Virus record (IMG/VR): IMGVR_UViG_3300002839_000006
Location: 1-64,000 of that record
Reading direction: 5' to 3' (one strand)
Source of the DNA: a virus
Taxonomy: Duplodnaviria; Caudoviricetes
DNA: 64,000 bases
In this document: in pieces, positions 1 to 64,000 of the stretch
Numbering within the stretch: position 1 is the first letter of the stretch
How the letters are laid out: every line of letters starts with the position of its first letter
Program-made: the position numbers and the translations under genes
Notes under the pieces: generated by a model
What the model saw: only the letters and a program-made list of their open reading frames with translations
What the model was told of the DNA's origin: nothing
Databases searched by the model: none

Positions 1-414
1 GACTTTGAATGTACCACCAGCCGCTCCACCTCCAGTAGGAATGAATGATAATAAAGCAGGGGTTGTAGTGGCGGGTTTAACTATGAATATTTCGGATACA
101 CCATTATTGTTGCCATCGGGATTAAACAATCCTTCAGCGGCTTTATACCACCAACCAGCACCAACAAAGTCTCTAAATGCTTGAATATCTTTTACTGAGT
201 AAACTGCATTCTTACCTGAAACAAGCGTACCAGCAATACCAGCACCGCCTAACATGCCATTATTTGCAAGAGACGCATTAAGGTTTTGATTATCTATAAT
301 CAATAACTTACCATAATCTAAATCTCTAGGAGGATTATTCTGTCCTGCTACTATTCTAGAGTAGGTGCCTGGAAGTTGAACTATTTTATTGCCGAAGCGA
401 ACTTTTGTTGACAT
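1..414 (-). CDS. Contractile tail sheath protein, N-terminal part (continues off the left edge)
   Basis: Not in ORF track. Manual translation from ATG at 414: MSTKVRFGNKIVQLPGTYSRIVAGQ..., which has the FG..x..PGxYS start typical of SPO1/Twort-like sheath proteins. Lies directly after the neck genes. Confidence 0.8.
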   Translation of the reverse strand, partial: MSTKVRFGNKIVQLPGTYSRIVAGQNNPPRDLDYGKLLIIDNQNLNASLANNGMLGGAGIAGTLVSGKNAVYSVKDIQAFRDFVGAGWWYKAAEGLFNPDGNNNGVSEIFIVKPATTTPALLSFIPTGGGAAGGTFKV

Positions 415-455
415 CTATGTGAGTGTATATCTATTCAACGAAATAATATTGTTTA

Positions 456-470
456 TAAAATTAAATAAAA
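456..470 (-). promoter_or_regulatory. Recurrent promoter-like motif (TTTTATTTAATTTTA) upstream of tail sheath
   Basis: One of about 18 intergenic copies, all oriented with the downstream gene. Confidence 0.6.
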
Positions 471-490
471 ATTTTGTAAAACAAAAATTC

Positions 491-670
491 TTATAATAAT
501 TTATCTGCAGTCAATATCTGTTCCCAATCTGACTCAATCATTACTGAATTTTGATACTTCTTTTCTGCCACCCTTCTATTCCTTCCATTTAACTGAAAAT
601 GATTGCAGGCTTGAAATACATTTAATGTTTCTGTAGAATCTTCTTCTATTTTAATCTTCTTCTTCATCAT
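491..670 (-). CDS. Small hypothetical protein (59 aa) before tail sheath
   Basis: Manual ORF MMKKIKIEEDSTETLNVFQACNHF...DKLL*, overlapping the end of 651..857. Confidence 0.55.
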   Translation of the reverse strand: MMKKKIKIEEDSTETLNVFQACNHFQLNGRNRRVAEKKYQNSVMIESDWEQILTADKLL

Positions 671-857
671 TTATTAAATTTAGATCTTGAATAAATTTGC
701 GCAGATGTGTTGCCTGATGTTCTAATAACAATTTCTTATGTAACAATTCAATATTAATAAACTCTTCACTTTCAAATCGTTTATGATAGACTTCAATACT
801 TTTTTCAGTAGCGAGCAATCTGTGCTTATAACAATTCTTTAGTTCTAATAGTTTCAT
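651..857 (-). CDS. Hypothetical protein
   Basis: ORF translationally coupled to 857..1798. Confidence 0.6.
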   Translation of the reverse strand: MKLLELKNCYKHRLLATEKSIEVYHKRFESEEFINIELLHKKLLLEHQATHLRKFIQDLNLINDEEED

Positions 858-1798
858 TACGTCAATGATGTTAAAGTTATTGTATTCGAAACATCCTCTC
901 TATCTGCTAAATATTCTAATGAACTCGTCACTTGACAATGTACTTCAATAGTCTCTACTGTTGAAAAATGATATGATAGAGTACCACCTGTTTGCCCAGA
1001 TATAACATTTATGCCCTTATACCAATTGTAAACTGGACTTTCTCCACTATTAATAGGCGTTGCTGTGAATACAACTGTATTGCCAATATGAGGTGTTAAA
1101 TTATTAACTGCTATTGAAACTGATACTTCTAACAATGCAGGTTCTTGATCATCTCCATAAAACTCTGGAATGAAGTCTATATCAGTAGCTACTGTTGGTT
1201 GTATAAGTGATCTAACTATTTTCTTACACTGTAGTGATATCCCTATTGCTCTGAAGAATATAGGTAGTGGTATGAGTTCTTGGTTAGCCATTAACTGCTT
1301 ACCTGAGAACTTGAATATATCAAAGTAATATGTCAATGTGTCTGCTCCTGCTATTAACAGTGCATCTATGAACTCATATAACATAACTACTTCAAGCGAG
1401 TTACCTGCAGTGATTATAAGCTCATATTGACCTATGAATGATCTTGAGAATTGATTTACTGTATTACCATTTTCATCTTCTCCAGTTTGGTAGCCTGTTC
1501 CTACTGTATTGTCACCTGACTGTCCATCTTCTGAAGGATAGTGAATATGAAATGTAGGTAAGTTAGCTCTTTCTTTATCAAACATTAACCTTACTTCCAA
1601 CTTCCTTCTATCTGTATCATCTTTTTCAATCAATGACTTTAAATCGGTATAGAAGTTTCTACCATCTATTTCTACTCCATGAAATTCCAAATACAACCAA
1701 CTCAAAGTAGGAGTTGATGTATGTGCTATAAGATCTGCTCTTACCCATTCTAATAGGTCTCCTACAACTTTCTTTAACTTAACTATAGATACTTCCAT
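857..1798 (-). CDS. Neck/tail-terminator-like virion protein with C-terminal Ig/PKD-like domain
   Basis: Position just upstream of the sheath. C-terminal VVFTATPINSGESPVYNWYKG...HCQVTS is an Ig-like pattern. Confidence 0.55.
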   Translation of the reverse strand: MEVSIVKLKKVVGDLLEWVRADLIAHTSTPTLSWLYLEFHGVEIDGRNFYTDLKSLIEKDDTDRRKLEVRLMFDKERANLPTFHIHYPSEDGQSGDNTVGTGYQTGEDENGNTVNQFSRSFIGQYELIITAGNSLEVVMLYEFIDALLIAGADTLTYYFDIFKFSGKQLMANQELIPLPIFFRAIGISLQCKKIVRSLIQPTVATDIDFIPEFYGDDQEPALLEVSVSIAVNNLTPHIGNTVVFTATPINSGESPVYNWYKGINVISGQTGGTLSYHFSTVETIEVHCQVTSSLEYLADREDVSNTITLTSLT

Positions 1799-1799
1799 C

Positions 1800-2561
1800 T
1801 TATCCTAATTTAACGTCTAACCAATCCTGAACGGCATTATCTACAGTTAGATCAAGTTGTGCTTCTGCTAATGCTTTATCCATAAAATTATGTGCTTCTA
1901 TTCCTGGGTGGAACCATGATTGATCATCAGATTTGTCTGATACCCTTCTGAATGTGAAATATCCACCCCTCTTTTCTTTTTCAGTAGAACTTATATCCCT
2001 ACGATGCATTCCTTCATAAATAGGAGATTTATGTTTATAGGTAATAAGTGATCCACCATTCAGTTCTATTCTATTTGTATTGACTTCATTAAATCCTACT
2101 GGTAAATCGGCTTGCCCAAGTGTCTCTCCTGCTTTCATTAAGTCTAATACCGATATCTTATAATCTGGTACCATCTCTGACATTATAGCATCTGATGTTC
2201 CGTGTCTGAATGGTATAGTTAGATACCAACCTTTACCATCACTCTTTATTACTCTCTTACTGCTATTAGAAAATCCATCCTTTTCGTCGAAACTTGATGC
2301 CCCAGATTCAACCATCATAGCAAGTTTACTATCTCTTCCAGTTAATCCTATTATAGCAGTATGATCGTCAGGGCGTTCTGAATACATCCCCCTTTTGTAT
2401 TCATCTCTTGAAGTATTAAGGGTATTAACTAATTCAGTCCACTTAGCAAAATATTCGTCGCAAACACGATCAAGGATGTAAGAACACAGATCAGAAGTCT
2501 CACTTGGTTGTAGTGAGAACTCCTTTACCGTATCGGATAAATCTATTGAAAAGTTGAGCAC
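1800..2561 (-). CDS. Neck/tail-completion virion protein
   Basis: Synteny; YLTIPFRHGT, YFTFRRVSDKS and WFHPG motifs recalled from SPO1/Twort-like neck proteins. Confidence 0.6.
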   Translation of the reverse strand: MLNFSIDLSDTVKEFSLQPSETSDLCSYILDRVCDEYFAKWTELVNTLNTSRDEYKRGMYSERPDDHTAIIGLTGRDSKLAMMVESGASSFDEKDGFSNSSKRVIKSDGKGWYLTIPFRHGTSDAIMSEMVPDYKISVLDLMKAGETLGQADLPVGFNEVNTNRIELNGGSLITYKHKSPIYEGMHRRDISSTEKEKRGGYFTFRRVSDKSDDQSWFHPGIEAHNFMDKALAEAQLDLTVDNAVQDWLDVKLG

Positions 2562-2577
2562 TGGATATATTTATAAA

Positions 2578-3576
2578 TTATTTATGCATAAATTTTCTAA
2601 TATAATCTCTTCCTTTTTGATCAATATTTGAAGAATTATCATGAAGATCTTGTAATTCATTTAAATCTTTATCTTTTCCTTTAGCTCTCATAATGATTTC
2701 TCTTTCTTTACCAGTTAGAGAATAATCATCAAAAAATGTATGATCAAATTTCTCTTCACTCTTATTCTCTGTATTCTTGGACTCTTCAACTTTATTTAAT
2801 CTATGAAAAATGCTTTCAAGTTCATTCTCTTCTTTCTTATCGCCCGTCCTTTTCTTTTCTGCTTTAATATTACCCTCTAAGTCAACAAAAAATTTATTTT
2901 TCTTATAGTTCAAAACTGAACCATCTGATCGATGTTTTGTTGACAATGGATTTCCGTATTCTTTTAATAAAGAAGCTATTGCAAGATTAACTAATTTATC
3001 ACTCTCATCTGATTTATTCTCGCCAACGCCCTTCTCCTTCTTATAATCAGCTTCAGTGTAGTAGTACTTGTATCCACCACCTGCTACTGGCTCTCTCTTA
3101 AAATATTTATGGTTGATTGACTTCTCAAACTTATCCAGTTCTTCTTCACCGAGATATTTACCGAATACATGTAGTGACTTCTCTATGTTCTCCATGTCTG
3201 GTTCGAACTCATCAAACGCTGATTTTTGAATAGAATCACCTCTTCGGATATGACCCTCTGCATTTTCTCTATGCATTTTAATACTCTCTTGTAATTGCTT
3301 TCTTTTTACAGGGTCGTGAGTATTCTCCAATTTGTCTTCTGCAGATCTATGTTCAAAACTATGTGCTTCAGCAGCATCTTTATGGTCTTCCTTACTATAA
3401 GTTTCATATGGCATATTATGAGACTTGGCATAAATAGGTTGACCACTCTTAGTTCTACCAATAATTTTACCCCCTCTACTGCCTTCTCCACCTTTTTCAA
3501 TTTCTGGCAGTGTAGCCTTGATGATATTAATTTTATCTCTTATTTGTTCTTCTCGTATCTTCTGTTGGAAGTCCAT
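2578..3576 (-). CDS. Putative internal head (cargo) protein, charged and modular
   Basis: IIKA, IEKG, IQKS, IEKS and FEKS motifs; GGEGSRGGKIIGRTKSGQPIY and KSINHKYFKRE..YKYYY modules; own promoter motif. Confidence 0.5.
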   Translation of the reverse strand: MDFQQKIREEQIRDKINIIKATLPEIEKGGEGSRGGKIIGRTKSGQPIYAKSHNMPYETYSKEDHKDAAEAHSFEHRSAEDKLENTHDPVKRKQLQESIKMHRENAEGHIRRGDSIQKSAFDEFEPDMENIEKSLHVFGKYLGEEELDKFEKSINHKYFKREPVAGGGYKYYYTEADYKKEKGVGENKSDESDKLVNLAIASLLKEYGNPLSTKHRSDGSVLNYKKNKFFVDLEGNIKAEKKRTGDKKEENELESIFHRLNKVEESKNTENKSEEKFDHTFFDDYSLTGKEREIIMRAKGKDKDLNELQDLHDNSSNIDQKGRDYIRKFMHK

Positions 3577-3592
3577 GGCTTTAAATTTTTGT

Positions 3593-3607
3593 TAAAATTA
3601 ATATTAA
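3593..3607 (-). promoter_or_regulatory. Recurrent promoter-like motif
   Basis: TTAATATTAATTTTA on the coding strand with TTATAAATAA upstream. Confidence 0.6.
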
Positions 3608-3652
3608 AACTGATACGAAATATTTTTATTTATTATTTATAAAGAATATAAA

Positions 3653-4444
3653 TTATAAATAGGAGTTATTAAGAATGTTAGTTCCTTCATAATTTGTAGC
3701 ACTTCCGAGTTCATATTGAGCTTTACGAGCTATAGCATGTACAGGCATTTCTTCTGTTGTTTTTTTACCAGCATTAGAATATTCTTGCGTGATTCTCAGG
3801 TCATTAGGGATGTCTATGACATGGTACGTCGTAAGATGTTTATAGGAGACTGATACCTTACCATTAAAATCGTTTGGTAAATTATCTGCTTTAATGTCTA
3901 AAACATAACCATTAGTCATGTTAATCCTATAATCGGATGCAGCTAACTTGATCAAAACATTAGTATCACCATTGAATATAAATACTGATCTTATTTCAAT
4001 CATTTTATAGGTGGAGAAAGTGAACTTGGGATATATGTCACTATCACTATCTCTCACTTTCAATACTTCACTCATCATCCCAAAATTCTTGAGTAAAGTT
4101 ATCTTATCCATAAATGACACCCTATTGACATTCATAAATGTCGTTCCCATAGTACCTATCATCTCTGGAGACCAGTCCTTATACTTCGTATTCTTATTGA
4201 TAGAGGTCAATATTGCTTTAGTATTAATAGGGTTGACAAATACCCAGCCTGTTCCCATGCAGTTACCACAAGTTGTTCTGCTATCTGAACTCTGACCCTT
4301 ACAAGGACATGCAACAGCTTCTTCTAATGAGATTTCGTATCCCCTATTCCACAGCAATTGGTTGAAGTCTCCTCTGTCAAATATATTGATCTGAGGTTCT
4401 CCAACCATGTTAGGTGGCACTTGTGTCCTGATACTTCCGCTCAT
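3653..4444 (-). CDS. Head-closure/neck protein
   Basis: ACPC...TCGNCMGTGW motif; second gene of the neck block after the capsid gene. Confidence 0.6.
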   Translation of the reverse strand: MSGSIRTQVPPNMVGEPQINIFDRGDFNQLLWNRGYEISLEEAVACPCKGQSSDSRTTCGNCMGTGWVFVNPINTKAILTSINKNTKYKDWSPEMIGTMGTTFMNVNRVSFMDKITLLKNFGMMSEVLKVRDSDSDIYPKFTFSTYKMIEIRSVFIFNGDTNVLIKLAASDYRINMTNGYVLDIKADNLPNDFNGKVSVSYKHLTTYHVIDIPNDLRITQEYSNAGKKTTEEMPVHAIARKAQYELGSATNYEGTNILNNSYL

Positions 4445-5244
4445 TATAGTGAGGATATATTTATTGACTTATAGAATAGTCTCAGTTTCTTAAGACATTC
4501 ATTGATCTCTTCTGTATACTGTTTTATACGTCCTGAGTAACCACCTGACCCAGATGACATATTTGTATTGATGGATTGTGATAAACCATCTATACCTAAC
4601 GACATTGAATTTACCCCTGGACTACCTAAAATGATATCACCCAACATGGCAAATATTGGTATAGAAGCTAACTTCCCTACTACGTTTACTAAGTCCAGTG
4701 GCACATCATCATAGTTGTAACCTGTCACATATTGTATGCTGAAGTAGTTTGGCACCTGACCATAACTAGTAAGACCTAAATAGGCAGTGATACCTGTTAA
4801 TATTATGTCAGCATTTGCCCTGCTTGTTGTAGAACCTGTAGGTATGAGGTGTATCTTCTTATAGTAGTTACCCTCGTTGTCTTTCTTTGTATTAAGCCAA
4901 TCTAAGGGGTACTTTATCTGTTCTATACCATTTAGGTAACCGATGAAAGAAAGTGGCTTAGCAACAGGCAATTTAGTGGGTAAGATAGGGAATCCACCCC
5001 AATAGTCATCCTTGAAATAGGTGACTGTCTGTTCTATGTACTTCTTGTTGAACCTGATCTCAAGGTACTTCTCAATCTCTTGCTGTGCTGCCAAGATATA
5101 CATACGCATAGAGTCGTTAGATATCTCTGAGCCATCTCTTGACTTGGTACTTATACCGTAAAAATAAAGGCTTGTTAGTTCCTCTGGTGAAATAACAAGC
5201 CCTTCATTCTTTCGATACCTAACCTGATATGTTATGGTTGGCAT
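4444..5244 (-). CDS. Head-tail adaptor (connector) protein
   Basis: YILAAQQEIEKYL, IQYVTGY..VPLDL and SMSLGIDGLSQS motifs are typical of adaptors; synteny. Confidence 0.7.
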   Translation of the reverse strand: MPTITYQVRYRKNEGLVISPEELTSLYFYGISTKSRDGSEISNDSMRMYILAAQQEIEKYLEIRFNKKYIEQTVTYFKDDYWGGFPILPTKLPVAKPLSFIGYLNGIEQIKYPLDWLNTKKDNEGNYYKKIHLIPTGSTTSRANADIILTGITAYLGLTSYGQVPNYFSIQYVTGYNYDDVPLDLVNVVGKLASIPIFAMLGDIILGSPGVNSMSLGIDGLSQSINTNMSSGSGGYSGRIKQYTEEINECLKKLRLFYKSINISSL

Positions 5245-5250
5245 GTTTTC

Positions 5251-5793
5251 TTATTCTTTAATTCTTGATTCGTCGAGTATAACGTTGATGATTTCGGCTT
5301 TGTTAGTAAGATTTTTGTATCTTTCTTCTGGAATTTCCAGTCTTATGCAGAACTCAACCAGTTCCTTCTGAGTTTTGCTGGTTAAACCAACTTTCAATTC
5401 GAGTTCTTTAATGATTTTATCACTCTGGATTTTGTAACCCTCTAACTCAGCTTCTGCCTTCTCAGATTTGTCTTTATATAAGTTTACTTGTTCTTTCCAC
5501 TCTTTCACTTCATTCTCCAATGAACTGATAACTGATTCTCTAGATTCAACTTTCTCAAGTGCTCTTTCTAAATCAGCCTGTATTTGGGTATTATTTACAT
5601 CAACTGCTTTATTACCCTTTTTCATTGTTACTTCACCCTGAAATAACCAACCTGCATAATTTGTAGTTAATTGGTCTGCAATCTTCTGGTCTGCGACTTC
5701 TGCATTACCTAACTTATCAAACTTCAATGTTAAACTTCCGAAAATAACTTCATGCCCGAAATTACTTGAAACTGCTGTGCTAATCTTAATCAT
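5251..5793 (-). CDS. Hypothetical protein with coiled coil and small C-terminal helical (HeH/Rho-N-like) domain
   Basis: Heptad-rich middle; C-terminal KTQKELVEFC..L.I...NKAEIINVIL. Confidence 0.5.
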   Translation of the reverse strand: MIKISTAVSSNFGHEVIFGSLTLKFDKLGNAEVADQKIADQLTTNYAGWLFQGEVTMKKGNKAVDVNNTQIQADLERALEKVESRESVISSLENEVKEWKEQVNLYKDKSEKAEAELEGYKIQSDKIIKELELKVGLTSKTQKELVEFCIRLEIPEERYKNLTNKAEIINVILDESRIKE

Positions 5794-5822
5794 ATAACAA
5801 AATTAAAAATGTGAATAAAAAG

Positions 5823-5852
5823 AAAAACGGAAGGAGATCTACCCCTCCCGTC
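5823..5852 (-). terminator. Intrinsic terminator after major capsid gene
   Basis: ACGGGAGGGG-TAGAT-CTCCTTCCGT followed by a T run on the minus strand. Confidence 0.8.
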
Positions 5853-5877
5853 ATTTCTTCGTTGATACGTCTATTGT

Positions 5878-7368
5878 TTAAGCAGTGATATCTCGTCCAA
5901 TATTATGGATGATGGCGATCTTACCTGGCATATATAAAACTGGAGTACCATAATTAACTACGGCAAACCTACGAGCCAAAGTAGTGATAGCAAAGTCGAT
6001 TTTCATCGTGGCAGCTAACTGGATATATTCCCACATATCTGAATTAGGATCTAAAACAAGTGCTGAATGTGTGTTACCAATTACTCGGTTACGATCACGT
6101 ACACCATACTGAGCAGCACCATCATAACCTGAAGCAGCAGCTAATTGTGTTACTGATACTTCAAACAATGGATAATACTTAGCAGTTGTATATACAGCGA
6201 CGTTCTTCTCAGTACGATAAACAGTAAAGGAAGTAGCAGCATAAGTACCAACACCTGCAACAAATACTAAGTCAACAGATTCAGTAGCTGCGATAGCCTT
6301 GATAGTAGTGTTCATTGCACACATTGCTGATTCACCATACTGATTACGAGCAGTTACTCCATAGAAGTATCCACCTGCAGCATCAGTAAATTTGGTTGAA
6401 GTATCAGCAGAAGCGATAGTCAAACTGGTGTTATTCACAGCAGTAGGAACGGCAGGAGCCTTAGCTGAAACAGCTGCAGCATTGTATGCCTTAGGAGTTC
6501 TGCGATCGAAGAAGATATCATTGACAACATCAATTTTCCCAAACTGAGTCATGATATCATTAACCTTCTGACCCATAGTAGCTCCTTCAGTAGCTGAACT
6601 AGGTGCACCAACCATTACACGTTTGCTTTCATGGAAACGTTTTACATAGTCATTGAAAACAACAGGGTTGGAGATGATTTTGGTTGCTTCACCAAAACGA
6701 TCATTAACAACTGCCTGTACTGCATCTTCTACATGAGAATCTTTCAATGCTTTACCACGAGCATCAATGAAAGTAGGGTCGTTAGCATAAGTATCCAAAC
6801 CTGTTCCAGCAGTGATGTCAAGGACACCTGCATAATGTTGTTTGAAAATACCATCAAATTCCTGAGGAACCATAGCATTGTCAGAACCTGAAAGTTTCTG
6901 ATCCAACTGGGTTAAGAGTTTCAAGGTCTTATTTTCAACCTCACGAGTGTACGGATCTTTACCGTCAGCCTGGCGAACAAGCATTGACTGTTGTGTCAGT
7001 TCACCTTGGATACCAGCATACTTTACAAGAGCAGCCTTACGTCTGTAAACAGAGTCAGTTTGTTCTGGAGATTCACCTTCATTCATGAAGATTCCTACAT
7101 CAGCACCATAACTGGTTAATTGGTTATACTCATGTACTGTATTGTAAACACTCTTTTTAGGAAGTAATTTCCAAAGTACAATATGGTTTTCTTTATTTTC
7201 CAACACCTTTACAACTGGGTCAAGTGACTCAGGTTTCAGGGAAGGTCCAGACGATAGCGTATCTGTTAGATCGCGACCTGTCTGACTACCAGCAACGATT
7301 GCTTTGATAATATCCTCATCGGAGTAATTCTCAGCATTCTTGCCTAATGAATCATGAATGTCAAACAT
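5878..7368 (-). CDS. Major capsid protein (SPO1/Twort-like)
   Basis: SLKPESLD, VHEYNQLTSYG, EGESP and YGTPVLYMPGK motifs; N-terminal IIK|A at the position of the ALK|S processing site known for Listeria phage A511 Cps; follows protease and scaffold. Confidence 0.9.
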   Translation of the reverse strand: MFDIHDSLGKNAENYSDEDIIKAIVAGSQTGRDLTDTLSSGPSLKPESLDPVVKVLENKENHIVLWKLLPKKSVYNTVHEYNQLTSYGADVGIFMNEGESPEQTDSVYRRKAALVKYAGIQGELTQQSMLVRQADGKDPYTREVENKTLKLLTQLDQKLSGSDNAMVPQEFDGIFKQHYAGVLDITAGTGLDTYANDPTFIDARGKALKDSHVEDAVQAVVNDRFGEATKIISNPVVFNDYVKRFHESKRVMVGAPSSATEGATMGQKVNDIMTQFGKIDVVNDIFFDRRTPKAYNAAAVSAKAPAVPTAVNNTSLTIASADTSTKFTDAAGGYFYGVTARNQYGESAMCAMNTTIKAIAATESVDLVFVAGVGTYAATSFTVYRTEKNVAVYTTAKYYPLFEVSVTQLAAASGYDGAAQYGVRDRNRVIGNTHSALVLDPNSDMWEYIQLAATMKIDFAITTLARRFAVVNYGTPVLYMPGKIAIIHNIGRDITA

Positions 7369-7404
7369 ATTATTATATTTAATTATCTAACGAAATACTA
7401 AAAA

Positions 7405-8262
7405 TTACTGCTCCAGAGTAATATTTTTTCTATGTGCTAAAAGAGCAAGTGCCTTGTAGCCGTGTCCAGTAGGACGTGTATTAACTGTATAGTCTAAAAT
7501 ACCGTTTTCGATTACTTGTCTAACGTCGGCATCTTTCTCTTTATTGAGCATGTCTTCCATACCCTTTAAAATTTCATCTTTGTTACCAGAAATAGAGAGT
7601 GTTTTGTTCTCAGCATTCTCTACGTCTTCTTCATTACTCAAACTCTTTTCAAAGAAAGTAGCCTTAGTAATAACTGATTTTGTTCCCATAGGAGTGTCAC
7701 CTATCTTCTTGATCTCAGACTGTAGGCTCTTTATGATCTCGTTCTGTTCATCAAACTTATCTTCGAACTTCTCAGTGAGTGACTTTTCAATGTCCATGAA
7801 ACGTTCACCAAAGGCTTTCTCAATGTCAATGTCTACTGATTTATGAATTTCTTCTTCCTTTTTCTCTTCTGGTTTCTTCTTACCCATCTTCAGTTCCATC
7901 TCATCAATTGATTTCTCAATCTCAGCTTTCTTGGACTTCATCTCAGTAAGACATTTTTCTAAGTCTTCTTCTTTATCTTCACTCTTGACTATAGGTTTTT
8001 CTTCACCTTCTTTTTTCTCTTCAGCTTGTTCTGCAGGAGTCTCTTTTGCTTCATCAGCAGAAGTTTCATTTGCTTCGCCAGTCTTTTCAGCTTTCTCTCC
8101 CATGGTTTGTTCTGAACTAGACTCTTTCTCTTCTTTCTTTTCGACCTTCATAGCCTTTTCGATATAGGAGTTGACTTCTGTTTCTTCCATGCCAAGATCA
8201 GTCAATGACTTTCTAAGTTCATCAACTTCCTCTACAGACATTATATTAATTTGATTTTCCAT
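7405..8262 (-). CDS. Capsid scaffolding protein
   Basis: Glu/Lys-rich protein between protease and MCP, with about 10 [IF]xK[SAG] motifs. Confidence 0.75.
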   Translation of the reverse strand: MENQINIMSVEEVDELRKSLTDLGMEETEVNSYIEKAMKVEKKEEKESSSEQTMGEKAEKTGEANETSADEAKETPAEQAEEKKEGEEKPIVKSEDKEEDLEKCLTEMKSKKAEIEKSIDEMELKMGKKKPEEKKEEEIHKSVDIDIEKAFGERFMDIEKSLTEKFEDKFDEQNEIIKSLQSEIKKIGDTPMGTKSVITKATFFEKSLSNEEDVENAENKTLSISGNKDEILKGMEDMLNKEKDADVRQVIENGILDYTVNTRPTGHGYKALALLAHRKNITLEQ

Positions 8263-8310
8263 TCTTGTGTCGTTTCTATGTTCAGAATACTAAACTAACT
8301 ATTAAGTTTA

Positions 8311-8326
8311 TAAAATTAAAATATAA
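8311..8326 (-). promoter_or_regulatory. Recurrent promoter-like motif upstream of scaffold/MCP
   Basis: TAATTTTA core with TATATTT extension. Confidence 0.6.
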
Positions 8327-8345
8327 TTTTGAATAAATAAAATAT

Positions 8346-9170
8346 TTACAAAGAATTTTTAACTAATTTAATGACTTTATTTTTAAAATCACTGTCTCCA
8401 TCAAATAAACTCTTATGTTTCAATATATTATCTAATGCCTTTTTAATGTCAGGTAGGCTAATATTTTTTGGTTTCTTATCTAAACTTTCAGGTGTGAGTG
8501 GTTTTACTGCAGCTACATCCATAGATTTAGTTAATACCTCAAATACTTTATAGTCTTTACCTACCCTATACTTCTTACCTTTGTTCTCAAACTCCATAAT
8601 ATATTCTTTCTCATCTGAATCCTGATCGTAGGTAGGATCTATATAATCTTCCTTCTGAAGACCTTTAGCTATATCCGCATAAGAATTTCCGTTAACCGGG
8701 GAAAATGTTATGGCACAGTTAGTTATAAGTGCCCTGGTGATATGTTTTGGATTAGTAGTAGAACGATTCAGTGCTTTTCCTTCGATGCTCCAACCGACTT
8801 TTCTATCAGATCCAGACTCTTTCATCTCAATAATCTTATCCCAAGTGTCTCTTGCTATTTCACTGTTCTCCCATAGTTGTGCTTTTATATGGAATTCATT
8901 ATTTTTAATCTCAGCTTTAACAGGAGAGCCAATCCAGTATTTTGGGCTCCTTTTAGACAAATGTTCGTAATTTATCAGTCCATTTTTCAAAAAGTGGTCA
9001 ATCTCATATCCGTTAGGTTCTAATACTTCACCTTCTATATCTTGTGAATTATCAGAAGCCATCCCTTCAAGAAACATATTTTTATATCTATCTGATTTTG
9101 GTAATTTAGATGCTTTCTCTAATAATTCATCATTAATAGGGACAAAGAAATTAAATTTATTATCTTCCAT
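8346..9170 (-). CDS. Prohead (maturation) protease, HK97/U35-like
   Basis: LEGMASDNSQDIEGE, INYEH (His), GWSIEG (Ser) and ITFSPVN motifs. Confidence 0.88.
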   Translation of the reverse strand: MEDNKFNFFVPINDELLEKASKLPKSDRYKNMFLEGMASDNSQDIEGEVLEPNGYEIDHFLKNGLINYEHLSKRSPKYWIGSPVKAEIKNNEFHIKAQLWENSEIARDTWDKIIEMKESGSDRKVGWSIEGKALNRSTTNPKHITRALITNCAITFSPVNGNSYADIAKGLQKEDYIDPTYDQDSDEKEYIMEFENKGKKYRVGKDYKVFEVLTKSMDVAAVKPLTPESLDKKPKNISLPDIKKALDNILKHKSLFDGDSDFKNKVIKLVKNSL

Positions 9171-9182
9171 TTTATTTATCTA

Positions 9183-9620
9183 TTATTCACTAACGATGTT
9201 CTTCTCTAGTTTTGTATAGTACTTACTATCTTCCATCAGATGATCTTTTGTTATCTCACTTCTCTCTTCTTCATCACTCGTATGTTCTTTCTCTTCTTCC
9301 ATACCCATCTTGTACTGCTCCTGGAGTGCACTTACCTCTATGTTGTGATGTGCAGCTATATCTTCTAATGTCTTACCATCAGCTCTGCCACCGATCAACT
9401 TTTCTTTTTGTGCTTTCTGTATCTCATATCTCTCTTTTGCTGCATTGTATATCTCATCACTGATCTGATCCATTATATAGAGGTCAGATATGTGAGAGAA
9501 GGCTTTTTCTATGTCTTTTTCTTCGACAACTTCTGTCTTTGGATCGTCACTCTTTGTACTAAATCTTTTAAAGAACCCATCCAGTTCAAGAACTTGTTTT
9601 GTGTCTATCTTAGTTTTCAT
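9183..9620 (-). CDS. DUF5661-like protein, probable internal head protein
   Basis: MGMEEEKEHT...ITKDHLMEDSKYYTKL motif; IEKA and IQKA motifs. Confidence 0.6.
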   Translation of the reverse strand: MKTKIDTKQVLELDGFFKRFSTKSDDPKTEVVEEKDIEKAFSHISDLYIMDQISDEIYNAAKERYEIQKAQKEKLIGGRADGKTLEDIAAHHNIEVSALQEQYKMGMEEEKEHTSDEEERSEITKDHLMEDSKYYTKLEKNIVSE

Positions 9621-12147
9621 TCATTTCAGATATTAAGTTCTTTATAATTTCATATGTCTTAGGGAATTCTTCTTTAAGATCTTTCAAATCTCTATTATCT
9701 TCTGTATCACCTTCATCACCCAATGCCATAACGAATGCAGCAAAGGATTCACACCAATTCTCTTCTTCATCCATTTCTGCCTGATGAGATACTCTTTCTT
9801 TCGTATACCATAGATCAACCAAATTCTCAGCGGTTATTTTATCATCTCTATAGAGCTTATGTCCATATTCATGCAATATAACTTTTGTATATTGCTCTTG
9901 ACCATACCAATCTGTTGCAATTTCATCGTATAGTTGCTTATTTATACTTATTTCATTGTAGTCTTCATTAAACGCTCCGACCCAATATCCATTAGATTCT
10001 CTTTCGTATTTACTCTGATCAACCAACTGTAGTCTTGCTTTAGACAAATGACTAACGATATTTTCAGGTAGATTATTAGACAAAGCTCCAATCACCTTTA
10101 CAGAACATTGGTGACTTAACATTTCATTAGGATAATTCCTATAGAAGTTGTTGAATACGATTTTATCCTTTTTATCATAATCAATAACATAATTCTGTTT
10201 TAAATCATCTAAGAAATCTTCTTTCCGCTCAACAGCTTGGTCATTTTGATTCTCATAGTAAGTGTACACCCACTTCCCATTCTTCATCTCCTTTTTGAGA
10301 TATTTGTGATTTAATGCTTTTACTATCTCATTTACTTTCTCAGTAGGAATGATACCGAGTTGAATGGCTTTTTTGATGTGTTCTGACACTTTAAACTTCT
10401 CATGCCAGTATCTATCATTTCTTTCTTTATATTCGTTAACATTCCAATCAATATTGAAATATTTGTTGACTACTTCTTCAATATCATCTAATGCAGTCTT
10501 ACCAAATGACTTCTTTATAAATCCTGTTATAATATTTTTAAGTTCAGAGAATATACTTTTCTTCTCAGTAGGAGTTTCACTATCTGAAGGTATTGTCTGT
10601 AAAAATTCTGCAAATTCTTTATTAGTAAATGCATATGTAATTAACTCTTCAAGATCATCTGCTTTTATCTTTCCAGATTCATCATTATAAAAATCTGGTA
10701 TTTTATGCTGTATTGAAACATCAAATATATATGAAATTATGTGTTTTACGCTGTCTGATGCAGAATCAAAATTAGCAAGTATCTTTCTTGCTATAGGAAA
10801 CAATTCACTGTGTAGATTATATGAATTTACCCCAATACCTTTGGAAATAATGCCATGGAGAGTCTCATGGTTAATAGTCTCAGTAAAACTAGACCTATCT
10901 TCATAAAGTTTTGTTATGTATGGGTCAAAATTCATTTGATTATACTGCCAACATGCAGCAGCTCCATACCTAACAGACCCCTTTTCTACATTTACATGTA
11001 CCCCAACACTTGAAGCAAGTTCATATAGATTCTTATATCTCTCAATATCTTCTTTTGGTAATACTTTTGCTACAAACTCAGATATGTTAGCTTGATTGTT
11101 ATTCTTTCTTTCTGAAAACTGATTTAACTTCTCAACTATAGTTTCTTTAAAGTCTTCTACTTTCTCTTTCTTATTCTTCTTCTCTTCATAAATATACCCC
11201 CACTTACTATCTTTGAACTCTTTTCTAATGTATTTATGATTCAGAGCTTTTTGTAATACATCTTCTCCACATATACCTAATCTTACTGCCTTCTGTATTA
11301 TCTTTACTTGTGGATCAAAATCCCAACCCATCATCTGAACGACATTGTCACGCATATTGAAAATCATGGGGTAGTTACTTAGTTCTTCCCGTGGCACCCA
11401 TAAATAGTCTCTTGTCTCAGCTTCATCCAATAATATCTCTATATTGTCAATTGATTGAATGTTCAGTACATAGTAATAAATACATGCATTCTCATCTTCA
11501 AATATACCTAGATGTTTCCAATAGATGCCATTCAACTTATCATCTTGTAGGAGCATGTCGGCGTCTATCCCTGTTTCTTCTCTCAGTTCTCTCTTAGCTG
11601 CATCTTCAAACTCTTCACCTTCGTCCACATGTCCACCTGGTATCACCCAAGCTCCTTTGTGGTTGTCTTCCCACTGACTTCTTTTTGTTAATAGGATTTC
11701 ATTCTTATTGTTGATGACTATTACATCTGAATATTTAGTCTGCCCTTTCTCTGTTTGCTGAGCAGCAGCCTTGTTATAATCTTCCAATGTTAACTTACCT
11801 GATCTGTATAGTGATTTAATGATTCTAACTGCCTTAGACCGATTATCTTTATTTAGGTGATGGATTATATCACTATTGCTCTTTAATATGTCTAACTCCT
11901 TTAGAAACGTTTTCTCTTGTAGTTTAATCTTGGCCAGTTCTCTTGTGAACTTCTTATTGTCAAAGTGAACATCTTCTTTACAATTGAATTCTTCTGATGA
12001 CAGTGCCTTACTTATATCTTGATACTGGTCAATCAGTAAGTCTTTTACAGAATCAATCTTTTTTAGTTCAAACTCAATAACTGCTATACGAGAAAGTTTC
12101 TCATCAGTTGTCTTAAAATAGTTTGATATGTTCTGTAGTAATCCCAT
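9610..12147 (-). CDS. Multidomain protein: Nudix hydrolase plus two zincin (HExxH) metallopeptidase-like domains
   Basis: Nudix box GGHVDEGEEFEDAAKRELREETGI; INHETLH..EELITYAFTN and ILHEYGH..ENWCESF; duplicated KALNHKY linker. Confidence 0.8.
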   Translation of the reverse strand: MGLLQNISNYFKTTDEKLSRIAVIEFELKKIDSVKDLLIDQYQDISKALSSEEFNCKEDVHFDNKKFTRELAKIKLQEKTFLKELDILKSNSDIIHHLNKDNRSKAVRIIKSLYRSGKLTLEDYNKAAAQQTEKGQTKYSDVIVINNKNEILLTKRSQWEDNHKGAWVIPGGHVDEGEEFEDAAKRELREETGIDADMLLQDDKLNGIYWKHLGIFEDENACIYYYVLNIQSIDNIEILLDEAETRDYLWVPREELSNYPMIFNMRDNVVQMMGWDFDPQVKIIQKAVRLGICGEDVLQKALNHKYIRKEFKDSKWGYIYEEKKNKKEKVEDFKETIVEKLNQFSERKNNNQANISEFVAKVLPKEDIERYKNLYELASSVGVHVNVEKGSVRYGAAACWQYNQMNFDPYITKLYEDRSSFTETINHETLHGIISKGIGVNSYNLHSELFPIARKILANFDSASDSVKHIISYIFDVSIQHKIPDFYNDESGKIKADDLEELITYAFTNKEFAEFLQTIPSDSETPTEKKSIFSELKNIITGFIKKSFGKTALDDIEEVVNKYFNIDWNVNEYKERNDRYWHEKFKVSEHIKKAIQLGIIPTEKVNEIVKALNHKYLKKEMKNGKWVYTYYENQNDQAVERKEDFLDDLKQNYVIDYDKKDKIVFNNFYRNYPNEMLSHQCSVKVIGALSNNLPENIVSHLSKARLQLVDQSKYERESNGYWVGAFNEDYNEISINKQLYDEIATDWYGQEQYTKVILHEYGHKLYRDDKITAENLVDLWYTKERVSHQAEMDEEENWCESFAAFVMALGDEGDTEDNRDLKDLKEEFPKTYEIIKNLISEMNEN

Positions 12148-12154
12148 TATTTTA

Positions 12155-12170
12155 TAAAATTAAATATAAA
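12155..12170 (-). promoter_or_regulatory. Recurrent promoter-like motif, 7 nt before the ATG of the Nudix-zincin gene
   Basis: TTTATATTTAATTTTA on the coding strand. Confidence 0.6.
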
Positions 12171-12186
12171 TCTGATACAAACTTAA

Positions 12187-12942
12187 CTATACCAAAAATT
12201 CTTTATCTTTAAACTTACAATTTTCAAAGTGAAAACGATGCATGGCATTAATTCCTCCAATCTTACCACAATGAGGACACATAACCTTTTCCCTGGGTTT
12301 TCTCATTTTAGTTAATTGTTCTTCATTAAAACCAACTATTTCATACCACAATTTTATCTTTTCTTTAGATTCGTCTTTGTGAGTTTTATCTTTCATAGGG
12401 CTTATTCTACCTTTTTGACCCTCTGAGTTCTTTCTTCTCCACTCTTCACTTTGGCCACCGTTTATTTCATAATACCTTTTATGACTATCCCTCATATTCT
12501 GCAAAGATTCTTCTGAATAAATTCCTGTTTTACCTTTATTCCAAGCTATTCTTCCTTTCCCTCCTTTTGATACATTGTCTTTATGTTCCTGAGTTAATTT
12601 CTTACCTGTTAATGCTAAAGATATTTTTCTTAACCACTCTTCTGTAAAAACAGGAATATAGCCTTTATTTCCTTGACCACCTGCAGTAATATTATAAAAA
12701 GTTTCTAAATTAACCGCATCAAATTCTTTTATGATAGCTTCTTCTCTAGAATATGCTTCCAAATGAGTATCACAATATTCTAATATCTCCCTTTTAAAAT
12801 TTTTACGACCATACTTTTTAATTGCTTTCTCTAATACTAAACCCGACCCTAAATAGCCATCATTCAAATTTTTAGTAGTATGCTTACCTATATAAGCCTT
12901 ATCATTAACAAGATTAGTAGTAATATAAACAAAATGTATCAT
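12187..12942 (-). mobile_element. Free-standing GIY-YIG homing endonuclease with NUMOD3-like repeats and C-terminal Zn finger
   Basis: FVYITTNLVNDKAYIGKH; H..E.K..IS repeats; CPHCG...HFENCK. Confidence 0.85.
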
Positions 12943-13853
12943 ACTTCAAAAGTTTTATCCCCAACCGTTATTTTTATTTTAGACGTTCTAATTACTTTTC
13001 TCTCCCTATCTAAACTATATTCAAATCTATTTGTATCTTTATTCCACTTTTGACCAGCAAAAATAGGTTGTATATCACACCTACAATAAGGGTGATTTGT
13101 TCCTAAAACCGCTTTCCAATCGTCTACTTTCCTCCCTATATTTGTTCCATTCTGAATTAATGTAGACAACTTAAAAATAATAGGTTCACTCCCTACCCCT
13201 TGAGTTAAATGTAATTTAAGACAATGGCGACAGGCTGAATCAAAAGTATGTTTCCAACACAATGCTTCATCTCCATACTTCCTTATTATTTCAGATGCCC
13301 TACCCTGTTCATATATGTTCTGCATCTCAGTCACAACTATTCTCTTCCAGTCTCTATCCCACTCACCAGTTCTATGACCTAAATCACTTACTACTGAAGC
13401 TATGCTTTTCCTGTTCTTAATGCCTTCTGAGATTGTTTCTGATATGATATTCTTCTTATTCTCCTCAAGCATTATATCTCTGGTAGCACCAACTACTTTG
13501 TTTGCAAGTCCCTTCAGATGATTATAGGTGATTTCCCTGCTTATCTTATACTCTGCTCTTTCTCTTTCTGATAGTGGTATAAATTGTCCCCTATCCAAAT
13601 ATTTCTCAAAATCTTCATTGGTTAACTCTTTTGTCTGTTTCTCTTCTAATACCGCAGTTAACCTCCCGAGCAGAAAGTTCCTCATAAATGGTGGATATTG
13701 TTCTTCTAACTTCTCAATATCTATACCATAGTTTGTCAGAAACAGTTTATCTTCATCAGATAACACTTCTGTCCCCAGTGATGTGAATATCATAAAAGAA
13801 TAGTGATGTTGGATTATATCTACTATTCTCTGTATATCTGTTGTACTGAACAT
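12939..13853 (-). CDS. MuF/SPP1-gp7-like minor head (morphogenesis) protein
   Basis: DWKRIVVTEM, ACRHCLKLH and HPYCRC motifs. Confidence 0.8.
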   Translation of the reverse strand: MFSTTDIQRIVDIIQHHYSFMIFTSLGTEVLSDEDKLFLTNYGIDIEKLEEQYPPFMRNFLLGRLTAVLEEKQTKELTNEDFEKYLDRGQFIPLSERERAEYKISREITYNHLKGLANKVVGATRDIMLEENKKNIISETISEGIKNRKSIASVVSDLGHRTGEWDRDWKRIVVTEMQNIYEQGRASEIIRKYGDEALCWKHTFDSACRHCLKLHLTQGVGSEPIIFKLSTLIQNGTNIGRKVDDWKAVLGTNHPYCRCDIQPIFAGQKWNKDTNRFEYSLDRERKVIRTSKIKITVGDKTFEV

Positions 13854-14002
13854 TACTTACTCTTTAGTTTTACAAGTTCTCTTGTTATGTCTACCATCAT
13901 CTCTTTCATTTTATTCTCATGCATTTTGATTAGCCTATTTTCAATAGGTGCTTGAAGTGATGGGAAACGAATTGGGTCCTGATGTAAGTGTTCTTTACTC
14001 AT
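13853..14002 (-). CDS. Small hypothetical protein (49 aa)
   Basis: Manual ORF MSKEHLHQDPIRFPSLQAP...KLKSK*, with TAATG overlap onto the MuF start. Confidence 0.55.
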   Translation of the reverse strand: MSKEHLHQDPIRFPSLQAPIENRLIKMHENKMKEMMVDITRELVKLKSK

Positions 14003-14015
14003 TGTTTTTTATTTC

Positions 14016-14091
14016 TGGAGCGAGAGGTAGATTCGAACTACCGATCTTAAGATTATGAGTCTCATGTGTTAACCAACTGCACCATCTCGCA
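14016..14091 (-). tRNA. tRNA with CAU anticodon (Met or Ile2)
   Basis: Cloverleaf with TGAGA-CTCATAA-TCTTA anticodon arm, GGTAG-TTCGAAT-CTACC T arm and ..TCCA end. Confidence 0.88.
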
Positions 14092-14098
14092 CTATGTT

Positions 14099-14542
14099 TT
14101 ATTTCATAAAATTGTCTGCTTCTGCTTTTCTTCTTCTTATCAGTCCATTACTCTTTTTGCCTTTTGCAGTGATATAATGATTACACCACCAATTGTATAT
14201 TACTGATGGCTGTACCTTAGCATTAATATATGACATGATAGTTCTGCTTCCACCACAGTTATACCATAGTGACACCATAGAATCGAACTGGTTCTGTTTT
14301 ATGTCTACAGTTAACTTTCTGTTAATATCATCATCAAACTTGTCAATGTCATGCATGAAATAAACTTCTGCCTGTTCTGTTGTACAAGTGTCTCCCATCT
14401 GGACGCTATTTCCATTTGGATAATATGTTGTTCCCCATCCAATAGTTGGCTTGCCACCTTCATCATGATAGGCTATCAATCTTAGTTGTTCAAACCCTTT
14501 TATAAATCTCTCCCCTGCTAGTGATAATGAATAGTGTCTCAT
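14099..14542 (-). CDS. Endolysin, GH24 (phage lysozyme) family
   Basis: FEQLRLIAYHDEGGKPTIGWG (E-x8-D-x5-T), QNQFDSMVSLWYNCG and GLIRRRKAE motifs. Confidence 0.9.
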   Translation of the reverse strand: MRHYSLSLAGERFIKGFEQLRLIAYHDEGGKPTIGWGTTYYPNGNSVQMGDTCTTEQAEVYFMHDIDKFDDDINRKLTVDIKQNQFDSMVSLWYNCGGSRTIMSYINAKVQPSVIYNWWCNHYITAKGKKSNGLIRRRKAEADNFMK

Positions 14543-14545
14543 CTA

Positions 14546-15151
14546 TTACCAAATTTTAAATTGTACTGCGAACTTGAATATAGGGTGCTTGCTTAATGCA
14601 GGTATATATTCAATCTCTGGTGTGTATAACACATTCTTTTTTGTTTTGAATGTTATTCTACCATTAAGAGAAAACAAGTCTATATTCGCACCCAAACCAC
14701 CTCCAATGAATAACATACTCTTTAGTGGTTGTTGTGGATTGTTATTAATCGTTTGCACTGCCATTTTCCATACATACTTTCCAACACTTGAAATAATTTG
14801 ATTCTGAGTGATGCTGTCACGCAGTTCTAAGTATATCGTATCATTATCTAAGATGATTCTATTTATACCTGTTTTCTTAAAGAATGCCCTAATTATCTTT
14901 ATAGAATCAGTATGTGACATTACTGTATCATGTACCCATATTTTCTTTGTAATAGTATCACTTTTTATTATTTTTTTATAAATAGTGTCTTTTACTTTAA
15001 ATCTAATTGTATCGGTGTTTGTAATTTTTATTGTATCTGATTTCACTACTGGTGGTGCAGGGGTGAATATCTTGTTTAATCCCCAAAATGAAAATGCTCC
15101 CAATAAAAATATAAGAGCAACTCCAATCCATGTCCACGTTTTATTTGTCAT
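14546..15151 (-). CDS. Putative spanin-like membrane-anchored protein
   Basis: Single N-terminal TM helix, DT-rich repeats, beta-rich C-terminus; lies between holin and endolysin. Confidence 0.5.
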   Translation of the reverse strand: MTNKTWTWIGVALIFLLGAFSFWGLNKIFTPAPPVVKSDTIKITNTDTIRFKVKDTIYKKIIKSDTITKKIWVHDTVMSHTDSIKIIRAFFKKTGINRIILDNDTIYLELRDSITQNQIISSVGKYVWKMAVQTINNNPQQPLKSMLFIGGGLGANIDLFSLNGRITFKTKKNVLYTPEIEYIPALSKHPIFKFAVQFKIW

Positions 15152-15152
15152 G

Positions 15153-15650
15153 TTATTTTATTTTAAGAAAAATATCATCCACTTTACTTTTAATAGAATC
15201 CCAAATAGACCTGAATATACTTGTTCCAGTGATTCGACTTATATTCTCGTAAATTGATTTTAGTTCTGTTGCTCCTATAAATAGTGCTACTATACGAGGA
15301 CATTCAACACCCTCAGCTATTATCTTTTGAAGTATATATGCTGCTATTATTGCCAATGAATAGAAAAAGAATTTCTCAATAGTCCTTCGCATCTTCTTAG
15401 CAGTAAAATGTTCTCCATCTCTATATGAAGCATAACCACCAGTAATGAAATCAAGTATTATAAGTCCAAATACTAGATACACATACTCTTTAATAGGTGC
15501 TAAGAATAAAAATACGAATGCTACGAGGGTGCTAAGTAATTCCTTGATGATATCTATCCAAGGTGTGAGTCTATATGGCATTGGGTTGGTCATGTTTATA
15601 CTCATTGCTGTCCAAAATAATTGGAGACTCCATATTTCAGAAGTCTCCAA
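15153..15650 (-). CDS. Phage holin (family-4/toxin-secretion-lysis type)
   Basis: LIILDFITG...KMRRTIEKFFFY and ELKSIYENI motifs; several TM segments; true start probably internal. Confidence 0.75.
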   Translation of the reverse strand: METSEIWSLQLFWTAMSINMTNPMPYRLTPWIDIIKELLSTLVAFVFLFLAPIKEYVYLVFGLIILDFITGGYASYRDGEHFTAKKMRRTIEKFFFYSLAIIAAYILQKIIAEGVECPRIVALFIGATELKSIYENISRITGTSIFRSIWDSIKSKVDDIFLKIK

Positions 15651-15663
15651 GATATTTAATTAC

Positions 15664-16029
15664 TTAGGCTTTCGGAGGTTTTACAGCAAACTGTTTGCTG
15701 ATATATACTACAAGTATTGCACCTAATCCATATAGAAGTGTTTTTATATCAACAAATGTACCTGTTAAAGTTGCTGCTGCTACAGTGGCAAAACTATTAC
15801 CTATCATAATAACTGCACCCTTGATAATATCCTTCCAGTTAATAGCTCCTGCTACAGATGTTGTGACTAACCACATACTCTGACCTACATATACTAAAAC
15901 TGTACCGAGTGTAGTAATCCCTAGTACTTCCCACCCTACTGTTGTGATAGGAAATCCTGATGCTTGTATAGTTGCTAATACAAACATAAATACTGTTGCT
16001 AATAATCCTTTTAAAATTGTTGTGTTCAT
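15664..16029 (-). CDS. Multi-TM membrane protein (holin/antiholin candidate)
   Basis: About four hydrophobic segments as an internal duplication; first gene of the lysis cassette. Confidence 0.5.
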   Translation of the reverse strand: MNTTILKGLLATVFMFVLATIQASGFPITTVGWEVLGITTLGTVLVYVGQSMWLVTTSVAGAINWKDIIKGAVIMIGNSFATVAAATLTGTFVDIKTLLYGLGAILVVYISKQFAVKPPKA

Positions 16030-16057
16030 AATTGTCTATTTTTAAGTTTTTACTTTA

Positions 16058-16072
16058 TAAAATTAATAAAAA
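16058..16072 (-). promoter_or_regulatory. Recurrent promoter-like motif upstream of lysis cassette
   Basis: TTTTTATTAATTTTA. Confidence 0.55.
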
Positions 16073-16199
16073 TTCTTATTGTTTTAAAATTTTATTATAT
16101 AAACTGTCATTTCAATTAATAGTATCTGCTTTTATTTTATTTATAATTCTTTTAAATAAGGTTAACTAATTAATAATCAACTAGTATTGTTTATAACAA

Positions 16200-16261
16200 T
16201 TATAAATTAAGATTTATTTTAATAGAAACATAAGAACTATAGTTTTTTTATATTAATTTTA
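16200..16261 (+). promoter_or_regulatory. Bipartite promoter-like motif on the plus strand
   Basis: TTATAAATTAAG (16200-16211) and TATATTAATTTTA (core 16254-16261). The only plus-strand copy noticed, and it precedes the only convincing plus-strand gene. Confidence 0.7.
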
Positions 16262-16290
16262 CGGTCTAAAAACCAAAATAAACCAAAACC

Positions 16291-16689
16291 ATGAAAAAGA
16301 TCATTTTAATCACAGCACTGGTATTAGTCGCAATGAGTTTGTCGGCACAAGTAATTAATTATACAGAGTTGGCCAAATTCAACATCAACAAAGACAATGG
16401 ATTTACGTCTTATGTTTCCAGTAACAATACTACATTCAGGGTTAATGACAGATTAACACTAAAAGACCAAACAAGTAGTAGGCTTAAATATATCTACCTG
16501 TATGAAGAATATTCCATTAGCGATGTTGTAATGTCAATGTCAACAAAATACCTTACAATCAATAGAATTACTGTTATTCACACTCCCTCCAATAGATTTG
16601 CCGTATTGTTTAATTGCAGCGACCCACAGGGGTTAAGTACTTATGTCATTAGCGTAGAGCAAGCCATCCTAGCCAAAGAGATCATATAG
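16291..16689 (+). CDS. Secreted hypothetical protein (Sec signal peptide, Gln at +1)
   Basis: MKKIILITALVLVAMSLSA|Q; own promoter motif. Confidence 0.75.
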   Translation: MKKIILITALVLVAMSLSAQVINYTELAKFNINKDNGFTSYVSSNNTTFRVNDRLTLKDQTSSRLKYIYLYEEYSISDVVMSMSTKYLTINRITVIHTPSNRFAVLFNCSDPQGLSTYVISVEQAILAKEII

Positions 16690-16695
16690 ATAGGG

Positions 16696-17970
16696 TTATA
16701 TATCGATCATATTATTAATTATTATCTTTACGTTCCCCTTACTACAATCGTATTTCTCTCTGATCCATATATCGTATGGATCAGAGGTTATGTCGTGGAT
16801 ATTTGTAGTTGTTCCCTTTTCTAATTCAAAAGACAAAAAATTCTGAAATAAACTCAATATTGTTCCTGCTAATCCTCCTGTTGCGCTAACTATTACTCTT
16901 GCAATACTTAATAGTGGTTTATTGCTATCATCTTTATAGTTGATATTAACACCCGTAATACCCTTATTTGAGGGAGGCATATGTATTTTGATGATAATTG
17001 AATCACCGTCATGTATTGACATTGTATGTGTTTCTTTCGTATCCATATAATATCCATTTTCTATCACATACGCCAAATACACGTCTGCATCCCCATAGTC
17101 TTGCGCTGGACTAGGATTATATGATACCGTCAAAGAATTTGTGCAACCCGACCCACCTGAAGGAATAGCAGTACAGCTACCATTAGCATTCGCATAAGCC
17201 TGTGAGTTATAATATACATCTAAATACGCCTGATTGTCCGCATCAGCCTGACTGAGGAATGATCCATACTTACCTGCGGATATGGAATATGTGACTATAG
17301 TTCCAGCATAGCCAGAAGAACAATCACTTTTTATTCTATCAAATGAGTAGGCACTGCTAGTATAATACGCTCCCGATCCCTCTATTATTCCCTGAACCAC
17401 AACCGCATCATTGGTAGAATGCCATGTAAACGAATATGTTATTGTCTGACTATATCCAGATACTGAACTGTTATAGGTAAGTCCATTATTCCCAAATACA
17501 TAAATTGTCGCACCGTTCCCATTACTTCCGCTATTTGCTGAACGTACCGTTACTATAATATTGTCTCCATCATTAACAGTAAAAGAACCAGAGGAATAGG
17601 TTGTGGCGGTAAGCATTAACGTATAATTTTTTTGAATTGTCATATACGCATCTGTAATCCAGCTATCTTCTGTAAATGACCAACTTAAGGTATTAAATGG
17701 TGTATGTCCGCTTGCCACTAAATCTATTTTAGGAATCCATTGGTTGTCGGTAAATGCACTTAAATATGAAGTATTTAAATCCAAATAATACAAAGCAGCC
17801 TGTTTTGTCATCCAATTAATTCCGCTGGGCATTGGAACTTTTTGATATAACCCACTGCCCTGAGCATCTGCAAAACTCACCCACTGGTCAGAAGTCAAAT
17901 TACTCCATCCAATCTGAGCCTGACCAAACGAGCATAAAAACAGTAGGGTTATTAATAGTAACTTTCTCAT
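16696..17970 (-). CDS. Secreted beta-rich protein with DUF5977-like repeat
   Basis: Signal peptide ..GQA|Q; CSSGYAGTIVTYSISAGKYGSFLSQADADNQA...YANANGSC. Confidence 0.65.
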   Translation of the reverse strand: MRKLLLITLLFLCSFGQAQIGWSNLTSDQWVSFADAQGSGLYQKVPMPSGINWMTKQAALYYLDLNTSYLSAFTDNQWIPKIDLVASGHTPFNTLSWSFTEDSWITDAYMTIQKNYTLMLTATTYSSGSFTVNDGDNIIVTVRSANSGSNGNGATIYVFGNNGLTYNSSVSGYSQTITYSFTWHSTNDAVVVQGIIEGSGAYYTSSAYSFDRIKSDCSSGYAGTIVTYSISAGKYGSFLSQADADNQAYLDVYYNSQAYANANGSCTAIPSGGSGCTNSLTVSYNPSPAQDYGDADVYLAYVIENGYYMDTKETHTMSIHDGDSIIIKIHMPPSNKGITGVNINYKDDSNKPLLSIARVIVSATGGLAGTILSLFQNFLSFELEKGTTTNIHDITSDPYDIWIREKYDCSKGNVKIIINNMIDI

Positions 17971-17972
17971 AG

Positions 17973-18626
17973 TTAAAAGAATAAAAATCTGTGATGTTTC
18001 TTAATTCCGTTTAGTTTTTCCAAATATTCAACCCTCGCTGTAAGTTCCTGAATAGCTTTAATCTCTAATCCGTGTAAGGAATAAAGATTTATAGCATCTT
18101 TTTTTTCACCCATTAAAATATACCTAGAAACACTTGCTGGAATTTCATCAATGATAAATCCTAATGTTTCATTGATAGTTGGTTTAGTCTTGTAGTTAAA
18201 ATCCCTTAGTTGAAATTTACTTAACTCAAATGTTGCCGAACCTGTCCAGTCTTTATGAACATTTTTTAAACTTCTGAGTGAGTTAAAACCACCCCCTGCT
18301 GCTGTAATTGAACCACCTAAAACTCCGTTTCCTGTTATGTTAAAATTAGCAGGTTGGGCAGAGGTTCCATTGTTTATGAATTTATTGATACCACCTATTA
18401 AGATTACATCGGAATTTAATGTACAGGTGTTTAGGGTTTTGGTTGAAGCTAGTCCTAGAAATGCAGAATACACATTACCGTTATTGGCATTGGTTATAAT
18501 CTTTCCTCTTGGAATTGTCTCTCCGAAAGTAGTCACACTGTCAGCAACCCTTACATTACCCGAAGGCGTGACTTGTGCAAATGAAATTGTGCTAATAAAT
18601 AGCAATAATATTAAAATCTTTTTCAT
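17973..18626 (-). CDS. Fibre-like protein with signal peptide and C-terminal peptidase S74-like intramolecular chaperone
   Basis: ..SFA|Q; SLKNV...FNYK...LGFIIDEI...INLYSLHGLEIKAIQELTARVEYLE. Confidence 0.7.
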   Translation of the reverse strand: MKKILILLLFISTISFAQVTPSGNVRVADSVTTFGETIPRGKIITNANNGNVYSAFLGLASTKTLNTCTLNSDVILIGGINKFINNGTSAQPANFNITGNGVLGGSITAAGGGFNSLRSLKNVHKDWTGSATFELSKFQLRDFNYKTKPTINETLGFIIDEIPASVSRYILMGEKKDAINLYSLHGLEIKAIQELTARVEYLEKLNGIKKHHRFLFF

Positions 18627-18630
18627 GTTA

Positions 18631-20589
18631 TTAATATAAGAATGAGATAGTTACGACATCATAAGCATATACAGGAAGTGTAACTTGAACTGTTGCGCCA
18701 CTTACAGTATAATTTGCAGGGTCAAGTGTTGAACCATTTAGGGAAACCCTTACGCCTGTTGCATCTTTTGGTGTATTTGAAAGCGTGTTTACTTGACCTG
18801 TTGAACCACTTGCAGCTTCTGCAAATTTCTGAGTTTTGAGATGGTCGTTGTAAAGTGTAGGTTTGTTTTGAATAAAAGTACCTCCCGAAGTTGCATTCCA
18901 ATCAATATAGGCTGCCGCTAAACCTGTTGATGTTCCAGTTAATGCACCTGTAAATCCAGTTGATGTAACAGAAGTTAGTCCTGCAATAGTTGTTGCTGTT
19001 GCACCTAATGCAATATTAGTTGAACCAATAGTAAGACTTGAATTAGTTAACCTTGCATTTGCTAAAGTTCCTGTCCATCCAACTGTTATACTTGCTGCAT
19101 TTAATAGCGAAGTTGAAGCCGAACCTCCTAAAGTTAAAGTTACATTTGTATCGTCTGTTTTTGTCAAGGCATTACCTGTAATTACTGCGGCAGGTATTCT
19201 CTCCCAAATAGTACCATTGTAACTTGCGTCATCACCTACATTAAAGGCTATTCCACCTGCACCAAAATTTGTAGTACCTGCTGTTGTACACCTATAAAAC
19301 CATCCTGCCGTTCCTGTGCCATTTGCAAGTGTCGGAGTGTTCGTATTTGCATTCCATGTTCCTTTATAAACTTGACTTGTTGCTACTGCCGCCCATGTTG
19401 CAACCCCTGAACCGTTTGTTTTTAGAAAGTATCCATCTACTGCACCTGTTGTTATAGTGATTACAGGTGTACTAATTGAGCTCGAAGCATTAAACTGACT
19501 AGCTGCAACGGTTGATGAAAAGGTGGCAACAACTCCATAAAGCATACCAGTCAAAGCCTGACCACTACCTGCTGATAGGGGGAGATAACCACCACTTACA
19601 GCAGGAGCAGCACCAATATATGATAAAACCGCAGTAGAATTAAACCTATAAACAGTTCCATCGGCAGCTTCCCCTAATATTCCATCTGTTAATCCTGATG
19701 CTTGAAGTCCTGTGAAATTACCCGCTACACCCTGCCATTGACCTGAATTATCAGCAACTCCGTGCAAAGCAAGAGCCCCAATACTATTATATGAAATAGT
19801 CTTAGCTGCTGAACCATTAAAAGTACCACCACTTGCATCACCTGAACCTGAATTGTTAAAGGTTAGGGAATTAGGAGTGTTAAAAGCAGGTAAAGCAGCA
19901 CTAGTCCAAGCTGAACCATCTGAAGTTAATACGTTGCCACTTGTCGAGGGTGTTACGGCTGCAATAAAATCAGTTGTTGCCGAATTTGCAGCACTACCAA
20001 AAGTTCTGTAATTTAGTTTTGTGGCTAAAGATGAAGTTAGTCTGTCCCTACGAACATACCCATCAGTGCCTATACTGTCAGATTTATCCTTTTTTGATAA
20101 TGCTTTAAAGTTGGTGTAAAACCCATAACCCGCTGTACTATCATTGCTTAGCTTGTAGCTACCTGCTGCTTGTTTATTATTAAATGTAGTCCAGTCGGCA
20201 GCACTTAAAGCACCTCTATTAGAAGCACTTGCAGTAGGTACTTGTAGGGTAATTACAGGTGTTGTAGTTCCCGTTGCTACTGTACTACTTAAATCTGTTC
20301 CTGTTGTACCTAAGGTTAAAGCAGCTACAGAAGTTACCGTACCACCACCATTAACTAAATCTATATACCCTGCTGCCAAAGCTGTAGTTATGGTATAAGA
20401 AGAAGTCAATGCAGTATTCACCCTCCATATTTTCTTAGTTGCTACATCATAAATTTCATTCCCTACCGAGAAGTTCTGATTTAGTGCAGTAGTAGCATTG
20501 GCTATTCTTACTGAGATAATAGGTGAAGTTTGAGCGTAAATGTTAACACTCAGTAAAACTGCTATTAAAAAACTTAGTATTTTTTTCAT
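18631..20589 (-). CDS. Tail-fibre-like Thr/Gly/Ala-rich protein with signal peptide
   Basis: ..IYA|Q; GTVTSV, GALSAADWTTFNNKQ, GNVLTSDGSAW and YKGTWNANTNTPTL fibre motifs. Confidence 0.7.
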   Translation of the reverse strand: MKKILSFLIAVLLSVNIYAQTSPIISVRIANATTALNQNFSVGNEIYDVATKKIWRVNTALTSSYTITTALAAGYIDLVNGGGTVTSVAALTLGTTGTDLSSTVATGTTTPVITLQVPTASASNRGALSAADWTTFNNKQAAGSYKLSNDSTAGYGFYTNFKALSKKDKSDSIGTDGYVRRDRLTSSLATKLNYRTFGSAANSATTDFIAAVTPSTSGNVLTSDGSAWTSAALPAFNTPNSLTFNNSGSGDASGGTFNGSAAKTISYNSIGALALHGVADNSGQWQGVAGNFTGLQASGLTDGILGEAADGTVYRFNSTAVLSYIGAAPAVSGGYLPLSAGSGQALTGMLYGVVATFSSTVAASQFNASSSISTPVITITTGAVDGYFLKTNGSGVATWAAVATSQVYKGTWNANTNTPTLANGTGTAGWFYRCTTAGTTNFGAGGIAFNVGDDASYNGTIWERIPAAVITGNALTKTDDTNVTLTLGGSASTSLLNAASITVGWTGTLANARLTNSSLTIGSTNIALGATATTIAGLTSVTSTGFTGALTGTSTGLAAAYIDWNATSGGTFIQNKPTLYNDHLKTQKFAEAASGSTGQVNTLSNTPKDATGVRVSLNGSTLDPANYTVSGATVQVTLPVYAYDVVTISFLY

Positions 20590-20590
20590 C

Positions 20591-21994
20591 TTAGTTCTGT
20601 ATTTTTATTTTATCGTAAGTCCTTGTATCTGCCTGTAAGGTAATTGAGGTAGTGCCTACCCCTGACCAAATATCACTCGAAATTGAATTGCCATTGTAAA
20701 AAACGTTGGAAATATCTGTGAGTGGAAATGGGATCATAAAAGTAGTCACCCCAGAAGTTGTGACTGAGATTTCATACATTATTGAATAGGCTGTGGTTTT
20801 TACTCTCCCCCATTGAACTCCATTTGAGATAATCCAGTCACCTACCCCATAAGTTAGTCCTGATTGAGTTCCTGCCGTGTTTACAATATAGTACCAACCT
20901 TTAGTTGTGTCTGCGTTTGGGATAGAGGGTGTATTTGTAGCTGCATTGTAAACTCCTTGATATTTGACTGCACCTATTAAAGCTGCATTCATTTGAGATA
21001 GAGGTACTTTACCATTTACGAGTGAAGCCACACCGTTTAAAGCACCCCTGTCAGAAGTATTTATTTTGCTTAATGCCTTGAAATTGGTGTAAAAGCCTTT
21101 GTCTAACACACTATCGTTAGCTGCCTTATATAAAGTGCTATCTTTGCTTCCATCTGCCTTTAGAAACTCTGTATTTAAACCGTTTTCTGCTATGAAAGTT
21201 TTCCCTCTCACATTTCCTTTTAAATAGGTGTCAGTAGTCAAATCTGTACCTATGGTTGTCGTATTCGAACCATTACCTACTCCATATGTCCCTATCACTA
21301 TTTCATTCTCAATACTATCAAGTTTGGCTCTTGTGAATGCCCCTATATAAATACAGTTGTTTAAATTTCTTGCCCCAGTAATTCCATCTGTTATATGACT
21401 CCCTGCTTCTTGTCCTACTGATGTATTATAATTCCCATTCTGGTTATGATACAGAGCTGAGTATCCATTGGCAGTATTACCATTGGCATACTTAGCTGAT
21501 CTTAATGCATATGCTCCAGAGCCTGTATTATTTACTCCATATATAGTTATTGAATCCAGTGCAGCTGAACCAAGTGTTGTATTGTAGTTCAAGTCACTCT
21601 TCAAACCCATTGCCCCATTGAAGAAATATCCCTGCCCTGAATTAATAGAACCTGCAATGTTTATATTAGCATTCTGAGGTACTGTTTTTTGATTCCATAT
21701 ATAGAAGGTTGAACCTGTTGCTGGAGCTTTACCTGCTACCATTGCATCAACCTGTGCTTTCTTATATACAAGTAACATCACTGAATCAATATTGTGTTTC
21801 AACTTATCCATTGAAGCAAGATCAGTCCATTTATAGGTGACTCCTTTATATATCCATACAACTGAATCTAATGTGTTATAGCCAAATGAAGGGTTACTTA
21901 TAGTCTTAAAAGTTGACCCTACTGGAGGATTCTTTTGTGAAAAAGAAAACGTTACTACCAATGATAGTAATAACGTTAAAAGTATTTTCTTCAT
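20591..21994 (-). CDS. Tail-fibre/trimeric beta-helix-like protein with signal peptide
   Basis: ..SFS|Q; NTANGYSALY..NTSVG repeats, FLKADGS, LVNGKVPLSQ and YQGVYNAATNTP motifs. Confidence 0.7.
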   Translation of the reverse strand: MKKILLTLLLSLVVTFSFSQKNPPVGSTFKTISNPSFGYNTLDSVVWIYKGVTYKWTDLASMDKLKHNIDSVMLLVYKKAQVDAMVAGKAPATGSTFYIWNQKTVPQNANINIAGSINSGQGYFFNGAMGLKSDLNYNTTLGSAALDSITIYGVNNTGSGAYALRSAKYANGNTANGYSALYHNQNGNYNTSVGQEAGSHITDGITGARNLNNCIYIGAFTRAKLDSIENEIVIGTYGVGNGSNTTTIGTDLTTDTYLKGNVRGKTFIAENGLNTEFLKADGSKDSTLYKAANDSVLDKGFYTNFKALSKINTSDRGALNGVASLVNGKVPLSQMNAALIGAVKYQGVYNAATNTPSIPNADTTKGWYYIVNTAGTQSGLTYGVGDWIISNGVQWGRVKTTAYSIMYEISVTTSGVTTFMIPFPLTDISNVFYNGNSISSDIWSGVGTTSITLQADTRTYDKIKIQN

Positions 21995-22007
21995 ATATTA
22001 GTATAGT

Positions 22008-22133
22008 TTAGTCTATTGTATTTCTTGTTTCAACCTTAGTCCACCCATCAGGCAAATCTTCGTATCTCAATGGATGCTTTAATTCCCATCCAATCCAAAG
22101 CCAACTTATTGCGAATATTATTAGTATTATCAT
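22008..22133 (-). CDS. Small membrane protein (41 aa)
   Basis: Manual ORF MIILIIFAISWLWIGWELKHP...TID*. Confidence 0.45.
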   Translation of the reverse strand: MIILIIFAISWLWIGWELKHPLRYEDLPDGWTKVETRNTID

Positions 22134-24113
22134 TTAATAAGTTATTATTACCCCATTATGAAACAGGGGTGAACCATTGTGAAATACAGGACTAGCAAAT
22201 GGATGCTGATCAACCATTAGTACTACTGATGTATAAGGTTGCAAGGTCACAGATATGGCGTATTTAGTTCCTTTCACATCAATCATTGGACGACTTAATG
22301 TTACTGTTTTTGCTGTTGTAGTGGCATTATATTCAAATTGCAAATCGTCTGTCATAGTAATTGCTTGAGGTGATTTGTGGGAATTGGCATCCTGACCTGA
22401 ATAGGCCTGCCATTGTGTAAGTGTGTAATGATATAGGGGATTACTCCACCCATTAGGCTGAAGATAAAACGTCTGATTATCATCTATTGGTCTTGCGTAA
22501 TAATTATTATCAAACGTACCCATCGTTGGAAGTGTCGCCTGTAAAGTTATTAAATTTACAACATACTGATTTGCATCTTTAGACAAAAATATATTGTTCG
22601 TAAGTAAACAATTTGTAATAGCATCATTAGTAGCATCATCCTGTGTGTAAAATTGTATCTTATTATTGTAAACAGTGTTACTAGTAATTGTGATATAACT
22701 TGCATTATGAAGCAAAATACCATTACCCGCACAATTAGCCATTGTGTTGTCCGTTATTTCTACATTTTTAGCATTGTCATCCATATAAATACCATTGGCA
22801 GGAGTGTAACTTGTACTATTGGTTCCTGCAAAAGCTCCAATCCCGTTTAATACAATATTTCCTGTTATTACGTTACCATAAGATAAACCGCCTGTATATA
22901 TACCGCCTCCATCTTGAAGAACTGTACAAAAAGTATCTATAAAGTTATTTTTTATAAGTGCGGAATCCCCTGAAAAATATATTCCATTATAGCCTGTTTT
23001 TATGATTCTATTATATTCTATAATTAACCCCTTGTATGAATTTGCTTTCAAAATACCCACGCGACCGCTTACTCCAGTTTCACCCATTCCTGGATAAATT
23101 CCTGTATTTTGAATAGTATTATTTCTTATTGTAGAATATTCAACATCATAAATCAGATTAACGCCAGTACTATTTGAGTTTGATATGATACAATTTTCAA
23201 TAGTACTATAAGGAGTACCTAATTGAATCCCTTCTATTCCACTAAAATTGACTGTGCAATTTTTTAAAATAATATCCCTCAACCCACCATATTCAGTAAG
23301 AATAGAATATCTATTGGCGCCCGTAAACGAAAGTCCATCGATGGTAATAAACGCAGCATGAATAGTCGCCAAAACATCCTGAGAAGCTACCTGTATATTT
23401 GTTGGAATGCTTGTACTATAAACTCTTATCTTTTTAGTAGAAGGGTTGTAATACCATTCATTTTGCTGATCAAGAGTTCGGGTATCGTTTTGAATAAAAA
23501 AACCAAAACCATCTGTTGGTGTAAAAGTACTTACGTATGGACTGTATGTTAATGTGTTTCCTGATTGAGATGTAACAAAAGATCTATCTAAAATCCATTG
23601 CACAGTACGTACAACTACCTCTGCCCCTGTCCAGTCAGTCGTACCTGTTAAACTACTGCTTGTAATTGAGGTTTTTCCAGAATGAGATTGATACGTTAAA
23701 TATCCTCCATTAGCTGCATCAGCATTAGGATAACGCCCCATTGGAGTATTTACTCCATTTATAACAACCATATTGCAAGTTGAAAGCGTTGATACAGCTG
23801 AAGTGCTTTCCCAAATATTGCCACCTAAATTCGTCCAGGCAGTAACAGTAGTAAAACCTGTAATAATTGGATTTTCCCCCGTACCATAAGCTCCATAAAT
23901 TATTGGATGTCCTGATGTCCCTGAGTTATGGGGAATTATTGTACCGATAAATGTTTCACCACGATTAAATAAAATCTGATCATCAGGGGCAAAAGTGGCT
24001 GCGTTGACTGCTGCTATGGTAGAATAATCGCCACCACTCGCAGCGACATGGTAAACAGCTGTCTGGCCTATCAAGCTAAAGAAAATAAATAATATTGTTA
24101 GTATCTTTTTCAT
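22134..24113 (-). CDS. Secreted right-handed parallel beta-helix protein (polysaccharide lyase/depolymerase-like)
   Basis: Signal peptide; PDDQILFNRGETF and PIIYGAYGTG motifs, then many Asn-ladder repeats. Confidence 0.8.
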   Translation of the reverse strand: MKKILTILFIFFSLIGQTAVYHVAASGGDYSTIAAVNAATFAPDDQILFNRGETFIGTIIPHNSGTSGHPIIYGAYGTGENPIITGFTTVTAWTNLGGNIWESTSAVSTLSTCNMVVINGVNTPMGRYPNADAANGGYLTYQSHSGKTSITSSSLTGTTDWTGAEVVVRTVQWILDRSFVTSQSGNTLTYSPYVSTFTPTDGFGFFIQNDTRTLDQQNEWYYNPSTKKIRVYSTSIPTNIQVASQDVLATIHAAFITIDGLSFTGANRYSILTEYGGLRDIILKNCTVNFSGIEGIQLGTPYSTIENCIISNSNSTGVNLIYDVEYSTIRNNTIQNTGIYPGMGETGVSGRVGILKANSYKGLIIEYNRIIKTGYNGIYFSGDSALIKNNFIDTFCTVLQDGGGIYTGGLSYGNVITGNIVLNGIGAFAGTNSTSYTPANGIYMDDNAKNVEITDNTMANCAGNGILLHNASYITITSNTVYNNKIQFYTQDDATNDAITNCLLTNNIFLSKDANQYVVNLITLQATLPTMGTFDNNYYARPIDDNQTFYLQPNGWSNPLYHYTLTQWQAYSGQDANSHKSPQAITMTDDLQFEYNATTTAKTVTLSRPMIDVKGTKYAISVTLQPYTSVVLMVDQHPFASPVFHNGSPLFHNGVIITY

Positions 24114-24114
24114 G

Positions 24115-25302
24115 TTAATAATTTAGTATTTTTTTTACGGACACCTGATCAAAACATATTCCATTAGTATCATTAGTGACATCTACATTAGCCTGAAAAT
24201 AAGGTGATATATGCGTACCGCTAGATTGAAAAATCACCGTATATAATGTCCATGATGAAGATGAAATTGTAAAAGGTGAGAATTGTGTCGAAGAGGCTTC
24301 AAACAACGCCCCTCCAGTGGCTTTAATGTTTTTAGCATAAAAGGACAAAACGTACCAATCACCACTTGTGGTGGGTACCATCTGCCATATTTGTCCACTA
24401 AGACCAGCAGCATTAGTTATACTTTGGCTTGAAGTTCCAGCGTATGGAGTGGCTGTGTTTTCAGAAAGATTACCGGCTATATAAGTCCAACTAGGAGCAT
24501 TTCCTGCCACATACGTCCCTTCCACACTGCCATTAACTACTAATTCAGGGCCATAGAAGTAACCTGATGCAGAAACACTATCAGCAGCCCAAACAGGGCT
24601 TTTCCAGTAAGAATTAGATTTTACCCAAAGTCTTCCAGAAGTACTATCAATATATATATTTCCTGTAGCTGGTGGAGAGGCAAGAACACTTAAAGAATCA
24701 GCAAAACTACTACCATAACCTGCATGATCCAGTACATACTTAGGAGTGGCGTAACCACTACCATCAGTCTTGTTGCTATCGGCCTTTAGTGGAACCAAGC
24801 CTGATAGCTCAGTACCACTTGCAAGCGTGACCTCAATCAAGCCTACTCTGTGATTTGTAGCATATTTAGTACTGTCTTTTCTATTTAATTTTGTAAGTAA
24901 ACTATCAGATAGATTTGTTATAGTTGATTGTGCCTGATTATGTGCTGTCGGAGTTCTTGAATCGCTTAGCCTGCTATCATTCCCTACAGCAGCGGTTGAA
25001 GAAGTTGTTCCAAATCCAGGAAAAGAAACCTTTGAATTAATGCGATTTGACAAAGATATTGTATCTATTGCATTTCCTGTAGCTAAATTATAAGCTACTC
25101 CTGCTTTATAGAAAAGAAAAACACCCCCAACTATACCCGTAGAATCAATTTGTGGGCCATGTACCCCTATCTGAAAAGAGCCAATTACTTTAACAGGTCC
25201 CATAAATAATCTATACCCTTGTTGTTTAGAACTATTGGGAAATGTAATTTGGGATATACCAAACAGTGGGAATAATAAAAATAATAGAATTAGCTTTTTC
25301 AT
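24115..25302 (-). CDS. Secreted fibre-like protein with C-terminal carbohydrate-binding-like (CBM4/9-type) domain
   Basis: ..GIS|Q; AAVGNDSRLSDSRTPTAH fibre motif; ELVVNGSVE...W..Y..FYAK...WTLYTVIF..FDQVSVK. Confidence 0.6.
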   Translation of the reverse strand: MKKLILLFLLFPLFGISQITFPNSSKQQGYRLFMGPVKVIGSFQIGVHGPQIDSTGIVGGVFLFYKAGVAYNLATGNAIDTISLSNRINSKVSFPGFGTTSSTAAVGNDSRLSDSRTPTAHNQAQSTITNLSDSLLTKLNRKDSTKYATNHRVGLIEVTLASGTELSGLVPLKADSNKTDGSGYATPKYVLDHAGYGSSFADSLSVLASPPATGNIYIDSTSGRLWVKSNSYWKSPVWAADSVSASGYFYGPELVVNGSVEGTYVAGNAPSWTYIAGNLSENTATPYAGTSSQSITNAAGLSGQIWQMVPTTSGDWYVLSFYAKNIKATGGALFEASSTQFSPFTISSSSWTLYTVIFQSSGTHISPYFQANVDVTNDTNGICFDQVSVKKILNY

Positions 25303-25306
25303 ATCA

Positions 25307-25768
25307 CTAAAGTGTTACATTGATTTTTGCATTAACAATTTCTTCAGTTGTGCCTATAATTACGTCATAAACACTTCCGTTTAAGACATAAGCTACTGAT
25401 CCTACGTTCTGTTTTACTCCCCCAAGGAATACCACAATATTACTAGGTTCTGTATTGATAGGTGGTGTAAAGTCGTTACCTGAAATAGTTGTATCACTAT
25501 TAGCAACAAGGGTAGCAGTAGCTGTACATATTCCTCCTCCACTACCTGCCCCAGCACCTAACCAACTTGTATTCCAATAATTCACAAATGCTGCAACTGA
25601 TGCAAACCCTGTAAGTGTACTATCTAAACAATTTCTATAATCAGTCTCTATGAATGGTGTACTCTCATCAGCGAATCTTATTCTTATGGTATTCCCACAA
25701 GTTGTCAATATAGGGTTAGCTCTGTTATATAGTATCCCATCTATCTTTCCTGTATCGAATGTGTACAT
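25307..25768 (-). CDS. Hypothetical (probably virion-associated) protein
   Basis: Beta-rich ORF heading the fibre cluster; no signal peptide. Confidence 0.5.
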   Translation of the reverse strand: MYTFDTGKIDGILYNRANPILTTCGNTIRIRFADESTPFIETDYRNCLDSTLTGFASVAAFVNYWNTSWLGAGAGSGGGICTATATLVANSDTTISGNDFTPPINTEPSNIVVFLGGVKQNVGSVAYVLNGSVYDVIIGTTEEIVNAKINVTL

Positions 25769-25799
25769 GTTGGCCTATGTGTTGTTGTATTATCGGAAT

Positions 25800-26597
25800 T
25801 TATTTGTTATTCACAGTATGACCTCTAACTTCTGATCTTTTAGAATCTTCATGTTGAGAAATATCTTCTGAAGTTATACCACCATATTCATTTCCATTTC
25901 TTTTAGATTTTATTCTGTATATAAAATCACCATCTTTAGTCTCAGTAACTTTTGTGACAGTACCCTTTAGATCAACCCCATTTGATTTAAATGATACTAC
26001 ATTATCAATTTCATATTCTGCCTTCTTAGCTTTCTTCTCAACAGGTTTCTCTTCTTTCTTTTTCTCACTGCTTGTTCCAGCTGTTGGACCTTCTGTAGGT
26101 TCTGTCACTTTACTTTTATCTTTATTATCCCAAGTTGACATTTTATCTTTCTCACCTTCTGGTGCCTTGAATGTGTCCTGTGCTTCCTCTGACTTCCTAC
26201 GCTGTAGTTCTTTATGTGCTGCCTCTCTTACTGCAGGATCAGTAGATACCTTAGTAGCATTCATTAGGGCTGCCTCGGATGCCGTCTTAGCAGCTGTCCC
26301 CAGATCTTGTGGTTGTGCTGTAGCTTTACCCTGTTCAGCTCTCTTATCAAGTGCTGCTTTAGCTTCTGGGTTCTCAGGTTTACCTGGTGCATCGCCACTT
26401 TTTACTGGCACCCATCCTGTAGCTTCTTTTCTCATTTTAACACCACTCCACTCCCTTATCTCACCCATCTGAGCTAATTTGCCTTTTATAATGTCCTCTT
26501 TCATTTCATTGAATGTAGGTGCAAGATTTTTCTTAATTTGATCTTCTTGTTGTTGTTGTCCTTTTCTTATTTCGTCTTGGATATTCATTTTAATCAA
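25800..26597 (-). CDS. Putative internal head (cargo) protein
   Basis: IRKG and IIKG motifs followed by KLAQMGEIREWSGVKMRKEATGW; low complexity and charged; coupled to portal. Confidence 0.5.
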   Translation of the reverse strand: MIKMNIQDEIRKGQQQQEDQIKKNLAPTFNEMKEDIIKGKLAQMGEIREWSGVKMRKEATGWVPVKSGDAPGKPENPEAKAALDKRAEQGKATAQPQDLGTAAKTASEAALMNATKVSTDPAVREAAHKELQRRKSEEAQDTFKAPEGEKDKMSTWDNKDKSKVTEPTEGPTAGTSSEKKKEEKPVEKKAKKAEYEIDNVVSFKSNGVDLKGTVTKVTETKDGDFIYRIKSKRNGNEYGGITSEDISQHEDSKRSEVRGHTVNNK

Positions 26598-28287
26598 TAT
26601 TTACGTTTTCTTCGATATATTTTAGACACTGCATAGTCAATGGATCGTCTTTACTCATCAGTGACTTCTTGAATGCCTGTGCTGGTGCACCTGATTGATC
26701 TTCCTGGTTGAACTTATCAAATGGATTTTGAGCACCTGCTTCTGGTTCACCTGTCATCTCATCTACTGCCTCGTTACTTCCCTGCCCACCCATCATCTTC
26801 ATTTGTTGTGCCTGTAGATAAACTGGATTCAATATAGTGTCAGTCTTTTCATTGAAAGGTCTTCCCATCTCAGCTTCAAATGCTGCTTCAAATGGCATCT
26901 GACCTGAAGCTATCTTCTTAGCTATAAGGTCAACCAACTCCATCTCGTCCTGTGTATCAATACCAGTAAACACCAATTCATAGTCTGAATCTATCTCTGA
27001 TACCAACCACTTGGTCAATACCTTTTCCCAGAATAGGAGTATTGGCTTCAACCCTTTCTTTTTACTATGCTGTATTCTTTCTTTCTGTCCTGCCTGACCA
27101 AATAACTGTGCTGACTTCTGGAACTGATAACCTAACTCTGAAGGATCAATAGTGAATACTGAGCATAACATAATAATAAGAAATTCCATCCATTGTTGGA
27201 ACTCCATATCCTTATTTGTTCCCTGTAAATCTATCCATTCTAAGTCTATCCCACTGAAGATCGGTAATTTATGAGAATTTCCGACACCAGCTATCATCTG
27301 TCTCCATGTCTGTCTAAAATCATTCAGAACATCCATATTGACACCACCATCCTTAATATTTATGAATCCCTTAGGGTTACTACCCTGCTTAAAGAAGTTA
27401 CCGTTGTATTGCATTCCCCACAACGACCAAGTGATAATATCCAGCAGCACCTCTACCTCAGATGTACCATATCCATTCTTATCAATAGATGTGGCTTTAT
27501 TGCGTTGAGCATACATCAGCTCCCAAGGATAGTAAACTATCTCCTGTTTGGTTACTGGGTTGACCATCACGTTGCTCTGGTATACCTGAGCGTACCGTGG
27601 ATACTGGCCAAACTGTTCTGTATACTTCTGCTTAGTCTGCTCTCTGAAACGTGGATCTATCGTCTCTAATATCCTTATAGTTGAAGCATCTATTGCTGTG
27701 TGTCCTATTAATTCAAATCTTCTGTTACGTTCACATTCAGCTGCCAACTGGTCATAGGTCATTGAATCTCTTAATGCTTTGCGGGTGAAATCTGCTAAGT
27801 CATCAGTAGTATCCCATTTACCTTTTAGTCCACCATTCTCTAAATAGTTGACTATATATTCTATTTTCTTCTTGTCTTCCCTGTTTTCTTTTTGTTTCCC
27901 AGTATCAAAAATAGATCTCTTCTTACGTATAGTATATCCCTCTGATTTATTGTCATTGGTGAAACGTAGGAAGTTCTGTACCTGGAATATTCTTGTATTT
28001 ATGATAGACCCTACAATAGGTGTATCACCTACCTTCTTCAATACATCAAATGATACTCGCTTCCGTTGTTGCTTATACCCATTAGTTGAATAGTAAGCTT
28101 CAAAAGGATCGAATACGAATGACTTGATGTCCTTCTTCTTTTTATTCTTTTCTAACTCCTGTAGATAATTTTGAGCCTTGTAGATGTCATTAACATCAGT
28201 TGACATTAACTGCTTCTCCAGAAGGAGACTTTTCTCTATCTGGAGCTTAGCAGTTTGTTCGTCTATTTGTTCTATTTCTCTATTCAT
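26590..28287 (-). CDS. Portal protein
   Basis: IDASTIR, GYGTSEVE, NFFKQGSNPKG, KDMEFQQWMEFL..DPSELG and GLKPIL motifs. Confidence 0.9.
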   Translation of the reverse strand: MNREIEQIDEQTAKLQIEKSLLLEKQLMSTDVNDIYKAQNYLQELEKNKKKKDIKSFVFDPFEAYYSTNGYKQQRKRVSFDVLKKVGDTPIVGSIINTRIFQVQNFLRFTNDNKSEGYTIRKKRSIFDTGKQKENREDKKKIEYIVNYLENGGLKGKWDTTDDLADFTRKALRDSMTYDQLAAECERNRRFELIGHTAIDASTIRILETIDPRFREQTKQKYTEQFGQYPRYAQVYQSNVMVNPVTKQEIVYYPWELMYAQRNKATSIDKNGYGTSEVEVLLDIITWSLWGMQYNGNFFKQGSNPKGFINIKDGGVNMDVLNDFRQTWRQMIAGVGNSHKLPIFSGIDLEWIDLQGTNKDMEFQQWMEFLIIMLCSVFTIDPSELGYQFQKSAQLFGQAGQKERIQHSKKKGLKPILLFWEKVLTKWLVSEIDSDYELVFTGIDTQDEMELVDLIAKKIASGQMPFEAAFEAEMGRPFNEKTDTILNPVYLQAQQMKMMGGQGSNEAVDEMTGEPEAGAQNPFDKFNQEDQSGAPAQAFKKSLMSKDDPLTMQCLKYIEENVNID

Positions 28288-28344
28288 AATCTATCGATAT
28301 CACTGACCATTCCTTCCTCGAAACTCGAAATTAGTGATATTCTT

Positions 28345-28896
28345 TTACGATGCTAATACAGTTACTGTGACTACATAACTCTTAGCTGCACCATTTGTTC
28401 CAGTCAATGCATAAGTTACTGGACTTGTGAAGTTGTTTGCAGTAGAAGCTGATGTTTGAGTGTCATTACCTATTTTAACAGTTGTGTTGGCTGTCTTAGT
28501 AAACGTTGCTATCAATGATGCTGGATTAGTTCCAAAAGGTACACTCAATGTAATAGTGCCTGCAGCTTGATCAATTACAATTGCTGTTGCTGAAGGTAAT
28601 GTGAATGTCAATAACTGGATAGCAAGGTTATCTACAACTGCAGCTGCTCTGTCTGTGTAGGAAGTCAGTGTCAGGTTTAATGCTACTGCTTTTGCTTTGA
28701 ACAGAGTTACTGTTGATTCCAGATAATCATGGAATAATCCTATTGCTTGTCCTGCTGAAAGTAGTCCTGGAGTTACTACTCCTGCTACTTCTGATTTAAT
28801 CTCATTAATAAATAGGCGATCATTTGTACTGATGCCATTTGTCAAATAGGAAACTTTGAAGCTCTTGTCTATTGGACTAAATACGTATTGTTTCAT
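28345..28896 (-). CDS. Ig-like (DUF5018/cadherin-like) domain protein, head-decoration candidate
   Basis: ITLSVPFGTN..LIATFT...NNFTSPVTY..TGTNG..KSYVVTV. Confidence 0.65.
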   Translation of the reverse strand: MKQYVFSPIDKSFKVSYLTNGISTNDRLFINEIKSEVAGVVTPGLLSAGQAIGLFHDYLESTVTLFKAKAVALNLTLTSYTDRAAAVVDNLAIQLLTFTLPSATAIVIDQAAGTITLSVPFGTNPASLIATFTKTANTTVKIGNDTQTSASTANNFTSPVTYALTGTNGAAKSYVVTVTVLAS

Positions 28897-28937
28897 TGTT
28901 TATATGTCTTTTAAATTATTGGTTGCGGAATTATTCT

Positions 28938-29972
28938 TTACTCGTCTGAAATACCTTTATCAAAGCCCTCTTTCTCTAAATCTTCCCAACTTTTAAATAT
29001 AACAGGAGCACCTCTATTTGCTCTAAAATTTGCTCCGTCTTCATCCACACTTCTTACTTCATACTCTTTACCATCTTTATCAACAATAAAATCTCCAGCT
29101 TCAACATCGTCTAATTTATTGGTTGGATTTGTTTCTTTTTTATTTTCTACAGCATATAAATCATCATCGTCTCCAGAAGGAACTCTTCTCTCATCTTTTT
29201 TATCTTCTTTCTTAGTCCCAAACTTCTGCCCTACTCTCCCCAACTTCATATTCTCAGGAGTGTTCATGTAGGTTCCGCCTCTTGACTTCTGGATCTCTCC
29301 CTCCTTTGGTTCATCCCAAAGTATCTGAGCAGCCCTTACAAACATAAAGTCTTCTTGTAGATGACCCCCTGCATTAGCTGAGATAACTTTAATAGGTGAG
29401 AAAGATTTGATTTCATCAGCTACTGCCTTCATGATCTTATCTTTGTTCATAGCTTTATTATTATAGCCATGTTTTGCGTTAAAATTCTTCACATTAGCGC
29501 TATGCTCTTCAGATAATGCATCAAGCTCTTTTCTAAGAAGAACTTTCTTAGATTCTTCTGGTTCTGCTTTGATCTTATCTAAAACAACTCTTCTTTTTGC
29601 TTCGTGTTCTGTATTCAGCTTCTCGCCTTCACTAGCGTACTTGTCTCTATCACTTACTGCATCAAGTTCATCTTTATCTTTAGTCTTATTAGCTTTTACT
29701 TCAACCCAATCTTTATGGGAATTTCCTGTCTCAGACACTTTTCGCCAGATCACTCCCGAAGGCGAAGTGTGAATAGTTCCAATAGGGGATTTCTTGCCCT
29801 TTTCGATATCATTATCCAAACTCTTTGTGATCTCGTTCATGTTCTCCTCAGCAAATAGCTTTACTTGTTCGTAGGTGAATGCTTCTACCTCATTGAGTTT
29901 GATCTTTCTGTCAAGATCGTCTTTATGGATTGTTTCCATTAAATTGTCTGTTATTGAATTAACAAAATACAT
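28938..29972 (-). CDS. Putative internal head (cargo) protein, modular
   Basis: ITKS, IEKG, IMKA and IQKS motifs; GKKSPIGTI..W and SRGGTYMNTPENMKLGRVGQ modules. Confidence 0.5.
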   Translation of the reverse strand: MYFVNSITDNLMETIHKDDLDRKIKLNEVEAFTYEQVKLFAEENMNEITKSLDNDIEKGKKSPIGTIHTSPSGVIWRKVSETGNSHKDWVEVKANKTKDKDELDAVSDRDKYASEGEKLNTEHEAKRRVVLDKIKAEPEESKKVLLRKELDALSEEHSANVKNFNAKHGYNNKAMNKDKIMKAVADEIKSFSPIKVISANAGGHLQEDFMFVRAAQILWDEPKEGEIQKSRGGTYMNTPENMKLGRVGQKFGTKKEDKKDERRVPSGDDDDLYAVENKKETNPTNKLDDVEAGDFIVDKDGKEYEVRSVDEDGANFRANRGAPVIFKSWEDLEKEGFDKGISDE

Positions 29973-30022
29973 TTTGAGTTTATAAAATTAAATAAATTAA
30001 TTGTAAAAATAAAATTTATCAT

Positions 30023-30060
30023 AAAATAAAGAAAGGGAACCAATCCTTGACTGATTCCCC
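30023..30060 (-). terminator. Intrinsic terminator closing the tmRNA coding piece
   Basis: GGGAATCAGTC-AAG-GATTGGTTCCC followed by TTTCTTTATTTT. Confidence 0.75.
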
Positions 30061-30179
30061 ATTCCCGAATTTAAGCTACTGCTTTCAACTCTTGAAACAT
30101 TGGTATTGTTTTGCCTTTTATGGCCTAGCAACTTCTTTTTGTTATCCTCTCATATGCAATCGAAAATTCTTTATGCCCC
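30034..30179 (-). ncRNA. ssrA: tmRNA, permuted gene: coding piece (tRNA 5' end plus tag ORF)
   Basis: Begins GGGGCAT-AAAGAATTTTCGA-TTGCATATGAG; tag ORF 30115-30071 GGC..GCT TAA = GKTIPMFQELKAVA*. Confidence 0.85.
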
Positions 30180-30248
30180 TAGTATTAATTAATATTTGAG
30201 GGAAACAATCGTTAGTTAATCTTCCCTCGATCATGGCAACTGATCTCG

Positions 30249-30380
30249 TGGAGCATCTGGGATTCAAACCCAGGTCTTGCATTTAAGCCAATAATCTCAC
30301 TGCTAGTATTTTTAAATAACTTTAAGCAGATCCATCTTGGAAGCCTTTGCTTTCTCACTGTGTTGTGTGATACCTACTTA
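30249..30380 (-). ncRNA. ssrA: tmRNA, permuted gene: acceptor piece (5' boundary approximate)
   Basis: CTTAAATGCAA-GAC-CTGGG TTTGAAT CCCAG-ATGCTCC-A; pairs with GGGGCAT including G3.U70 (Ala identity); CCA not encoded. Confidence 0.85.
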
Positions 30381-30385
30381 ATGTG

Positions 30386-30458
30386 TATAAGCAATAGGAC
30401 TCGAACCTATGATCTCTACATCCCAAATGTAGCGGGTTACCAACTCCCCTATGCCTAT
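30386..30458 (-). tRNA. tRNA-Pro(UGG)
   Basis: CTACA-TTTGGGA-TGTAG anticodon arm; ATAGG-TTCGAGT-CCTAT T arm; CCA not encoded. Confidence 0.88.
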
Positions 30459-30572
30459 ATTTGTAAATGGAGTAGCTGATTGCTATCGTTTGTTCTACTC
30501 CATTTATTTTTGTTCATAAATCCTGTGAATTAATTGTTCTTATTTATAAAAGCTAAACACTTTAAGAAGGCA

Positions 30573-30633
30573 TAAAATTAAATAAAATATCTTTCACTTT
30601 TATATTTTATTTAAAATTTATCCTTATTTATAA
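30573..30633 (-). promoter_or_regulatory. Bipartite promoter-like motif upstream of tRNA-Pro/tmRNA
   Basis: TTATAAATAAG (30623-30633) and TTTTATTTAATTTTA (core 30573-30580). Confidence 0.65.
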
Positions 30634-30638
30634 TAGTT

Positions 30639-31676
30639 TTAACTAAAGAATGGGTAGAAGCAGCCCTGTGACTTAGTTATTCCTCTTTCACCTACCCAAA
30701 TGTCTATAATCCAAAAACCTGTATGTGCTGAAATTCTCTTTGCCCTCATCCACTTACTTTGTTTTTCTATACACCCTGCACCGTAGCAATGTATGTTCCG
30801 TTCAAACACATATACTGCCTTGTGAACATGACCTAATAGTAGTAGACTTGGCTTCTCCCCACCTGTAAAACTTTCAACCACCTTTTGTATCCGGTAAGAT
30901 GTTGCGTAGGAGGAGCTATCCTCTCCATGCCATAATTTAATTATTGCTCTCCCACCCAGATTTATATCTCCTTCATCATGACCTAAAAAAGTAGCATTAG
31001 GTAACATCTCGCATATATCTTTTACGATCAATGCACCATTGGATTTTATAAACCATCTGTCGTGGTTGCCATCTATCATATAAATTTTACCATCCCACTT
31101 ACTGAAGATGTCTACTGCCTCTCTTCTTTGTTGGTCATAACCCAGTTGGTCTAACTCGTATATCTGACCAGGTCGATTTGACATACCCTCAGTTACATCT
31201 CCTGCATGGCATATGAAATCTACTTTCTCCTTCTTAAATTCTTCAAATGCTTGGAATAGTTCTTGTTTATTGAAATACTTGCTCCCTATATGTGTATCTG
31301 CAAGTAAACCTATCCTTATATGATCACCCTCAAAGTCTACCAGTGTAGCATTCTGCTTAGCTGTTATCCCTGTACCATTTGCTATTGACTGTAGCTCGGC
31401 AGGTGTATACATCTCTGATATCTTCTTCAGTAAAGGATGCTTGTCAAGACTAAATTGACTTTCTAACATCCCTGTTTCTACTTTCTCTTCTTGTTTCTCT
31501 CTTTTCTCTCTATCATCTGACCCATTACAACCTTGATAATATTGAATGAGTTTTCTTACTCCATTCAAAGTATCCCAAACATTAGGGTTCTCTTTAAATA
31601 TAAGTTTTGCTACTCCATTCTTACTTAAATCTGGATAATCTTTTAAATATTTCTTAATTATGTCTGATTTACTCAT
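30639..31676 (-). CDS. Calcineurin-like metallophosphoesterase with N-terminal HTH-like region
   Basis: DTH, GDVTEG, GNHD, WHG and GHVH motifs. Confidence 0.85.
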   Translation of the reverse strand: MSKSDIIKKYLKDYPDLSKNGVAKLIFKENPNVWDTLNGVRKLIQYYQGCNGSDDREKREKQEEKVETGMLESQFSLDKHPLLKKISEMYTPAELQSIANGTGITAKQNATLVDFEGDHIRIGLLADTHIGSKYFNKQELFQAFEEFKKEKVDFICHAGDVTEGMSNRPGQIYELDQLGYDQQRREAVDIFSKWDGKIYMIDGNHDRWFIKSNGALIVKDICEMLPNATFLGHDEGDINLGGRAIIKLWHGEDSSSYATSYRIQKVVESFTGGEKPSLLLLGHVHKAVYVFERNIHCYGAGCIEKQSKWMRAKRISAHTGFWIIDIWVGERGITKSQGCFYPFFS

Positions 31677-31785
31677 TACTTTTATTTAATAATCTATCGA
31701 AATAAACATGTCTAACAGTGTTAAATCTATTATTGGTATATTTATATTGATATACTCTTAACCTTTGTTAGACCTCATTAAAAAC

Positions 31786-31830
31786 AAAAAGAGATACAGT
31801 TACCATTGTCTATAGTCGCTGTATCTCTCT
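31786..31830 (-). terminator. Intrinsic terminator
   Basis: GAGATACAG...CTGTATCTC inverted repeat with TTTTTG tail on the minus strand. Confidence 0.65.
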
Positions 31831-31925
31831 TAATTACTTCAGTTTCTTCATCTATTGTTGGTCTATTCCCAAAATTGATTTTATAAAATTAAATAAAATT
31901 ATTACATAACCAAAATTATTTTTAT

Positions 31926-32192
31926 TTATAGCAACTCATTCCCTTTCTTACTTAGTTTCTCATTCAATACCCTTACTGCATTGTCGTCGCCGAATATCTC
32001 TTTAAATCTGTCAATCATAACTACGACAGTTTGTATTTGTTCGTAATGAGTGCATGAAGCAATATTTCTCTCAATATATTCAAATATACTTAATAGTGTT
32101 ACAACTGGTTTAATAGGTACGTTCACTTCATCGTAAATACTGTATCCTTCAGTTATATCTCCCTTAATATGAATTGTTATCTTATCATTCAT
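31926..32192 (-). CDS. Hypothetical protein
   Basis: ORF track; co-oriented and tightly packed. Confidence 0.55.
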   Translation of the reverse strand: MNDKITIHIKGDITEGYSIYDEVNVPIKPVVTLLSIFEYIERNIASCTHYEQIQTVVVMIDRFKEIFGDDNAVRVLNEKLSKKGNELL

Positions 32193-32324
32193 TATCTGCT
32201 CTTTTTATTTTGTTCATGTAACTCATCTTCTTTCTGTTTCTCTGCCATCTTAATAATGAACTCTTTCAACTCCCTATACTGTTTAATAGATAAACTGGAT
32301 ATAGTGGCTTGCCTGTCAGGTTTA

Positions 32325-32522
32325 CTAAATAATGCTGTCATCTTCTCCCTTTCTTTTTATTTCATCATCATTACTTACACTTATCAATAGGAATACAAAT
32401 ACCAGAAACATATAAATCCATACTATTTCCTTATCTGCACCCTGAAAATACAAATATACTTCCTTAATACAACAAAGTATTGCTAATGCTAAACTTATCC
32501 ATTTAATAATTATCCTTTTCAT
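32325..32522 (-). CDS. Small 2-TM membrane protein
   Basis: Two hydrophobic segments. Confidence 0.55.
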   Translation of the reverse strand: MKRIIIKWISLALAILCCIKEVYLYFQGADKEIVWIYMFLVFVFLLISVSNDDEIKRKGEDDSII

Positions 32523-32722
32523 CTCTTCACTCTCTTTCTTATTAGTGTTACTGGTTTATCCACATTTAACATAAATTCTTTATTCCAACAAGCGTTTGTC
32601 TTTTCATCCCTAATTAGGATAAACTTAGTCTCAGTCACAACCAGTAGTGAATTGTCTTTGCCTTCATATGTTTTTCCACCTGATAATTGAATATCAGCTA
32701 ATCTCCAGAACTTAGTCTTCAT
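32519..32722 (-). CDS. Hypothetical protein
   Basis: ATGA overlap with the next gene. Confidence 0.55.
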   Translation of the reverse strand: MKTKFWRLADIQLSGGKTYEGKDNSLLVVTETKFILIRDEKTNACWNKEFMLNVDKPVTLIRKRVKR

Positions 32723-32876
32723 ACTCTTCTCTTTCTTATTAACAAGTTAGATCTTTTTAGTGTACCACAATAAAGATAAAAACCTGACTTAGCGACAACC
32801 ATTGTACTATCATCTTTAGTGTAAACTTTGTTCCCATCAAGATTACACGTTAATATCAAATTCCAAAACTTAGTTT

Positions 32877-33119
32877 TCATGTTGTACCATTAAATAGTCG
32901 TTCCAAATCTTCATCCTCTTGATGTGGTTCATCCTTCTTTATTATTTCTTTAAAGATGTAAGAATGTTCATTGTGTTCACATCTTTTCATTCTCCCCGAT
33001 AGACTGCAAGTTGAGATTAAATAACCCTCATAATAACATCCAATACAAGAATCTATAATCTGTGTTGGAACTAATTCAAATGTCATAATTCCATCTTTCA
33101 CTATTTTATTCTTTTTCAT
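32877..33119 (-). CDS. Small Cys-rich protein
   Basis: SCIGCYY..C..C..YIFKE; similar to 39403..39606. Confidence 0.55.
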   Translation of the reverse strand: MKKNKIVKDGIMTFELVPTQIIDSCIGCYYEGYLISTCSLSGRMKRCEHNEHSYIFKEIIKKDEPHQEDEDLERLFNGTT

Positions 33120-33565
33120 CCTCTCTGTTCCTCCAACCGTTTTATAAATGCCTCGAAGTCCCTCTTTACTTTCCTTATAGCATTCTTTTCATTCAATGCC
33201 CAGATATATATAGCATTGGGATCATAGTCTGCCTTATGTGTTATTTCAGCTCCTAACCTTGCTTCTTTACTTTGATTTGGGTATAGGAATGGATTAATAT
33301 AGTTCTTGACCTTAGCTGCCTTTACAAAGGACATAGTTGCCTTAGATTTAATTGGCACCTGATATGCTGTCCAGTCGCTTGGATTCACCCCAAATAGGAT
33401 CAGTCCTGGTTTCTTTATGATGCTCTGCTTTAGGGTGTACTCTTTGTTCATCTCAGCTACAAGGTGTGTAGTGTAGTGATGAAGTACTGGTAATGGTGTC
33501 TCTAGTTCTAACATTTTCTTCTCTTTTATTTTAAGATCCAGTAATAAAGAAATGCAAATCCCCAT
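33116..33565 (-). CDS. Hypothetical protein
   Basis: ORF track; true start probably MLELET. Confidence 0.55.
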   Translation of the reverse strand: MGICISLLLDLKIKEKKMLELETPLPVLHHYTTHLVAEMNKEYTLKQSIIKKPGLILFGVNPSDWTAYQVPIKSKATMSFVKAAKVKNYINPFLYPNQSKEARLGAEITHKADYDPNAIYIWALNEKNAIRKVKRDFEAFIKRLEEQRG

Positions 33566-33837
33566 GCTACTAAGTATATAAATACATTAGATAGAATAGC
33601 AGTTAAAGATTCTTCAATTGCATCTTTGAACTCTTTGTTCTCTGTCTTTTTATAAGTGAACTTCAATAACTGCAGAATCAATACTACTCCTAGAATTTGA
33701 AGGAAGGAGAATTGTGTGATAAAATTCAATTGATAAAGTGTAGCAATTGAAATAATGATGTGAACTCCTAATAGGGTCACAAGTGCTGACAAAATTATTG
33801 TCAAAATAAATGCTGTTAATTGTCCTAATGATTTCAT
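33526..33837 (-). CDS. Membrane protein
   Basis: Three TM segments; preceded by promoter motif at 33866-33915. Confidence 0.6.
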   Translation of the reverse strand: MKSLGQLTAFILTIILSALVTLLGVHIIISIATLYQLNFITQFSFLQILGVVLILQLLKFTYKKTENKEFKDAIEESLTAILSNVFIYLVAWGFAFLYYWILK

Positions 33838-33929
33838 TTTCTCTTCTCTTTTTATTTTGAATGCTTAAAATTAAATATAATTCTGATACCTTTTATTTTT
33901 AGTGCTTATTTATAAACGTTTTAGTTAAC

Positions 33930-34166
33930 CTACATCCATCGGAATCCACAATCCTTACAAGTACAAGTCCCATAATTATCTTCTTTAGTACGATCACTCT
34001 TACACTCAGGACACTTTTGATTTTCCTCTTCCAATTTATATTCTCTCTTCTCTTTATCTTCCAAGTACCCATTCACTTGGCTTGTACTCAATTGAAATAA
34101 AGAACGATCATTTAGCCACCTTGTATAATCATCCAACAACTCCATTGCTTCTACTTTCTTTATCAT
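33930..34166 (-). CDS. Zn-ribbon protein
   Basis: CPEC...CKDC. Confidence 0.6.
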   Translation of the reverse strand: MIKKVEAMELLDDYTRWLNDRSLFQLSTSQVNGYLEDKEKREYKLEEENQKCPECKSDRTKEDNYGTCTCKDCGFRWM

Positions 34167-34318
34167 CTTGCTCTCTTTTTAGATTTACGTTTTGCTTTTA
34201 GTTTACTGAATGTTTCTTTGGCTTTGTTATGATTTACTTCAGCTTCCTTATCAGTCATACAAACTTGATTATCGTCTTTGTATCCTTTGGGACAGGTTAA
34301 TTTATATGACTTCATCTA

Positions 34319-35164
34319 TTATTCTCCTTTCTGATAGTCAACAAGTATAGATACACCACTTTGTCTTAATTCAATATACTTGTCAGTGATTACATAACTA
34401 AATGATAAGTGTCTATCAAAAATGTTTGTTATAATAGAAATTAACTTATTTTTTAGTTCTATTGTTTCATATAGAGACTTACAGCTGACTATGTCTTTAC
34501 CAAATATAAGTTTACTTCCATAATCTTTCACTGATATAACTTTCTGAATTTTATACAATGAAACAATGAATCCCTTTGCTTGAATATCACTGTCTGCTTT
34601 TTGGCTCTCCTTCTTCTCTTCTTTCTTGACACGATATTTACAACCGTCCCAACTCCAAAGTGGTGTATCAGTTATCCAATTATCTTCATCGTCAAAAGTC
34701 CATTCAATATTACTTTCACTTTTCAGTTTTCCATTCCAAGCTCTTTTAATAGTAAGTCTTCTTTGATATTCAGATTTATCTGGCAGCTCTTCTTCTTTTA
34801 CTCTGTAATCACATACATCCCATTCCCAACTAGGATAGCTTTGTCCTCCTACAAAATGATAATCTAACCACTCAATCTTTGTATGATGTAGGAATCTGAA
34901 TTCAATATTGCATTCTTTCCCTTTCTTTTTATTCCACTTCTCTTCAATCTTTCTTCTTCTGGTAAACTCTTCTACTGTCTGAGATACTTCCTCCTGCAGT
35001 TTATCTAATACCCTTTGAAATTGATCGTCGATAACACATTTACAATTCATTGAAAGATCAATAGGTGGCTGGCTATTCATTAATGCTTCTGCATACGAAT
35101 CCAGTTTGCTCTCTTCTTTCTCTTCTGTGATCTCAATGTTGATCCCTTTGTACTTTATTTTCAT
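34319..35164 (-). CDS. Hypothetical protein with duplicated W-rich module
   Basis: WNKK..IEF..WLD..PSWEWDVCDYRVK and WNGK..IEW..WIT..PLWSWDGCKYRVK. Confidence 0.6.
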   Translation of the reverse strand: MKIKYKGINIEITEEKEESKLDSYAEALMNSQPPIDLSMNCKCVIDDQFQRVLDKLQEEVSQTVEEFTRRRKIEEKWNKKKGKECNIEFRFLHHTKIEWLDYHFVGGQSYPSWEWDVCDYRVKEEELPDKSEYQRRLTIKRAWNGKLKSESNIEWTFDDEDNWITDTPLWSWDGCKYRVKKEEKKESQKADSDIQAKGFIVSLYKIQKVISVKDYGSKLIFGKDIVSCKSLYETIELKNKLISIITNIFDRHLSFSYVITDKYIELRQSGVSILVDYQKGE

Positions 35165-35167
35165 GGC

Positions 35168-35368
35168 TTATTTCTTTATAAAAATTGAATATCCTTTATC
35201 CCACCACTCATTCTCTCTGTAACTCCAAAACTTAATAGAAGGTACTGAATACCCTTCTTCAGTAACAATGTTATTGTCTTGCATTGTTATCCATTCATTA
35301 TCATCAAAGTTTTCATGTGTTATCTTTTTGCCTTGTTGCATAAGATAAATTGCTTGCTCTTTTGTCAT
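35168..35368 (-). CDS. Small conserved phage protein
   Basis: MTKEQAIYLMQQGKKITH..F..EW motif, recalled from many phages. Confidence 0.6.
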   Translation of the reverse strand: MTKEQAIYLMQQGKKITHENFDDNEWITMQDNNIVTEEGYSVPSIKFWSYRENEWWDKGYSIFIKK

Positions 35369-35457
35369 TTCATTTTCTCCTTTTTCTTTTGTCTTGTCCT
35401 ACAGGGAAAATCCTGACTCGGCGATTGATTATTAATTAGATACAGTTCTATTATATA

Positions 35458-35691
35458 TTAAGATTTTGGTAAATAGTATCGCCTTGAGAAGTAACCTGGA
35501 GTGTCAAATTCCATATTGTCACTATTTAAGAAACGAAATCCTTCGTATCCGTTGCACGTATGCAATACTTTTTGAATCATTTCACATATCCCTGCTTTAT
35601 AATCCTTTGTTGCATCATCATCTGTTCTTTCAAGTTGTTTATTTGCGTAATCCAACAACAACTGCACTGAAACTGTTTTATTTGCTGCCAT
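35458..35691 (-). CDS. Hypothetical protein
   Basis: Preceded by promoter motif at 35717-35777. Confidence 0.6.
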   Translation of the reverse strand: MAANKTVSVQLLLDYANKQLERTDDDATKDYKAGICEMIQKVLHTCNGYEGFRFLNSDNMEFDTPGYFSRRYYLPKS

Positions 35692-35814
35692 GATATTCTT
35701 GTTTTAAATTATGGCTTAAAATTAATATAAAAACCATTACAAACTTAACTATTAATAAAAATAATCATAATTTATAATGGTTTTAAATAAGAAACATGGT
35801 TAACTCATTAATTA

Positions 35815-36984
35815 TCACTTAGTCTTCTTTCCCTCTTCTAATTCGCCTTGTATCATTTTAATTAATTGCTCCCGTTTAGTCTTGACCAACTCAGCTTGTT
35901 TGAATGGTATCTCCTCATATTCTACCAGGTCATCTGTCCTCTCTGCGGGTTTAGTTGATTGGTAGGTGCTTATCTCATTCCAGTCATAGTTCCTTATTAA
36001 ATCCATAGTCTGAGGTGGCTGACCATGATTATTTAGCTTCTTAAACCCATTAAAGTCCTTATAGAAACTATTGACCAGTGATGTCATTATCATATTGGGA
36101 TTCAGGTTCATCTTAGCTGCTACAAGATATACTGGTATCATATTAATAGGTATCTTCCTACTTATCTCTTGTATAGTTTGGCTTGCCTGTATAGAAGCAT
36201 TAATATCTATCTTACCATCTATAGTTAATAGGATCTGGTCACCCTTTATTTCTTTCCTTGCCTGTTCTACTATTGCCCTTATCTCCCTACTATAAGCTAA
36301 TAGGTCATCTTTTTTAATGTCTGGAAGGTTTGATATATCGGTGAATAGTTTTACGAACTTAGCATGTAGCATAGCTAATGTCTCCATACGTCCCGCATCT
36401 GTAGCCAAGTAATGGTTCTTACTACTGCTTATGAACTCTGTCCTCTTCTTTTCTATTATGTCTTTATTGCGTAGGAAGAACTTATATAATGCTTGTATAT
36501 CAGCCGAGTAACCCCAATCTAATACCTTCTGGTGTACCTCTTCATGTGTCATATACTTACCATACAAGTCGATAAGATCAGCCTGTCTCCACTCGTATAT
36601 GTTTTTACCAGCCCTTGGTCGGATGTATTGCAACCATTTAAATTTTAGTCTTGATTTTTGGAGTTTCCTATCCATCATAACCACACATATCTCCTTCAAT
36701 CTTACCAGGTCTGTCTCACATATATTTGCCTCCTTTGCTCGTTTAACGGGAACTCCATTAAGCATCATACAATCAATGTGTACTATTTCCTTATTCACCT
36801 GATTTATAAAGCTAAAATACCTGCTTTTATCCTCTACTATCAATTTACTGATCTCTAACCACTTGATATACACCTCTTTAATATCATCAGGTGCGTCCTT
36901 CATCTCCTCAGGAATTACCATAATAATCCCCTCGCTCCCATTAACTGTGTCAAATTCTTCCTTCTCTATATCTTCTATACTCAT
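35815..36984 (-). CDS. Helical protein, possible terminase small subunit
   Basis: RMETLAMLH...IRAIVEQARKEIKG...IDGKIDINAS resembles TerS oligomerisation regions; weak. Confidence 0.35.
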   Translation of the reverse strand: MSIEDIEKEEFDTVNGSEGIIMVIPEEMKDAPDDIKEVYIKWLEISKLIVEDKSRYFSFINQVNKEIVHIDCMMLNGVPVKRAKEANICETDLVRLKEICVVMMDRKLQKSRLKFKWLQYIRPRAGKNIYEWRQADLIDLYGKYMTHEEVHQKVLDWGYSADIQALYKFFLRNKDIIEKKRTEFISSSKNHYLATDAGRMETLAMLHAKFVKLFTDISNLPDIKKDDLLAYSREIRAIVEQARKEIKGDQILLTIDGKIDINASIQASQTIQEISRKIPINMIPVYLVAAKMNLNPNMIMTSLVNSFYKDFNGFKKLNNHGQPPQTMDLIRNYDWNEISTYQSTKPAERTDDLVEYEEIPFKQAELVKTKREQLIKMIQGELEEGKKTK

Positions 36985-37028
36985 CTATTATGTTTTTGAC
37001 TTAGTTTATTGTGTTTTAGTTTACCCTT

Positions 37029-37583
37029 TTATTCTTTTACAGTATTTAAAATAGTTACTGCAATTGCTACTTGTTCTTCGGTTAATCCTTCCATAGAATT
37101 ACACTGTATGAAGTGATCTTTGTGTTCTAATAACATATCTGTGTCATCATCCAATATTATATAATTCCACTCTTTCCCTATTTCTTTTCTTTTCCAATCC
37201 TTACCATTATTTGAATGTATGTTTGTATCTATCCACTGTTTTATTTCTACTCCTCTTGGAATAGATAAATGAACACCCTTCTCAATATAGTGGTAAGCTC
37301 TTATTGTTATCCCTATTATTCTTTTACTGAATAAGAAGCCTTTCTTGGTCATGTATTCTCTTGTCTCTTCTAAATCAGACTTTCTCCAACAAGAAGTTAA
37401 TACAATCTCAGCATCTGTAGCAGCTAAAATATCTGATAATAATTCTTGTTTTTTATCTGATAATCCCCATAATCCACCGCTGTCATCTGCTATTGCAATT
37501 ACCCCATCAATATCAAGAAATATTATCTTTCTCATCCTCTTTTTATTTTTCTTGTGGTTCATCAAATGGTGTGCCAAAATCAC
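37029..37583 (-). CDS. HAD-superfamily protein (Swiss-Army-knife RNA-repair HAD type)
   Basis: IIFLDIDGVI, IVLTSCWR, RGVEIKQW and YIILDDDTDM motifs. Confidence 0.8.
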   Translation of the reverse strand: MILAHHLMNHKKNKKRMRKIIFLDIDGVIAIADDSGGLWGLSDKKQELLSDILAATDAEIVLTSCWRKSDLEETREYMTKKGFLFSKRIIGITIRAYHYIEKGVHLSIPRGVEIKQWIDTNIHSNNGKDWKRKEIGKEWNYIILDDDTDMLLEHKDHFIQCNSMEGLTEEQVAIAVTILNTVKE

Positions 37584-37779
37584 TTACCTTTGTTATCTTT
37601 ATTCCTCTTTCTACTTCTTTCTTAATGAATAGTTCTTTATACTTCTGATATTCCCTAACCCAACCAGTTAATCCACATTCCTTTAACTTCATAAAGGTTA
37701 TTATCCTATACACAGTTTCAAGCAGCTTATCTGCAGCACTTATCTGATCATTCATCTTCTTTAGTTGTTCTTCACTCAT
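37543..37779 (-). CDS. Hypothetical protein
   Basis: ORF track. Confidence 0.5.
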   Translation of the reverse strand: MSEEQLKKMNDQISAADKLLETVYRIITFMKLKECGLTGWVREYQKYKELFIKKEVERGIKITKVSDFGTPFDEPQEK

Positions 37780-37831
37780 ATTCTTTTATTTTTATTCATC
37801 TTCATCATTATCAAACAAATCAATTGAAAAT

Positions 37832-38071
37832 TCATTCACCTTCACTCTTTTCATTTTCTCTGAAATATTCCATCAAATTTGGTCCCAACTTTTCAATAGC
37901 TATATTAATCTTTGGTCTATAACACTTTTCAAGATCATAAATCATTGATTCAATAAAACACAATACATTGTATATCTCTTCATTTGATGATTTGTTATTT
38001 ACTTTAAATCGCTTTATACTGCCTGACTCTTCAACTTCCCTAATCAGCTTTATTATTTCTTTCTTATCCAT
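37832..38071 (-). CDS. Hypothetical protein
   Basis: ORF track. Confidence 0.5.
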   Translation of the reverse strand: MDKKEIIKLIREVEESGSIKRFKVNNKSSNEEIYNVLCFIESMIYDLEKCYRPKINIAIEKLGPNLMEYFRENEKSEGE

Positions 38072-38214
38072 CTCCCTACCCTTTATTTATTTTCTCCAAC
38101 TCAGCCCTTAATTCTTGATCAACCAATAGATACTCTTCATATGTAATGATATTGTTTAGATATCTAATACAATTGTACATTGTTTTAAAGTCCAACCCTA
38201 TCCTCTTGAACCCA

Positions 38215-38577
38215 TTAGTTATTCTCTTCATAGTCGTATGTCTTTGGTATCATGTACGAGTTACTCTTCTCTTCTATCTCTCTTCTTAGTTCTTCTTCAT
38301 ATGCCAATCTTTGTTCCAGACTTCCCTTCCCCAGATGCTCTTCCTTTAATTCAGTAGAGCCCATCTCTTTCTGTGTTTCAATGTCAAGCTGTTTCATAAG
38401 ATAAGTTTTAAATTCTAACTGCTCTGATATTCTGTTATCATAATCGTTTAAAAGATTCAATGATTCAAGAAACTCTTTATTTGGTTTCCGCTTTATAATG
38501 TTTTTACATCCATCAAATATATCTATATTTATCTCTGCTCTCCTTAATAATCTTTCTACTATTTGTCTATCTGTCAT
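38215..38577 (-). CDS. Hypothetical protein
   Basis: ORF track. Confidence 0.55.
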   Translation of the reverse strand: MTDRQIVERLLRRAEINIDIFDGCKNIIKRKPNKEFLESLNLLNDYDNRISEQLEFKTYLMKQLDIETQKEMGSTELKEEHLGKGSLEQRLAYEEELRREIEEKSNSYMIPKTYDYEENN

Positions 38578-38599
38578 CCCTGTTTGTTTTTAATTGTTG

Positions 38600-38673
38600 T
38601 AGTGAATAATGGACTCGAACCATTGACCTTCTGTGTATCGGACAGATACTCTAACCAACTGAGTTAATTCACT
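38600..38673 (-). tRNA. tRNA-Ile(GAU), C at position 33
   Basis: AGTGAAT/ATTCACT acceptor, ACTC/GAGT D stem, TCTGT-CCGATAC-ACAGA anticodon arm, AATGG-TTCGAGT-CCATT T arm. Confidence 0.85.
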
Positions 38674-38869
38674 TCTTCTTTAATTGTTTTCTTTCCCGCT
38701 CTCTTCTTTCTCTTCTAGACTCCTTTATACCTTGTTTAAAATTACTTGCACTTATTGTTAGTGTGCTCTCTGTAATAGGTTTTATATCATCAAGATTTTG
38801 TAGAAATCCATATGGTACACCACTTTCAATATTCTCTATGGTTTCTTTAGATAGTTCTGTTTCTTTCAT
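38669..38869 (-). CDS. Small protein with basic C-terminal tail
   Basis: ORF; stop codon overlaps the tRNA 5' end. Confidence 0.55.
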   Translation of the reverse strand: MKETELSKETIENIESGVPYGFLQNLDDIKPITESTLTISASNFKQGIKESRRERRERERKQLKKK

Positions 38870-39099
38870 ATTGATTTTCCTTTATAATTTTCCAAAAACT
38901 TCCTTTTCTCTTCTTCAATATCGCAACCCTTATCTCTAAGTATTACTAAGCTGCCAATTTGTATCTTAATCTTATCATCAATAGGTGGAGACATTGCAAT
39001 TGCCTTCTCTCGTCCCTTCTTCCACTTTACTAATGCTTCATCAAACTTTACTGCTCCCCGAGTATCTTTCCTCCTCGACTTCCATGTTGAATCTTTCAT
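38866..39099 (-). CDS. Hypothetical protein
   Basis: ATGA overlap. Confidence 0.55.
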   Translation of the reverse strand: MKDSTWKSRRKDTRGAVKFDEALVKWKKGREKAIAMSPPIDDKIKIQIGSLVILRDKGCDIEEEKRKFLENYKGKSI

Positions 39100-39316
39100 T
39101 TTTCTTCTCCCTTTCTATTTTTAACCTTAGTGAATTATTTTCACTCTCTATCATTCTTAATTTAACCTCTAATTGTTTGTTGACTAACTTTGAATATTCT
39201 TCCATTATATATCTTAACATTGAACCACTCATCCCAGAATTATCTTCAGCATACTCTAAATAGTTCTGTTCTATAAATTGCCTTGCTCTTATCATTGTTT
39301 TAAACGTGTTAGACAA
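39041..39316 (-). CDS. Hypothetical coiled-coil protein
   Basis: ORF track. Confidence 0.5.
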   Translation of the reverse strand: MSNTFKTMIRARQFIEQNYLEYAEDNSGMSGSMLRYIMEEYSKLVNKQLEVKLRMIESENNSLRLKIEREKKNERFNMEVEEERYSGSSKV

Positions 39317-39402
39317 AGTATTTTTATTTCTTAATGGATTATATCACTCTTTAAATAAAATGTATTAGAACTCTTTAGAATAAGTTTCTTGCATATAAAT
39401 TG

Positions 39403-39606
39403 TTATATCACCTTACTCTTATTTAGAAGATAGTTCATTATTCGTTTTACTCTACTTGTCTTTTTCTCAACAAATATAAAGTACTTTCTGTCCCTTGCCT
39501 GTTTCATACATTCTCTTCTCTTTTCAGTAGGACATACGGAAGGCTTTCTATAGAAGCAACCAGTACATGAGAATTGCTCTACTTGTTTAAGTTCTATCTG
39601 TACCAT
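39403..39606 (-). CDS. Small Cys-rich protein
   Basis: SCTGCFY..C..C..YFIFVE; paralog-like to 32877..33119. Confidence 0.55.
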   Translation of the reverse strand: MVQIELKQVEQFSCTGCFYRKPSVCPTEKRRECMKQARDRKYFIFVEKKTSRVKRIMNYLLNKSKVI

Positions 39607-39901
39607 AATGCTTATCTTTACTTACCATTTCAAAAACTTCTTTCTGAACTTCTGCCAGTTTCTCCATTGTTATATCTTTATCAAAGAAGATTCTCACCTC
39701 ATATTCATCACAATTATTTGGCATGAATAAAAAGTAATAATCTTTAGATATTGCAGATTTATCAGTCCCCTTTACTATAGCATCATATTCTGCCATATTA
39801 GTTTTAGGTGGCAGCTTTACTACTATTACTGGTTTTCTCTCACCGTTTGGGTTGATTATTGTCTTTGTCATCTTATCAGTTTTTTGAGAACAATGCTGCA
39901 A
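39587..39901 (-). CDS. Hypothetical protein
   Basis: ORF track. Confidence 0.5.
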   Translation of the reverse strand: MQHCSQKTDKMTKTIINPNGERKPVIVVKLPPKTNMAEYDAIVKGTDKSAISKDYYFLFMPNNCDEYEVRIFFDKDITMEKLAEVQKEVFEMVSKDKHYGTDRT

Positions 39902-40076
39902 TGATTACAAATACTACTAAAATGAATATTCCTAAAGACAATCCAATCCACAATGGACTTAATACCCACCACCATGACCAATCAATCTGGTGAAGTAATT
40001 TAAGAACTATAAAAACAATTGTTAACAAGCCTGTGAAGCCTATTCCTGAACTTGATGATGAACTTGATCCTGACAT
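39876..40076 (-). CDS. Small conserved phage transmembrane protein
   Basis: GIGFTGLLTIVFIVLKL..IDWSWWWVLSPLW motif. Confidence 0.75.
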   Translation of the reverse strand: MSGSSSSSSSGIGFTGLLTIVFIVLKLLHQIDWSWWWVLSPLWIGLSLGIFILVVFVIIAALFSKN

Positions 40077-40081
40077 ACTCT

Positions 40082-40342
40082 TTACTTTTTATAGGTGATT
40101 TTAAGTGATTTAGGACTGTATCCTTTATTTATATAATTCTTTTTCATTACTTGTAGCAGGGCAAACGGTTTGTTCTCTTCAAGAATATTTACTGCCCTTG
40201 GTTGTAATACTGATGAACCATTAATGACTACTGACTTGTATAATATCTCTACCAGATCACCATGTGTTGGCTTCTCCTTCTTTGGTTCTATACCATGAGC
40301 TTTGTGTAGTCCAAACTCTCTTTTTTGTTTTTCAGTTACCAT
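40082..40342 (-). CDS. Hypothetical protein
   Basis: ORF track. Confidence 0.55.
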   Translation of the reverse strand: MVTEKQKREFGLHKAHGIEPKKEKPTHGDLVEILYKSVVINGSSVLQPRAVNILEENKPFALLQVMKKNYINKGYSPKSLKITYKK

Positions 40343-40344
40343 GA

Positions 40345-40518
40345 TTATTCAGAATCAGATAAATCATCATCCCCAATCCACCACGTATCCAAATCACTAT
40401 TTTCAGCCTTATAATGATCAGTATATAACTGTATAATAGTTACAATAGACCCTATTTTAAACTGATGGTGACAACTATTTGCTATCACTTTTACTTTGTC
40501 TCCTACTTTGTACTTCAT
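40345..40518 (-). CDS. Small SH3/KOW-like protein (57 aa)
   Basis: Manual ORF MKYKVGDKVKVIAN...; follows promoter motif at 40543-40604. Confidence 0.55.
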   Translation of the reverse strand: MKYKVGDKVKVIANSCHHQFKIGSIVTIIQLYTDHYKAENSDLDTWWIGDDDLSDSE

Positions 40519-40614
40519 CTTCTGTTCTTTTAAATTATGGCTTAAAATTAAATAAAATATTAATCACTTTTATCTTTTGTGTTAAAAATAATTCTTATTT
40601 ATAAAGATTATTAA

Positions 40615-40923
40615 TTACTTACCACATCCATCACTATCATTAAATCTTACTCTTCTAAGTTCTTCTCTTAAGAATTTAAGATAAGTTAGTCTTGCATATT
40701 CAACAGCATCTTCTACCTTTTTAAATTCCTTAGCAGGCACTTCCATATCTCCAGAGCGCATTGGATGATCTGTTACTAACCATCTACCAATAATAGAAGA
40801 CTTGAATGATTTTGTGTCTTCATCATAATACTCAACTGGTTCTGATGAACAAAATACTTGTATAGGTAAAGCTACCTTGACATCCTGAAATCCCAATTCA
40901 TCTGTAACTATTTCAAACTCCAT
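40615..40923 (-). CDS. Hypothetical protein
   Basis: ORF track. Confidence 0.55.
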   Translation of the reverse strand: MEFEIVTDELGFQDVKVALPIQVFCSSEPVEYYDEDTKSFKSSIIGRWLVTDHPMRSGDMEVPAKEFKKVEDAVEYARLTYLKFLREELRRVRFNDSDGCGK

Positions 40924-41098
40924 CTTCTTTCTTCTTTTTAGAATAAATGTGTCTTACTACTTCCTTACCATTAATCATCTCTCTCTTCATACTGATATAA
41001 AGATTATATTCTCTCTCTTTAAGAATCTTTAATATTTCAGTAGCCTGTTTCCTGTTCTGATTGTTAATAAAATCTGTACCAATTTCAAAGTTAGCCAT
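40913..41098 (-). CDS. Hypothetical protein
   Basis: ORF track. Confidence 0.5.
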   Translation of the reverse strand: MANFEIGTDFINNQNRKQATEILKILKEREYNLYISMKREMINGKEVVRHIYSKKKKEDGV

Positions 41099-41132
41099 TA
41101 ATAAGATTTAAGTCTTAAACCAAAATTTAATA

Positions 41133-43715
41133 TTAAGAACATTTGCTCCAACCGCAGCTTTTGCAGGTGTTACAACCGTCGGTGTGAGTCAATTCTCCTC
41201 CGCATTCAGGGCAGACTCCTTTTTCTTGTTTTATATAATTCTTTAATACCCTTGAAACTACCTTATCAAAGGAAGTTACTATAGCATATGATTCAATATC
41301 TTCTATTATCCATTTAGGATCAATATGATGCCGTAACATCATAGAATACTTACGTGTACTTACCTGATCTATATTATCTATAAGATCAATGATATTTGGA
41401 ATAGTATATGCCTTATCAGAATCAGGATCATTACCTACTAACTTATATATCCTACTCTTTATCTTAGTTACTGTCCCTTTAGTTATCTTAGTAGGGAATA
41501 GATGATTAGCTACCTCAGGGAATGCAAACACTTCGAAAGGCTTCCCGTTGTACTTACCTACCAATAGCATCCAATTCTGTTTTAGAGCTGTCTTATGGTA
41601 TATATCACACTCCAACTTCTCAGGTCTTTTAACTGCATCAATATAATTAAACTCCTTAGTAGGTTCTGTTTGTGATACCAATATCCCTGACCTGCTTCCT
41701 TCTCTATATATTGTCATACCCTTACAACCTGACTCGTATGCAGCAAGATATATTTGGTTAACTGTTTCAACAGTTGTATTCTCTGGTATGTTGCAAGTGG
41801 CTGATATTGAATGGTCTACCCACTTTTGTATGCTTCCTTGCATCTTAACTTTATTAACCCAATTAACATCGTCAGAAGTTGCCTTGTAGTAGGGGGACTT
41901 AGTTATAAGTAGGTCTAACTCTTCCCGAGTATACATGTCAAGTGGCTTCTTGAAGTCCAAATTAAATAGTTCTGGACTTGTTTTATACCAGTTCACATCA
42001 TACCACTCTTCAAACTTGTGGTGGAAAACATTATACTCAACAAACATTTCACCCTGTTCATCAGTGAAAGTTGCAAGAGCTTTATCGGTTGTTCTCCTTC
42101 TCCTTTTATAATATATTTTGAAGCAAGGTTCTACCCCTGAAGTAGTTTGGGTCATTAAAGAAACTGTACCTGCAGGTGCTATAGTGAGATTAGCAATATT
42201 CCTTCTCCCTGATTCTTTATATAGGCTACTTATAGTTATTGAATCTTGATTTATCTCATTCATTACTCTTTGTATGAATGGATTGTGCTTCTCTGCTTCT
42301 TCTGACCAATCCTTAAAACAACCTCTTTCACTTGCCATTACTATGGATGACATGTATGAGTTGACTGCTAAAGTTTTGTGCACGTTGGTTGAGAATTCAA
42401 TAGCTCCTTCTGAACCATATACAAAATTCATAGCAGCCAACATATCTCCCTCTCCAGTTATACCTAACCCTGTTCTACGTCCCTCTACTGCTTGTTGTCT
42501 TATCTTTCTCCAGAGGTTCATCTCAACAGACTTTATATTATCTGACTCTGGATCATTTGCTATTTTATCTGTTATCTTATCTATCTTTTCTATTTCAAGA
42601 TCAACAAGATCATCCATCAACCTTTGCGCTATCCTAACGTGTTGTTCAAATTGATGATAATTAAATGCACAGTTATCTTGAAATGGGTTTATAACATATG
42701 AATAAAGGTTTAAAAGGAGTAGTCTACAACTGTCGTATCTTGCCAAACTCAATTCAGAACATGGGTTAACACCTACTGTTTCGAACTGTTCATAACAATC
42801 TGCAGGGGACTCTGTGATAATTTTATCCCAAAACAAAATTCCTGGTTCTGCTGATTTCCAAGAATTATACATTAACTTATCCCACAGTTTCTTTGCCTTT
42901 ATTTTCTTTACATAAACTATATCCCCTCTATGACTAAACTCATCATTGTAAAACATATGCTCTTCAAGTTTGTCATATTCCATTCTTGACCTATCAGTAT
43001 ATCCAGATATATCATAACCAATTGGAAATGTTTGGTAGAAATCAGCATCTCCCTTCACTGCATCCATAAACTCATCAGTAATACGTAAAGATATGTTAGC
43101 ATCATTTATATTGCCACCCTCCAACTTGGAATCAATAAACCTTTCTGCATCTGGATGTTGACATGACATACTCAACATTAATGCCCCTCTTCTGTCACCC
43201 TGCCTTACTTCCTTGGTTGAATTAGAATACCTCTGTGCATATAATATTGACCCTGCCATATCAGATAGTACCGAGTTATTTGCCATTGAACCATTAGGTC
43301 TCAGATGTGATAAATCGTGTCCTACTCCACCCCTTCTCTTTGCTATCTGTACTTGTTCCTCATCTGCTCTCATTATTGAACCGTAGGAGTCACCGTTCTC
43401 CCCTATAACAAAACAATTAGACAGAGAGATAATAAGATTATCATTCCCTATACCTGTCATTGGACTGCCTTGTGGTACTATATACTTGAAGTCTTTGAAT
43501 AGTTGGTAAATCTCTTCTTCTGAAATAGGGTGGGGATAATTCTTTTCTATCCTTGCAAATTCTTTCGCTAAACGTCGATGTATATCGTCAGGTGTTGATT
43601 CTAAAATATTTCCATGTTTGTCCTTCATAAAATATTTATCAATACAAACCTGGGAAGCTAAATTGTCTCCTTTAAAATATTCTAAAACTTTGGGTAGTAT
43701 TTCTTCTTTAGTCAT
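41133..43715 (-). CDS. nrdJ: Class II (adenosylcobalamin-dependent) ribonucleotide reductase
   Basis: LSNCFV, RRGALM, NPCSEL, IAPAGTVS and VDHSISATCN motifs; C-terminal TSCPD-like and Zn-ribbon parts; no nrdB partner nearby. Confidence 0.88.
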   Translation of the reverse strand: MTKEEILPKVLEYFKGDNLASQVCIDKYFMKDKHGNILESTPDDIHRRLAKEFARIEKNYPHPISEEEIYQLFKDFKYIVPQGSPMTGIGNDNLIISLSNCFVIGENGDSYGSIMRADEEQVQIAKRRGGVGHDLSHLRPNGSMANNSVLSDMAGSILYAQRYSNSTKEVRQGDRRGALMLSMSCQHPDAERFIDSKLEGGNINDANISLRITDEFMDAVKGDADFYQTFPIGYDISGYTDRSRMEYDKLEEHMFYNDEFSHRGDIVYVKKIKAKKLWDKLMYNSWKSAEPGILFWDKIITESPADCYEQFETVGVNPCSELSLARYDSCRLLLLNLYSYVINPFQDNCAFNYHQFEQHVRIAQRLMDDLVDLEIEKIDKITDKIANDPESDNIKSVEMNLWRKIRQQAVEGRRTGLGITGEGDMLAAMNFVYGSEGAIEFSTNVHKTLAVNSYMSSIVMASERGCFKDWSEEAEKHNPFIQRVMNEINQDSITISSLYKESGRRNIANLTIAPAGTVSLMTQTTSGVEPCFKIYYKRRRRTTDKALATFTDEQGEMFVEYNVFHHKFEEWYDVNWYKTSPELFNLDFKKPLDMYTREELDLLITKSPYYKATSDDVNWVNKVKMQGSIQKWVDHSISATCNIPENTTVETVNQIYLAAYESGCKGMTIYREGSRSGILVSQTEPTKEFNYIDAVKRPEKLECDIYHKTALKQNWMLLVGKYNGKPFEVFAFPEVANHLFPTKITKGTVTKIKSRIYKLVGNDPDSDKAYTIPNIIDLIDNIDQVSTRKYSMMLRHHIDPKWIIEDIESYAIVTSFDKVVSRVLKNYIKQEKGVCPECGGELTHTDGCNTCKSCGWSKCS

Positions 43716-43717
43716 TC

Positions 43718-44179
43718 TTAGTTTTCTATTGGTTCAAACACTTCGACAGTTCTTATTCCATGATATATATCTTCATAATGAGGATATTTAATATTGATAT
43801 TCATTGGATTAGGATCATGAACAATATTAAAATCTTTATCTACAACTACAGCATGTAATATACCACTCAACTCTCCATTGGTGTTATATTTAGGACTACA
43901 CACTGTCGCATAAAATAAACCATTCACCCCATTAAACTCTTTTAATCTGTCAAGAGATGAATCTTTATGTGTCTTATCCCACATAATAGGGTTATAGAGT
44001 ACTGTCTTCCATTTATAACCCTTTGAAGCGAAATATTCTTCAAATTTCTCCCACCATTCTGTTCCTAATTCAACAAACGGTGGAACATTCTCATATTCCT
44101 CATCAAACATACTTGCAATAGATGACTGCATACAATCTCCATGTCCAATGTCTACTATTCTTTGATATACTTTCTTCAT
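43718..44179 (-). CDS. Conserved phage protein, papain-like Cys/His/Asp pattern
   Basis: GDCMQSSIAS...LHAVV...IVHDPNP. Confidence 0.5.
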   Translation of the reverse strand: MKKVYQRIVDIGHGDCMQSSIASMFDEEYENVPPFVELGTEWWEKFEEYFASKGYKWKTVLYNPIMWDKTHKDSSLDRLKEFNGVNGLFYATVCSPKYNTNGELSGILHAVVVDKDFNIVHDPNPMNINIKYPHYEDIYHGIRTVEVFEPIEN

Positions 44180-44181
44180 TC

Positions 44182-44526
44182 TTAGTTCTGGTCTATCTTA
44201 GTTAATTTTTCTGAGTCTGTTATCCATATTACTGGCATACTTTGTGGTGCTACCTCTAACTGTATTGAATTTCTGTTCATGAAGTACTTCTTGCTGAATC
44301 CACTGTACATCCTACATAATTTATCTACCAACTCTTGGAACTTATCTGATGTCATACCAACAATAATAGGTTGTAGTTTATACTCTGCATCGACCTCTTT
44401 TATATGCTGTATCTGTGCCTGTAGATGTTCTTTAAGTGTTGCATCGCTTGGGAGATACTCTTGGAATGGTTCAAAGTCTGTTACATCCTTCCTATATCCC
44501 TTACTATCATCTATGTAGTATTTCAT
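44182..44526 (-). CDS. Hypothetical protein
   Basis: ORF track. Confidence 0.55.
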   Translation of the reverse strand: MKYYIDDSKGYRKDVTDFEPFQEYLPSDATLKEHLQAQIQHIKEVDAEYKLQPIIVGMTSDKFQELVDKLCRMYSGFSKKYFMNRNSIQLEVAPQSMPVIWITDSEKLTKIDQN

Positions 44527-44529
44527 TCC

Positions 44530-45021
44530 TTATTTGAATTTATTGTTTATAGAATCCCGATATTTGTTTATCTTTTCCTTAAAATTCAAAAAGAATTCTT
44601 TACTTGTTTCATTCAATATACGAATAGTATTCTCAGTATCTTTAATTATTTCATCTACATTGGGATCATTATGCACATTAACAATCTCTTTTCTTTTTCT
44701 TTCCACTAATTTTTGTATCTCATCTTCAGTGTAAAGAACACCTGCTTCATTCAATAGGTATCTTACCCTCTTCTCTGTTTCTTTAATAGTAGGTGGAACA
44801 AACTCTTTTACTTTCTTCCATACGTTACCATTTTTGTCGTCTTTCAACATACTACAAATAGAATGTGTTAAATCTCCACATCTTTCTACACCATGTAAAT
44901 CACATAATGAACAAGGATGATTTATGAGTTCATACTCTTCTTTCCCTATCTTTATTTTTAAATTATTAATCAAAAGCTTCATTCCTTCTCTCCTTTTTCT
45001 TTTATGTTGTATACTACACAT
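44530..45021 (-). CDS. Hypothetical protein
   Basis: ORF track; likely start MKLLINN; CxxC..C..C. Confidence 0.55.
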   Translation of the reverse strand: MCSIQHKRKRREGMKLLINNLKIKIGKEEYELINHPCSLCDLHGVERCGDLTHSICSMLKDDKNGNVWKKVKEFVPPTIKETEKRVRYLLNEAGVLYTEDEIQKLVERKRKEIVNVHNDPNVDEIIKDTENTIRILNETSKEFFLNFKEKINKYRDSINNKFK

Positions 45022-46589
45022 TCTGTAGTAAGTAGTAGACCTGCTACACTGGCTGCGTTCTCCAGAGCAACCCGAGTTACCTTAGTAGGATCAATCACCC
45101 CTGTGTCAAAGAACAATTCATATTCTTCTGTGGCTACATTATAACCATGATCGATCACAAGTTCATTTGGGACGTTGATAACATTGTTAAGAATCACATC
45201 TTCTGGTAGTCCTGCATTACGCATTATCTGTCGGAAGGGTTCCTCTATGGCTTTCTTTATAATTGATACACCGAGTTTCTCATCCTCATTCTTTACTTTG
45301 ACATCTTCAAGAACTTTGATACATCTCAGTAAAGCAACACCACCACCAGGAACTATACCTTCAGTTATGGCAGCCCTTGTAGCATTAAGTGCATCGTCGA
45401 AACGATCCTTACGCTCCTTCATATCAACCTCTGATGTTCCACCTACATATATTACTGCTACACCCCCTGCCATCTTAGCAAGACGTTCCTTGAACCGTTC
45501 TTCATCATATGGACTTGGTGCATGATCAATCTGTGATCTTATTTCTTCTACCCTCTTTTTTATTTCTTCTTTATTACCTTCACCACCTATAATAGTAGTA
45601 CTGTTTGCTGAAATGATAGCCTTAGTTGCCGAACCTAATTGGTCGATGTTGATATCTTCTAACATCATCCCGAGGTTATCGTCTACCACTGTTCCACCTG
45701 TTAGTACTGCAATATCTGACATAGAGTCCTTACGACTTGAACCATATCCAGGAGCCTTCACTGCGCAAACTAATACATTACCCTTAACCTTATTTATGAT
45801 AAGTATTTGTAGTGCTGTACTATCTATCTCGTCAGTTAGAATAAGTAATGGTCTCTTCAATTCCATACTTATTTCCAATGCCCTAATAAGCTCTTGTGCT
45901 AATGAGATTCTCTTATTGTTAAGTAGGATTAAAGGCTTGTCTAAGACAGCTTCATTCCTTGATTGATCAGTTATGAAATAGGGGGATAAGAATCCCTTAG
46001 GAAACTGCATACCTTCTACTACTGATAACTCAGTTTCATATCCAGAAGCTTCTTCAATCGAAATTACGCCATCTTTTGAAACTTTCTTAATTGCCTCTGA
46101 TATATTTTTACCTATTTCCTCATCACCGTTTGCTGATATAGTGGCTACCCTTGCCATATCATCCAAATCAGTTAGTGGCTTAGAAATCTCTTTCAACTTC
46201 TCTACTACTACCTTTACTGCTTTATCTATTCCTCTTTTCAAATCCATTGGACTGGCACCTGAATTAAGGTGTTTCAATCCTGTAGTGAATATGATTTGAG
46301 CAAGTACTGTAGCAGTGGTTGTACCGTCTCCCGCATCTGAATTTGTTCGGTGTGCCACGGACTTGATCAATCTTGCCCCCATGTTTTCTATAGGATCATA
46401 AAGATCAATACTTCTCGCTACGGAGACGCCATCTTTTGTTATAATTGGTTCACCTCCATATTGTTCTATAATTACATTTCTACCCTTAGCTCCCAAAGTT
46501 ACTTTGACAGCATCAGAAACTTTTATGATGCCTGCCTTTAGTCTTTGTCTGGCATCATCTTGAAACAAAATATCTTGTGATTGATTCAT
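44979..46589 (-). CDS. groEL: Phage-encoded chaperonin GroEL
   Basis: VKVTLGAKGRNV, ITKDGVSVA, AGDGTTTATVLA, VKAPGYG, GGVAV, GIVPGGG and GVIDPTKVTRVALENAAS motifs. Confidence 0.95.
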   Translation of the reverse strand: MNQSQDILFQDDARQRLKAGIIKVSDAVKVTLGAKGRNVIIEQYGGEPIITKDGVSVARSIDLYDPIENMGARLIKSVAHRTNSDAGDGTTTATVLAQIIFTTGLKHLNSGASPMDLKRGIDKAVKVVVEKLKEISKPLTDLDDMARVATISANGDEEIGKNISEAIKKVSKDGVISIEEASGYETELSVVEGMQFPKGFLSPYFITDQSRNEAVLDKPLILLNNKRISLAQELIRALEISMELKRPLLILTDEIDSTALQILIINKVKGNVLVCAVKAPGYGSSRKDSMSDIAVLTGGTVVDDNLGMMLEDINIDQLGSATKAIISANSTTIIGGEGNKEEIKKRVEEIRSQIDHAPSPYDEERFKERLAKMAGGVAVIYVGGTSEVDMKERKDRFDDALNATRAAITEGIVPGGGVALLRCIKVLEDVKVKNEDEKLGVSIIKKAIEEPFRQIMRNAGLPEDVILNNVINVPNELVIDHGYNVATEEYELFFDTGVIDPTKVTRVALENAASVAGLLLTTECVVYNIKEKGEKE

Positions 46590-46756
46590 ATATAAAATTA
46601 GTTGTTTTAGTTTAAAATCTGTCTTTCCAGATTGCCAGTCCTGATGTAATTAACTGTTTAATTTTAACTCTCTTCCGAGAACAAGTGCAGCACCAATTTC
46701 GCATTACACCCTAAGTATCAGACAGGAACACTTTTTAGAATTACCACACCTGCTGT

Positions 46757-47062
46757 TTATTTCTTCTTTACTTCTGGTTTCTTTGGTGCATTTGGATTTA
46801 CAATATTAATCATTTTACCATTTGGAATATTCAGGTAATTTATGACACTTTCAAATAAAACAGAATCTGCATACGTTCCTGATTTGTCTTTAGGTCTGAA
46901 TTTTCCAGATACTATCTTAATAGCTGCATCTATGCTTTGTGGTAACGCAGTTGTTTGATACACCTGTATACTGTCAGGTTGTTTCTGCTGTTGTGGTTGA
47001 ACCTGTGCTAATGAGATTAAACTCATTGCGAGTAATACTAATAAAATTGATACTTTTCTCAT
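46757..47062 (-). CDS. Small secreted protein (signal peptide, Gln at +1)
   Basis: MRKVSILLVLLAMSLISLA|QVQPQQQ. Confidence 0.65.
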   Translation of the reverse strand: MRKVSILLVLLAMSLISLAQVQPQQQKQPDSIQVYQTTALPQSIDAAIKIVSGKFRPKDKSGTYADSVLFESVINYLNIPNGKMINIVNPNAPKKPEVKKK

Positions 47063-47072
47063 TTTTCTGCTT

Positions 47073-47438
47073 TTATCTACTTATATAAATTGTTGCTTCT
47101 GGATACTCAATACATGCATTCAAATACTCTTCAACGAATGGAACAAAGTTCTCATACATACCCCATCCATTGTCTGAATTGAATTTCTTATAGATTTCTG
47201 GTTCTTCTTTTAGTCTCTTTAAACCTTCTGTTAATGGTTCAATCAACTGCTTAGCAGTAGTTATATCTACTTCTTCAGGTCTCCAAAGTGCATAATAAAT
47301 TCCTGCCTTTGAAGCCATCTCACCAAGATTGTGAGTAATATTTGAAGTGAATACTTGTTCATCTTCATACTCAACTTCGCCACATTTTGCACATTTATGC
47401 AATGCTACTTTGTCATACAAACTTACATCTAAACTCAT
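47073..47438 (-). CDS. Conserved phage hypothetical protein
   Basis: NITHNLGEMA..AGIYYALWRPEE...NGWGMYE motif. Confidence 0.7.
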   Translation of the reverse strand: MSLDVSLYDKVALHKCAKCGEVEYEDEQVFTSNITHNLGEMASKAGIYYALWRPEEVDITTAKQLIEPLTEGLKRLKEEPEIYKKFNSDNGWGMYENFVPFVEEYLNACIEYPEATIYISR

Positions 47439-47440
47439 GA

Positions 47441-47911
47441 TTAATTATATTTGTCGATTAAATATTCTTTCTGATCTTTATACGATGCTAAAAAATCTGC
47501 AACATAATTTCCGATTTCTTGTTCTGAATTACCCTTCTGGTGTCCTCTTACATGATTGAACTTCAACTTTAGTAGTGGTCTTATCTCAATCTCTTTGAGT
47601 ATTGCTCTCCACATATCGGTATTTGCTACGCCATTAAAATCTGTCATCTGCCATCTTACCAGCCTCTTCTCTGTAAATGTTTTGATAATATACTCTGAGT
47701 CGCTAAAAATCTCTGCTTTGATAGGTTGGTCCTTACTGAGTGTCTGAAGCGCCATGTGAAGTGCTCTGCCTTCCATTCTGCTTATTGTGGTGTCTTTATA
47801 ACCTGCTTGGAAATAGTGTTCTGTTTCTCCTTCAAGTATATATACACCTGCACCACCCATCCTTGTTTTGTGGTAAGTTGATCCGTCAACGAAAATTTTT
47901 ACTTCTTGCAT
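47441..47911 (-). CDS. rnhA: Ribonuclease HI
   Basis: FVDGS, RME, SDSEY and HVRGH..N..AD..A catalytic motifs. Confidence 0.88.
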   Translation of the reverse strand: MQEVKIFVDGSTYHKTRMGGAGVYILEGETEHYFQAGYKDTTISRMEGRALHMALQTLSKDQPIKAEIFSDSEYIIKTFTEKRLVRWQMTDFNGVANTDMWRAILKEIEIRPLLKLKFNHVRGHQKGNSEQEIGNYVADFLASYKDQKEYLIDKYN

Positions 47912-48330
47912 TACTCTTCTAATTTCTCTTCAAAGTGAGTAATCGACTTAATAAAATCTGGATCAAGTTTTACTTCTTCACGATCAACATCCTCATAACC
48001 ATCTCCATCACTTATCTTAGACCACTCGGTGGTTACGATTTCTGTATAAGTGACTTTTGTTCCATCCCTACGTTCAACCTTCTTGTTCTTCAGTCTGCCT
48101 ATGATGTGTACCACGTCTCCTTTGTGTAGGAGCTCAACTGCATTGTGGCATATACTGTTCCACATGATTATGTTGTGGAAGTTCTTGTCGACTTTCCTCT
48201 CTCCTATGTTGCCGTAGAAGTCTCTTGTCTTCAAAGAAAATTGGACTGACTTCTTGTTATTTGGAAATTCCTTTTCTACTGGATCATTGGCTACATAGCC
48301 GAGCATTATTACTAGATTTGTTGTTTGCAT
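47911..48330 (-). CDS. ssb: Single-stranded DNA-binding protein
   Basis: N.VI.LGYV..DP, FHNII.W, KGD.V.I.GRL.N OB-fold pattern; acidic tail. Confidence 0.88.
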   Translation of the reverse strand: MQTTNLVIMLGYVANDPVEKEFPNNKKSVQFSLKTRDFYGNIGERKVDKNFHNIIMWNSICHNAVELLHKGDVVHIIGRLKNKKVERRDGTKVTYTEIVTTEWSKISDGDGYEDVDREEVKLDPDFIKSITHFEEKLEE

Positions 48331-48339
48331 GTTCTATTC

Positions 48340-48549
48340 TTAGTTCAAATTTAGATTATATGGCAGTGGAATATACACTGATTTTTTAATAAAATCGTAT
48401 TTACTTGTAATATCAACAGAATATCTCACCTTAAATCCATTACAATATTTGCATATATTACTGGAAGTTACCCATCTATTCAATTTATTATCAAATATCT
48501 GGGATGTCCCCTTTCCATTACATGGTAAGCACTTACTAATATTTGCCAT
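48340..48549 (-). CDS. Small CxxCxGxG zinc-finger protein
   Basis: CLPCNGKG...CKYCNG. Confidence 0.55.
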   Translation of the reverse strand: MANISKCLPCNGKGTSQIFDNKLNRWVTSSNICKYCNGFKVRYSVDITSKYDFIKKSVYIPLPYNLNLN

Positions 48550-48706
48550 TACTTTATTTTTTCAAATATAATATTATTTTCTTGATTCCTCAATGTTTTT
48601 GAATGATCATTTTTCCCTAAACTTATTTGAGTGGGTATTATATTAAAAGCCTTGCATTTTAATAAACCGATATAATTATCACAGTTTAAACATCTTAAAT
48701 TTTGCA

Positions 48707-49672
48707 TTACGCGAGTATTTTATTTTGTTTCTCGATAAGTCTTATCATTACAGCATCTTTTAATTTTTTATTTCTATAAAGAGCATTTGATTCTGCCCAA
48801 AATTCGTTATATTCTGTCATGGCATAGTCGGTATATAATTTTTTAAGTGACACGTCAACCATTACTTCAGAATATCTTTTTGCTATTTCCTTGTTAATTT
48901 TACTTTTTATTATTCTTGAATCAGCCTGTACTGCGTGTGTCCATTCATGCTCAATGACGTATTTTATTCTTTCTTCGTATGTCTCTGCATATTGAGAAGA
49001 TGAAAAATATTCAGGTGATTCTCTTAACGCTTTCTGATATTCATGGAGTCTGTTTTTTAATTTCGGAATATCGCTATCCCATCCTAAATCTTTGTACTCC
49101 TTTATTTCTTTTTCAATATCAGATATATTTCTATTTATCCTAACATAGTTTGATGTGTTTTTATCAAACCCATTTTTGATTTCTTTTGTGTTTATACTCA
49201 ACTCGGCATCATCCCTTATTGCTAAAACGCCACCTTCAGTCCATGTCTTATTTAAGTACTCAAACTTTTTAAGCGTTATTCCTGTTTCTTTTTTTAACAC
49301 AATTAGCTCTTTATTTATAGTATTAATGTCATGTAACGTGAACCCATCAGCGTTTACAGATTTTGATATTGAATTATTCAAAATGAAATCTTCTGCTTTT
49401 ATCATGTTACCCGAAGGAACAAATTCAACTGTATTAATCTTCAATTCTGCCTTTGGATATTCTTTCTTCTCCTCAACTTTTGGCTTGTCTTCTTTTATCA
49501 CCTGCCAGTCATTATTTGAGTCACCAGTGTCTGATATCTTCTTGTACTGTTTGTCTCCATAAGTTCTGATAGTTCCAATAGGTAGCTTTCTTCCCTTCTC
49601 TATGTAGGAGTTGTCCACTCTTTCTCTTTGTGATGTGAATTCGTCCTGTATGTCCTTATGAATGTCAGTCAT
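48707..49672 (-). CDS. Zincin metallopeptidase-like protein with N-terminal head-cargo module
   Basis: IEKG-RKLPIGTIRTYG..W module; IEHEWTH...YAMTEYNEFWAES. Confidence 0.7.
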   Translation of the reverse strand: MTDIHKDIQDEFTSQRERVDNSYIEKGRKLPIGTIRTYGDKQYKKISDTGDSNNDWQVIKEDKPKVEEKKEYPKAELKINTVEFVPSGNMIKAEDFILNNSISKSVNADGFTLHDINTINKELIVLKKETGITLKKFEYLNKTWTEGGVLAIRDDAELSINTKEIKNGFDKNTSNYVRINRNISDIEKEIKEYKDLGWDSDIPKLKNRLHEYQKALRESPEYFSSSQYAETYEERIKYVIEHEWTHAVQADSRIIKSKINKEIAKRYSEVMVDVSLKKLYTDYAMTEYNEFWAESNALYRNKKLKDAVMIRLIEKQNKILA

Positions 49673-49676
49673 CTTA

Positions 49677-49928
49677 TTAATTTAAACTCTGATTACAATC
49701 TTTACAAGGGTTCTCTTCATCTTCATAAAACTCTTCACATAATCTAAGATATTCTGTTTTGGCTACGTCTAAGATACCAATACCTTCATAAGTATTGTAG
49801 GATCCAAAGATAGTTGCTTGAACAGCTATAAATTCTGCCATGTCAGCTTTCTCTCCTTTTGGTGTTTCTTGAATTGTCTTCTGTATGAAATCAGAGACCT
49901 TATCTTTTAAACTTTTCTTTTCTGCCAT
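49677..49928 (-). CDS. Hypothetical protein
   Basis: ORF track. Confidence 0.55.
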   Translation of the reverse strand: MAEKKSLKDKVSDFIQKTIQETPKGEKADMAEFIAVQATIFGSYNTYEGIGILDVAKTEYLRLCEEFYEDEENPCKDCNQSLN

Positions 49929-49931
49929 ATT

Positions 49932-50360
49932 CTATTTTATTAATTCGTTTACGATTGAATTGATAGCTTGATAATCCTTTACACGGTTGTGAGCCTTCTT
50001 GTGATTGATAACTGACATCACCGTACCATATTTGATATAATTCATGTAGACAAAAGGACGTGTAAATTTCTCAACTACAAATGCATTGAATTTAACTCCT
50101 TTGTACATGAAATCAAATCTTGAACCTTCACTATAGTTTTTACATTCACTTGGTGAACCAATTGAAAGAAAAGCTAATCCTATAAGTACATTTGTGTTTG
50201 ACTTCTCAACTTCTATATCAATATCAGTGATAGGGAGATCAAAACCACCACACATAACTAATGCCATTGAACCACCTACGATGAAGTCTTTTACAAGATT
50301 ATTTCTAAAATCTATGATGACTTCTTCTAACTCTTGAAACTTTAACTGTCTTTCTTCCAT
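49932..50360 (-). CDS. Nucleotidyltransferase-fold protein
   Basis: FIVGGSMAL...TDIDI (GS..DxD); preceded by promoter motif at 50387-50447. Confidence 0.6.
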   Translation of the reverse strand: MEERQLKFQELEEVIIDFRNNLVKDFIVGGSMALVMCGGFDLPITDIDIEVEKSNTNVLIGLAFLSIGSPSECKNYSEGSRFDFMYKGVKFNAFVVEKFTRPFVYMNYIKYGTVMSVINHKKAHNRVKDYQAINSIVNELIK

Positions 50361-50452
50361 TTTCTTCTCGTTTTTGAATTATACCGTAAAATTAAATAAA
50401 ATTTCAATACAAACCATTTTTATTATAAAATAACTCTTAATTTATAATCGTT

Positions 50453-52204
50453 TTAAATAAATTCCTCAATCAAGTCTTGCATATACTTCTGAGTATAAAC
50501 CTCTTGATGTGCATTTACTTGGTCTGTCACCTTTCTCTTTTTAAGTAGCATCTTCCACATTTTATCGTCTATTGAACAGTTACCCAATAAATAATAAATA
50601 CTCATCTTGTGTTCCTGACCATCACGATCTATACGAGAAGTTAACTGGTCGACGTCCGTCCAACGCCATGGTAATTCATATACCATCATATTGGAACATA
50701 TGAATTGCAGTCCATCTACACCTACACCACCTGTGAGCATATTCATGAATAGTATACGTTTGCTATTCACTTGGAAGTCATCTACTATCTCTTGTCTCTT
50801 CTTAGGGTTGACATCTCCGATAAGGTGATCACATTTATATTTCTTGGATAGGAGTTTGATATTCTCAACATACAACCCTGCTACCACTAATTTCTCCGTA
50901 GAGGACTCTAAGAAGTCATCCAACCACTCAATCAACTCATTCATCTTGCCATCGGCAGAAAGTTTCCTGAGGGTATTTATAAGGACTAATTGCTCAGCAT
51001 TCTCTGCACTATCAGCTTTCAATTGCCCTTGCTTTCTTCTTATGTAGGAGATCAAATCAACTTCTGCTGATTTATATTCTTTCTCGTTACTTATATCTAC
51101 ATTCAATATAGTTTCTTCCATGTCAGGAAGCTCAGTTAATACCTCTCTCTTTTGTACCCGGAAATAACATTGTTGTCTTAGTTTCTGATTTAGTTCAAGT
51201 GTGTTTGTCGCACCTGAAGTATCTATCCCATATTGGGTCTCTGTTGCTCCGCAGTATCTATATACAAAGTCTCTCCAATTACCAAATATAGAATCGAATT
51301 GGCTTATTATTCCGAGTGGTGTTATGATCTCTACAGGTCTGTTCATAATAGCAGTCCCTGTAAGTAGGAACCTGTAGTCTATCTTCTTTGAGAGCTTCTT
51401 AATAGCCTTTGTTCTTATTGCTGTGTTATTCTTTAGATATTGTGATTCATCAGCTATAAAACTCTTAAATAGGAGTCCATCCATCTGCTCGTACTTGTAG
51501 ATTATCTTCTCTTTTTCCTCATCTTTTACTTTCTCAATGATCTTCTTACCTACAGCATTGTAAGTCATAATCAATACGTCAGCAGTGAAATCTGAGTCTT
51601 TGTTCTCTATTACTGATACCGATCTATTTGGGTTCACCCTCTTCCATTGTTTCTCCCAATTATACTTCACTGATGAGGGGACTACTGCTACGCAGGGAAA
51701 TAGGTTCTCAAGCTCTATAGTGAATATAGTGGTGAATGTTTTGCCTGTTCCTTGCTCAGAGCCATTTATACATCTCTTGCTTATCAGATTGTATGCTATC
51801 CCTCTTATTTGATATGGTCTGGGATACAATAGTAATTGTTTAGATTGTTGTAAGGCTTCTAATTGTTCATTCAGTGATGGTATCCTTTGGTCTAACACCG
51901 TCTCTATATCATTTAATAGGATTATGTCGTTCTCTGGTGAACCTGTGTTAGACACGCTTAAATTAACTAATTCATATTTCTCAATAAGAGCTTTTACTTG
52001 TGTAGAAGAAGAAAAAGAAATAGGGGCATCCCAACACTTCTTATCCATATCATACTTCCTACCCACTATCTCTTTCACATCTGATATGAAATCTGAATTA
52101 TATCTGGTAGTGAAGTATATTCTCTCATTCTTTATTATGTAGGAGCCAAGTGAACTCATAATGTCGAAATTTAATGTTAAAAATAAAAAGATTTGTACCG
52201 ACAT
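50453..52204 (-). CDS. SNF2-family (HARP/SMARCAL1-like) helicase
   Basis: PRPYQ, EQGTGKT, IADESQY, LTGTAIMN, GGVGVDGL and QLTSRIDRDGQ motifs; real start probably ATG at 52159 (MSSLGS). Confidence 0.88.
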   Translation of the reverse strand: MSVQIFLFLTLNFDIMSSLGSYIIKNERIYFTTRYNSDFISDVKEIVGRKYDMDKKCWDAPISFSSSTQVKALIEKYELVNLSVSNTGSPENDIILLNDIETVLDQRIPSLNEQLEALQQSKQLLLYPRPYQIRGIAYNLISKRCINGSEQGTGKTFTTIFTIELENLFPCVAVVPSSVKYNWEKQWKRVNPNRSVSVIENKDSDFTADVLIMTYNAVGKKIIEKVKDEEKEKIIYKYEQMDGLLFKSFIADESQYLKNNTAIRTKAIKKLSKKIDYRFLLTGTAIMNRPVEIITPLGIISQFDSIFGNWRDFVYRYCGATETQYGIDTSGATNTLELNQKLRQQCYFRVQKREVLTELPDMEETILNVDISNEKEYKSAEVDLISYIRRKQGQLKADSAENAEQLVLINTLRKLSADGKMNELIEWLDDFLESSTEKLVVAGLYVENIKLLSKKYKCDHLIGDVNPKKRQEIVDDFQVNSKRILFMNMLTGGVGVDGLQFICSNMMVYELPWRWTDVDQLTSRIDRDGQEHKMSIYYLLGNCSIDDKMWKMLLKKRKVTDQVNAHQEVYTQKYMQDLIEEFI

Positions 52205-52296
52205 TTTTTGTCGGTCTACTTCCTACCCTTTAACTTATACTATAGAATATATAAATAATATATAATAATAATATAAGCATATATCCTAATAGTCTC

Positions 52297-52377
52297 TTAT
52301 ATGGGGTATTTTGTATATTATAATACCTAATTAGTAGATTATAGGGGCAAATTAATCTATTATAAGGGGTAATTAAT
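52297..52377. repeat. Three imperfect direct repeats TTATA(T/-/A)GGGG(T/C)A in an AT-rich tract
   Basis: Copies at 52297, 52339 and 52360. Confidence 0.55.
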
Positions 52378-52380
52378 ATA

Positions 52381-52764
52381 TTAATTGCCAAACTCTTTCT
52401 TAAGTTCATCAAAAACTGACTTTCTATACTCTTTAGACTCATCAGTAAGAAAGACCTTTACATGATTAATAGTAATGTATCTCTTATCAACTTCTTTCGG
52501 AGAATGAGACTTATAAGAATAAGTAACATCAATATATTTAAGATCCCTCAACTTACTTAGAATTTGACTGACCCTACTCTTACTTAACCCCATAAAATCA
52601 GCCAGCCATGCATTAGAAGCAAAGAACCCAAATTTTGTTTTACTGAAAGAATTTATTTCTGCCAGAACAAACTTCTCAGCTATTAATAAATCTTCTGCAT
52701 TCCATATAGCAGCTGGAATCCAAATCCCTACAAATCCTCTTTCATTATTTTTTATTTCTTCCAT
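52381..52764 (-). CDS. HTH protein resembling the N-terminal domain of phage replication initiators
   Basis: EKFVLAEINSF..FFASNAWLADFMGLSKSRVSQILSKL..LKYI. Confidence 0.7.
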   Translation of the reverse strand: MEEIKNNERGFVGIWIPAAIWNAEDLLIAEKFVLAEINSFSKTKFGFFASNAWLADFMGLSKSRVSQILSKLRDLKYIDVTYSYKSHSPKEVDKRYITINHVKVFLTDESKEYRKSVFDELKKEFGN

Positions 52765-52783
52765 TTTTATTTAAATAAAGTCA

Positions 52784-53374
52784 TTAATTCTCGTCTTTTA
52801 ATATTTTTAAATAGTTATCTTCATTAGTCCAACAAAGATCATTTAAAGGAACATTTTTTAATCTCTCATCACGTTTTTTACGCTTTTCATCATCTATAAT
52901 TTTTTGTTTTTCCCACCTGTGTTGATCTTCAATAGAACTACAACTTGATTTATGACTATAATAAGATCTTATAAAAACAATTCCTTTAGAATCAACATAA
53001 GGGATATCACCTATAAAAACAACATTGAAACTTCTACCATGAACATTATTTCTGTATAAACCATCAAATGGTAAAAATCTTAAATTAGAAGATATCATTC
53101 TGTTGTATTTAGGTCTAAGAAAGAAAATTAAATATGATTCAAAGAATAGTGCTCTTTTCTTATTAACCTTTCTAATAAATATTTTATTGAAAATTTTGTT
53201 ACTTGAAATGTGATCAACAAGCCTATGATTTACTTTAAAAGTCTGACCTACATAAACTATATCTTCATCATTTACTAGTAAATAAATAAAATATTGCCCT
53301 GGACAATCTATAAAGAATTCCTCTTTAGGGTTGATTTCAATGAATTTCTTTAAATTAATTTTACTGATGTTCAT
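52784..53374 (-). CDS. GIY-YIG-superfamily nuclease domain protein
   Basis: FIYLLV..EDIVYVGQT..RL..H...E...PKYN. Confidence 0.7.
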   Translation of the reverse strand: MNISKINLKKFIEINPKEEFFIDCPGQYFIYLLVNDEDIVYVGQTFKVNHRLVDHISSNKIFNKIFIRKVNKKRALFFESYLIFFLRPKYNRMISSNLRFLPFDGLYRNNVHGRSFNVVFIGDIPYVDSKGIVFIRSYYSHKSSCSSIEDQHRWEKQKIIDDEKRKKRDERLKNVPLNDLCWTNEDNYLKILKDEN

Positions 53375-53511
53375 GTTTGATATTTTTAATTTATGTCACT
53401 AAATAAAAACCTAAAGGGTAATCGAGACGTGTGACACCGAAGTCGAAAGAGAGCTACTCCTGTCCCCTGAAAGGAATTATAAAATTAATATAAATTTTTG
53501 AATAATTAAAA

Positions 53512-53829
53512 TTACTTCTTTTCCGCCTCTTTTCTTTGTCTTAGATATCCAACTATATCTGAAATGTCCCAGCCATCTCTATCATCTTCAAATATAGATG
53601 AGAAGTCGATATAGGAATTATCGCATCCCATATCATCTCCAGCAGGACTATGTTCAAGCATGGCAGACACTTCTTCAAACTTGTCTTCTTTAATAAGTTC
53701 TACTACTGTTTCTAGAATTTCAAGTGCTGCTTCTTTGCACTTTTCAAATTGAATCTTATAGATTTCTTTCTCTGAGACTCCGAATTGTTTCAGATATCTC
53801 TGCGTTTCTTCTTCAAATATTTTGTCCAT
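53512..53829 (-). CDS. Hypothetical protein
   Basis: ORF track. Confidence 0.55.
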   Translation of the reverse strand: MDKIFEEETQRYLKQFGVSEKEIYKIQFEKCKEAALEILETVVELIKEDKFEEVSAMLEHSPAGDDMGCDNSYIDFSSIFEDDRDGWDISDIVGYLRQRKEAEKK

Positions 53830-53835
53830 CGCTTT

Positions 53836-54156
53836 TTATTTTTTAACAGGTTTTTCAGTTTTATACTTCCCGATTATATGGCTTCCAAATGGTGTATCTT
53901 GAAAATCAAGTAGTGAGTATTTGTCAATATTTTTAGGTCTGTGCTCCATGATCATATCTATCACGCTGTTTGGTGACTTATATTTTCTGTAAACAACACC
54001 ATTTCTTTGCATTGATCTAATCTCTTCTTGATCGCAAGCATTCATCCACATTGTTGAAGTCTTTGGCTGGTAACAAACATAAACGGGATTAAGAAAACTG
54101 TGTGTAGATGAGAACTCAATATAATTATCTCCATATTGTATCTGGACGTAACTCAT
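53836..54156 (-). CDS. Hypothetical protein
   Basis: ORF track. Confidence 0.55.
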   Translation of the reverse strand: MSYVQIQYGDNYIEFSSTHSFLNPVYVCYQPKTSTMWMNACDQEEIRSMQRNGVVYRKYKSPNSVIDMIMEHRPKNIDKYSLLDFQDTPFGSHIIGKYKTEKPVKK

Positions 54157-54158
54157 TT

Positions 54159-56147
54159 CTATATCTTTTTAAATTGTTCGATAGTCATTATCTTACACCC
54201 TACTTCTCTTGCTTTGACAGTCTTGGATGATTTTGAATTGAGATCTAAAACAACTAAATAAGTTGTGTTTTTAGATACACTGCTTACTATTTGACCACCC
54301 TGTGCAGTTATTTCATCCTCTAATTTTTTGTCACGCACTCCGGAAAAGCAGAAACTTAGATTCGCATATTTATTGCCTCTAACAACTTTTTCTGGTGTAG
54401 TGATATAACTTATAGGGATAGAAGTTTCCATGTGGGAGAACTTATCTAAACCATTGAGATAACATTGCGCTGTGGTGTCTGATACTCCTTTTATTTTTAT
54501 AAGATCATAGGAGTTGACTTCACCAAAAACATACTTAGTTTCATCCAATATCAGTTGAGCAGTCTTTTCGCCTATACCACCTTCAAATACATCACATGCA
54601 TACATCAGTCTTGCAAGTGGAACACCTGTTGACTTTAGTTTTTCAAACTGAGAAATAATAGTTTCAGCTGAAGTTTCACCTAACCCTGGGATGATAGAAT
54701 ATTGGAGCCTGTCCATATTTAAAATAGAATAAGGAGAAGTATAATCATTATTGAAAAGTGTCTGAATAGTTGGTCTTCCCATTTCTTCTATCTCTAAGGC
54801 AGTGAAGAAGTGTTCTAGTTTTGATACCAGCATCTGTTCGCAATCAGGATTAGAACAAATTAGTTCAACTTTATTTTCATCCCATTGCATTAATTCACCA
54901 CAGGAAGGACAATAACCAATAGCTTCGTTAAAGCATATTAAGTTTGGATTAGCTCCTACTACCGCTTCAATTGCGATACAAGTTGATTTATAATGACTTT
55001 CATATAATTTCTGATCTTTGTATTCTGACTTAATAGGTAATTTGATACCTTCAACTTTTACTATCTTCGGTATTATCTCCCCAGATTTCTTTACTGTGAT
55101 ATTTACTCTATCACAAAGACACATATCAAGAAGAAATTTAGCATTATAAAAAGAAGCCTGTTTCACTTCTGTACCATTTATGATGACTGGTTCAAATGTT
55201 ACTACACCCTTCAGTTTACCTTGTTTTGAGATAGTAAAATTATGACCAGTGATGACAGTATTAAACTCTTCTACCCACTTGTCAAGTTTCAATGCTCTTG
55301 CATATGCAGGGTTACCATTCAGTTCCCTACCGAGTTTGTTCCTTAAAGTGAATCTGTCAATATCAATAACAAGACCATCAATAGGATAAACCTTGTTATT
55401 TTCTTCATAAAATGCATCAAGAAATTCTTCTGTGAGATCTCCAAGTTCAATTACTGAATATTCAACGTTTGAACCGTATTCATCTTCTAAAACATTAAGT
55501 TGGTTGTGTTTATTACCAAATTCTTCAATACCGTCAAATATACTGTATCTTACAAAATCAATGTAGGAGAGTTCTCCAGTGGCATCATCCATATTTAGAA
55601 GACCTGACACTGTAGCATTGTTTAACTTGTAAACAGTTCCCCTTGGTGAAATCTTACCTTTGAAATGTTTATCCCAATTTTTTCTACTAATGATTGCTTC
55701 ACCTACAGTGACTTCGTCAGAAACAGGTTTCATCTCAATAAGATTGAAATGTTTATCACAATCTTGGCCATATTCACCATCACCTCTTGTAGAGTAGGAC
55801 TGGTTTCTACAATCGTTGAGAATAGAGATACCATTGTATTTAGGAGTGATGACAATCAATTCATCATCTTTGCAGCCAAGTGAGGATAACCAGTCTTTGA
55901 TCTCTTGAACAGATTTACACTTGTTCATTGACATCATAGGGATAGCCAATTTACGCATCCTTGGGTTAGACTTAACTGTTTCGATGATACCCTTTTTGAA
56001 TATAGGGTTGGTTGGATCAATCTCTTTTAGTTTGTCCAGTAGGAGATCATATTCTTGATCTGTGACTTGTTGGTTACCTGCTCGGTATTCTTCATTTAGG
56101 TAAGTGATCTCACCTACTAGTTCCGAAATTTGATTTGTGTCTTTCAT
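54159..56147 (-). CDS. ligA: NAD-dependent DNA ligase
   Basis: TDQEYD, PMMSMNK, PKYNG, TRGDG.G.D, PIDGLV, SGEIIPKI, Zn finger, HhH and BRCT (FCFSG..VSKNT). Confidence 0.92.
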   Translation of the reverse strand: MKDTNQISELVGEITYLNEEYRAGNQQVTDQEYDLLLDKLKEIDPTNPIFKKGIIETVKSNPRMRKLAIPMMSMNKCKSVQEIKDWLSSLGCKDDELIVITPKYNGISILNDCRNQSYSTRGDGEYGQDCDKHFNLIEMKPVSDEVTVGEAIISRKNWDKHFKGKISPRGTVYKLNNATVSGLLNMDDATGELSYIDFVRYSIFDGIEEFGNKHNQLNVLEDEYGSNVEYSVIELGDLTEEFLDAFYEENNKVYPIDGLVIDIDRFTLRNKLGRELNGNPAYARALKLDKWVEEFNTVITGHNFTISKQGKLKGVVTFEPVIINGTEVKQASFYNAKFLLDMCLCDRVNITVKKSGEIIPKIVKVEGIKLPIKSEYKDQKLYESHYKSTCIAIEAVVGANPNLICFNEAIGYCPSCGELMQWDENKVELICSNPDCEQMLVSKLEHFFTALEIEEMGRPTIQTLFNNDYTSPYSILNMDRLQYSIIPGLGETSAETIISQFEKLKSTGVPLARLMYACDVFEGGIGEKTAQLILDETKYVFGEVNSYDLIKIKGVSDTTAQCYLNGLDKFSHMETSIPISYITTPEKVVRGNKYANLSFCFSGVRDKKLEDEITAQGGQIVSSVSKNTTYLVVLDLNSKSSKTVKAREVGCKIMTIEQFKKI

Positions 56148-56150
56148 TTG

Positions 56151-56555
56151 TTATTTCTTTTTATTTATTCCCAAAGTATTGTTATCAAGATCATAACCGA
56201 ACTTTTTAGCTTCATCTTTTAATGGACTATAGTGATGATGATTATCACATTCTTTCCATAGTTTTTCAATTCTTTCAAAAATAACTTCTTTTGGTTCATC
56301 AATTAATTCAATAGTAACTTTGAATTTTCTAACTGAAACGTCACCATTAAAACAAGATGCATTTTCTTTTTTAAATTGATTTAGATAATAAGATGAACCA
56401 AGTAGGTTTTGAAATGTTTCAAATTCTAACTTTGTTTTAATTTCTTTTTGTTTAGTTTTCATCTTCCAACTCTCCGTAAATTTTATCTTCTTCAATTTGA
56501 ATGTAGTGAGCAACTGCTTCTCTACTTGAATGTAAAGAGCCATCAATAATTCCAA
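56151..56555 (-). CDS. Hypothetical protein
   Basis: ORF track; likely start MKTKQK. Confidence 0.5.
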   Translation of the reverse strand: MELLMALYIQVEKQLLTTFKLKKIKFTESWKMKTKQKEIKTKLEFETFQNLLGSSYYLNQFKKENASCFNGDVSVRKFKVTIELIDEPKEVIFERIEKLWKECDNHHHYSPLKDEAKKFGYDLDNNTLGINKKK

Positions 56556-56793
56556 AAATAAACTGTCTTACACTTCCGGCAGTGATCTTTGGTTTAATGT
56601 CTGAACTTGTTTCTTTAAGGTATGCCTTGATACCTTTAAGTTCTTCCTCTGTTAAGCTGAATGAGATTTTCATTTGTTGTTTCCTTTCATTATGTTTTCG
56701 TTCTTGTTCCAAAAGTGTAGAGTGACATCGATAAACATCAGTACTGCTACAAATAATAAGACAGCAACTATATCTGTATTGTTGTCTGCCCAA
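56452..56793 (-). CDS. Hypothetical protein
   Basis: ORF track; likely start MKISFSL. Confidence 0.45.
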   Translation of the reverse strand: MGRQQYRYSCCLIICSSTDVYRCHSTLLEQERKHNERKQQMKISFSLTEEELKGIKAYLKETSSDIKPKITAGSVRQFIFGIIDGSLHSSREAVAHYIQIEEDKIYGELEDEN

Positions 56794-56819
56794 GTGAATA
56801 GGTTGTGTATCATGATTGA

Positions 56820-57110
56820 TTAAAGATTAAAAGTTTCAACAAGTAAATCTTCAAAGTTTGAATCAGTAGGGATATCATTAATAAGTTCAGGATAAAATTC
56901 ATTAAAATAATTCCAAAAAGTATCAACCCCCCACTCGCCTTCCCCTTCACATCCGTCACAGTCAACATTCATTGTTTTATTGGTGCTTCTTAGTGCATAT
57001 CTTACAATTCTCTTGATAGGGAATTTCTTTTCAATATCTGAATTCAAATAGACGATTTCATTATTATCTAGGATATTCCCTGCTTTGTCCTTTAATGTTA
57101 TTGTTGCCAT
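56820..57110 (-). CDS. Hypothetical protein (CxxCxGxG)
   Basis: Follows promoter motif at 57148-57208. Confidence 0.55.
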   Translation of the reverse strand: MATITLKDKAGNILDNNEIVYLNSDIEKKFPIKRIVRYALRSTNKTMNVDCDGCEGEGEWGVDTFWNYFNEFYPELINDIPTDSNFEDLLVETFNL

Positions 57111-57328
57111 GATGTTTAATTTTAAATTGTTTGAATTAATTATGCCATAAAATTAATATAAATATCGTTAGTTCTTATATCTTAATTAAAAATAAACTTA
57201 ATTTATAAACATTATAAATAATACTGATTGATTATTAAGTAGTTAACTTTATTTAAAAGAGTTATAAATAAAATAAAAGCCTATAATCTGGGAGAAAATA
57301 GGCTTTAAAAAGTAACTAATAGACTATG

Positions 57329-57787
57329 TTAGAAGTTCTGCATCATCTTATAGGAAGCAACTTTGTGGTACATTTTGGCATTGCATTTCTCAAACTTGAC
57401 TTTGTTGATCTTAGCAAATGCTCCACGCACCTCATCTCTGGTATATGATTTATCAAAATAGAGACGATTATTGTTCTCCAGACAAGTAACAACCCAGTCA
57501 CCATCTGCAGGGATACATTTGGGCAGAAGAACTTGAACACAATCACAATGCTTACACTCGGTAACCTGATCCCTCTTATCAGCTGCAGATTCTGTAGTTA
57601 CATATAACCTGCTGTGATCATATTCTGTTCGCCAACAGTTCTTAAGAATAAGTTGAGATATAGCATTAGAAATAGGTAGTAAATCATCTGCTGTGGCATT
57701 GAATTCCTTTCTTATCTCTCTGAAAGTGACTCTACCTTTACCAATGATGAATTCTTCAATTTTCATTTCAAACATTTTGTAATCCAT
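57329..57787 (-). CDS. Hypothetical protein
   Basis: ORF track. Confidence 0.55.
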   Translation of the reverse strand: MDYKMFEMKIEEFIIGKGRVTFREIRKEFNATADDLLPISNAISQLILKNCWRTEYDHSRLYVTTESAADKRDQVTECKHCDCVQVLLPKCIPADGDWVVTCLENNNRLYFDKSYTRDEVRGAFAKINKVKFEKCNAKMYHKVASYKMMQNF

Positions 57788-57821
57788 AGTGATGACTGTT
57801 TTAAATAGGTGTTAACAAAAT

Positions 57822-57851
57822 AAAAGGGAGAGACCACAATGACCTCTCCCC
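57822..57851 (-). terminator. Intrinsic terminator after the DUF932-like gene
   Basis: GGGAGAGGTC-ATTGT-GGTCTCTCCC-TTTT. Confidence 0.8.
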
Positions 57852-57860
57852 GATTATAAA

Positions 57861-58850
57861 TTACTTCAATAATAATAATTGATTGAAAACTCTCTGTGCT
57901 GCTATGGATTCATCACCACCTAAGTTGATGCCAGCCATCTTCCTGTCTTCTGACTTGTAAGTCTTAACATTCTGGAAGTAGGAAGTAACACCATTATAAA
58001 GGTGTAGTGCTGAACCACGATGCAGATCTTGACCAGGAGCAGTCTCTATTGCCCTGAAAACGTCATCTAAGGTATTTCTCTTACGTGTTGAGATGCCATC
58101 AACAGTATTCATCATCTCTATTTCTTCTGCCGTTAGAAACGTGTTATGGATTATATTCTTGGCTACTGTTTCATTCAGTTGAAACTTGACAAGATGATTG
58201 AGGATCTCTTCAAACTCAGCATTATATTTGTAGGAGAGATCAAGTAACTTAGCACCTTCTTTAAGCCTGTCCGACATATTAGCTGTGTGCTTCAGATTGA
58301 TTCTGTTGGTGGCACCTTTAAAAGAGGCATTGAGTGTATTGTTACAGACAACTCTTACATCGGTGAAATATAAGGAAAGAGCACCACCTGCATGTGAGTT
58401 GGTGAATACTAAGAACTTCTCAATGATGTCATCTGAACCATTTATTCTCATATAACCTGGAAGTTTAGCAGTAACGAAAGTAGTCTCGCCTTTGCCAAGT
58501 GCTCCAGCAGTTTCATATATGATGTCTGACTTGGCATTCACCAGTGAGTCCATATATTTGAATGCCTCTATGTTCTGCATCACAGTGTATTTGGATTGTG
58601 CTACTGAATAAAGGATGTCATGATTGTCGGTTCTAATTAAAGAGAAAGAAGAAGTAGGGATGAACTCATCATTGATATTGACAAAGTTTGGTATTTTCTC
58701 AACCTGATAATCGAGGTGAGCTATTTTAAGAACTTCATCTGAGTTCTTTGCTGTTTCAACTACTTGACCTAAATTGTGCCAAGCCTTTTGTTTGAGGAGA
58801 TACAATGATGCTTCTCCTGTTTTTGAATCGATTGCTAAATTGTGTGCCAT
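57861..58850 (-). CDS. DUF932 / phage-plasmid TIGR03299-like protein
   Basis: MAHN..AWHNLG, YETAGALGKG, FTNSHAG, VRVVCNNTL and HTAN motifs. Confidence 0.85.
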   Translation of the reverse strand: MAHNLAIDSKTGEASLYLLKQKAWHNLGQVVETAKNSDEVLKIAHLDYQVEKIPNFVNINDEFIPTSSFSLIRTDNHDILYSVAQSKYTVMQNIEAFKYMDSLVNAKSDIIYETAGALGKGETTFVTAKLPGYMRINGSDDIIEKFLVFTNSHAGGALSLYFTDVRVVCNNTLNASFKGATNRINLKHTANMSDRLKEGAKLLDLSYKYNAEFEEILNHLVKFQLNETVAKNIIHNTFLTAEEIEMMNTVDGISTRKRNTLDDVFRAIETAPGQDLHRGSALHLYNGVTSYFQNVKTYKSEDRKMAGINLGGDESIAAQRVFNQLLLLK

Positions 58851-58874
58851 GATTACGAAATATTAAGTGAATGA

Positions 58875-59120
58875 TTAATTAGTTTCTGATAAAATAACAA
58901 TTTCCAAGTCTTCATTAAAGAAATATTCATCACGACAATCAAAATCATTGTAAGCTACAAGAGGGTGATCATCATCTTTATATTTCTTTTGAACAATATA
59001 TTCAATATCATTAAATTCAAATATGTCATTTTTATGTAAATCTTTTATAGTTGCCATAACGAAATTATTAGTATTTGCTTCTTTTTCTGTTTTTACCCTG
59101 ATCTGATTCTGGATCTTCAA
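58875..59120 (-). CDS. Hypothetical protein
   Basis: ORF track. Confidence 0.45.
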   Translation of the reverse strand: MKIQNQIRVKTEKEANTNNFVMATIKDLHKNDIFEFNDIEYIVQKKYKDDDHPLVAYNDFDCRDEYFFNEDLEIVILSETN

Positions 59121-59354
59121 TCTCTTCTTTTGTTAATTCTGGAATAGATGTGAATGCATTCCAGAGACGTTTTATGAAGTTGAATATTGCTTTCATGATT
59201 AATAGTGTAAGAGGTGTTCTAACTGTAAAGCATTTAATGATAATAGGTAAATTCCATATCCTATTGCAAGAACTGCAAGTGCAAGAATTGTTGCTACTGT
59301 TTCAGGATGATTTTGAGTAAAATTTTTCATGATTAATGGTTTTTAATTATGCCA

Positions 59355-59425
59355 TAAAATTAATATAAAAAACATTAGATCTTATATCTTATTTAATTAT
59401 TTTTAAGAAAAACCTTAATTTATAA
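59355..59425 (-). promoter_or_regulatory. Bipartite promoter-like motif
   Basis: TTATAAATTAAG (59414-59425) and TATATTAATTTTATGGCATAATT, nearly identical to the copy at 57148-57208. Confidence 0.65.
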
Positions 59426-59505
59426 CGATTATAAATAATAATCTAAACAAAGAAAGCATTAATCCGTTAAGAATCAATGCAATAATTAAAGAAATACGAA
59501 ATATA

Positions 59506-59814
59506 TTAATTTATCTTAATCCAACGAAATCCATTAAAAGTAAATTTGATTGAGACAAGTTCATTGATTTTTGATAGGATAGCTATCTCTCCTGAGTTAT
59601 CAAAACCATGAGAGTACCCTCCAAGTGAAGTTAAGATACCAGAAAGGTCTTTACCGGAGACTGTGTTATCATAAATATGGTTGGAATGATTTGCTGGTGA
59701 AAATGAGTCCAGCAAATATGTGTACCATTCTTCTTCCACATCGTTTCTGACTATTAATATGCTTTTACCAGATATTTCTGAGATATAGGATAATGTATTA
59801 GCATTTTTAAGCAT
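59506..59814 (-). CDS. Hypothetical protein
   Basis: ORF track. Confidence 0.5.
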   Translation of the reverse strand: MLKNANTLSYISEISGKSILIVRNDVEEEWYTYLLDSFSPANHSNHIYDNTVSGKDLSGILTSLGGYSHGFDNSGEIAILSKINELVSIKFTFNGFRWIKIN

Positions 59815-60142
59815 GTCTGTTTTGATTAAATTTTTCTTTGATTTCGTTTATCATATCATTACGCTTGGAAGCAACTGCTTCTTTGTCGAATTGTTTAAAG
59901 TGCTTCTTTGCCCTCTTTTTAAGCTCAACTTTCTTATCAGATTCAGATAGGGATTTGAACCTCCCTGCAGACACAGCTATATCTTTAATCTCAATAGGTT
60001 CTAACAAGGTTTCAAGTGTAGAATGGCATAATATACAGTTATCGACTTTGGCTTTAAGAGAGCCATTTATATTAACGTATCTGACATCTGAGATATAAAC
60101 AGTGTAGGAGCAGTCTGGATTAGTGCATTTGAATTGAGGCAT
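59807..60142 (-). CDS. Zn-finger protein
   Basis: FKCTNPDC...CILC. Confidence 0.6.
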   Translation of the reverse strand: MPQFKCTNPDCSYTVYISDVRYVNINGSLKAKVDNCILCHSTLETLLEPIEIKDIAVSAGRFKSLSESDKKVELKKRAKKHFKQFDKEAVASKRNDMINEIKEKFNQNRHA

Positions 60143-60144
60143 GG

Positions 60145-60672
60145 TTAGTTCTTAAAGTTTCTGTAACAATAATAGGCTAGTAAACATGAATCCACGAGAT
60201 TATCGTCGTTCTTCTTACATTTAGGTGTTCTTCTAAAATCAAGTGTAGGGAAGAGTCTCTTAGCAGCCATTTCAGACATGAGCTTTGTATCGTTAACCAT
60301 AGTAAGTCCAGAACCTGAAGGTTTTTTTTGAACAGGAATACCTTCCCAAAGAAGTTTTTGCCACTTCTTGGGTGCCACACGAGTGAAAGAAATTCTGTTA
60401 GCAACTAAGATAGCGTTCACTATACCAACAACATAGCCAAAATTAAACGTCGACTTCGAACTCGAGCCGAAAACGCTGTGCAGATCTTCGATAACACAGT
60501 GAATTATTTCATATTCAGACTTTAGTGATTTAATTAGTCCATCCAAAACAAGTTCATCAATTTCATTACCAATCTTAGGTAAGGGGATAAACTCATATGT
60601 TTTAAGAGTATCATCATAAATAGTGATAAAACCCTGTTTCCCGATATCTATGCCCGCATATATTTTATTCAT
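60145..60672 (-). CDS. RuvC-like Holliday junction resolvase
   Basis: AGIDIG, VIEDLH, STFNFG, PKKWQK and DDNLVDSCLLA motifs. Confidence 0.8.
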   Translation of the reverse strand: MNKIYAGIDIGKQGFITIYDDTLKTYEFIPLPKIGNEIDELVLDGLIKSLKSEYEIIHCVIEDLHSVFGSSSKSTFNFGYVVGIVNAILVANRISFTRVAPKKWQKLLWEGIPVQKKPSGSGLTMVNDTKLMSEMAAKRLFPTLDFRRTPKCKKNDDNLVDSCLLAYYCYRNFKN

Positions 60673-61006
60673 CTTTCAGTTCTATGTTGTAAATACCTTT
60701 ACTTATTGAATATAGGTTACTATAACCAGGTTTTACATCACAAGTGATCCAAGGATAACGTCTTGGGTAAGGTAGTATGTCACCTTCATGATATGGCAGA
60801 GGTGTTCTGATGACTTCTGTCCAAGGTAGAATAGTAGGTTGAGGGATAATATTTGGTGACCAATTAACTATTGTAGAAGTCTCAAGAGTATATTCTTTCC
60901 ACTTATCATCTGGTAGTAATTGAGTAAGTAGATTGACTAAATCCTCAAGTTTTACATTCTCTGATAGGGTAATGGTTTTCTTTTCTGTATCAAGTTGTAG
61001 TTTCAT
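60665..61006 (-). CDS. Hypothetical protein
   Basis: Promoter motif at 61011-61018, 4 nt from the ATG. Confidence 0.6.
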   Translation of the reverse strand: MKLQLDTEKKTITLSENVKLEDLVNLLTQLLPDDKWKEYTLETSTIVNWSPNIIPQPTILPWTEVIRTPLPYHEGDILPYPRRYPWITCDVKPGYSNLYSISKGIYNIELKDE

Positions 61007-61029
61007 GCTATAAAATTAATATTTATTTT

Positions 61030-61383
61030 TTAATTATTAAAAGGTGTTATTGATATGTCAAGGTAGAATAGTTTATCTTCGTGGAAATTCCAATACCCTC
61101 CACGATTAAGATTTATTACATAAGAGTGCCTGTTTCCTGGTAATATACTATACATATATTGTTCTTTTGTATTACGAACTAATCCTGTAAGATGAAGATC
61201 TAAAGCCTGTATTAATTCAAATTCATCTTTAGGATCATCAACCCATGGGATAGCAATTAAATCAAGGTCTCTATTCATACTACCATGTAGTACTAAATTA
61301 TACCCAAATTCTTTAGCTATTATTTTTATATCTTCAAAAATAAAAGAATAGAAGCTTGGTTTTACATGAATTGGTTTATCCAT
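61030..61383 (-). CDS. Small conserved phage protein, possible nucleotidyltransferase fold
   Basis: GYNLVLHGSMNRDLDLIAIPW. Confidence 0.55.
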   Translation of the reverse strand: MDKPIHVKPSFYSFIFEDIKIIAKEFGYNLVLHGSMNRDLDLIAIPWVDDPKDEFELIQALDLHLTGLVRNTKEQYMYSILPGNRHSYVINLNRGGYWNFHEDKLFYLDISITPFNN

Positions 61384-63401
61384 TAGTTAATATATTGTAT
61401 AGAAGATACTCTGTTCTCTTTGGTGACTTTCAGCACCTGACATCCATATTGGTTATGTGGGACATGAGTAGTAATAAGGACATTCTTCTTTAATTCTAAA
61501 TAGGAGTCTGTTAGTAATTTAATTCCAAGTCCATCTGACGAGTTAAAAATTTCGTCCAATGAAAGGAATGATAAGCCACCATATTTATGTGTAGAATTAA
61601 TAGCGTGAGAAACACAATCTATCATAGCAGCTTCTAAGCGATCGTGCTCACCTCCAGAGAATGTACCAATACTATGCGCTTCGCCATCCCTTATAACTGT
61701 AGCAGTAATCTTATCTGAAAGAGTACCGTCACTTTTAATTTTATATCCCGACAGTTCTACTCTCAAATCCGAGTGTATATCGAATAGGAACTTGTTGGCA
61801 TAACCTTCGAGGATTTTGAGTGTCTTAGCACTGAGGAACTGGATAAACTCTTTAAAGGTAAAGCTCCACTTCTTAATCTCAAATATTTCATCATTGATAA
61901 TAGAAGACTCTGTTTCAATTTGCTTGATTTTATTGTTACACGAAATTATATTCTCTTTGATAGAAGCAATTCGTGCTTTGTTATCAAACTTATCAACAGT
62001 TACAGTTACTTTAGAAAGTTCAAGTTCTTCGATCTTAGCTTTGCAGTCTTTAATATAAGACTTGGTAGTCTCATTCTTATCTTTACATAGTTGTATGTTA
62101 TTCTCCAGTGACCCTTTTTCTCTTTCCAGATTAATAATAGAATTTTGGATGTTTCTCTTCTGAGTTCTCAATTCATTCTCTTCAGTTTCTATAACCACCC
62201 TGTCCCTACGTAAATTCCTTAGTGTAGGATCAAAAGCTTCAATAGTTACCTTAACTTCAGCCAATGACTTATTAAGTTCCTCTAAGATAGCCGAAGTCTG
62301 TTTATGAGCTACTTTCTCCTCTTCAATATCAATGTCTTCTTTACCTACAATAAACTGGTGTTGACACTTAGGACATGTAACTGATCCTCTGATGTTGAGA
62401 TCAATCTCGGTAAGTATCTGGGAGACTTCTGAATAGTCCTTAGATAAGGTTGATTTCTTTAGTTCATACTTCTCCTTCTCTTCCTTAGTTTGGACAACCT
62501 TATCATCAACCGCTTTAAACCTTGTTTCGAAGTCAGTGGTATCCTTGTTTAGCTTCTGGATTTCCAGGTTGGCTTTCTGTAGGGATGATAATTGATCGAG
62601 TAACTTGTCTTCGTAAGTAGTGATGAGAGTAATATTGTCTAATACTTTCTTATCAAAATTACCGATTTTTTCACCTTCATCAATTATTAAATAGTCAATT
62701 CTTCTAATTTCATTCTCAACTAATTCTTTCTTATCAGTGGTAAGTTCAATATTGAGATTTTCTTCATGGACTTTAATCATACCAAATATCTCATTCTTCT
62801 CATCGTTCTTTTTTAGTAACACTTTCTCTTTCTCTTCAGTCTCTTTGATGATGTCTTTATCAATACCATCTATAATAGAAGAGTTGGAAAAGCGACCTAT
62901 TAGCTGGACAAGTTGAGTATTAGAAGCATCAAAGAATGATTTATACTTGAACTTAGAAAGTATGAAGAAGTTTTGTAAGTCCTCTGCAGAAATACCTATC
63001 CAATCTATGATACTTTTATCGATTTCTCTTACCATATTATCCTCAAAAGCATATTTGATTATGCCATTAATAGATAGTTGAGATTGACCACCATTCTTGA
63101 CAGAAATGATTCTCTCAATAAGCATGGTTTCTTTACGTATAGGACAGTGAATAGTAAGAGAAACATTTGATTGAGTCTCTCCCCACATGACAAGTTCTTT
63201 ATCATTAGCTTTCTTGGAAGTGGTATGTAAGAGGCACATCTCAATGACTGACACCATTACGGACTTCCCGCTCCCGTTGGATTCCTGCCCGGTATCACTC
63301 TTATTCTCACCAAGTATAAGCACAGGCTCTCCGCTTAGGAAAGTGTATTCAAGTTCTTGAAAGGACTGGAAGTTTTTGGCTGTTATCGAAATTAATTCCA
63401 T
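61383..63401 (-). CDS. sbcC: SbcC/Rad50 (gp46-like) recombination ATPase
   Basis: Walker A NGSGKS, coiled coil with CPKC hook, FSGGE signature, LSLDE Walker B, ITTH. Confidence 0.9.
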   Translation of the reverse strand: MELISITAKNFQSFQELEYTFLSGEPVLILGENKSDTGQESNGSGKSVMVSVIEMCLLHTTSKKANDKELVMWGETQSNVSLTIHCPIRKETMLIERIISVKNGGQSQLSINGIIKYAFEDNMVREIDKSIIDWIGISAEDLQNFFILSKFKYKSFFDASNTQLVQLIGRFSNSSIIDGIDKDIIKETEEKEKVLLKKNDEKNEIFGMIKVHEENLNIELTTDKKELVENEIRRIDYLIIDEGEKIGNFDKKVLDNITLITTYEDKLLDQLSSLQKANLEIQKLNKDTTDFETRFKAVDDKVVQTKEEKEKYELKKSTLSKDYSEVSQILTEIDLNIRGSVTCPKCQHQFIVGKEDIDIEEEKVAHKQTSAILEELNKSLAEVKVTIEAFDPTLRNLRRDRVVIETEENELRTQKRNIQNSIINLEREKGSLENNIQLCKDKNETTKSYIKDCKAKIEELELSKVTVTVDKFDNKARIASIKENIISCNNKIKQIETESSIINDEIFEIKKWSFTFKEFIQFLSAKTLKILEGYANKFLFDIHSDLRVELSGYKIKSDGTLSDKITATVIRDGEAHSIGTFSGGEHDRLEAAMIDCVSHAINSTHKYGGLSFLSLDEIFNSSDGLGIKLLTDSYLELKKNVLITTHVPHNQYGCQVLKVTKENRVSSIQYIN

Positions 63402-64000
63402 TTATATTTGATTTAAAGGATTATTAGGCGATTTGCATCTAGGACCATGATATCTTATCATATTACTAGCGTTTTTGCTTTCAAGCCCACAGTATTCACA
63501 AGTTATAACTTTTCTTCTGGTCCAAGCCTCTTTATAGCGCTGACACGCTTCGGGGCTCTTCTTTGTCCCTTTGAGAGGGTTACCAAATTCTTCAAATCTT
63601 TTTCTTTTAGATTCTTTAATCTGATCCATTTTTTCTTTTGAATGCGTTTTGCCAAAGAAAGGATTATTTTCGCCAGCAAATCTTCCCGTCATGGCATTAT
63701 GTTGTTTCAACTTTGACTCTTCTGATCTGGTTGTTCCAAAGAGTGGGTTGTCTTTACCTAGTTTATGAACACCATACATGGGATTTAATTCTCCAGTTCT
63801 TCCAAACATTGGATTATTTTCCCCTGAAATATCTGGACGGTTCAATTTCATCTTTTCTTTAGAATCTTCTCTATGTTTATACCCAACTTTCTGTCCAGTG
63901 CCTTTGATATGGACATTATAACCCACTAAAGGATTAGTGCAATCTAATTCAACTTGCCAAAATTTTTCTTTACTCGATAAATCTTCATAATTGCAATATT
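63402..64000 (-). mobile_element. Free-standing GIY-YIG homing endonuclease with NUMOD3-like repeats (5' end beyond the window)
   Basis: Frame stays open to the edge: ..YCNYEDLSSKEKFWQVELDCTNPLVGYN (GIY-YIG C-terminal part), GENNPMFG repeats, CEYCG..H..RCK. Confidence 0.75.

What the first reader, a model, noticed from the sequence alone, without database searches (positions are those of the whole stretch)
2578..29972. Recurring [ILFV]-x-K|[ASG] motif: probable prohead-protease code marking a family of head-cargo proteins
Seen: the MCP has IIK|A at residues 20-23. The scaffold has IEKA, IVKS, IEKS, IHKS, IEKA, IEKS, IIKS, ITKA, FEKS and ILKG. The protease has LEKA, IAKG, LTKS and IKKA, and the portal N-terminus has IEKS and IYKA. 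The same motif recurs in 2578..3576, 9183..9620, 9610..12147, 25800..26597, 28938..29972 and 48707..49672, usually at domain boundaries. Established: Listeria phage A511 capsid protein is cleaved at ALK|S, and T4 gp21 and phiKZ gp175 process many internal head proteins at short motifs. Inference: these ORFs are co-packaged proteins cut into mature pieces inside the prohead and possibly ejected into the host. The motif would then predict the cargo set genome-wide.
Basis: partly seen in the sequence, partly recalled or inferred. Interest (0 to 1): 0.8.

Follow-up and report, generated by a model that had tools for sequence, protein, structure and literature searches.

The report
Head-protease cut-site code in uncultured phage
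A short amino-acid signal, most likely the cutting site of this phage's head-maturation protease, marks the capsid, scaffold, portal and about eight extra proteins that are probably packed into the head, so it may predict which proteins the phage carries into its host.

Summary
The motif is real and far above chance, but narrower than written. In this genome it is [D/E/N]-I-x-K|[A/S/G]; L, V, F and M at the first position are at expectation.

- **Enrichment:** I-x-K-[ASG] occurs 45 times against 7.0 expected in 12 proteins. It occurs 26 against 24.4 in the other 95 proteins, and 8 against 7.5 in nine replication proteins.
- **Controls:** reversed, shifted, Arg/Glu-for-Lys and non-small-P1' versions are all at expectation.
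- **Known sites:** the capsid site EDIIK|A aligns with the annotated Listeria phage A511 site EDALK|S. HK97 cuts at K103|S104.
- **Protease:** it is a distant HK97 gp4-like serine protease with invariant His70 and Ser128. Of 150 representative homologues, 132 are enriched in hydrophobic-x-K-[ASG].
- **Conservation:** motif positions are kept in orthologues while the flanks drift. A second 94-kb genome gives the same protein set.
- **Substrates:** in the Nudix-zincin-zincin polyvalent protein and its orthologues the sites flank domains. A five-member family carries an N-terminal leader ending in the motif.

Best reading (about 0.7): a prohead-protease code that processes packaged cargo, working like T4 gp21 or phiKZ/SPN3US but with an S78-like enzyme. 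Cleavage, packaging and ejection are untested. The scan's earlier notes e1-5939285 and e1-5931890, on this same genome, had already flagged the leader family and the polyprotein.

The parts
8346..9170 (-). Prohead serine protease (274 aa), a distant HK97 gp4-like enzyme. Predicted self-cut sites are AD-IAK|G (K169, end of the catalytic domain) and PD-IKK|A (K244).
   Evidence: It matches phrog_1028 'head maturation protease' at E 7e-38. H70, S128, E130 and G131 are invariant and K169 is at least 90% conserved in 76 homologues. Three of the 76 homologues match PF04586 Peptidase_S78. hhalign to HK97 gp4 gives E 4.4e-4 and probability 34%.
7405..8262 (-). Scaffold protein (285 aa) with 9 I-x-K|[ASG] sites plus LRK|S and FEK|S. 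Cutting at the 9 I-type sites would give pieces of 8-57 aa.
   Evidence: It has 9 sites against 0.49 expected, with 0 of 5000 shuffles reaching that count. Six motif columns are kept in 8 of 8 distinct orthologues while the flanks vary. It aligns to the C-terminal half of a protease fusion, P0082, at E 4e-10.
5878..7368 (-). Major capsid protein (496 aa) with a predicted 22-residue propeptide removed at EDIIK|A (nt 7300..7311).
   Evidence: It matches phrog_752 at E 1e-62. [DE]-[ILV]-x-K-A sits at the same column in 13 of 13 sequences, down to 33% identity. The site aligns to A511 EDALK|S, where the annotated mature peptide starts at residue 24.
9610..12147 (-). Polyvalent protein (845 aa): leader, Nudix, linker, HExxH zincin, related linker, HExxH zincin. 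It has 8 I-type sites, with K at residues 47, 89, 111, 286, 436, 546, 593 and 610.
   Evidence: PF00293 NUDIX covers residues 141-260 at E 5e-23, with a weak SprT-like match. It has 8 sites against 1.08 expected. Orthologues carry Kinase-PolyVal, GNAT, DUF5661, DUF3626, ART or DUF6496 after the same leader, Nudix and linker. The sites flank those domains.
9183..9620 (-). DUF5661 protein (145 aa) with sites KD-IEK|A (K39) and YE-IQK|A (K69). In relatives this domain is part of the polyvalent protein.
   Evidence: PF18905 matches at E 1.5e-11. The domain is fused inside the polyvalent proteins of L006 and L007, with a site on each side of it.
2578..3576 (-). 332-aa protein of unknown function after the head-tail genes, with 4 I-type sites (K20, K28, K118, K133) plus FEK|S at 150.
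   Evidence: It has 4 sites against 0.53 expected, with 7 of 5000 shuffles reaching that count. Its orthologue in the second genome has 7 against 0.55 and a DUF6496 domain.
26590..28287 (-). Portal protein (565 aa) with a predicted N-terminal trim at ND-IYK|A (K37) and a possible C-terminal trim at FKK|S (residue 539).
   Evidence: PF04860 matches at E 1e-20. The I-x-K|A-Q site is kept in 11 of 12 aligned portals. A hydrophobic-x-K|S about 25 aa from the C-terminus is kept in 8 of 12. The first site, IEK|S, is not conserved.
25800..26597 (-). Leader-family member (265 aa) just after the portal gene, with sites DE-IRK|G (K12) and ED-IIK|G (K38) ahead of a conserved module.
   Evidence: The family alignments are. 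Both sites are kept in the orthologues that follow the portal in relatives.
28938..29972 (-). Leader-family member (344 aa) upstream of the portal gene, with 5 I-type sites (K50, K58, K182, K229, K327).
   Evidence: It has 5 sites against 0.44 expected, with 0 of 5000 shuffles reaching that count. Orthologues at the same position are enriched, for example 6 against 0.69.
48707..49672 (-). Leader-family member (321 aa) with an HExxH payload, lying among replication genes. It has 3 I-type sites, none with D/E/N at P4. This is the weakest candidate.
   Evidence: It has 3 sites against 0.61 expected, with 122 of 5000 shuffles reaching that count. It shares the leader and the module that starts after IEK|G.

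Best explanation
The motif is the recognition site of the phage's own prohead serine protease (8346..9170). This is a distant HK97 gp4-like enzyme that cuts after Lys in [D/E/N]-I-x-K|[S/A/G], often followed by a hydrophobic residue.

Inferred course of events:
1. The scaffold, the protease and the cargo precursors assemble inside the prohead.
2. The protease removes the 22-residue capsid propeptide.
3. It chops the scaffold into pieces of 57 aa or less, which can leave the shell.
4. It frees itself from its C-terminal tail at K169 and K244.
5. It trims the portal N-terminus at K37.
6. It removes the N-terminal leaders of a five-member protein family.
7. It cuts the Nudix-zincin-zincin polyvalent protein at its linkers into separate domains.
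8. The mature pieces stay in the head with the DNA and probably enter the host with it.

Shown here: non-random, protein-specific, conserved motif placement; homology of the capsid site to a known cleavage site; the kinship of the protease. Inferred: that cutting happens at these sites, that the non-structural proteins are packaged, and that they are ejected.
For: Specificity.
- I-x-K-[ASG] counts are 26 against 2.5 in four proteins and 19 against 4.5 in eight more, but 26 against 24.4 in the other 95 proteins.
- Seven control patterns are at expectation: reversed, R or E at P1, non-small P1', and three shifted spacings.
- With D/E/N at P4, 28 of the genome's 30 hits fall in the 12 proteins.
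- Sites use varied codons, so this is not a DNA repeat.
- An I-type site lies within the first 60 aa in 11 of 12 candidates against 6 of 67 other proteins.

Known cleavage sites.
- The MCP site aligns with the annotated A511 site.
- HK97 cuts at K103/S104 (passage read in PMC10275583). Its delta domain holds five x-x-K|[AS].
- Phage phi12 also has K or R at P1 (passage read in PMC8569155).

Protease.
- H70 and S128 are invariant.
- There are links to PF04586 and to HK97 gp4.
- The 150 representatives of 1,254 homologues hold 1,878 hydrophobic-x-K-[ASG] against 396 expected and 586 reversed. Of these, 132 of 150 have P<0.01.
- An unbiased K-centred profile gives I/L/M at -2 and A/S/G at +1.

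Conservation and replication.
- See the scaffold, portal and family alignments.
- In the second genome the strict motif occurs 26 times against 7.3 expected, with 22 of them in six orthologous head proteins.
- Parts of 26 polyvalent homologues that do not align to the query hold 73 against 23.6.
- Sites flank the Nudix, DUF5661 and kinase domains.

Precedent. In SPN3US, 14 sites in 9 substrates were found, including the portal, a C-terminal protease propeptide and multi-cut propeptides (passages read in PMC10052503).
Against: - There are no protein-level data of any kind for this phage.
- The 12-protein set was partly chosen by motif count, so its raw enrichment is circular. The P4 preference, the N-terminal bias, the second genome and the homology to known sites are the independent parts.
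- Homologues are related to each other, so the family-wide P values overstate independence. The reversed control among the 150 proteases is itself 1.5 times expectation.
- MCP, portal, protease, 25800..26597, 9183..9620 and 48707..49672 are not individually significant.
- The window's protease does not itself reach any Pfam family at E 0.01, and the hhalign probability to HK97 gp4 is only 34%.
- The A511 scaffold gp85 shows no enrichment (2 against 1.43), so a dense scaffold motif is not universal among relatives.
- Three family members lie among replication genes rather than in the head module.
Confidence: 0.7

Rival explanations
1. The motif is a binding signal rather than a cut site. It would be a short linear motif by which scaffold, portal, protease tail and cargo dock onto the scaffold core or the capsid interior, with cleavage only at the capsid N-terminus.
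For: The repeated D-I-E-K-S units in the scaffold have variable copy number, which could be interaction repeats. Leaders of the family are conserved as a whole, not only at the motif. T4 capsid-targeting sequences act by binding (recalled).
Against: The same motif sits exactly at the position of a known cleavage in A511 and resembles HK97 K103|S104. The strict need for a small residue after Lys is typical of a scissile bond. Sites lie at domain junctions and near chain ends rather than on one surface. Binding and cutting are not mutually exclusive.
Confidence: 0.12
2. The polyvalent protein is processed by its own zincin-like metallopeptidase domains, as Iyer et al. 2017 proposed for polyvalent proteins. 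On this view the I-x-K motif in it is unrelated to the prohead protease.
For: There are two HExxH domains in 9610..12147 and one in 48707..49672. The abstract and passages of PMC5512222 propose zincin-mediated processing.
Against: The orthologues in L006 and L007 have no HExxH, and L003's single HExxH lies within its GNAT match at 358-419; all three keep the same sites around the Nudix and DUF5661 domains. The same motif is in the scaffold, MCP, portal and protease, which have no zincin. One I-type site lies directly after the first HExxH, inside the domain.
Confidence: 0.08
3. The enrichment is a by-product of Lys/Glu/Ile-rich helical or low-complexity sequence, internal duplication, or recombination-cassette junctions, with no role for the motif itself.
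For: The scaffold is highly charged and has duplicated units such as FGERF-x-D-I-E-K-S. Domains are shuffled among orthologues.
Against: Expectations use each protein's own composition, and the reversed, shifted and substituted patterns are at expectation in the same proteins. Motif columns are conserved while flanks drift. Codons differ between sites. The motif recurs in unrelated proteins and in parts of homologues that do not align.
Confidence: 0.05

Closest known systems
HK97 gp4 prohead protease and gp5 delta-domain removal (MEROPS S78, Pfam PF04586)
   Same: It is a serine protease gene next to the capsid gene, with His and Ser aligned. It cuts after Lys before Ser (K103/S104). There are several x-x-K|[AS] sites in the part that is removed, and a hydrophobic-x-K|S just after the catalytic domain in both proteases.
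   Different: Sequence similarity is only remote: hhalign E 4.4e-4 and probability 34%, and no Pfam hit for the window's protein. HK97 has its scaffold fused to the capsid protein and no known packaged cargo. Here the scaffold is separate, and about eight non-structural proteins carry the motif.
Listeria phage A511 (Herelleviridae) capsid protein processing
   Same: The capsid protein (phrog_752) and the protease are homologous. The cut site EDALK|S aligns with EDIIK|A, giving propeptides of 23 and 22 residues.
   Different: A511 has Ala at P3. Its scaffold-position protein gp85 is not enriched in the motif. No cargo set marked by the motif is known for A511.
T4 gp21 with internal proteins IPI-III and Alt (capsid-targeting sequences)
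   Same: It works alike. One short motif is shared by the capsid protein, the scaffold core, the protease itself and packaged proteins that have N-terminal leaders removed in the prohead and are later injected (recalled; reviewed in PMC9026906, seen in a search listing only).
   Different: T4 cuts after Glu in L/I-x-E (recalled), with a protease of a different family. T4 cargo proteins are small single-domain proteins, not multi-domain polyvalent proteins.
phiKZ gp175 / SPN3US gp245 and their ejection proteins
   Same: There are many substrates, including the portal. The protease loses a C-terminal propeptide, long propeptides are cut several times, and Ser is preferred at P1' (passages of PMC10052503).
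   Different: Those enzymes cut after Glu (one search gives X at P2 and the P4 Val/Ala and P1' Ser preferences; the small-residue-x-Glu form is recalled) and belong to giant phages of 240-280 kb. Here the contig is 82 kb (the same protein also occurs on a 114-kb contig), the enzyme is S78-like and P1 is Lys.
Polyvalent proteins of phages and conjugative elements (Iyer et al. 2017, PMC5512222)
   Same: It is a multi-domain effector protein in the virion gene module. Orthologues carry PF18762 Kinase-PolyVal, GNAT and ART domains. It is predicted to be packaged and injected.
   Different: That paper proposes zincin-mediated self-processing. Here the domain junctions carry the prohead-protease motif, including in orthologues without any zincin.

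Membership tests
HK97-like prohead serine protease (Pfam PF04586 Peptidase_S78) | Significant match to the family profile | tested here: inconclusive
   The window's protein has no Pfam hit at E 0.01. Three of 76 homologues match PF04586, best E 2.2e-7. hhalign of the 76-sequence profile to HK97 gp4 gives E 4.4e-4 and probability 34% over 133 columns. phrog_1028 'head maturation protease' matches at E 7e-38.
HK97-like prohead serine protease (Pfam PF04586 Peptidase_S78) | Conserved catalytic His and Ser | tested here: met
   H70 and S128 are invariant in 76 sequences. They align to the FFNH and GMS/FS positions of HK97 gp4. That these are the catalytic His65 and Ser114 of gp4 is recalled, not taken from a call.
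HK97-like prohead serine protease (Pfam PF04586 Peptidase_S78) | Gene placed just upstream of the scaffold and major capsid genes | tested here: met
   The order on the minus strand is protease 8346..9170, scaffold 7405..8262, MCP 5878..7368. The order is the same in 9 related loci.
HK97-like prohead serine protease (Pfam PF04586 Peptidase_S78) | Herpesvirus-assemblin-like fold and measured proteolytic activity | not testable with these tools
A profile search of PDB sequences gave no relevant hit.
Protease-coded head maturation with packaged cargo (T4 gp21 / phiKZ gp175 type) | One short motif shared by capsid protein, scaffold, protease and non-structural head proteins, and absent in excess elsewhere | tested here: met
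   The counts are 45 against 7.0 in 12 proteins and 26 against 24.4 in the other 95. This was replicated in a second genome.
Protease-coded head maturation with packaged cargo (T4 gp21 / phiKZ gp175 type) | Cargo proteins carry N-terminal leaders that end at the motif | tested here: met
   Five family members plus orthologues have leaders of 23-58 aa ending in I-x-K|[GA] before a conserved module. The polyvalent protein has a leader with sites at K47, K89 and K111 ahead of the Nudix domain.
Protease-coded head maturation with packaged cargo (T4 gp21 / phiKZ gp175 type) | Protease of the gp21 or gp175 lineage cutting after Glu | tested here: not met
   P1 is Lys, and I-x-E-[ASG] is at or below expectation (0 against 2.55 in the top four proteins). 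The enzyme is linked to S78 instead. So it works like these systems but is not a member of their protease families.
Protease-coded head maturation with packaged cargo (T4 gp21 / phiKZ gp175 type) | Cleavage and presence of the products in virions shown by protein analysis | not testable with these tools
   No proteomic data are reachable, and the phage is uncultured.
Polyvalent proteins (Iyer et al. 2017) | Several unrelated effector-type domains in one polypeptide, with variable architectures among relatives | tested here: met
   The window's protein has a Nudix domain plus two HExxH regions. The 26 homologues share only the N-terminal 8-49% and carry Kinase-PolyVal, ART, DUF5661, DUF6496 or topoisomerase-like domains. 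L003 has Nudix, GNAT and Kinase-PolyVal.
Polyvalent proteins (Iyer et al. 2017) | Encoded in the virion module near MuF-like and portal genes | tested here: met
   A MuF-like minor head protein (phrog_115, 12939..13853) lies upstream and the protease lies downstream.
Polyvalent proteins (Iyer et al. 2017) | Packaged in the head and delivered to the host | not testable with these tools
   This is inference only.

The most novel reading that the evidence does not exclude
In a large clade of uncultured phages (1,254 homologues of this protease in the representative library), an S78-like prohead protease acts as a polyprotein-processing enzyme. It releases the separate effector domains of polyvalent proteins and strips leaders from a polymorphic cargo family. 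If so, a four-to-five-residue code after Lys would predict each phage's ejected-protein arsenal from sequence alone. The zincin domains of these polyvalent proteins would then be payload, not the processing enzyme.
Probability: 0.45. Interest if true: 0.7.

Novelty: new variant of a known kind. Interest (0 to 1): 0.58.

Why it matters
Packaged and ejected phage proteins act first in infection: anti-defence, host takeover, nucleotide signalling. They are very hard to recognise in uncultured phages.

If the code holds, it gives a sequence-only way to list them in this lineage, whose relatives infect Bacteroides and Chryseobacterium. It also gives a concrete, testable answer to how polyvalent proteins are cut into working domains. 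The 2017 survey left that question with a different prediction, zincin self-processing.

The family-wide signal also suggests a general specificity rule, hydrophobic-x-Lys|small, for a large branch of HK97-like maturation proteases.

Tried and rejected
Searches that led nowhere:
- The head module has no near-identical DNA in the phage collection.
- A profile search of PDB sequences with the protease alignment gave only a chance hit.
- The ESM Atlas gave no usable relative for 28938..29972. Its own model is poor (pLDDT 0.51).
- A word-index search with the first 75 residues of 80183..81694 found only itself. I used family members from loci already fetched instead.

Literature. Six searches (to find the polyvalent paper) turned up no published consensus of the form hydrophobic-x-K|small for HK97-like or SPO1-like proteases. 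They also turned up no proposal that prohead proteases process polyvalent proteins. The library lacks most subscription journals, and supplements were not opened, so this is not proof of absence.

Explanations rejected:
- A DNA-repeat origin, because codons differ between sites.
- A composition artefact, because the control patterns are at expectation.
- The broad [ILFV] class for this genome. A wider hydrophobic class does hold in more distant relatives.

A de novo scan of all 8,000 gapped tripeptides ranked IxKA 2nd, IxKS 5th and IxKG 10th, but none passes Bonferroni alone.

Full report
**What the window is**

The window is the first 64,000 bases of a single 81,702-base viral contig, with almost all genes on the minus strand. 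The polyvalent protein and a leader-family protein (80183..81694) also occur, letter for letter, on a contig of 114,111 bases, so the record is probably a fragment.

The head genes are clear:
- the major capsid protein (MCP, 5878..7368) matches phrog_752 at E 1e-62
- the protease (8346..9170) matches phrog_1028 at E 7e-38
- the portal (26590..28287) matches PF04860
- a MuF-like minor head protein lies at 12939..13853

The ORF between protease and MCP (7405..8262) has no family hit. It is highly charged, sits in the scaffold position, and aligns to the C-terminal half of protease fusions in relatives (E 4e-10). Everything from about 30 kb onward is replication and nucleotide metabolism: RNR, GroEL, helicase, ligase, SbcCD and DNA polymerase.

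The nearest named relatives by MCP are unannotated human-faecal phage records (49-50% identity), Bacteroides phages DAC19 and kin (34%) and Chryseobacterium phage MA9V-3 (33%). Bacillus SPO1-like phages follow at about 30%.

**The observation**

I called 107 proteins on the contig (24,812 aa) and computed, for each, the number of motifs expected from its own composition.
- The broad motif [ILFV]-x-K-[ASG] occurs 142 times against 99 expected.
- I-x-K-[ASG] occurs 71 times against 31.
- The excess is concentrated. The scaffold has 9 against 0.49, ORF 9610..12147 has 8 against 1.08, ORF 28938..29972 has 5 against 0.44, and ORF 2578..3576 has 4 against 0.53.
- Eight further proteins together have 19 against 4.5.
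- The remaining 95 proteins have 26 against 24.4.

Controls in the same proteins are all at expectation. These were the reversed motif, Arg or Glu in place of Lys, a non-small residue after Lys, and three shifted spacings. So are L, V, F and M at the first position.

The context shows an extra preference for D, E or N just before the Ile. It applies to 28 of 45 sites in the 12 proteins against 2 of 26 elsewhere, with a background of 0.20 (Fisher P 4.6e-6). With that residue included, 28 of the 30 hits in the genome fall in the 12 proteins.

A blind scan of all 8,000 gapped tripeptides ranks IxKA, IxKS and IxKG 2nd, 5th and 10th, although none alone survives correction. Sites use different codons, so this is a protein-level signal.

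One caution applies. The 12-protein set was partly picked by motif count. Six of the ten listed ORFs are not individually significant. Out of 5000 shuffles, those reaching the observed count were 116 for 9183..9620, 122 for 48707..49672, 284 for 25800..26597, 419 for the protease, 575 for the portal and 1631 for the MCP.

**Link to known cleavage**

The MCP has exactly one site, EDIIK|A at residues 18-23. In 13 of 13 aligned MCPs, down to 33% identity, the same column reads [DE]-[ILV]-x-K-A. The sequence before it is variable and the sequence after it is conserved.

The GenBank record of Listeria phage A511 annotates the mature capsid protein from residue 24, after EDALK. In a pairwise alignment that site falls on the window's site.

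HK97 cuts its capsid protein at K103/S104 (passage read in PMC10275583). Its 103-residue delta domain holds five x-x-K|[AS] sites, including that one. Staphylococcal phage phi12 also has K or R at P1 (passage in PMC8569155).

**The protease**

- H70, S128, E130 and G131 are invariant in 76 homologues.
- Three of those 76 match Pfam Peptidase_S78, and one matches the P2 gpO family.
- A profile comparison with HK97 gp4 aligns the whole catalytic domain (E 4.4e-4, probability 34%). H70 and S128 fall on the His and Ser motifs of gp4, and D-I-A-K|G falls on A-A-M-K|S just after the domain.
- K169 of that site is kept in at least 90% of the 76 sequences.

An exhaustive search found 1,254 homologues. 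In the 150 representatives listed, hydrophobic-x-K-[ASG] occurs 1,878 times against 396 expected and 586 for the reversed control. Of these, 132 of 150 are individually enriched at P<0.01. A profile centred on every Lys, with no motif assumed, gives I/L/M two residues before and A/S/G just after. Half of the representatives (75 of 150) are 450 aa or longer, which is fusion length; three of them align to this scaffold in their C-terminal part. The Chryseobacterium phage fusion has 21 sites. The representatives are related to one another, so these numbers overstate independence.

**Conservation**

- **Scaffold:** in eight distinct orthologues (33-54% identity), six motif columns are kept in 8 of 8 while the flanks and the number of D-I-E-K-S units vary.
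- **Portal:** the I-x-K|A-Q site near residue 37 is kept in 11 of 12. A hydrophobic-x-K|S about 25 residues from the C-terminus is kept in 8 of 12.
- **Second genome:** I fetched a related contig whole (94,009 bases; MCP 77% and scaffold 44% identical). It holds 26 strict motifs against 7.3 expected. Of these, 22 are in six proteins: protease, scaffold, MCP, the orthologue of 2578..3576 and two leader-family members. That contig starts inside the protease gene and so lacks the polyvalent gene; its portal gene, near the other end, carries no strict-motif hit.

**The non-structural candidates**

ORF 9610..12147 has a Nudix domain (E 5e-23) and two HExxH regions.
- Its 26 homologues share only the N-terminal leader, the Nudix domain and a linker. 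After that they carry Kinase-PolyVal, ART, DUF5661, DUF6496 or other domains.
- One orthologue has Nudix, GNAT and Kinase-PolyVal.
- It is therefore a polyvalent protein in the sense of Iyer et al. 2017 (PMC5512222; abstract and passages read).
- The sites flank the domains. There is one just before Nudix and two in the conserved linker after it, whatever domain follows. There is one on each side of DUF5661 in two orthologues, and two after the kinase.
- A few sites lie inside domains and are probably not cut, for example directly after the first HExxH and inside the GNAT domain.
- In the parts of the homologues that do not align to the window's protein (17,211 aa), the motif occurs 73 times against 23.6 expected, with 29 for the reversed control.
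- The small DUF5661 ORF 9183..9620 is a fused domain of the polyvalent protein in relatives.

Five proteins share a leader and then a conserved module that begins straight after D-I-E-K|[GA]. They are 25800..26597, 28938..29972 and 48707..49672, plus 78080..79339 and 80183..81694, which lie beyond the window.
- In 13 of the 14 related loci a family member is seen on one or both sides of the portal gene, and they keep these sites.
- Their payloads differ: a zincin, DUF3626 and small beta-barrel-like ends.
- DUF3626 also occurs inside a polyvalent orthologue, so payloads move between the two kinds of protein.
- An I-type site lies in the first 60 residues of 11 of 12 candidates against 6 of 67 other proteins of 100 aa or more.

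**How it most likely works**

The protease cuts after Lys in [D/E/N]-I-x-K|[S/A/G]. Its predicted actions are:
- removing the 22-residue MCP propeptide
- reducing the scaffold to pieces of 8-57 residues
- detaching its own C-terminal tail
- trimming the portal
- removing cargo leaders
- separating the domains of the polyvalent protein

This is the pattern measured in SPN3US: 14 sites in 9 substrates, including the portal and a C-terminal protease propeptide, multi-cut propeptides and Ser at P1' (passages of PMC10052503). It is also the pattern known for T4 (recalled). The difference here is an S78-like enzyme and Lys at P1. That the cut pieces stay in the head and enter the host is inference from those systems and from the nature of the domains.

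**Rivals**

- A docking motif is possible, and it is compatible with cutting. It does not explain the match to known scissile bonds or the small-P1' rule.
- Zincin self-processing, the published prediction for polyvalent proteins, does not explain the same sites in two orthologues without any HExxH and a third with only a chance one, or in the scaffold, MCP and portal.
- Composition or repeat artefacts are excluded by the controls.

**Novelty**

The principle is known from T4 and from phiKZ/SPN3US. New here are this lineage and its Lys-type code, the family-wide signal in a large branch of HK97-like proteases, and the placement of the code at the domain junctions of polyvalent proteins. My searches found no paper stating these points. 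The library lacks most subscription journals, and supplements were not opened.

Two earlier notes of this scan, on this same genome, had already flagged the five-member family (e1-5939285) and the Nudix-zincin-zincin protein (e1-5931890). I had seen both independently before that look-up.

**Limits**

There are no protein data. The weakest candidate is 48707..49672.

Noticed in passing
window 12187..12942 (-): A GIY-YIG plus NUMOD3 homing-endonuclease-like gene sits between the MuF-like head gene and the polyvalent gene. It has only a weak match in one of the related loci, so it looks like a mobile insertion.
   Followed up: no
L033:3280-5412 and L037:3890-6127 (portal orthologues): Two related portals are 710 and 745 aa instead of about 565. 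They carry an extra 130-160 residues inserted at about residue 338 of the window's portal. This may be an intein or another mobile insert.
   Followed up: no
window 8346..9170 (-), residue K19: The Lys of the N-terminal L-E-K|A in the protease is invariant in 76 homologues. It may be structural or catalytic rather than a cut site. HK97 gp4 has no small residue after the corresponding region.
   Followed up: partly
window 9610..12147 (aa 301 and 611), 2578..3576 (aa 153), 28938..29972 (aa 230): Short conserved modules begin straight after a predicted cut site. A 'NHKY-hydrophobic-basic-basic-E ... aromatic-x-Y-x-Y' module occurs three times. An 'R-x-G-x-Y-x-x-T-P-E-N-x-K-L-G-R' module also occurs in relatives. 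No Pfam family covers them.
   Followed up: partly
protease homologues (alignment A3), L019:6355-7473, P0017/P0020/P0025: DUF6496 (PF20106) is fused to the protease in 4 of 76 homologues. It also occurs in the orthologue of 2578..3576 and in three polyvalent homologues. It looks like another head-associated cargo module.
   Followed up: partly
window 44979..46589 (-): The phage encodes a full-length GroEL-like chaperonin (phrog_5725, E 2e-163).
   Followed up: no
whole contig: The polyvalent protein and the 80183..81694 protein occur letter for letter on a contig of 114,111 bases. The 81.7-kb record is therefore probably incomplete. No tail sheath or tube gene was seen among the ORFs scanned against PHROGs and Pfam.
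   Followed up: no

Follow-up and report, generated by a model that had tools for sequence, protein, structure and literature searches.

In an uncultured Bacteroidota phage, a single gene situated among the head genes encodes a protein (P0001) in which a helical N-terminal trunk and a Nudix hydrolase domain are followed by two zincin-like metallopeptidase modules, A and B, each of them preceded by a related linker (joint 1 and joint 2, Table 1). P0001 looks to us like a new representative of an established class, the polyvalent proteins, which phages have been proposed to package and inject. [quoted passage not shown] All positions refer to the window, i.e. the entire 64,000-nucleotide stretch of the IMG/VR record IMGVR_UViG_3300002839_000006 that was analysed. 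A protein identical to P0001 is on record from a 114-kb contig.

Table 1. Features of the cargo gene and of the neighbouring head genes (window positions; residues are those of P0001).
Feature	Position	Strand	Residues	Remarks
MuF / SPP1 gp7-like minor head protein	12939..13853	(-)		upstream boundary of the cargo slot
Cargo gene P0001	9610..12147	(-)		845 aa; open frame, stop codon included
N-terminal trunk	11743..12147	(-)	1-135	helical; conserved with Nudix across the family
Nudix hydrolase domain	11323..11742	(-)	136-275	Nudix box 11566-11634
Joint 1	11143..11322	(-)	276-335	two sites and HKY beta-hairpin tag: I-Q-K-A 11287-11298; short helical turn; L-Q-K-A 11245-11256; HKY beta-hairpin 11182-11238
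Zincin-like module A	10381..11142	(-)	336-589	HETLH 10855-10869; EELITYAF 10627-10650
Joint 2	10228..10380	(-)	590-640	two sites and HKY beta-hairpin tag: I-K-K-A 10366-10377; helical turn; I-V-K-A 10315-10326; HKY beta-hairpin 10252-10308
Zincin module B (predicted)	9613..10227	(-)	641-845	HEYGH 9859-9873; EENWCESFAAF 9733-9765; lethal factor / PPEP-1 (M34-like) type
DUF5661 protein	9183..9620	(-)		145 aa; Pfam PF18905, E 1.5e-11; overlaps the end of the cargo gene by 11 nt
Prohead (head maturation) protease	8346..9170	(-)		phrog_1028, E 7e-38
Scaffold-like acidic protein	7405..8262	(-)		rich in the Lys-Ala/Ser motif
Major capsid protein	5878..7368	(-)		phrog_752, E 1e-62

The assignment to the polyvalent proteins, already suggested in the earlier note, agrees with the architecture of P0001 and of its relatives. 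At least two distinct enzyme domains (Nudix plus the two zincin-like modules) are joined in one phage polypeptide encoded within a head module, and the domains are shuffled among relatives, those of the trunk carrying Kinase-PolyVal, ADP-ribosyltransferase (ART), ParB or Zeta domains and those of module A carrying ART-PolyVal and GNAT domains. Among the BFVD matches of module A are proteins whose names refer to large polyvalent protein-associated domains. Among the 168 proteins retrieved, the order Nudix, A, B is confined to P0001; trunk plus Nudix, module A and module B are each also found alone or in other architectures. No Pfam match above threshold was obtained for module A, module B or the joint.

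The complete Nudix box reported from the first inspection of this DNA proved to be an exact match to the pattern GX5EX7REUXEEXGU (residues 172-194), and the Pfam NUDIX model (PF00293) matches residues 141-260 with E 5e-23 (82 bits versus a cut-off of 21.1). Of the solved structures, those of NudI, Ndx1 and NUDT1 come closest (E 6e-9 or weaker). Among the 27 NCBIfam families matched, the domain stays under the equivalog cut-off in all 25 that were listed (the best equivalog, MutT, scoring 43.6 bits versus a cut-off of 97.9), and therefore no substrate can be named. The trunk in front of it has no Pfam match and is probably a coiled-coil hairpin, as suggested by an Atlas model whose resemblance to such hairpins is weak (TM about 0.5) and whose look-alikes are generic. 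It contains a moderately conserved I-S-K-A site (residues 45-48, 12004-12015), with K47 present in 47 and S/A48 in 39 of the 85 sequences of the family alignment.

Both HExxH motifs (HETLH at residue 427 and HEYGH at 759) and the motifs claimed downstream of them (EELITYAF at 500-507 and EENWCESFAAF at 795-805) were found as described previously. The zincin fold proposed for both regions was assessed by structure prediction, and the proposal stood firmly for module B and in a weaker form for module A. The AF2 model of module B (mean pLDDT 87, pTM 0.80) strongly supports a zincin fold of the lethal factor/PPEP-1 kind: Foldseek against the PDB gave E 1.3e-5 (prob 1.0), and VIA gave Z 12.2 with residues 554-776 of lethal factor (rmsd 4.1 Å over 175 residues) and Z about 10 with PPEP-1/3 (rmsd 3.3 Å over about 160 of 195 residues). 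In model numbering, the HExxH helix (152-172, with H164, E165 and H168) comes after a three-stranded sheet (strands 110-141), and the next helix (199-214) bears the conserved Glu, E201, one of the residues that are invariant in relatives of the module (H, E, H, W, E, R, E and N).

Like the catalytic domain of anthrax lethal factor and PPEP-1/2/3 (M34), on which it superposes over most of the domain, module B combines HExxH with an E..(F/W).E.FA-type helix; unlike them it has no substrate-binding or toxin-delivery domains, and the identity is only 10-16%. The predicted likeness is one of fold and active site only and says nothing about the target. In sequence searches, module B scored below the Pfam thresholds (SprT-like, 14 bits versus a cut-off of 25.6; M48, 12 bits), its profile gave chance matches only against PDB sequences, and its alignment found no relative in the IMG/VR loci. 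Against the zincin-like ORF at 48707-49672 phmmer detected no similarity, a short NEFWAE-type motif alone being alike.

Module A is likewise predicted to be zincin-like, with moderate support that is weaker than that for module B. Its core is modelled by AF2 with a pLDDT of about 85, its motifs and the order of its secondary structure fit zincin features, and NHExxH and EE(L/I)(I/V)T(Y/F)AFTN are kept in 18 of the 18 aligned relatives covering them. The VIA comparisons gave Z 6.3 and 6.2 with the Certhrax N-domain and lethal factor, a range that the tool calls common, and Z 4.7-4.8 with PPEP-2/3 and SPRTN; Foldseek reached E 0.046 against the PDB, and matches in BFVD reached E 2e-5 with crAss-like, ART-PolyVal and virion-RNAP proteins. 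When aligned with each other by hhalign, modules A and B bring their HExxH motifs into register (E 9e-4, probability 23%). A search of Pfam with module A returned nothing relevant at E up to 10 (MPTase-PolyVal, SprT-like, Peptidase_M48 and others considered).

The related linker that had been noticed ahead of each HExxH module is indeed there. The cores (residues 284-322 at 11182-11298 and residues 591-632 at 10252-10377, the whole joints being of ∼50 aa) share 50% identity over 40 aa in a pairwise BLASTP search (E 5e-10), and phmmer against the ORFs of the window recovers the relationship with domain E-values of 5.5e-10 and 8e-08. The two K|A motifs claimed for each copy are more precisely of the form hydrophobic-x-K-A (IQKA and LQKA; IKKA and IVKA). 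In the common layout, two hydrophobic-x-Lys-(Ala/Ser) sites lie around a short helical turn, and 3-4 residues further on comes a basic and aromatic beta-hairpin, the HKY tag, with the pattern HKYIRKE..G.W.Y.Y (consensus HKYIRKEPDGKGGWNYIYEE). AF2 renders joint 1 as helix-helix-hairpin (pLDDT 42-58) and joint 2 as a helix followed by a hairpin (model strands 21-27 and 30-36; pLDDT 53-64); the hairpins of the two joints are thus modelled at low confidence (pLDDT 42-64). The protein Atlas held nothing usable for the joint. At the DNA level the copies are only about 60% identical and their conserved codons differ synonymously, which rules out a recent tandem duplication of the linker and marks the repeat, on sequence grounds, as an old one preserved at the protein level.

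The tag is present in 36 of the 168 retrieved proteins, and in about 34 of 40 copies (a list read by eye) a (hydrophobic)-x-K-(A/S) site stands 3-4 residues upstream of it. Its exact 14-residue pattern has three matches in IMG/VR, a number that is not a census, and all three lie within the same head module; a word-indexed protein search with the tag only scored four candidates and is no measure of its spread. In relatives, the same modules may be headed by other short leaders, of the GEIR.W.G, RG.RGG.YY and KLGRVGQKYG types. As judged from the sequences, the linker is a real portable unit at module boundaries, with the appearance of a label for cutting and addressing.

The slot occupied by P0001 has a conserved order, namely MuF, cargo (trunk/Nudix), prohead protease, scaffold and capsid protein. 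This layout recurs in 12 IMG/VR relatives (L005-L009 and L012-L014 among them) as well as in two cultured phages, Chryseobacterium phage MA9V-3 and Bacteroides phage SJC03. The MuF-like protein matches Pfam PF04233 weakly (E 0.005), phrog_115 (E 7.5e-6) and TIGR01641 (E 3.5e-4); its gene directly adjoins the trunk gene in L005, L006 and L007 and lies upstream, with a gap, in L012-L014. The DUF5661 protein on the other side of the cargo gene carries IEK-A and IQK-A sites, and in many relatives (P0009, P0012, P0013, P0030) it is fused to the trunk protein. Genes for a homing endonuclease and a lysozyme are found in the same block.

Between P0001 and its closest relatives, the flanking genes are 60-83% identical, and the similarity of the cargo genes stops at the joint. 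Since it ends at this conserved point, each phage may have a payload of its own behind the trunk. Trunk and Nudix are constant among the slot relatives, and what comes after the joint is a kinase, DUF5661 or nothing, to which the wider family adds an ADP-ribosyltransferase; elsewhere, the payloads seen on the same trunk are Kinase-PolyVal, ART, DUF5661, DUF6496, DUF3626, ParB, Topo I and Zeta.

The location of a gene is by itself no proof of packaging, and a block shared with a homing endonuclease and a lysozyme would also suit a protein that stays out of the virion, a late cytoplasmic multi-enzyme (combining nucleotide house-cleaning with proteolysis) that merely lies among head genes. We consider this very improbable, given that phages sharing only 33-57% identity in their capsid proteins still have the slot between MuF and protease, and that relatives of the Nudix domain match a portal-annotated PHROG (phrog_15528). 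Moreover, the structural relatives of module A in BFVD are in virion-encapsulated RNA polymerase proteins and in Cellulophaga phage proteins named 'structural protein', and in one relative (L014) the C-terminus of the prohead protease itself bears a complete joint with the HKY tag.

Packaging and cleavage of P0001 are inferred from this conserved head slot together with the Lys-Ala/Ser motif that the protein has in common with the capsid N-terminus, the scaffold and the protease. In five head-region proteins, hydrophobic-x-K-[ASG] was observed 34 times versus 9.3 expected (z 7.9). The strict motif occurs 17 times in the head set (2.2 expected) and 26 times in the rest of the genome (18.8 expected), and the scaffold-like protein alone has five strict copies versus 0.47 expected from shuffles. 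An artefact of pattern choice was ruled out, because Lys is the sole residue enriched at the motif position among the 20 compared in these five proteins. The conserved part of the capsid protein opens with an I-I-K-A site (residues 20-23, 7300-7311); this site and the sequence following it are kept in nine close relatives, in MA9V-3 and in SJC03 (as LQK up to the lysine in both cultured phages), and the leader before it varies. P0001 is encoded with head genes and carries a motif common to capsid and scaffold proteins, as a head-protease substrate would. The prohead protease is a candidate for the enzyme cutting the joints; it has no Pfam, NCBIfam or PDB sequence match and matches no family of known specificity. 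The gp5 protein of phage HK97 is cleaved at the Lys103-Ser104 bond. Our literature search brought up no relevant account of a head protease specific for Lys.

The motif also occurs inside folded parts of P0001 (residues 387, 434, 544 and 701) and sits in predicted helices, so that it could be due in part to a tendency of head proteins rich in Lys and Glu to form amphipathic helices; behind the Nudix domain, I-x-K-A could in turn be conserved for structural reasons, e.g. as a capping helix. Such copies within folded domains would fit a protein that is packaged and injected full length, its joints serving as flexible tethers, its hairpins binding DNA, the capsid interior or the portal, and Lys-Ala/Ser being a helix feature. 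The basic/aromatic hairpin, modelled as a free-standing element, would fit it as well, and so would the description of polyvalent proteins as multidomain polypeptides possibly acting as one (PMC5512222). We nevertheless hold this to be unlikely, since the motif marks the boundary of the capsid N-terminal leader in distant relatives, is concentrated in the scaffold and the protease, which are classical head-protease substrates, and has Lys uniquely enriched at its position.

If P0001 is cut, the cutting could be done by modules A and B themselves, in assembly or after injection, with no involvement of the head protease. MPTase-driven processing has been proposed by Iyer et al., who cite phage P1 DdrB (PMC5512222), and catalytic-type residues are preserved in both modules across relatives. 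This appears rather improbable in view of the joint site, which is conserved in 79-84 of 85 trunk relatives (I284 in 84, K286 in 81, A/S287 in 79), very few of which possess module A or B (P0003 and P0029 among the retrieved trunk-bearing proteins); the Lys-Ala/Ser motif is, in addition, abundant in the scaffold and protease of MA9V-3. That the site is present without zincins therefore suggests an enzyme common to all these proteins, namely the head protease.

In the scenario that we prefer, with processing by the head protease, P0001 would be a late product like the head proteins, would enter the procapsid and would reach the host together with the DNA. The helical trunk and the Nudix hydrolase would form its constant part, and modules A and B would be zinc-metallopeptidase-like payloads, each having arrived as a joint-headed cassette. 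The prohead protease would most likely cut after the Lys of the joint sites, and by cuts at the same kind of site it would also trim the N-terminus of the capsid protein, the scaffold and its own chain. A single gene would in this way give rise to one Nudix fragment and two peptidase fragments, and each payload would retain the hairpin at its new N-terminus. Packaging and cleavage of P0001 are put forward here as well-motivated inferences with comparative evidence behind them; its injection and any substrate of its enzymes are presumptive. More tentatively, and with considerable doubt, the joint may be a portable cassette leader that a broad lineage of Bacteroidota phages has in common, that can be exchanged for other short leaders and that does three jobs, as a protease cut signal, as a means of retaining or addressing the freed enzyme in the capsid or for ejection, and as a junction for payload swapping. 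Phages would then have, for injected enzymes, an equivalent of the polymorphic toxin systems.

Polyvalent proteins, head-packaged Nudix enzymes and protease-trimmed internal proteins are all already published. MuF-anchored polymorphic toxins of temperate phages have a constant head-associated N-terminus and variable C-terminal effector cassettes, and are encoded beside portal and MuF. P0001 resembles them in having a constant head-associated N-terminal part and a variable C-terminal payload, but its constant part is a separate gene downstream of MuF, and its payloads stand in series with a repeated joint. The internal proteins and Alt of phage T4 combine a capsid targeting sequence with cleavage by gp21 at L/I-x-E. 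Ejection proteins of the phiKZ/SPN3US type are cut by gp175/gp245. Published work on these systems includes PMC5694885, PMC7411985 and PMC10052503. The proposed prohead loading of P0001, and the proposed trimming at a short motif also present on capsid and scaffold proteins, with the head protease as the enzyme, would follow these systems. In contrast to them, the candidate P1 residue is Lys rather than Glu, several enzymes are contained in one chain, and the released module would keep its tag, which would not be trimmed away.

The polyvalent proteins of phages and conjugative elements, MPTases included, were described by Iyer, Burroughs, Anand, de Souza and Aravind in 2017 (PMC5512222). P0001 conforms to their description in uniting unrelated enzyme domains in one phage polypeptide with a late/virion gene context, and in having more than one zincin-like metallopeptidase domain interspersed among other domains. 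Its relatives also carry the PolyVal-specific kinase and ART domains of Pfam; a difference is that no Pfam model, PolyVal ones included, matches module A or B. Nudix has one passing mention in the article, and its passages on linkers, cleavage, processing and hairpins were found to describe neither a two-site joint with an HKY hairpin nor a constant trunk plus Nudix with a swappable payload. Phage Nudix genes in late clusters, or fused to MuF, portal or capsid-processing peptidase genes, have been predicted to encode packaged and injected enzymes, mostly in myoviruses (Iyer et al. 2022, PMC9503650). As in P0001, packaging is a prediction there; the Nudix domain of P0001 differs in following a conserved trunk of 135 aa and in being the constant leading part of a polymorphic polyprotein.

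Should the joints be cut and their products injected, the constant trunk, the Lys cut site and the short tag would amount to a simple, legible set of rules by which enzymes of any kind could be loaded into a capsid. Cargo proteins of uncultured phages would then be recognisable from sequence alone, the fast exchange of payloads between close relatives would be explained, and laboratory systems would gain a handle for packing foreign proteins into phage heads. The two unannotated zincin families and the trunk-linked Nudix family are candidates for early-acting anti-host or anti-defence enzymes.

The 845-aa cargo protein had been described in the earlier note as a Nudix domain followed by two HExxH domains, each behind a copy of a duplicated linker, and this composition was borne out. 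A complete Nudix box (residues 172-194, within a Pfam NUDIX match far over threshold) is followed by HExxH motifs at residues 427 and 759, and both linkers, referred to here as joints, are found where they had been reported and are mutually related (50% identity over 40 residues, E 5e-10, in a pairwise comparison; domain E-values of 5.5e-10 and 8e-08 by phmmer within the window). Since the two copies are only ~60% identical in DNA and their shared codons differ synonymously, a fresh duplication is ruled out and we regard the joints as old copies maintained by protein-level selection. An exhaustive phmmer search broke the protein down into pieces that occur independently. The helical trunk and Nudix domain (residues 1-300) can make up a whole protein of ~300 aa (the relatives P0032 and P0080) or stand at the head of one of 500-1400 aa, module A (residues about 327-591) is present in proteins as long as 3900 aa, and module B (residues about 636-845) forms stand-alone proteins of 200-370 aa. 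The order Nudix-A-B was found only in the window's protein among the 168 retrieved; other orders were Nudix-B (P0003) and A-Nudix-DUF5661 (P0029).

The Nudix domain is a generic MutT-like domain, with NudI, Ndx1 and plant NUDT1 as its nearest solved relatives (E 6e-9 or weaker) and scores under every cut-off of the NCBIfam equivalogs. One PHROG that it matches carries the annotation 'portal protein', in agreement with the fusions of phage Nudix domains to MuF, portal or capsid protease in PMC9503650. The predicted structure of module B (mean pLDDT 87, pTM 0.80) runs from a three-stranded sheet through the HExxH helix to a helix with an invariant Glu, the same order as the zincin plan in PMC5512222. 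Its best matches are the anthrax lethal factor catalytic domain and Pro-Pro endopeptidases (Foldseek E 1.3e-5, prob 1.0; VIA-align Z 12.2, rmsd 4.1 A over 175 residues for the former, Z about 10, rmsd 3.3 A over about 160 of 195 residues for the latter), and residues H164, E165, H168, W185, E189, R190, E201 and N202 (module numbering) are invariant in 11 relatives. On this model, module B is a zincin. Module A is probably one as well; its model is less certain, with a core pLDDT of about 85 and poor flanks. Against PDB it gives weak matches (Foldseek E 0.046; VIA Z <=6.3), mostly to metallopeptidases or lethal-factor-like domains, and those among predicted viral structures (E 2e-5 to 1e-3) include proteins of crAss-like phages, ART-PolyVal and N4-type virion RNA polymerase proteins, and Cellulophaga phage 'structural proteins'. 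The motifs NHExxH and EE(L/I)(I/V)T(Y/F)AFTN are conserved in all aligned module A relatives covering them. When the sequence profiles of the two modules were compared with each other, the HExxH helices and preceding strands aligned (E 9e-4, probability 23%). A Pfam search assigned neither module, nor the joint, to a family.

Features of the head-gene block and two further genes of the window
Feature	Position	Strand	Remark
MuF/SPP1-gp7-like gene	12939-13853	minus	
GIY-YIG/NUMOD3 homing endonuclease	12187-12942	minus	4-nt overlap with end of MuF-like gene
Cargo ORF	9610-12147	minus	open for 845 codons
DUF5661 gene	9183-9620	minus	next after cargo gene
Prohead protease	8346-9170	minus	
Acidic scaffold	7405-8262	minus	
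Major capsid protein (MCP)	5878-7368	minus	
332-aa virion-region protein	2578-3576	minus	third HKY tag of the window
Portal gene	26590-28287	minus	Pfam Phage_portal, E 1e-20

The cargo gene stands in a minus-strand series running from MuF through the homing endonuclease, cargo, DUF5661, protease and scaffold genes to MCP. The succession MuF, trunk/Nudix gene, protease, scaffold, MCP is seen again in the IMG/VR loci L005-L009 and L012-L014, and two cultured phages (MA9V-3 of Chryseobacterium and SJC03 of Bacteroides) have the same MuF-to-MCP layout. Identity to the closest relatives is 64-67% for MuF, 59-72% for the protease and 77-83% for MCP, and within the cargo gene 43-47% for the trunk, about 60% for the Nudix domain and about 50% for the joint. 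Past the joint this similarity ends: in L005 and L006 the chain carries on to make a protein of 1400 aa, in L007 it stops once the Nudix domain is complete, and in L008 and L009 DUF5661 and other modules follow. Payloads in 52 trunk relatives include Kinase-PolyVal, ADP-ribosyltransferase, DUF5661, DUF6496, DUF3626, ParB-like nuclease, topoisomerase I and Zeta toxin domains. On sequence comparison, this loss of similarity and the variety of payloads make the locus a polymorphic cargo slot whose head part stays constant. We read the homing endonuclease as an insertion, since MuF directly adjoins the trunk gene in L005-L007; a 27%-identical copy lies elsewhere in L007. The cargo stop and DUF5661 start overlap by 11 nt (9610-9620) in different frames. 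As many relatives have DUF5661 and the trunk protein in a single in-frame fusion, the two genes look like a split of one cargo chain, or the relatives like a fusion. In MA9V-3 (locus L001) the slot holds a 1459-aa protein (4603-8982, plus strand) that lacks any Pfam match as well as HKY and HExxH motifs, just upstream of a 235-aa Nudix protein ending in a G-I-E-K-S site and a short Trp-containing motif. The window's portal gene lies about 13 kb from the MuF/protease/capsid block, with lysis and tail-fibre-like genes between; in SJC03 the portal is just upstream of MuF.

Each joint comprises a hydrophobic-x-K-(A/S) motif, a short helical turn ending G-I-I-P-like, a second such motif and, 3-4 residues on, a beta-hairpin (the HKY tag; consensus among relatives HKYIRKEPDGKGGWNYIYEE); the joint region is modelled by AF2 with low confidence as helix-helix-hairpin. 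The tag occurs in 36 of the 168 retrieved proteins, always in front of or between modules, and by manual reading of this set about 34 of 40 copies have a Lys-Ala/Ser pair just upstream. The joint's first site is the best conserved feature outside the Nudix core (I284 in 84, K286 in 81 and A/S287 in 79 of 85 cluster representatives). In stand-alone B proteins a short leader and a Lys-Ala/Gly site come first, and then a short motif for which several interchangeable versions exist (HKY, GEIR.W.G, RG.RGG.YY or KLGRVGQKYG). The window's third tag follows F-E-K-S in the 332-aa protein, which matched no family and has, near its N-terminus, I-E-K-G and then a different Gly/Arg-rich short motif; in L009 and L010 its homologues are encoded downstream of the capsid gene. 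The L014 prohead protease (9178-10269, plus strand) bears a complete C-terminal joint, with two Lys-Ala sites and the HKY hairpin, and then about 70 residues; the window's protease has only a D-I-K-K-A remnant there. All three matches to the exact tag pattern in IMG/VR lie within this head module. Outside the head block, two minus-strand genes (48707-49672 and 28938-29972) encode proteins that start with a leader, I-E-K-G and a shared K..PIGTI.T...W-type motif, in this order; the former ends in a zincin-like HEWTH...NEFWAE motif and showed no significant similarity to module B by phmmer.

The strict form of the Lys-Ala/Ser motif was counted in five proteins of the head region (scaffold, protease, DUF5661 protein, cargo protein and the 332-aa protein), where there are 17 copies compared with 2.2 in shuffles that preserve composition; elsewhere in the 81.7-kb genome there are 26 compared with 18.8. 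When every residue was tried at the Lys position, only Lys was enriched (34 against 9.3, z 7.9; next Arg, z 1.8). The window's MCP has I-I-K-A at residues 20-23, and the 33%-identical MCPs of MA9V-3 and SJC03 keep K-A followed by x-x-A-G-x-x-T-G behind leaders of differing length and sequence, so that the site looks like a propeptide boundary. The motif may nonetheless not be a cut site at all, as it is located in helices, copies also fall within folded parts of the 845-aa protein, and the prohead protease gave no hit in Pfam, NCBIfam or PDB; this reading has against it the Lys-only enrichment, the MCP site with its variable leader and the retention of the Lys site in trunk proteins without any zincin. 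That retention also speaks against self-processing of the polyprotein by its zincins and argues for a shared head protease. Overall, we consider cleavage of the joints an evenly balanced proposition.

From the earlier reading of the gene as a source of three packaged enzymes that could act against host defence, the domains and the polyvalent nature stand; cleavage, packaging and anti-defence roles we infer. The cargo protein fits the working definition of the polyvalent proteins of PMC5512222, whose PolyVal-specific domains recur in its relatives. A packaged phage Nudix was already predicted in PMC9503650. The proposed cut-and-load logic would be that of T4 internal proteins and phiKZ/SPN3US ejection proteins. 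Compared with known systems, the cargo protein would be set apart by the Lys in its candidate site, a tag predicted to remain on the product, enzymes joined serially, and a constant trunk-plus-Nudix head with a swappable payload.

Follow-up and report, generated by a model that had tools for sequence, protein, structure and literature searches.

Seven adjacent leader-bearing genes, five of them fibre- or spike-like, lie beside the lysis cassette of a contractile-tailed phage of Bacteroidota

Seven adjacent ORFs of a contractile-tailed phage whose host group is the Bacteroidota (positions 16291-25302 of the window, that is, of the whole 64,000-nucleotide stretch analysed) all begin with a signal peptide-like leader, and five of the seven, namely a CBM-tipped fibre, a β-helix, a pair of mosaic fibres, and one short fibre, resemble fibres or spikes. 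That the N-termini are genuine Sec/signal peptidase I leaders, and that the proteins are exported, is well supported by comparative sequence evidence. We infer export, residence in the periplasm, and docking to phage particles; the complete course of events, in which five host-recognition proteins leave through Sec, stay in the periplasm, and dock to particles at or after lysis, has in our judgement about an even chance of being correct. The record containing the window comprises 81.7 kb and 117 ORFs. It starts within the sheath gene and lacks the tail module; the baseplate genes, which are likewise missing from it, are not adjacent to the block.

The first-pass annotation had described seven N-termini of the type M(K/R)K-hydrophobic-small-Gln, and all seven ORFs were located and flagged by a hydrophobicity scan. 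Each opens with M-(K/R)-K, followed by 12-16 hydrophobic residues, a small-x-small site, and Gln (LSA↓Q in the 132-aa, GQA↓Q in the 424-aa, SFA↓Q in the 217-aa, IYA↓Q in the 652-aa, FSFS↓Q in the 467-aa, LIG↓Q in the 659-aa, and GIS↓Q in the 395-aa protein). The scan, which covered all 117 ORFs of the record, flagged one more of the same kind, a 101-aa ORF with SLA↓Q in the early/replication region outside the cluster (46757-47062, minus strand); the remaining flagged ORFs encode lysis-type or small transmembrane proteins. Since the seven leaders are consecutive, chance is ruled out. A charged n-region, a hydrophobic core of 8-16 residues, and small residues at −1 and −3, as expected for Sec and signal peptidase I, are present in all seven, and a second hydrophobic segment is missing in six, the 424-aa protein having a borderline one at residues 353-374. 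Gln at +1 is clear in six proteins and ambiguous in the β-helix protein, where the cut possibly falls three residues later (after GQTA) and where the mature chain of the bacterial homologues starts at the aligned position without Gln. Across the collected phage loci, small-x-small↓Q at positions 15-30 was found in 39 of 60 distinct leader-flagged ORFs of at least 150 aa, versus 65 of 855 unflagged ones; the corresponding Q-rule of Bacteroidota signal peptidase I has been described (PMC10653852). Spread of the leaders as copies by gene duplication was considered and rejected, leaders and bodies being alike in composition only in an all-against-all BLAST, in which the bodies proved mostly unrelated. 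The O-glycosylation motif D-[ST]-[AILVMT] occurs more often than expected in the 467-aa and the 395-aa protein (7 observed versus ∼1.6 expected) and is not enriched in the other five (19 versus 12 for all seven together). With just two of the seven enriched, glycosylation is not supported here as the reason for export.

The cluster sits within the head module and next to the lysis genes, as had been proposed. On one side it is bounded by the portal gene (26590-28287), on the other by the holin/endolysin cassette (14099-16029, minus strand), which encodes a 121-aa multi-TM protein, the holin, a 201-aa protein with an N-terminal TM segment, and the endolysin; genes for a MuF-like protein, a protease, and the major capsid protein lie beyond. 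By the hydrophobicity scan, the endolysin itself has no leader. Within the clade, the cassette travels together with the block, whose genes lie on the late-operon strand with a spacing of 1-4 nt, directly following a clade-conserved portal-proximal gene. The first gene of the block (25307-25768, minus strand) encodes a leaderless 153-aa protein. Its N-terminal half is the clade's conserved post-portal gene, and its C-terminal half matches a small ORF immediately upstream of a leader-bearing pair in the relative G001. Judged by this composite sequence, the gene marks a recombination joint, and its product is a possible cytoplasmic adaptor. The G+C content of the block is slightly above that of the neighbouring genes. 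A scan for sigma-70 promoters and terminators, using a sigma-70 model that does not cover Bacteroidota promoters, returned sites no more often than in shuffled sequence. The phage collection yielded no match when searched by DNA, and a metagenome scan with the G001 sheath returned G001 itself and two short contigs, nothing else.

The 395-aa fibre (24115-25302, minus strand) consists, after its leader, of a conserved N-terminal module, a tail-fibre repeat, a helical stalk, and a CBM-type β-sandwich tip; it matches PHROG tail families and a tail collar fibre (PDB 9d93, E 5e-4). Its C-terminal domain was modelled by AF2 with pLDDT >90, and Foldseek aligned the model to CBM16, CBM4, CBM22, and a porphyran-binding CBM (E ∼1e-8, target-normalised TM up to 0.8), which bears out the designation "CBM-like". 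Homologues with this N-terminal module are all leader-bearing, and their distal ends are variable. The 467-aa protein (20591-21994, minus strand) is a mosaic fibre that has one module in common with Cellulophaga phage Ingeline gp31 (E 5e-17) and a widespread fibre module in common with the other mosaic fibre, the 652-aa protein (18631-20589, minus strand; PHROG minor tail protein, 2e-14). The latter has a conserved N-terminal domain after the leader, which recurs in the 217-aa short fibre (17973-18626, minus strand) and in other leader-bearing fibres. The 217-aa protein was found in 3 of 401 Bacteroidota genomes. Its tail protein-like C-terminal region matches PHROG tail-protein C-termini (E 6e-6 to 8e-5) and, weakly, a PDB tail fibre (E 0.15). 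The sole support for the earlier label "S74-like" comes from these PHROG matches; Pfam Peptidase_S74 (PF13884) gave no match to this protein, and an S74-type chaperone is possible for the region. By eye, a Ser-x4-Lys motif is seen at the position expected for the Ser-Lys dyad.

The 659-aa protein (22134-24113, minus strand) is a spike- or depolymerase-like right-handed β-helix (Pfam Beta_helix, 1.6e-18). Its residues ∼85-630 (∼545 residues) are 100% identical to a 1028-aa protein of the T9SS cargo type that carries fn3 and PF18962; the phage copy keeps a leader at the homologous position and has a 30-aa tail in place of the fn3 and T9SS end domains. The β-helix core has been exchanged between a phage and a secreted bacterial protein, as far as sequence identity can tell. 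Among its best homologues, 95 of 120 are leader-bearing; many carry PF18962, and many are encoded on contigs ranging from hundreds of kb to >1 Mb or on chromosomes of Chitinophagaceae, Prolixibacteraceae, and Cyclobacteriaceae. The protein belongs to the same family as T9SS-secreted β-helix proteins of Chitinophagaceae, Prolixibacteraceae, and other Bacteroidota (43-60% identity to many of them), from which it differs by the absence of fn3 repeats and PF18962 and by its short tail, as in ∼650-aa forms on viral contigs.

The idea that all seven are fibres did not hold, because the 132-aa and 424-aa proteins failed the test for fibre domains. The 424-aa protein (16696-17970, minus strand) contains several β-sandwich domains and DUF5977 (PF19404; residues 203-267, 71.8 bits versus a cut-off of 25), the family of which is present in 3 of 201 sampled Bacteroidota genomes. 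Its AF2 model is a string of β-sandwiches, the Foldseek matches of which are generic tandem pilin- or adhesin-like ones with low TM scores. In 4 of 10 full-length relatives, a lipobox stands in place of the signal peptidase I site, and the conserved mature N-terminus that follows it immediately is unchanged. The 424-aa protein is probably an envelope protein rather than a fibre; a place in the envelope suits such lipoprotein versions better than one in the virion. In the small 132-aa protein (16291-16689, plus strand), encoded divergently from the lysis genes, fibre features and a known family were looked for and not found. These two may be envelope proteins of another kind, and any role in exclusion or release is a guess.

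Leader-bearing genes of this type recur in other phages, where they occupy the canonical position of fibre genes. They follow tape measure or baseplate genes in four uncultured phages (L138, L107, L193, and L191) and precede lysis genes in three more (L125, L105, and L190). The relative G001 has two of them, likewise fused to a lysis cassette, as well as leaderless genes after the baseplate wedge; the relative G003 has no leader-bearing fibre genes. Among cultured phages, leaders open Ingeline gp31-34 (NC_062749), phi19:1 gp101-104 (KC821607), and phi18:3 gp85-87 (KC821620), and for phi19:1 and phi18:3, notes in the GenBank records label these proteins "structural protein, experimental MS/MS proteomics". 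The seven proteins have no direct homology to these MS-verified Cellulophaga proteins, the only link being the module shared by the 467-aa protein and Ingeline gp31.

Export is argued for by the homology to Sec-dependent T9SS cargo, the alternation of signal peptidase I and lipoprotein leaders, and the Q-rule. The first-pass annotation had left the destination as periplasm or surface. The surface is unlikely: the T9SS C-terminal sorting domain (PF18962/TIGR04183) was detected in none of the seven at E ≤0.1 (Pfam, NCBIfam), which makes the periplasm the expected destination until lysis. In the proposed sequence of events, the Bacteroidota-adapted leaders would be cut by signal peptidase I and the Gln at +1 cyclised to pyroglutamate. 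The translocated proteins, having no T9SS end domain, would be held in the periplasm until the adjacent holin and endolysin open the envelope; the five host-recognition proteins would fold outside the cytoplasm and, at or after lysis, join the contractile-tailed particles that have been released, serving as accessory fibres or spikes. The word accessory reflects that the clade also appears to have conventional, leaderless baseplate-proximal genes; with the tail module absent from the record, it is from relatives that this phage is credited with ordinary fibres too. Of the three fates proposed before (attachment to particles, decoys, and clearing of capsule or biofilm), particle attachment is favoured by analogy with the MS/MS annotations of phi19:1 and phi18:3, which does not separate it from free-enzyme or decoy roles in the present phage.

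Alternatively, the proteins may be exported and never be part of a particle. As free periplasmic or lysis-released proteins, they could clear capsule or matrix for progeny release through glycan binding or depolymerisation, mask receptors or act as decoys for superinfection exclusion, or remodel the envelope. The position of the block beside the lysis cassette, with which it moves in the clade, and far from the tail module would fit such roles, as would the derivation of the β-helix core from a secreted bacterial protein, the capacity of DUF5977 relatives to be lipoproteins, the fact that G003 manages without such genes, and the reading of comparable Porphyromonas phage genes as envelope modifiers (PMC10367356). 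We nevertheless consider it less likely than docking, because the equivalent phi19:1 and phi18:3 proteins are annotated as virion components by MS/MS, because proteins of this kind are the sole candidates in fibre position on several uncultured siphovirus-like contigs, and because attached fibres show just this combination of a conserved N-terminal module and distal parts that vary.

Docking from the periplasm would also be mistaken if the N-termini did not export the functional pool and the proteins were assembled in the cytoplasm, with the segment, which would serve assembly or membrane tethering, either staying on the protein or being cut off by a phage protease. To our knowledge, fibres are assembled in the cytoplasm in all tailed phages that have been studied, and the MS/MS annotations are silent on N-termini, so that an unexported pool could be the one assembled. 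Selection for Gln at +1, however, is sensible only if signal peptidase I cleaves there, leader and lipobox are interchanged among the DUF5977 relatives, and the leaders of T9SS cargo, which are homologous, have to be functional; a cytoplasmic pool is therefore improbable. Least credible, and in our view very nearly negligible, is the possibility that the block does nothing for the phage, being either host DNA carried along as a passenger or an assembly chimera. The 100% identity of one gene product to a bacterial-type protein over ∼545 residues and the slightly raised G+C content would agree with it, but the block keeps to the late-operon strand with its 1-4-nt spacing and begins immediately behind a gene conserved in the clade. 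Several contigs, up to 110-114 kb long, encode exactly these proteins, and four of the seven are rare in or absent from bacterial genomes and typical of phage contigs.

Signal peptide-bearing and SAR endolysins (Lys44 of Oenococcus phage fOg44, Lyz of P1) are likewise made late in infection, pass through the Sec machinery of the host, and stay in the periplasm until the holin acts. They are lysis enzymes, whereas the leader-bearing fibres considered here are host-recognition proteins. Leaders of the Q-rule type, with the same anatomy and Gln at +1, have been reported on Porphyromonas gingivalis phage genes (PMC10653852, PMC10367356); the published cases are genes of unknown function read as envelope modifiers, and fibre or spike proteins are not named. 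The MAT fibres of Bdellovibrio bacteriovorus are cell-encoded, signal peptide-bearing, tail fibre-like trimers, in which an S74 chaperone is optional; they resemble the present fibres in architecture, with a conserved domain right after the leader and variable tips, and differ in being bacterial, displayed by the predator cell, and not attached to virions (PMC10769870). Within the literature searched, such phage leaders are mentioned in passing (PMC8776804, PMC10367356, PMC10653852), in keeping with the earlier remark that they have not been characterised as a system. Closest are the Cellulophaga phages, in which three or four large proteins resembling fibres, lyases, or spikes are encoded side by side, each with a Bacteroidota-type leader and mostly with Gln at +1, and, as here, small transmembrane proteins and lysis genes come directly after this run; in phi18:3, again as here, the run lies away from the structural genes. 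The present block is longer (seven genes), lies between portal and head-maturation genes, and includes two non-fibre members; the record of structural status by MS/MS belongs to the Cellulophaga proteins.

Textbook assembly of tailed phages is wholly cytoplasmic. It is conceivable, although we give it somewhat less than an even chance, that part of virion assembly in tailed phages of Bacteroidota (and, as other contigs suggest, in those of some other phyla) takes place in the periplasm, where fibres and spikes arrive by Sec export, are trimmed by signal peptidase I and capped by pyroglutamate, and dock to particles made in the cytoplasm only once holin and endolysin merge the compartments. If true, this would explain why the genes travel with the lysis cassette, and it would mean that secreted host glycan-binding proteins can be captured ready-made. 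Periplasmic maturation of fibres and spikes in a large phage group would change how host-range proteins are expressed for engineering and enzyme discovery (export, pyroglutamate, possibly disulfides), how virion proteomes are read, and how phages are thought to borrow host surface proteins. The question is testable now because the cultured Cellulophaga phages share the layout. A direct example of such borrowing is at hand in the present phage, whose spike core is identical to that of a T9SS cargo-type protein.

All seven neighbouring genes at 16291-25302 encode an N-terminus built of M-(K/R)-K, a hydrophobic core, a small-x-small site and then Gln, that is, a predicted Sec/signal-peptidase-I leader with Gln at +1, as the first-pass annotation had described (7/7). 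Of the record's 117 ORFs, a scan flagged the seven together with a small gene at 46757-47062, and otherwise only lysis-type or small transmembrane proteins. A further hydrophobic segment was absent in six of the seven, the 424-aa protein having a borderline one at residues 353-374. The bodies of the proteins are mostly unrelated to one another, which rules out gene duplication as the origin of the leaders. The protein of the additional gene (46757-47062; 101 aa) likewise has such a leader followed by Gln; the gene lies among early/replication genes and resembles three small leader-bearing genes in G001, a relative found through its portal protein.

Nearly all genes of the region are on the minus strand. 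In transcription order, the portal gene (28287-26590, minus strand) is followed by those for a 265-aa and a 153-aa protein, downstream of which lie six leader genes (395, 659, 467, 652, 217 and 424 aa; 25302-16696, minus strand), spaced by 1-4 nt with the single exception of a 139-nt gap. The 132-aa gene (16291-16689, plus strand) is convergent and comes after the 424-aa gene. The lysis cassette (minus strand) comprises a 121-aa multi-TM protein, a holin, a 201-aa protein with an N-terminal TM segment and an endolysin, and beyond it are the genes for a MuF-like protein, a homing endonuclease, a Nudix fusion, the prohead protease and an SU10-type major capsid protein. The cluster does adjoin the lysis cassette inside the head module, with portal upstream and MuF-like protein, protease and capsid downstream in gene order. 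The homing endonuclease wedged between the MuF-like and Nudix fusion genes (12187-12942) is of the GIY-YIG type; a second of this type, judged from N-terminal likeness alone, is at 63402-64166. Positions 1-414 match the N-terminus of a relative's 645-aa tail sheath, the record (81.7 kb, of which the window covers the first 64 kb; completeness estimate 74%, IMG/VR) opening inside this gene; it therefore derives from a contractile-tailed phage whose tail and baseplate module lies outside the record. Public contigs of 110-114 kb contain these exact proteins.

Three independent comparisons (the β-helix family, the 424-aa family and the residue at +1) argue that the leaders are real. The 659-aa protein (22134-24113; Pfam Beta_helix, 1.6e-18) is one of a very large family of bacterial proteins (>1600 homologues), and 95 of the best 120 of these homologues carry leaders. 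Many contain PF18962, the C-terminal end domain of type IX secretion (T9SS), and are found on contigs several hundred kb to >1 Mb long, or in Chitinophagaceae, Prolixibacteraceae or Cyclobacteriaceae genomes; Sec is the obligatory inner-membrane route of T9SS cargo. In the family of the 424-aa protein (16696-17970; 14 members, on contigs up to 114 kb), the same conserved mature N-terminus is directly preceded by a signal-peptidase-I site in some relatives and by a lipobox in others (4 of 10 full-length relatives). Such swapping of one export signal for another, an alternation that the window adds for this family, is possible only if export itself is the function. Finally, Gln at +1 is the Q-rule of Bacteroidota signal-peptidase-I substrates (PMC10653852); in the gathered phage loci, 39 of the 60 distinct large ORFs flagged for a leader had small-x-small Q, versus 65 of 855 other ORFs. 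On these comparisons, export of the leader proteins in this phage is very probable. Domain-profile searches found no T9SS end domain in any of the seven, so that of the proposed destinations, periplasm or surface, the periplasm is the expected one.

Residues ∼85-630 of the 659-aa protein are 100% identical in amino acid sequence to a 1028-aa bacterial-type protein with fn3 repeats and PF18962, whereas the first 80 and last 30 residues differ; the leader is kept at the homologous place, and the outer-membrane export domain is dropped. The core was therefore exchanged very recently between phage and host, which points to a T9SS-bearing Bacteroidota host; for this family, the window contributes an identical core common to a phage protein and a T9SS cargo-type protein. 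The C-terminal 30 residues (22134-22230) show repeated His/Lys-x-Gly and a final aromatic residue, and forms without the T9SS domain on viral contigs (also L188-L192) have short tails of similar style; this tail may be a docking peptide.

The 395-aa protein gave tail PHROG matches and a PDB tail-collar-fibre match (E 5e-4), and its C-terminal domain as modelled by AlphaFold (pLDDT >90) matches CBM16, CBM4, CBM22 and porphyran-binding modules (E about 1e-8). The 467- and 652-aa proteins are mosaic fibres with a 60-100-residue module common to hundreds of ordinary leaderless tail fibres; the 652- and 217-aa proteins have their post-leader N-domain in common. The 217-aa C-terminal end resembles ends of tail proteins, and a Pfam S74 search of this protein gave no match. 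The 424-aa protein contains DUF5977 and is modelled as tandem β-sandwiches; its segment 353-374, weakly hydrophobic, stronger in some relatives and poorly modelled by AlphaFold, may be a membrane anchor. The 132-aa protein matched nothing named in domain-family and PHROG searches. The fibre, β-helix, DUF5977 and carbohydrate-binding-module features initially assigned to the bodies are borne out, an S74-type end of the 217-aa protein is a possible feature, and "fibre-like" holds for five of the seven, not for the 424- and 132-aa proteins.

Among the relatives found through the portal protein, leader and lysis genes recur together in G001. In G003 (101 kb, portal 51% identical), the portal region leads directly to the MuF-like gene, and this phage has no leader-bearing fibres. 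In G001 (94 kb, portal 71% identical), two leader proteins are fused to the lysis cassette before the sheath, and leaderless genes follow the baseplate wedge; in a third portal relative, the lysis cassette likewise precedes the sheath. The 153-aa protein (25307-25768) is chimeric: residues 1-82 match the relatives' post-portal gene, and residues 83-151 match a 113-aa ORF just upstream of the G001 leader-bearing pair. Leader genes and lysis cassette thus behave as a single block that moves jointly and is accessory within this myovirus clade; this is the window's contribution on layout.

Most probably, the proteins are exported, lose the leader in front of Gln and stay in the periplasm until the neighbouring lysis genes act, whereupon the five fibre-like proteins would meet the particles. 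Particle association in this phage is a tentative reading, slightly short of an even chance. Among 395-aa homologues, leader and N-terminal module are constant and distal parts variable, as is usual in families of attached fibres. On unrelated viral contigs, such proteins occupy the canonical fibre position, after tape measure or baseplate genes (L138, L107, L191, L193) or directly before lysis genes (L105, L125, L190). In Cellulophaga phage phi19:1, gp101-104 come after the tape measure, gp97 and gp98, have leaders in all four and Gln at +1 in three, and are all annotated "structural protein" on the basis of MS/MS proteomics (GenBank record notes); gp85-87 of phi18:3 likewise combine leaders with MS/MS structural annotation, and this run sits amid non-structural genes with transmembrane proteins after it, much as in the cluster described here. 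The strongest alternative is that the proteins act free of the virion, in release, exclusion or as decoys; it suits the DUF5977 and small plus-strand proteins better than the fibres. An uncleaved cytoplasmic pool remains a further rival because the MS/MS annotations of the Cellulophaga phage proteins are silent on N-termini.

The 467-aa protein matches gp31 of Cellulophaga phage Ingeline, in which gp31-34 all have leaders; transmembrane proteins, an endolysin-like gene and a lipoprotein come next. That such proteins had not been characterised as a system agrees with our literature search, which found no published treatment of exported phage fibres as such and only passing mentions: one sentence on Ingeline and Nekkels lyase-domain proteins with "signaling peptides" (Bartlau et al., PMC8776804) and Porphyromonas phage genes of unknown function with Q-rule leaders (Matrishin et al., PMC10367356). 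Among cellular systems, the MAT fibre family of Bdellovibrio comes closest, being composed of leader, conserved domain, fibre and variable tip, with S74 present or absent (PMC10769870). Five large leader proteins also follow baseplate-like genes on a 175-kb contig (L178, IMGVR_UViG_3300037156_000269, about 8300-17900); most of these leaders lack the Gln at +1, a hint that phages infecting hosts of another phylum do likewise.
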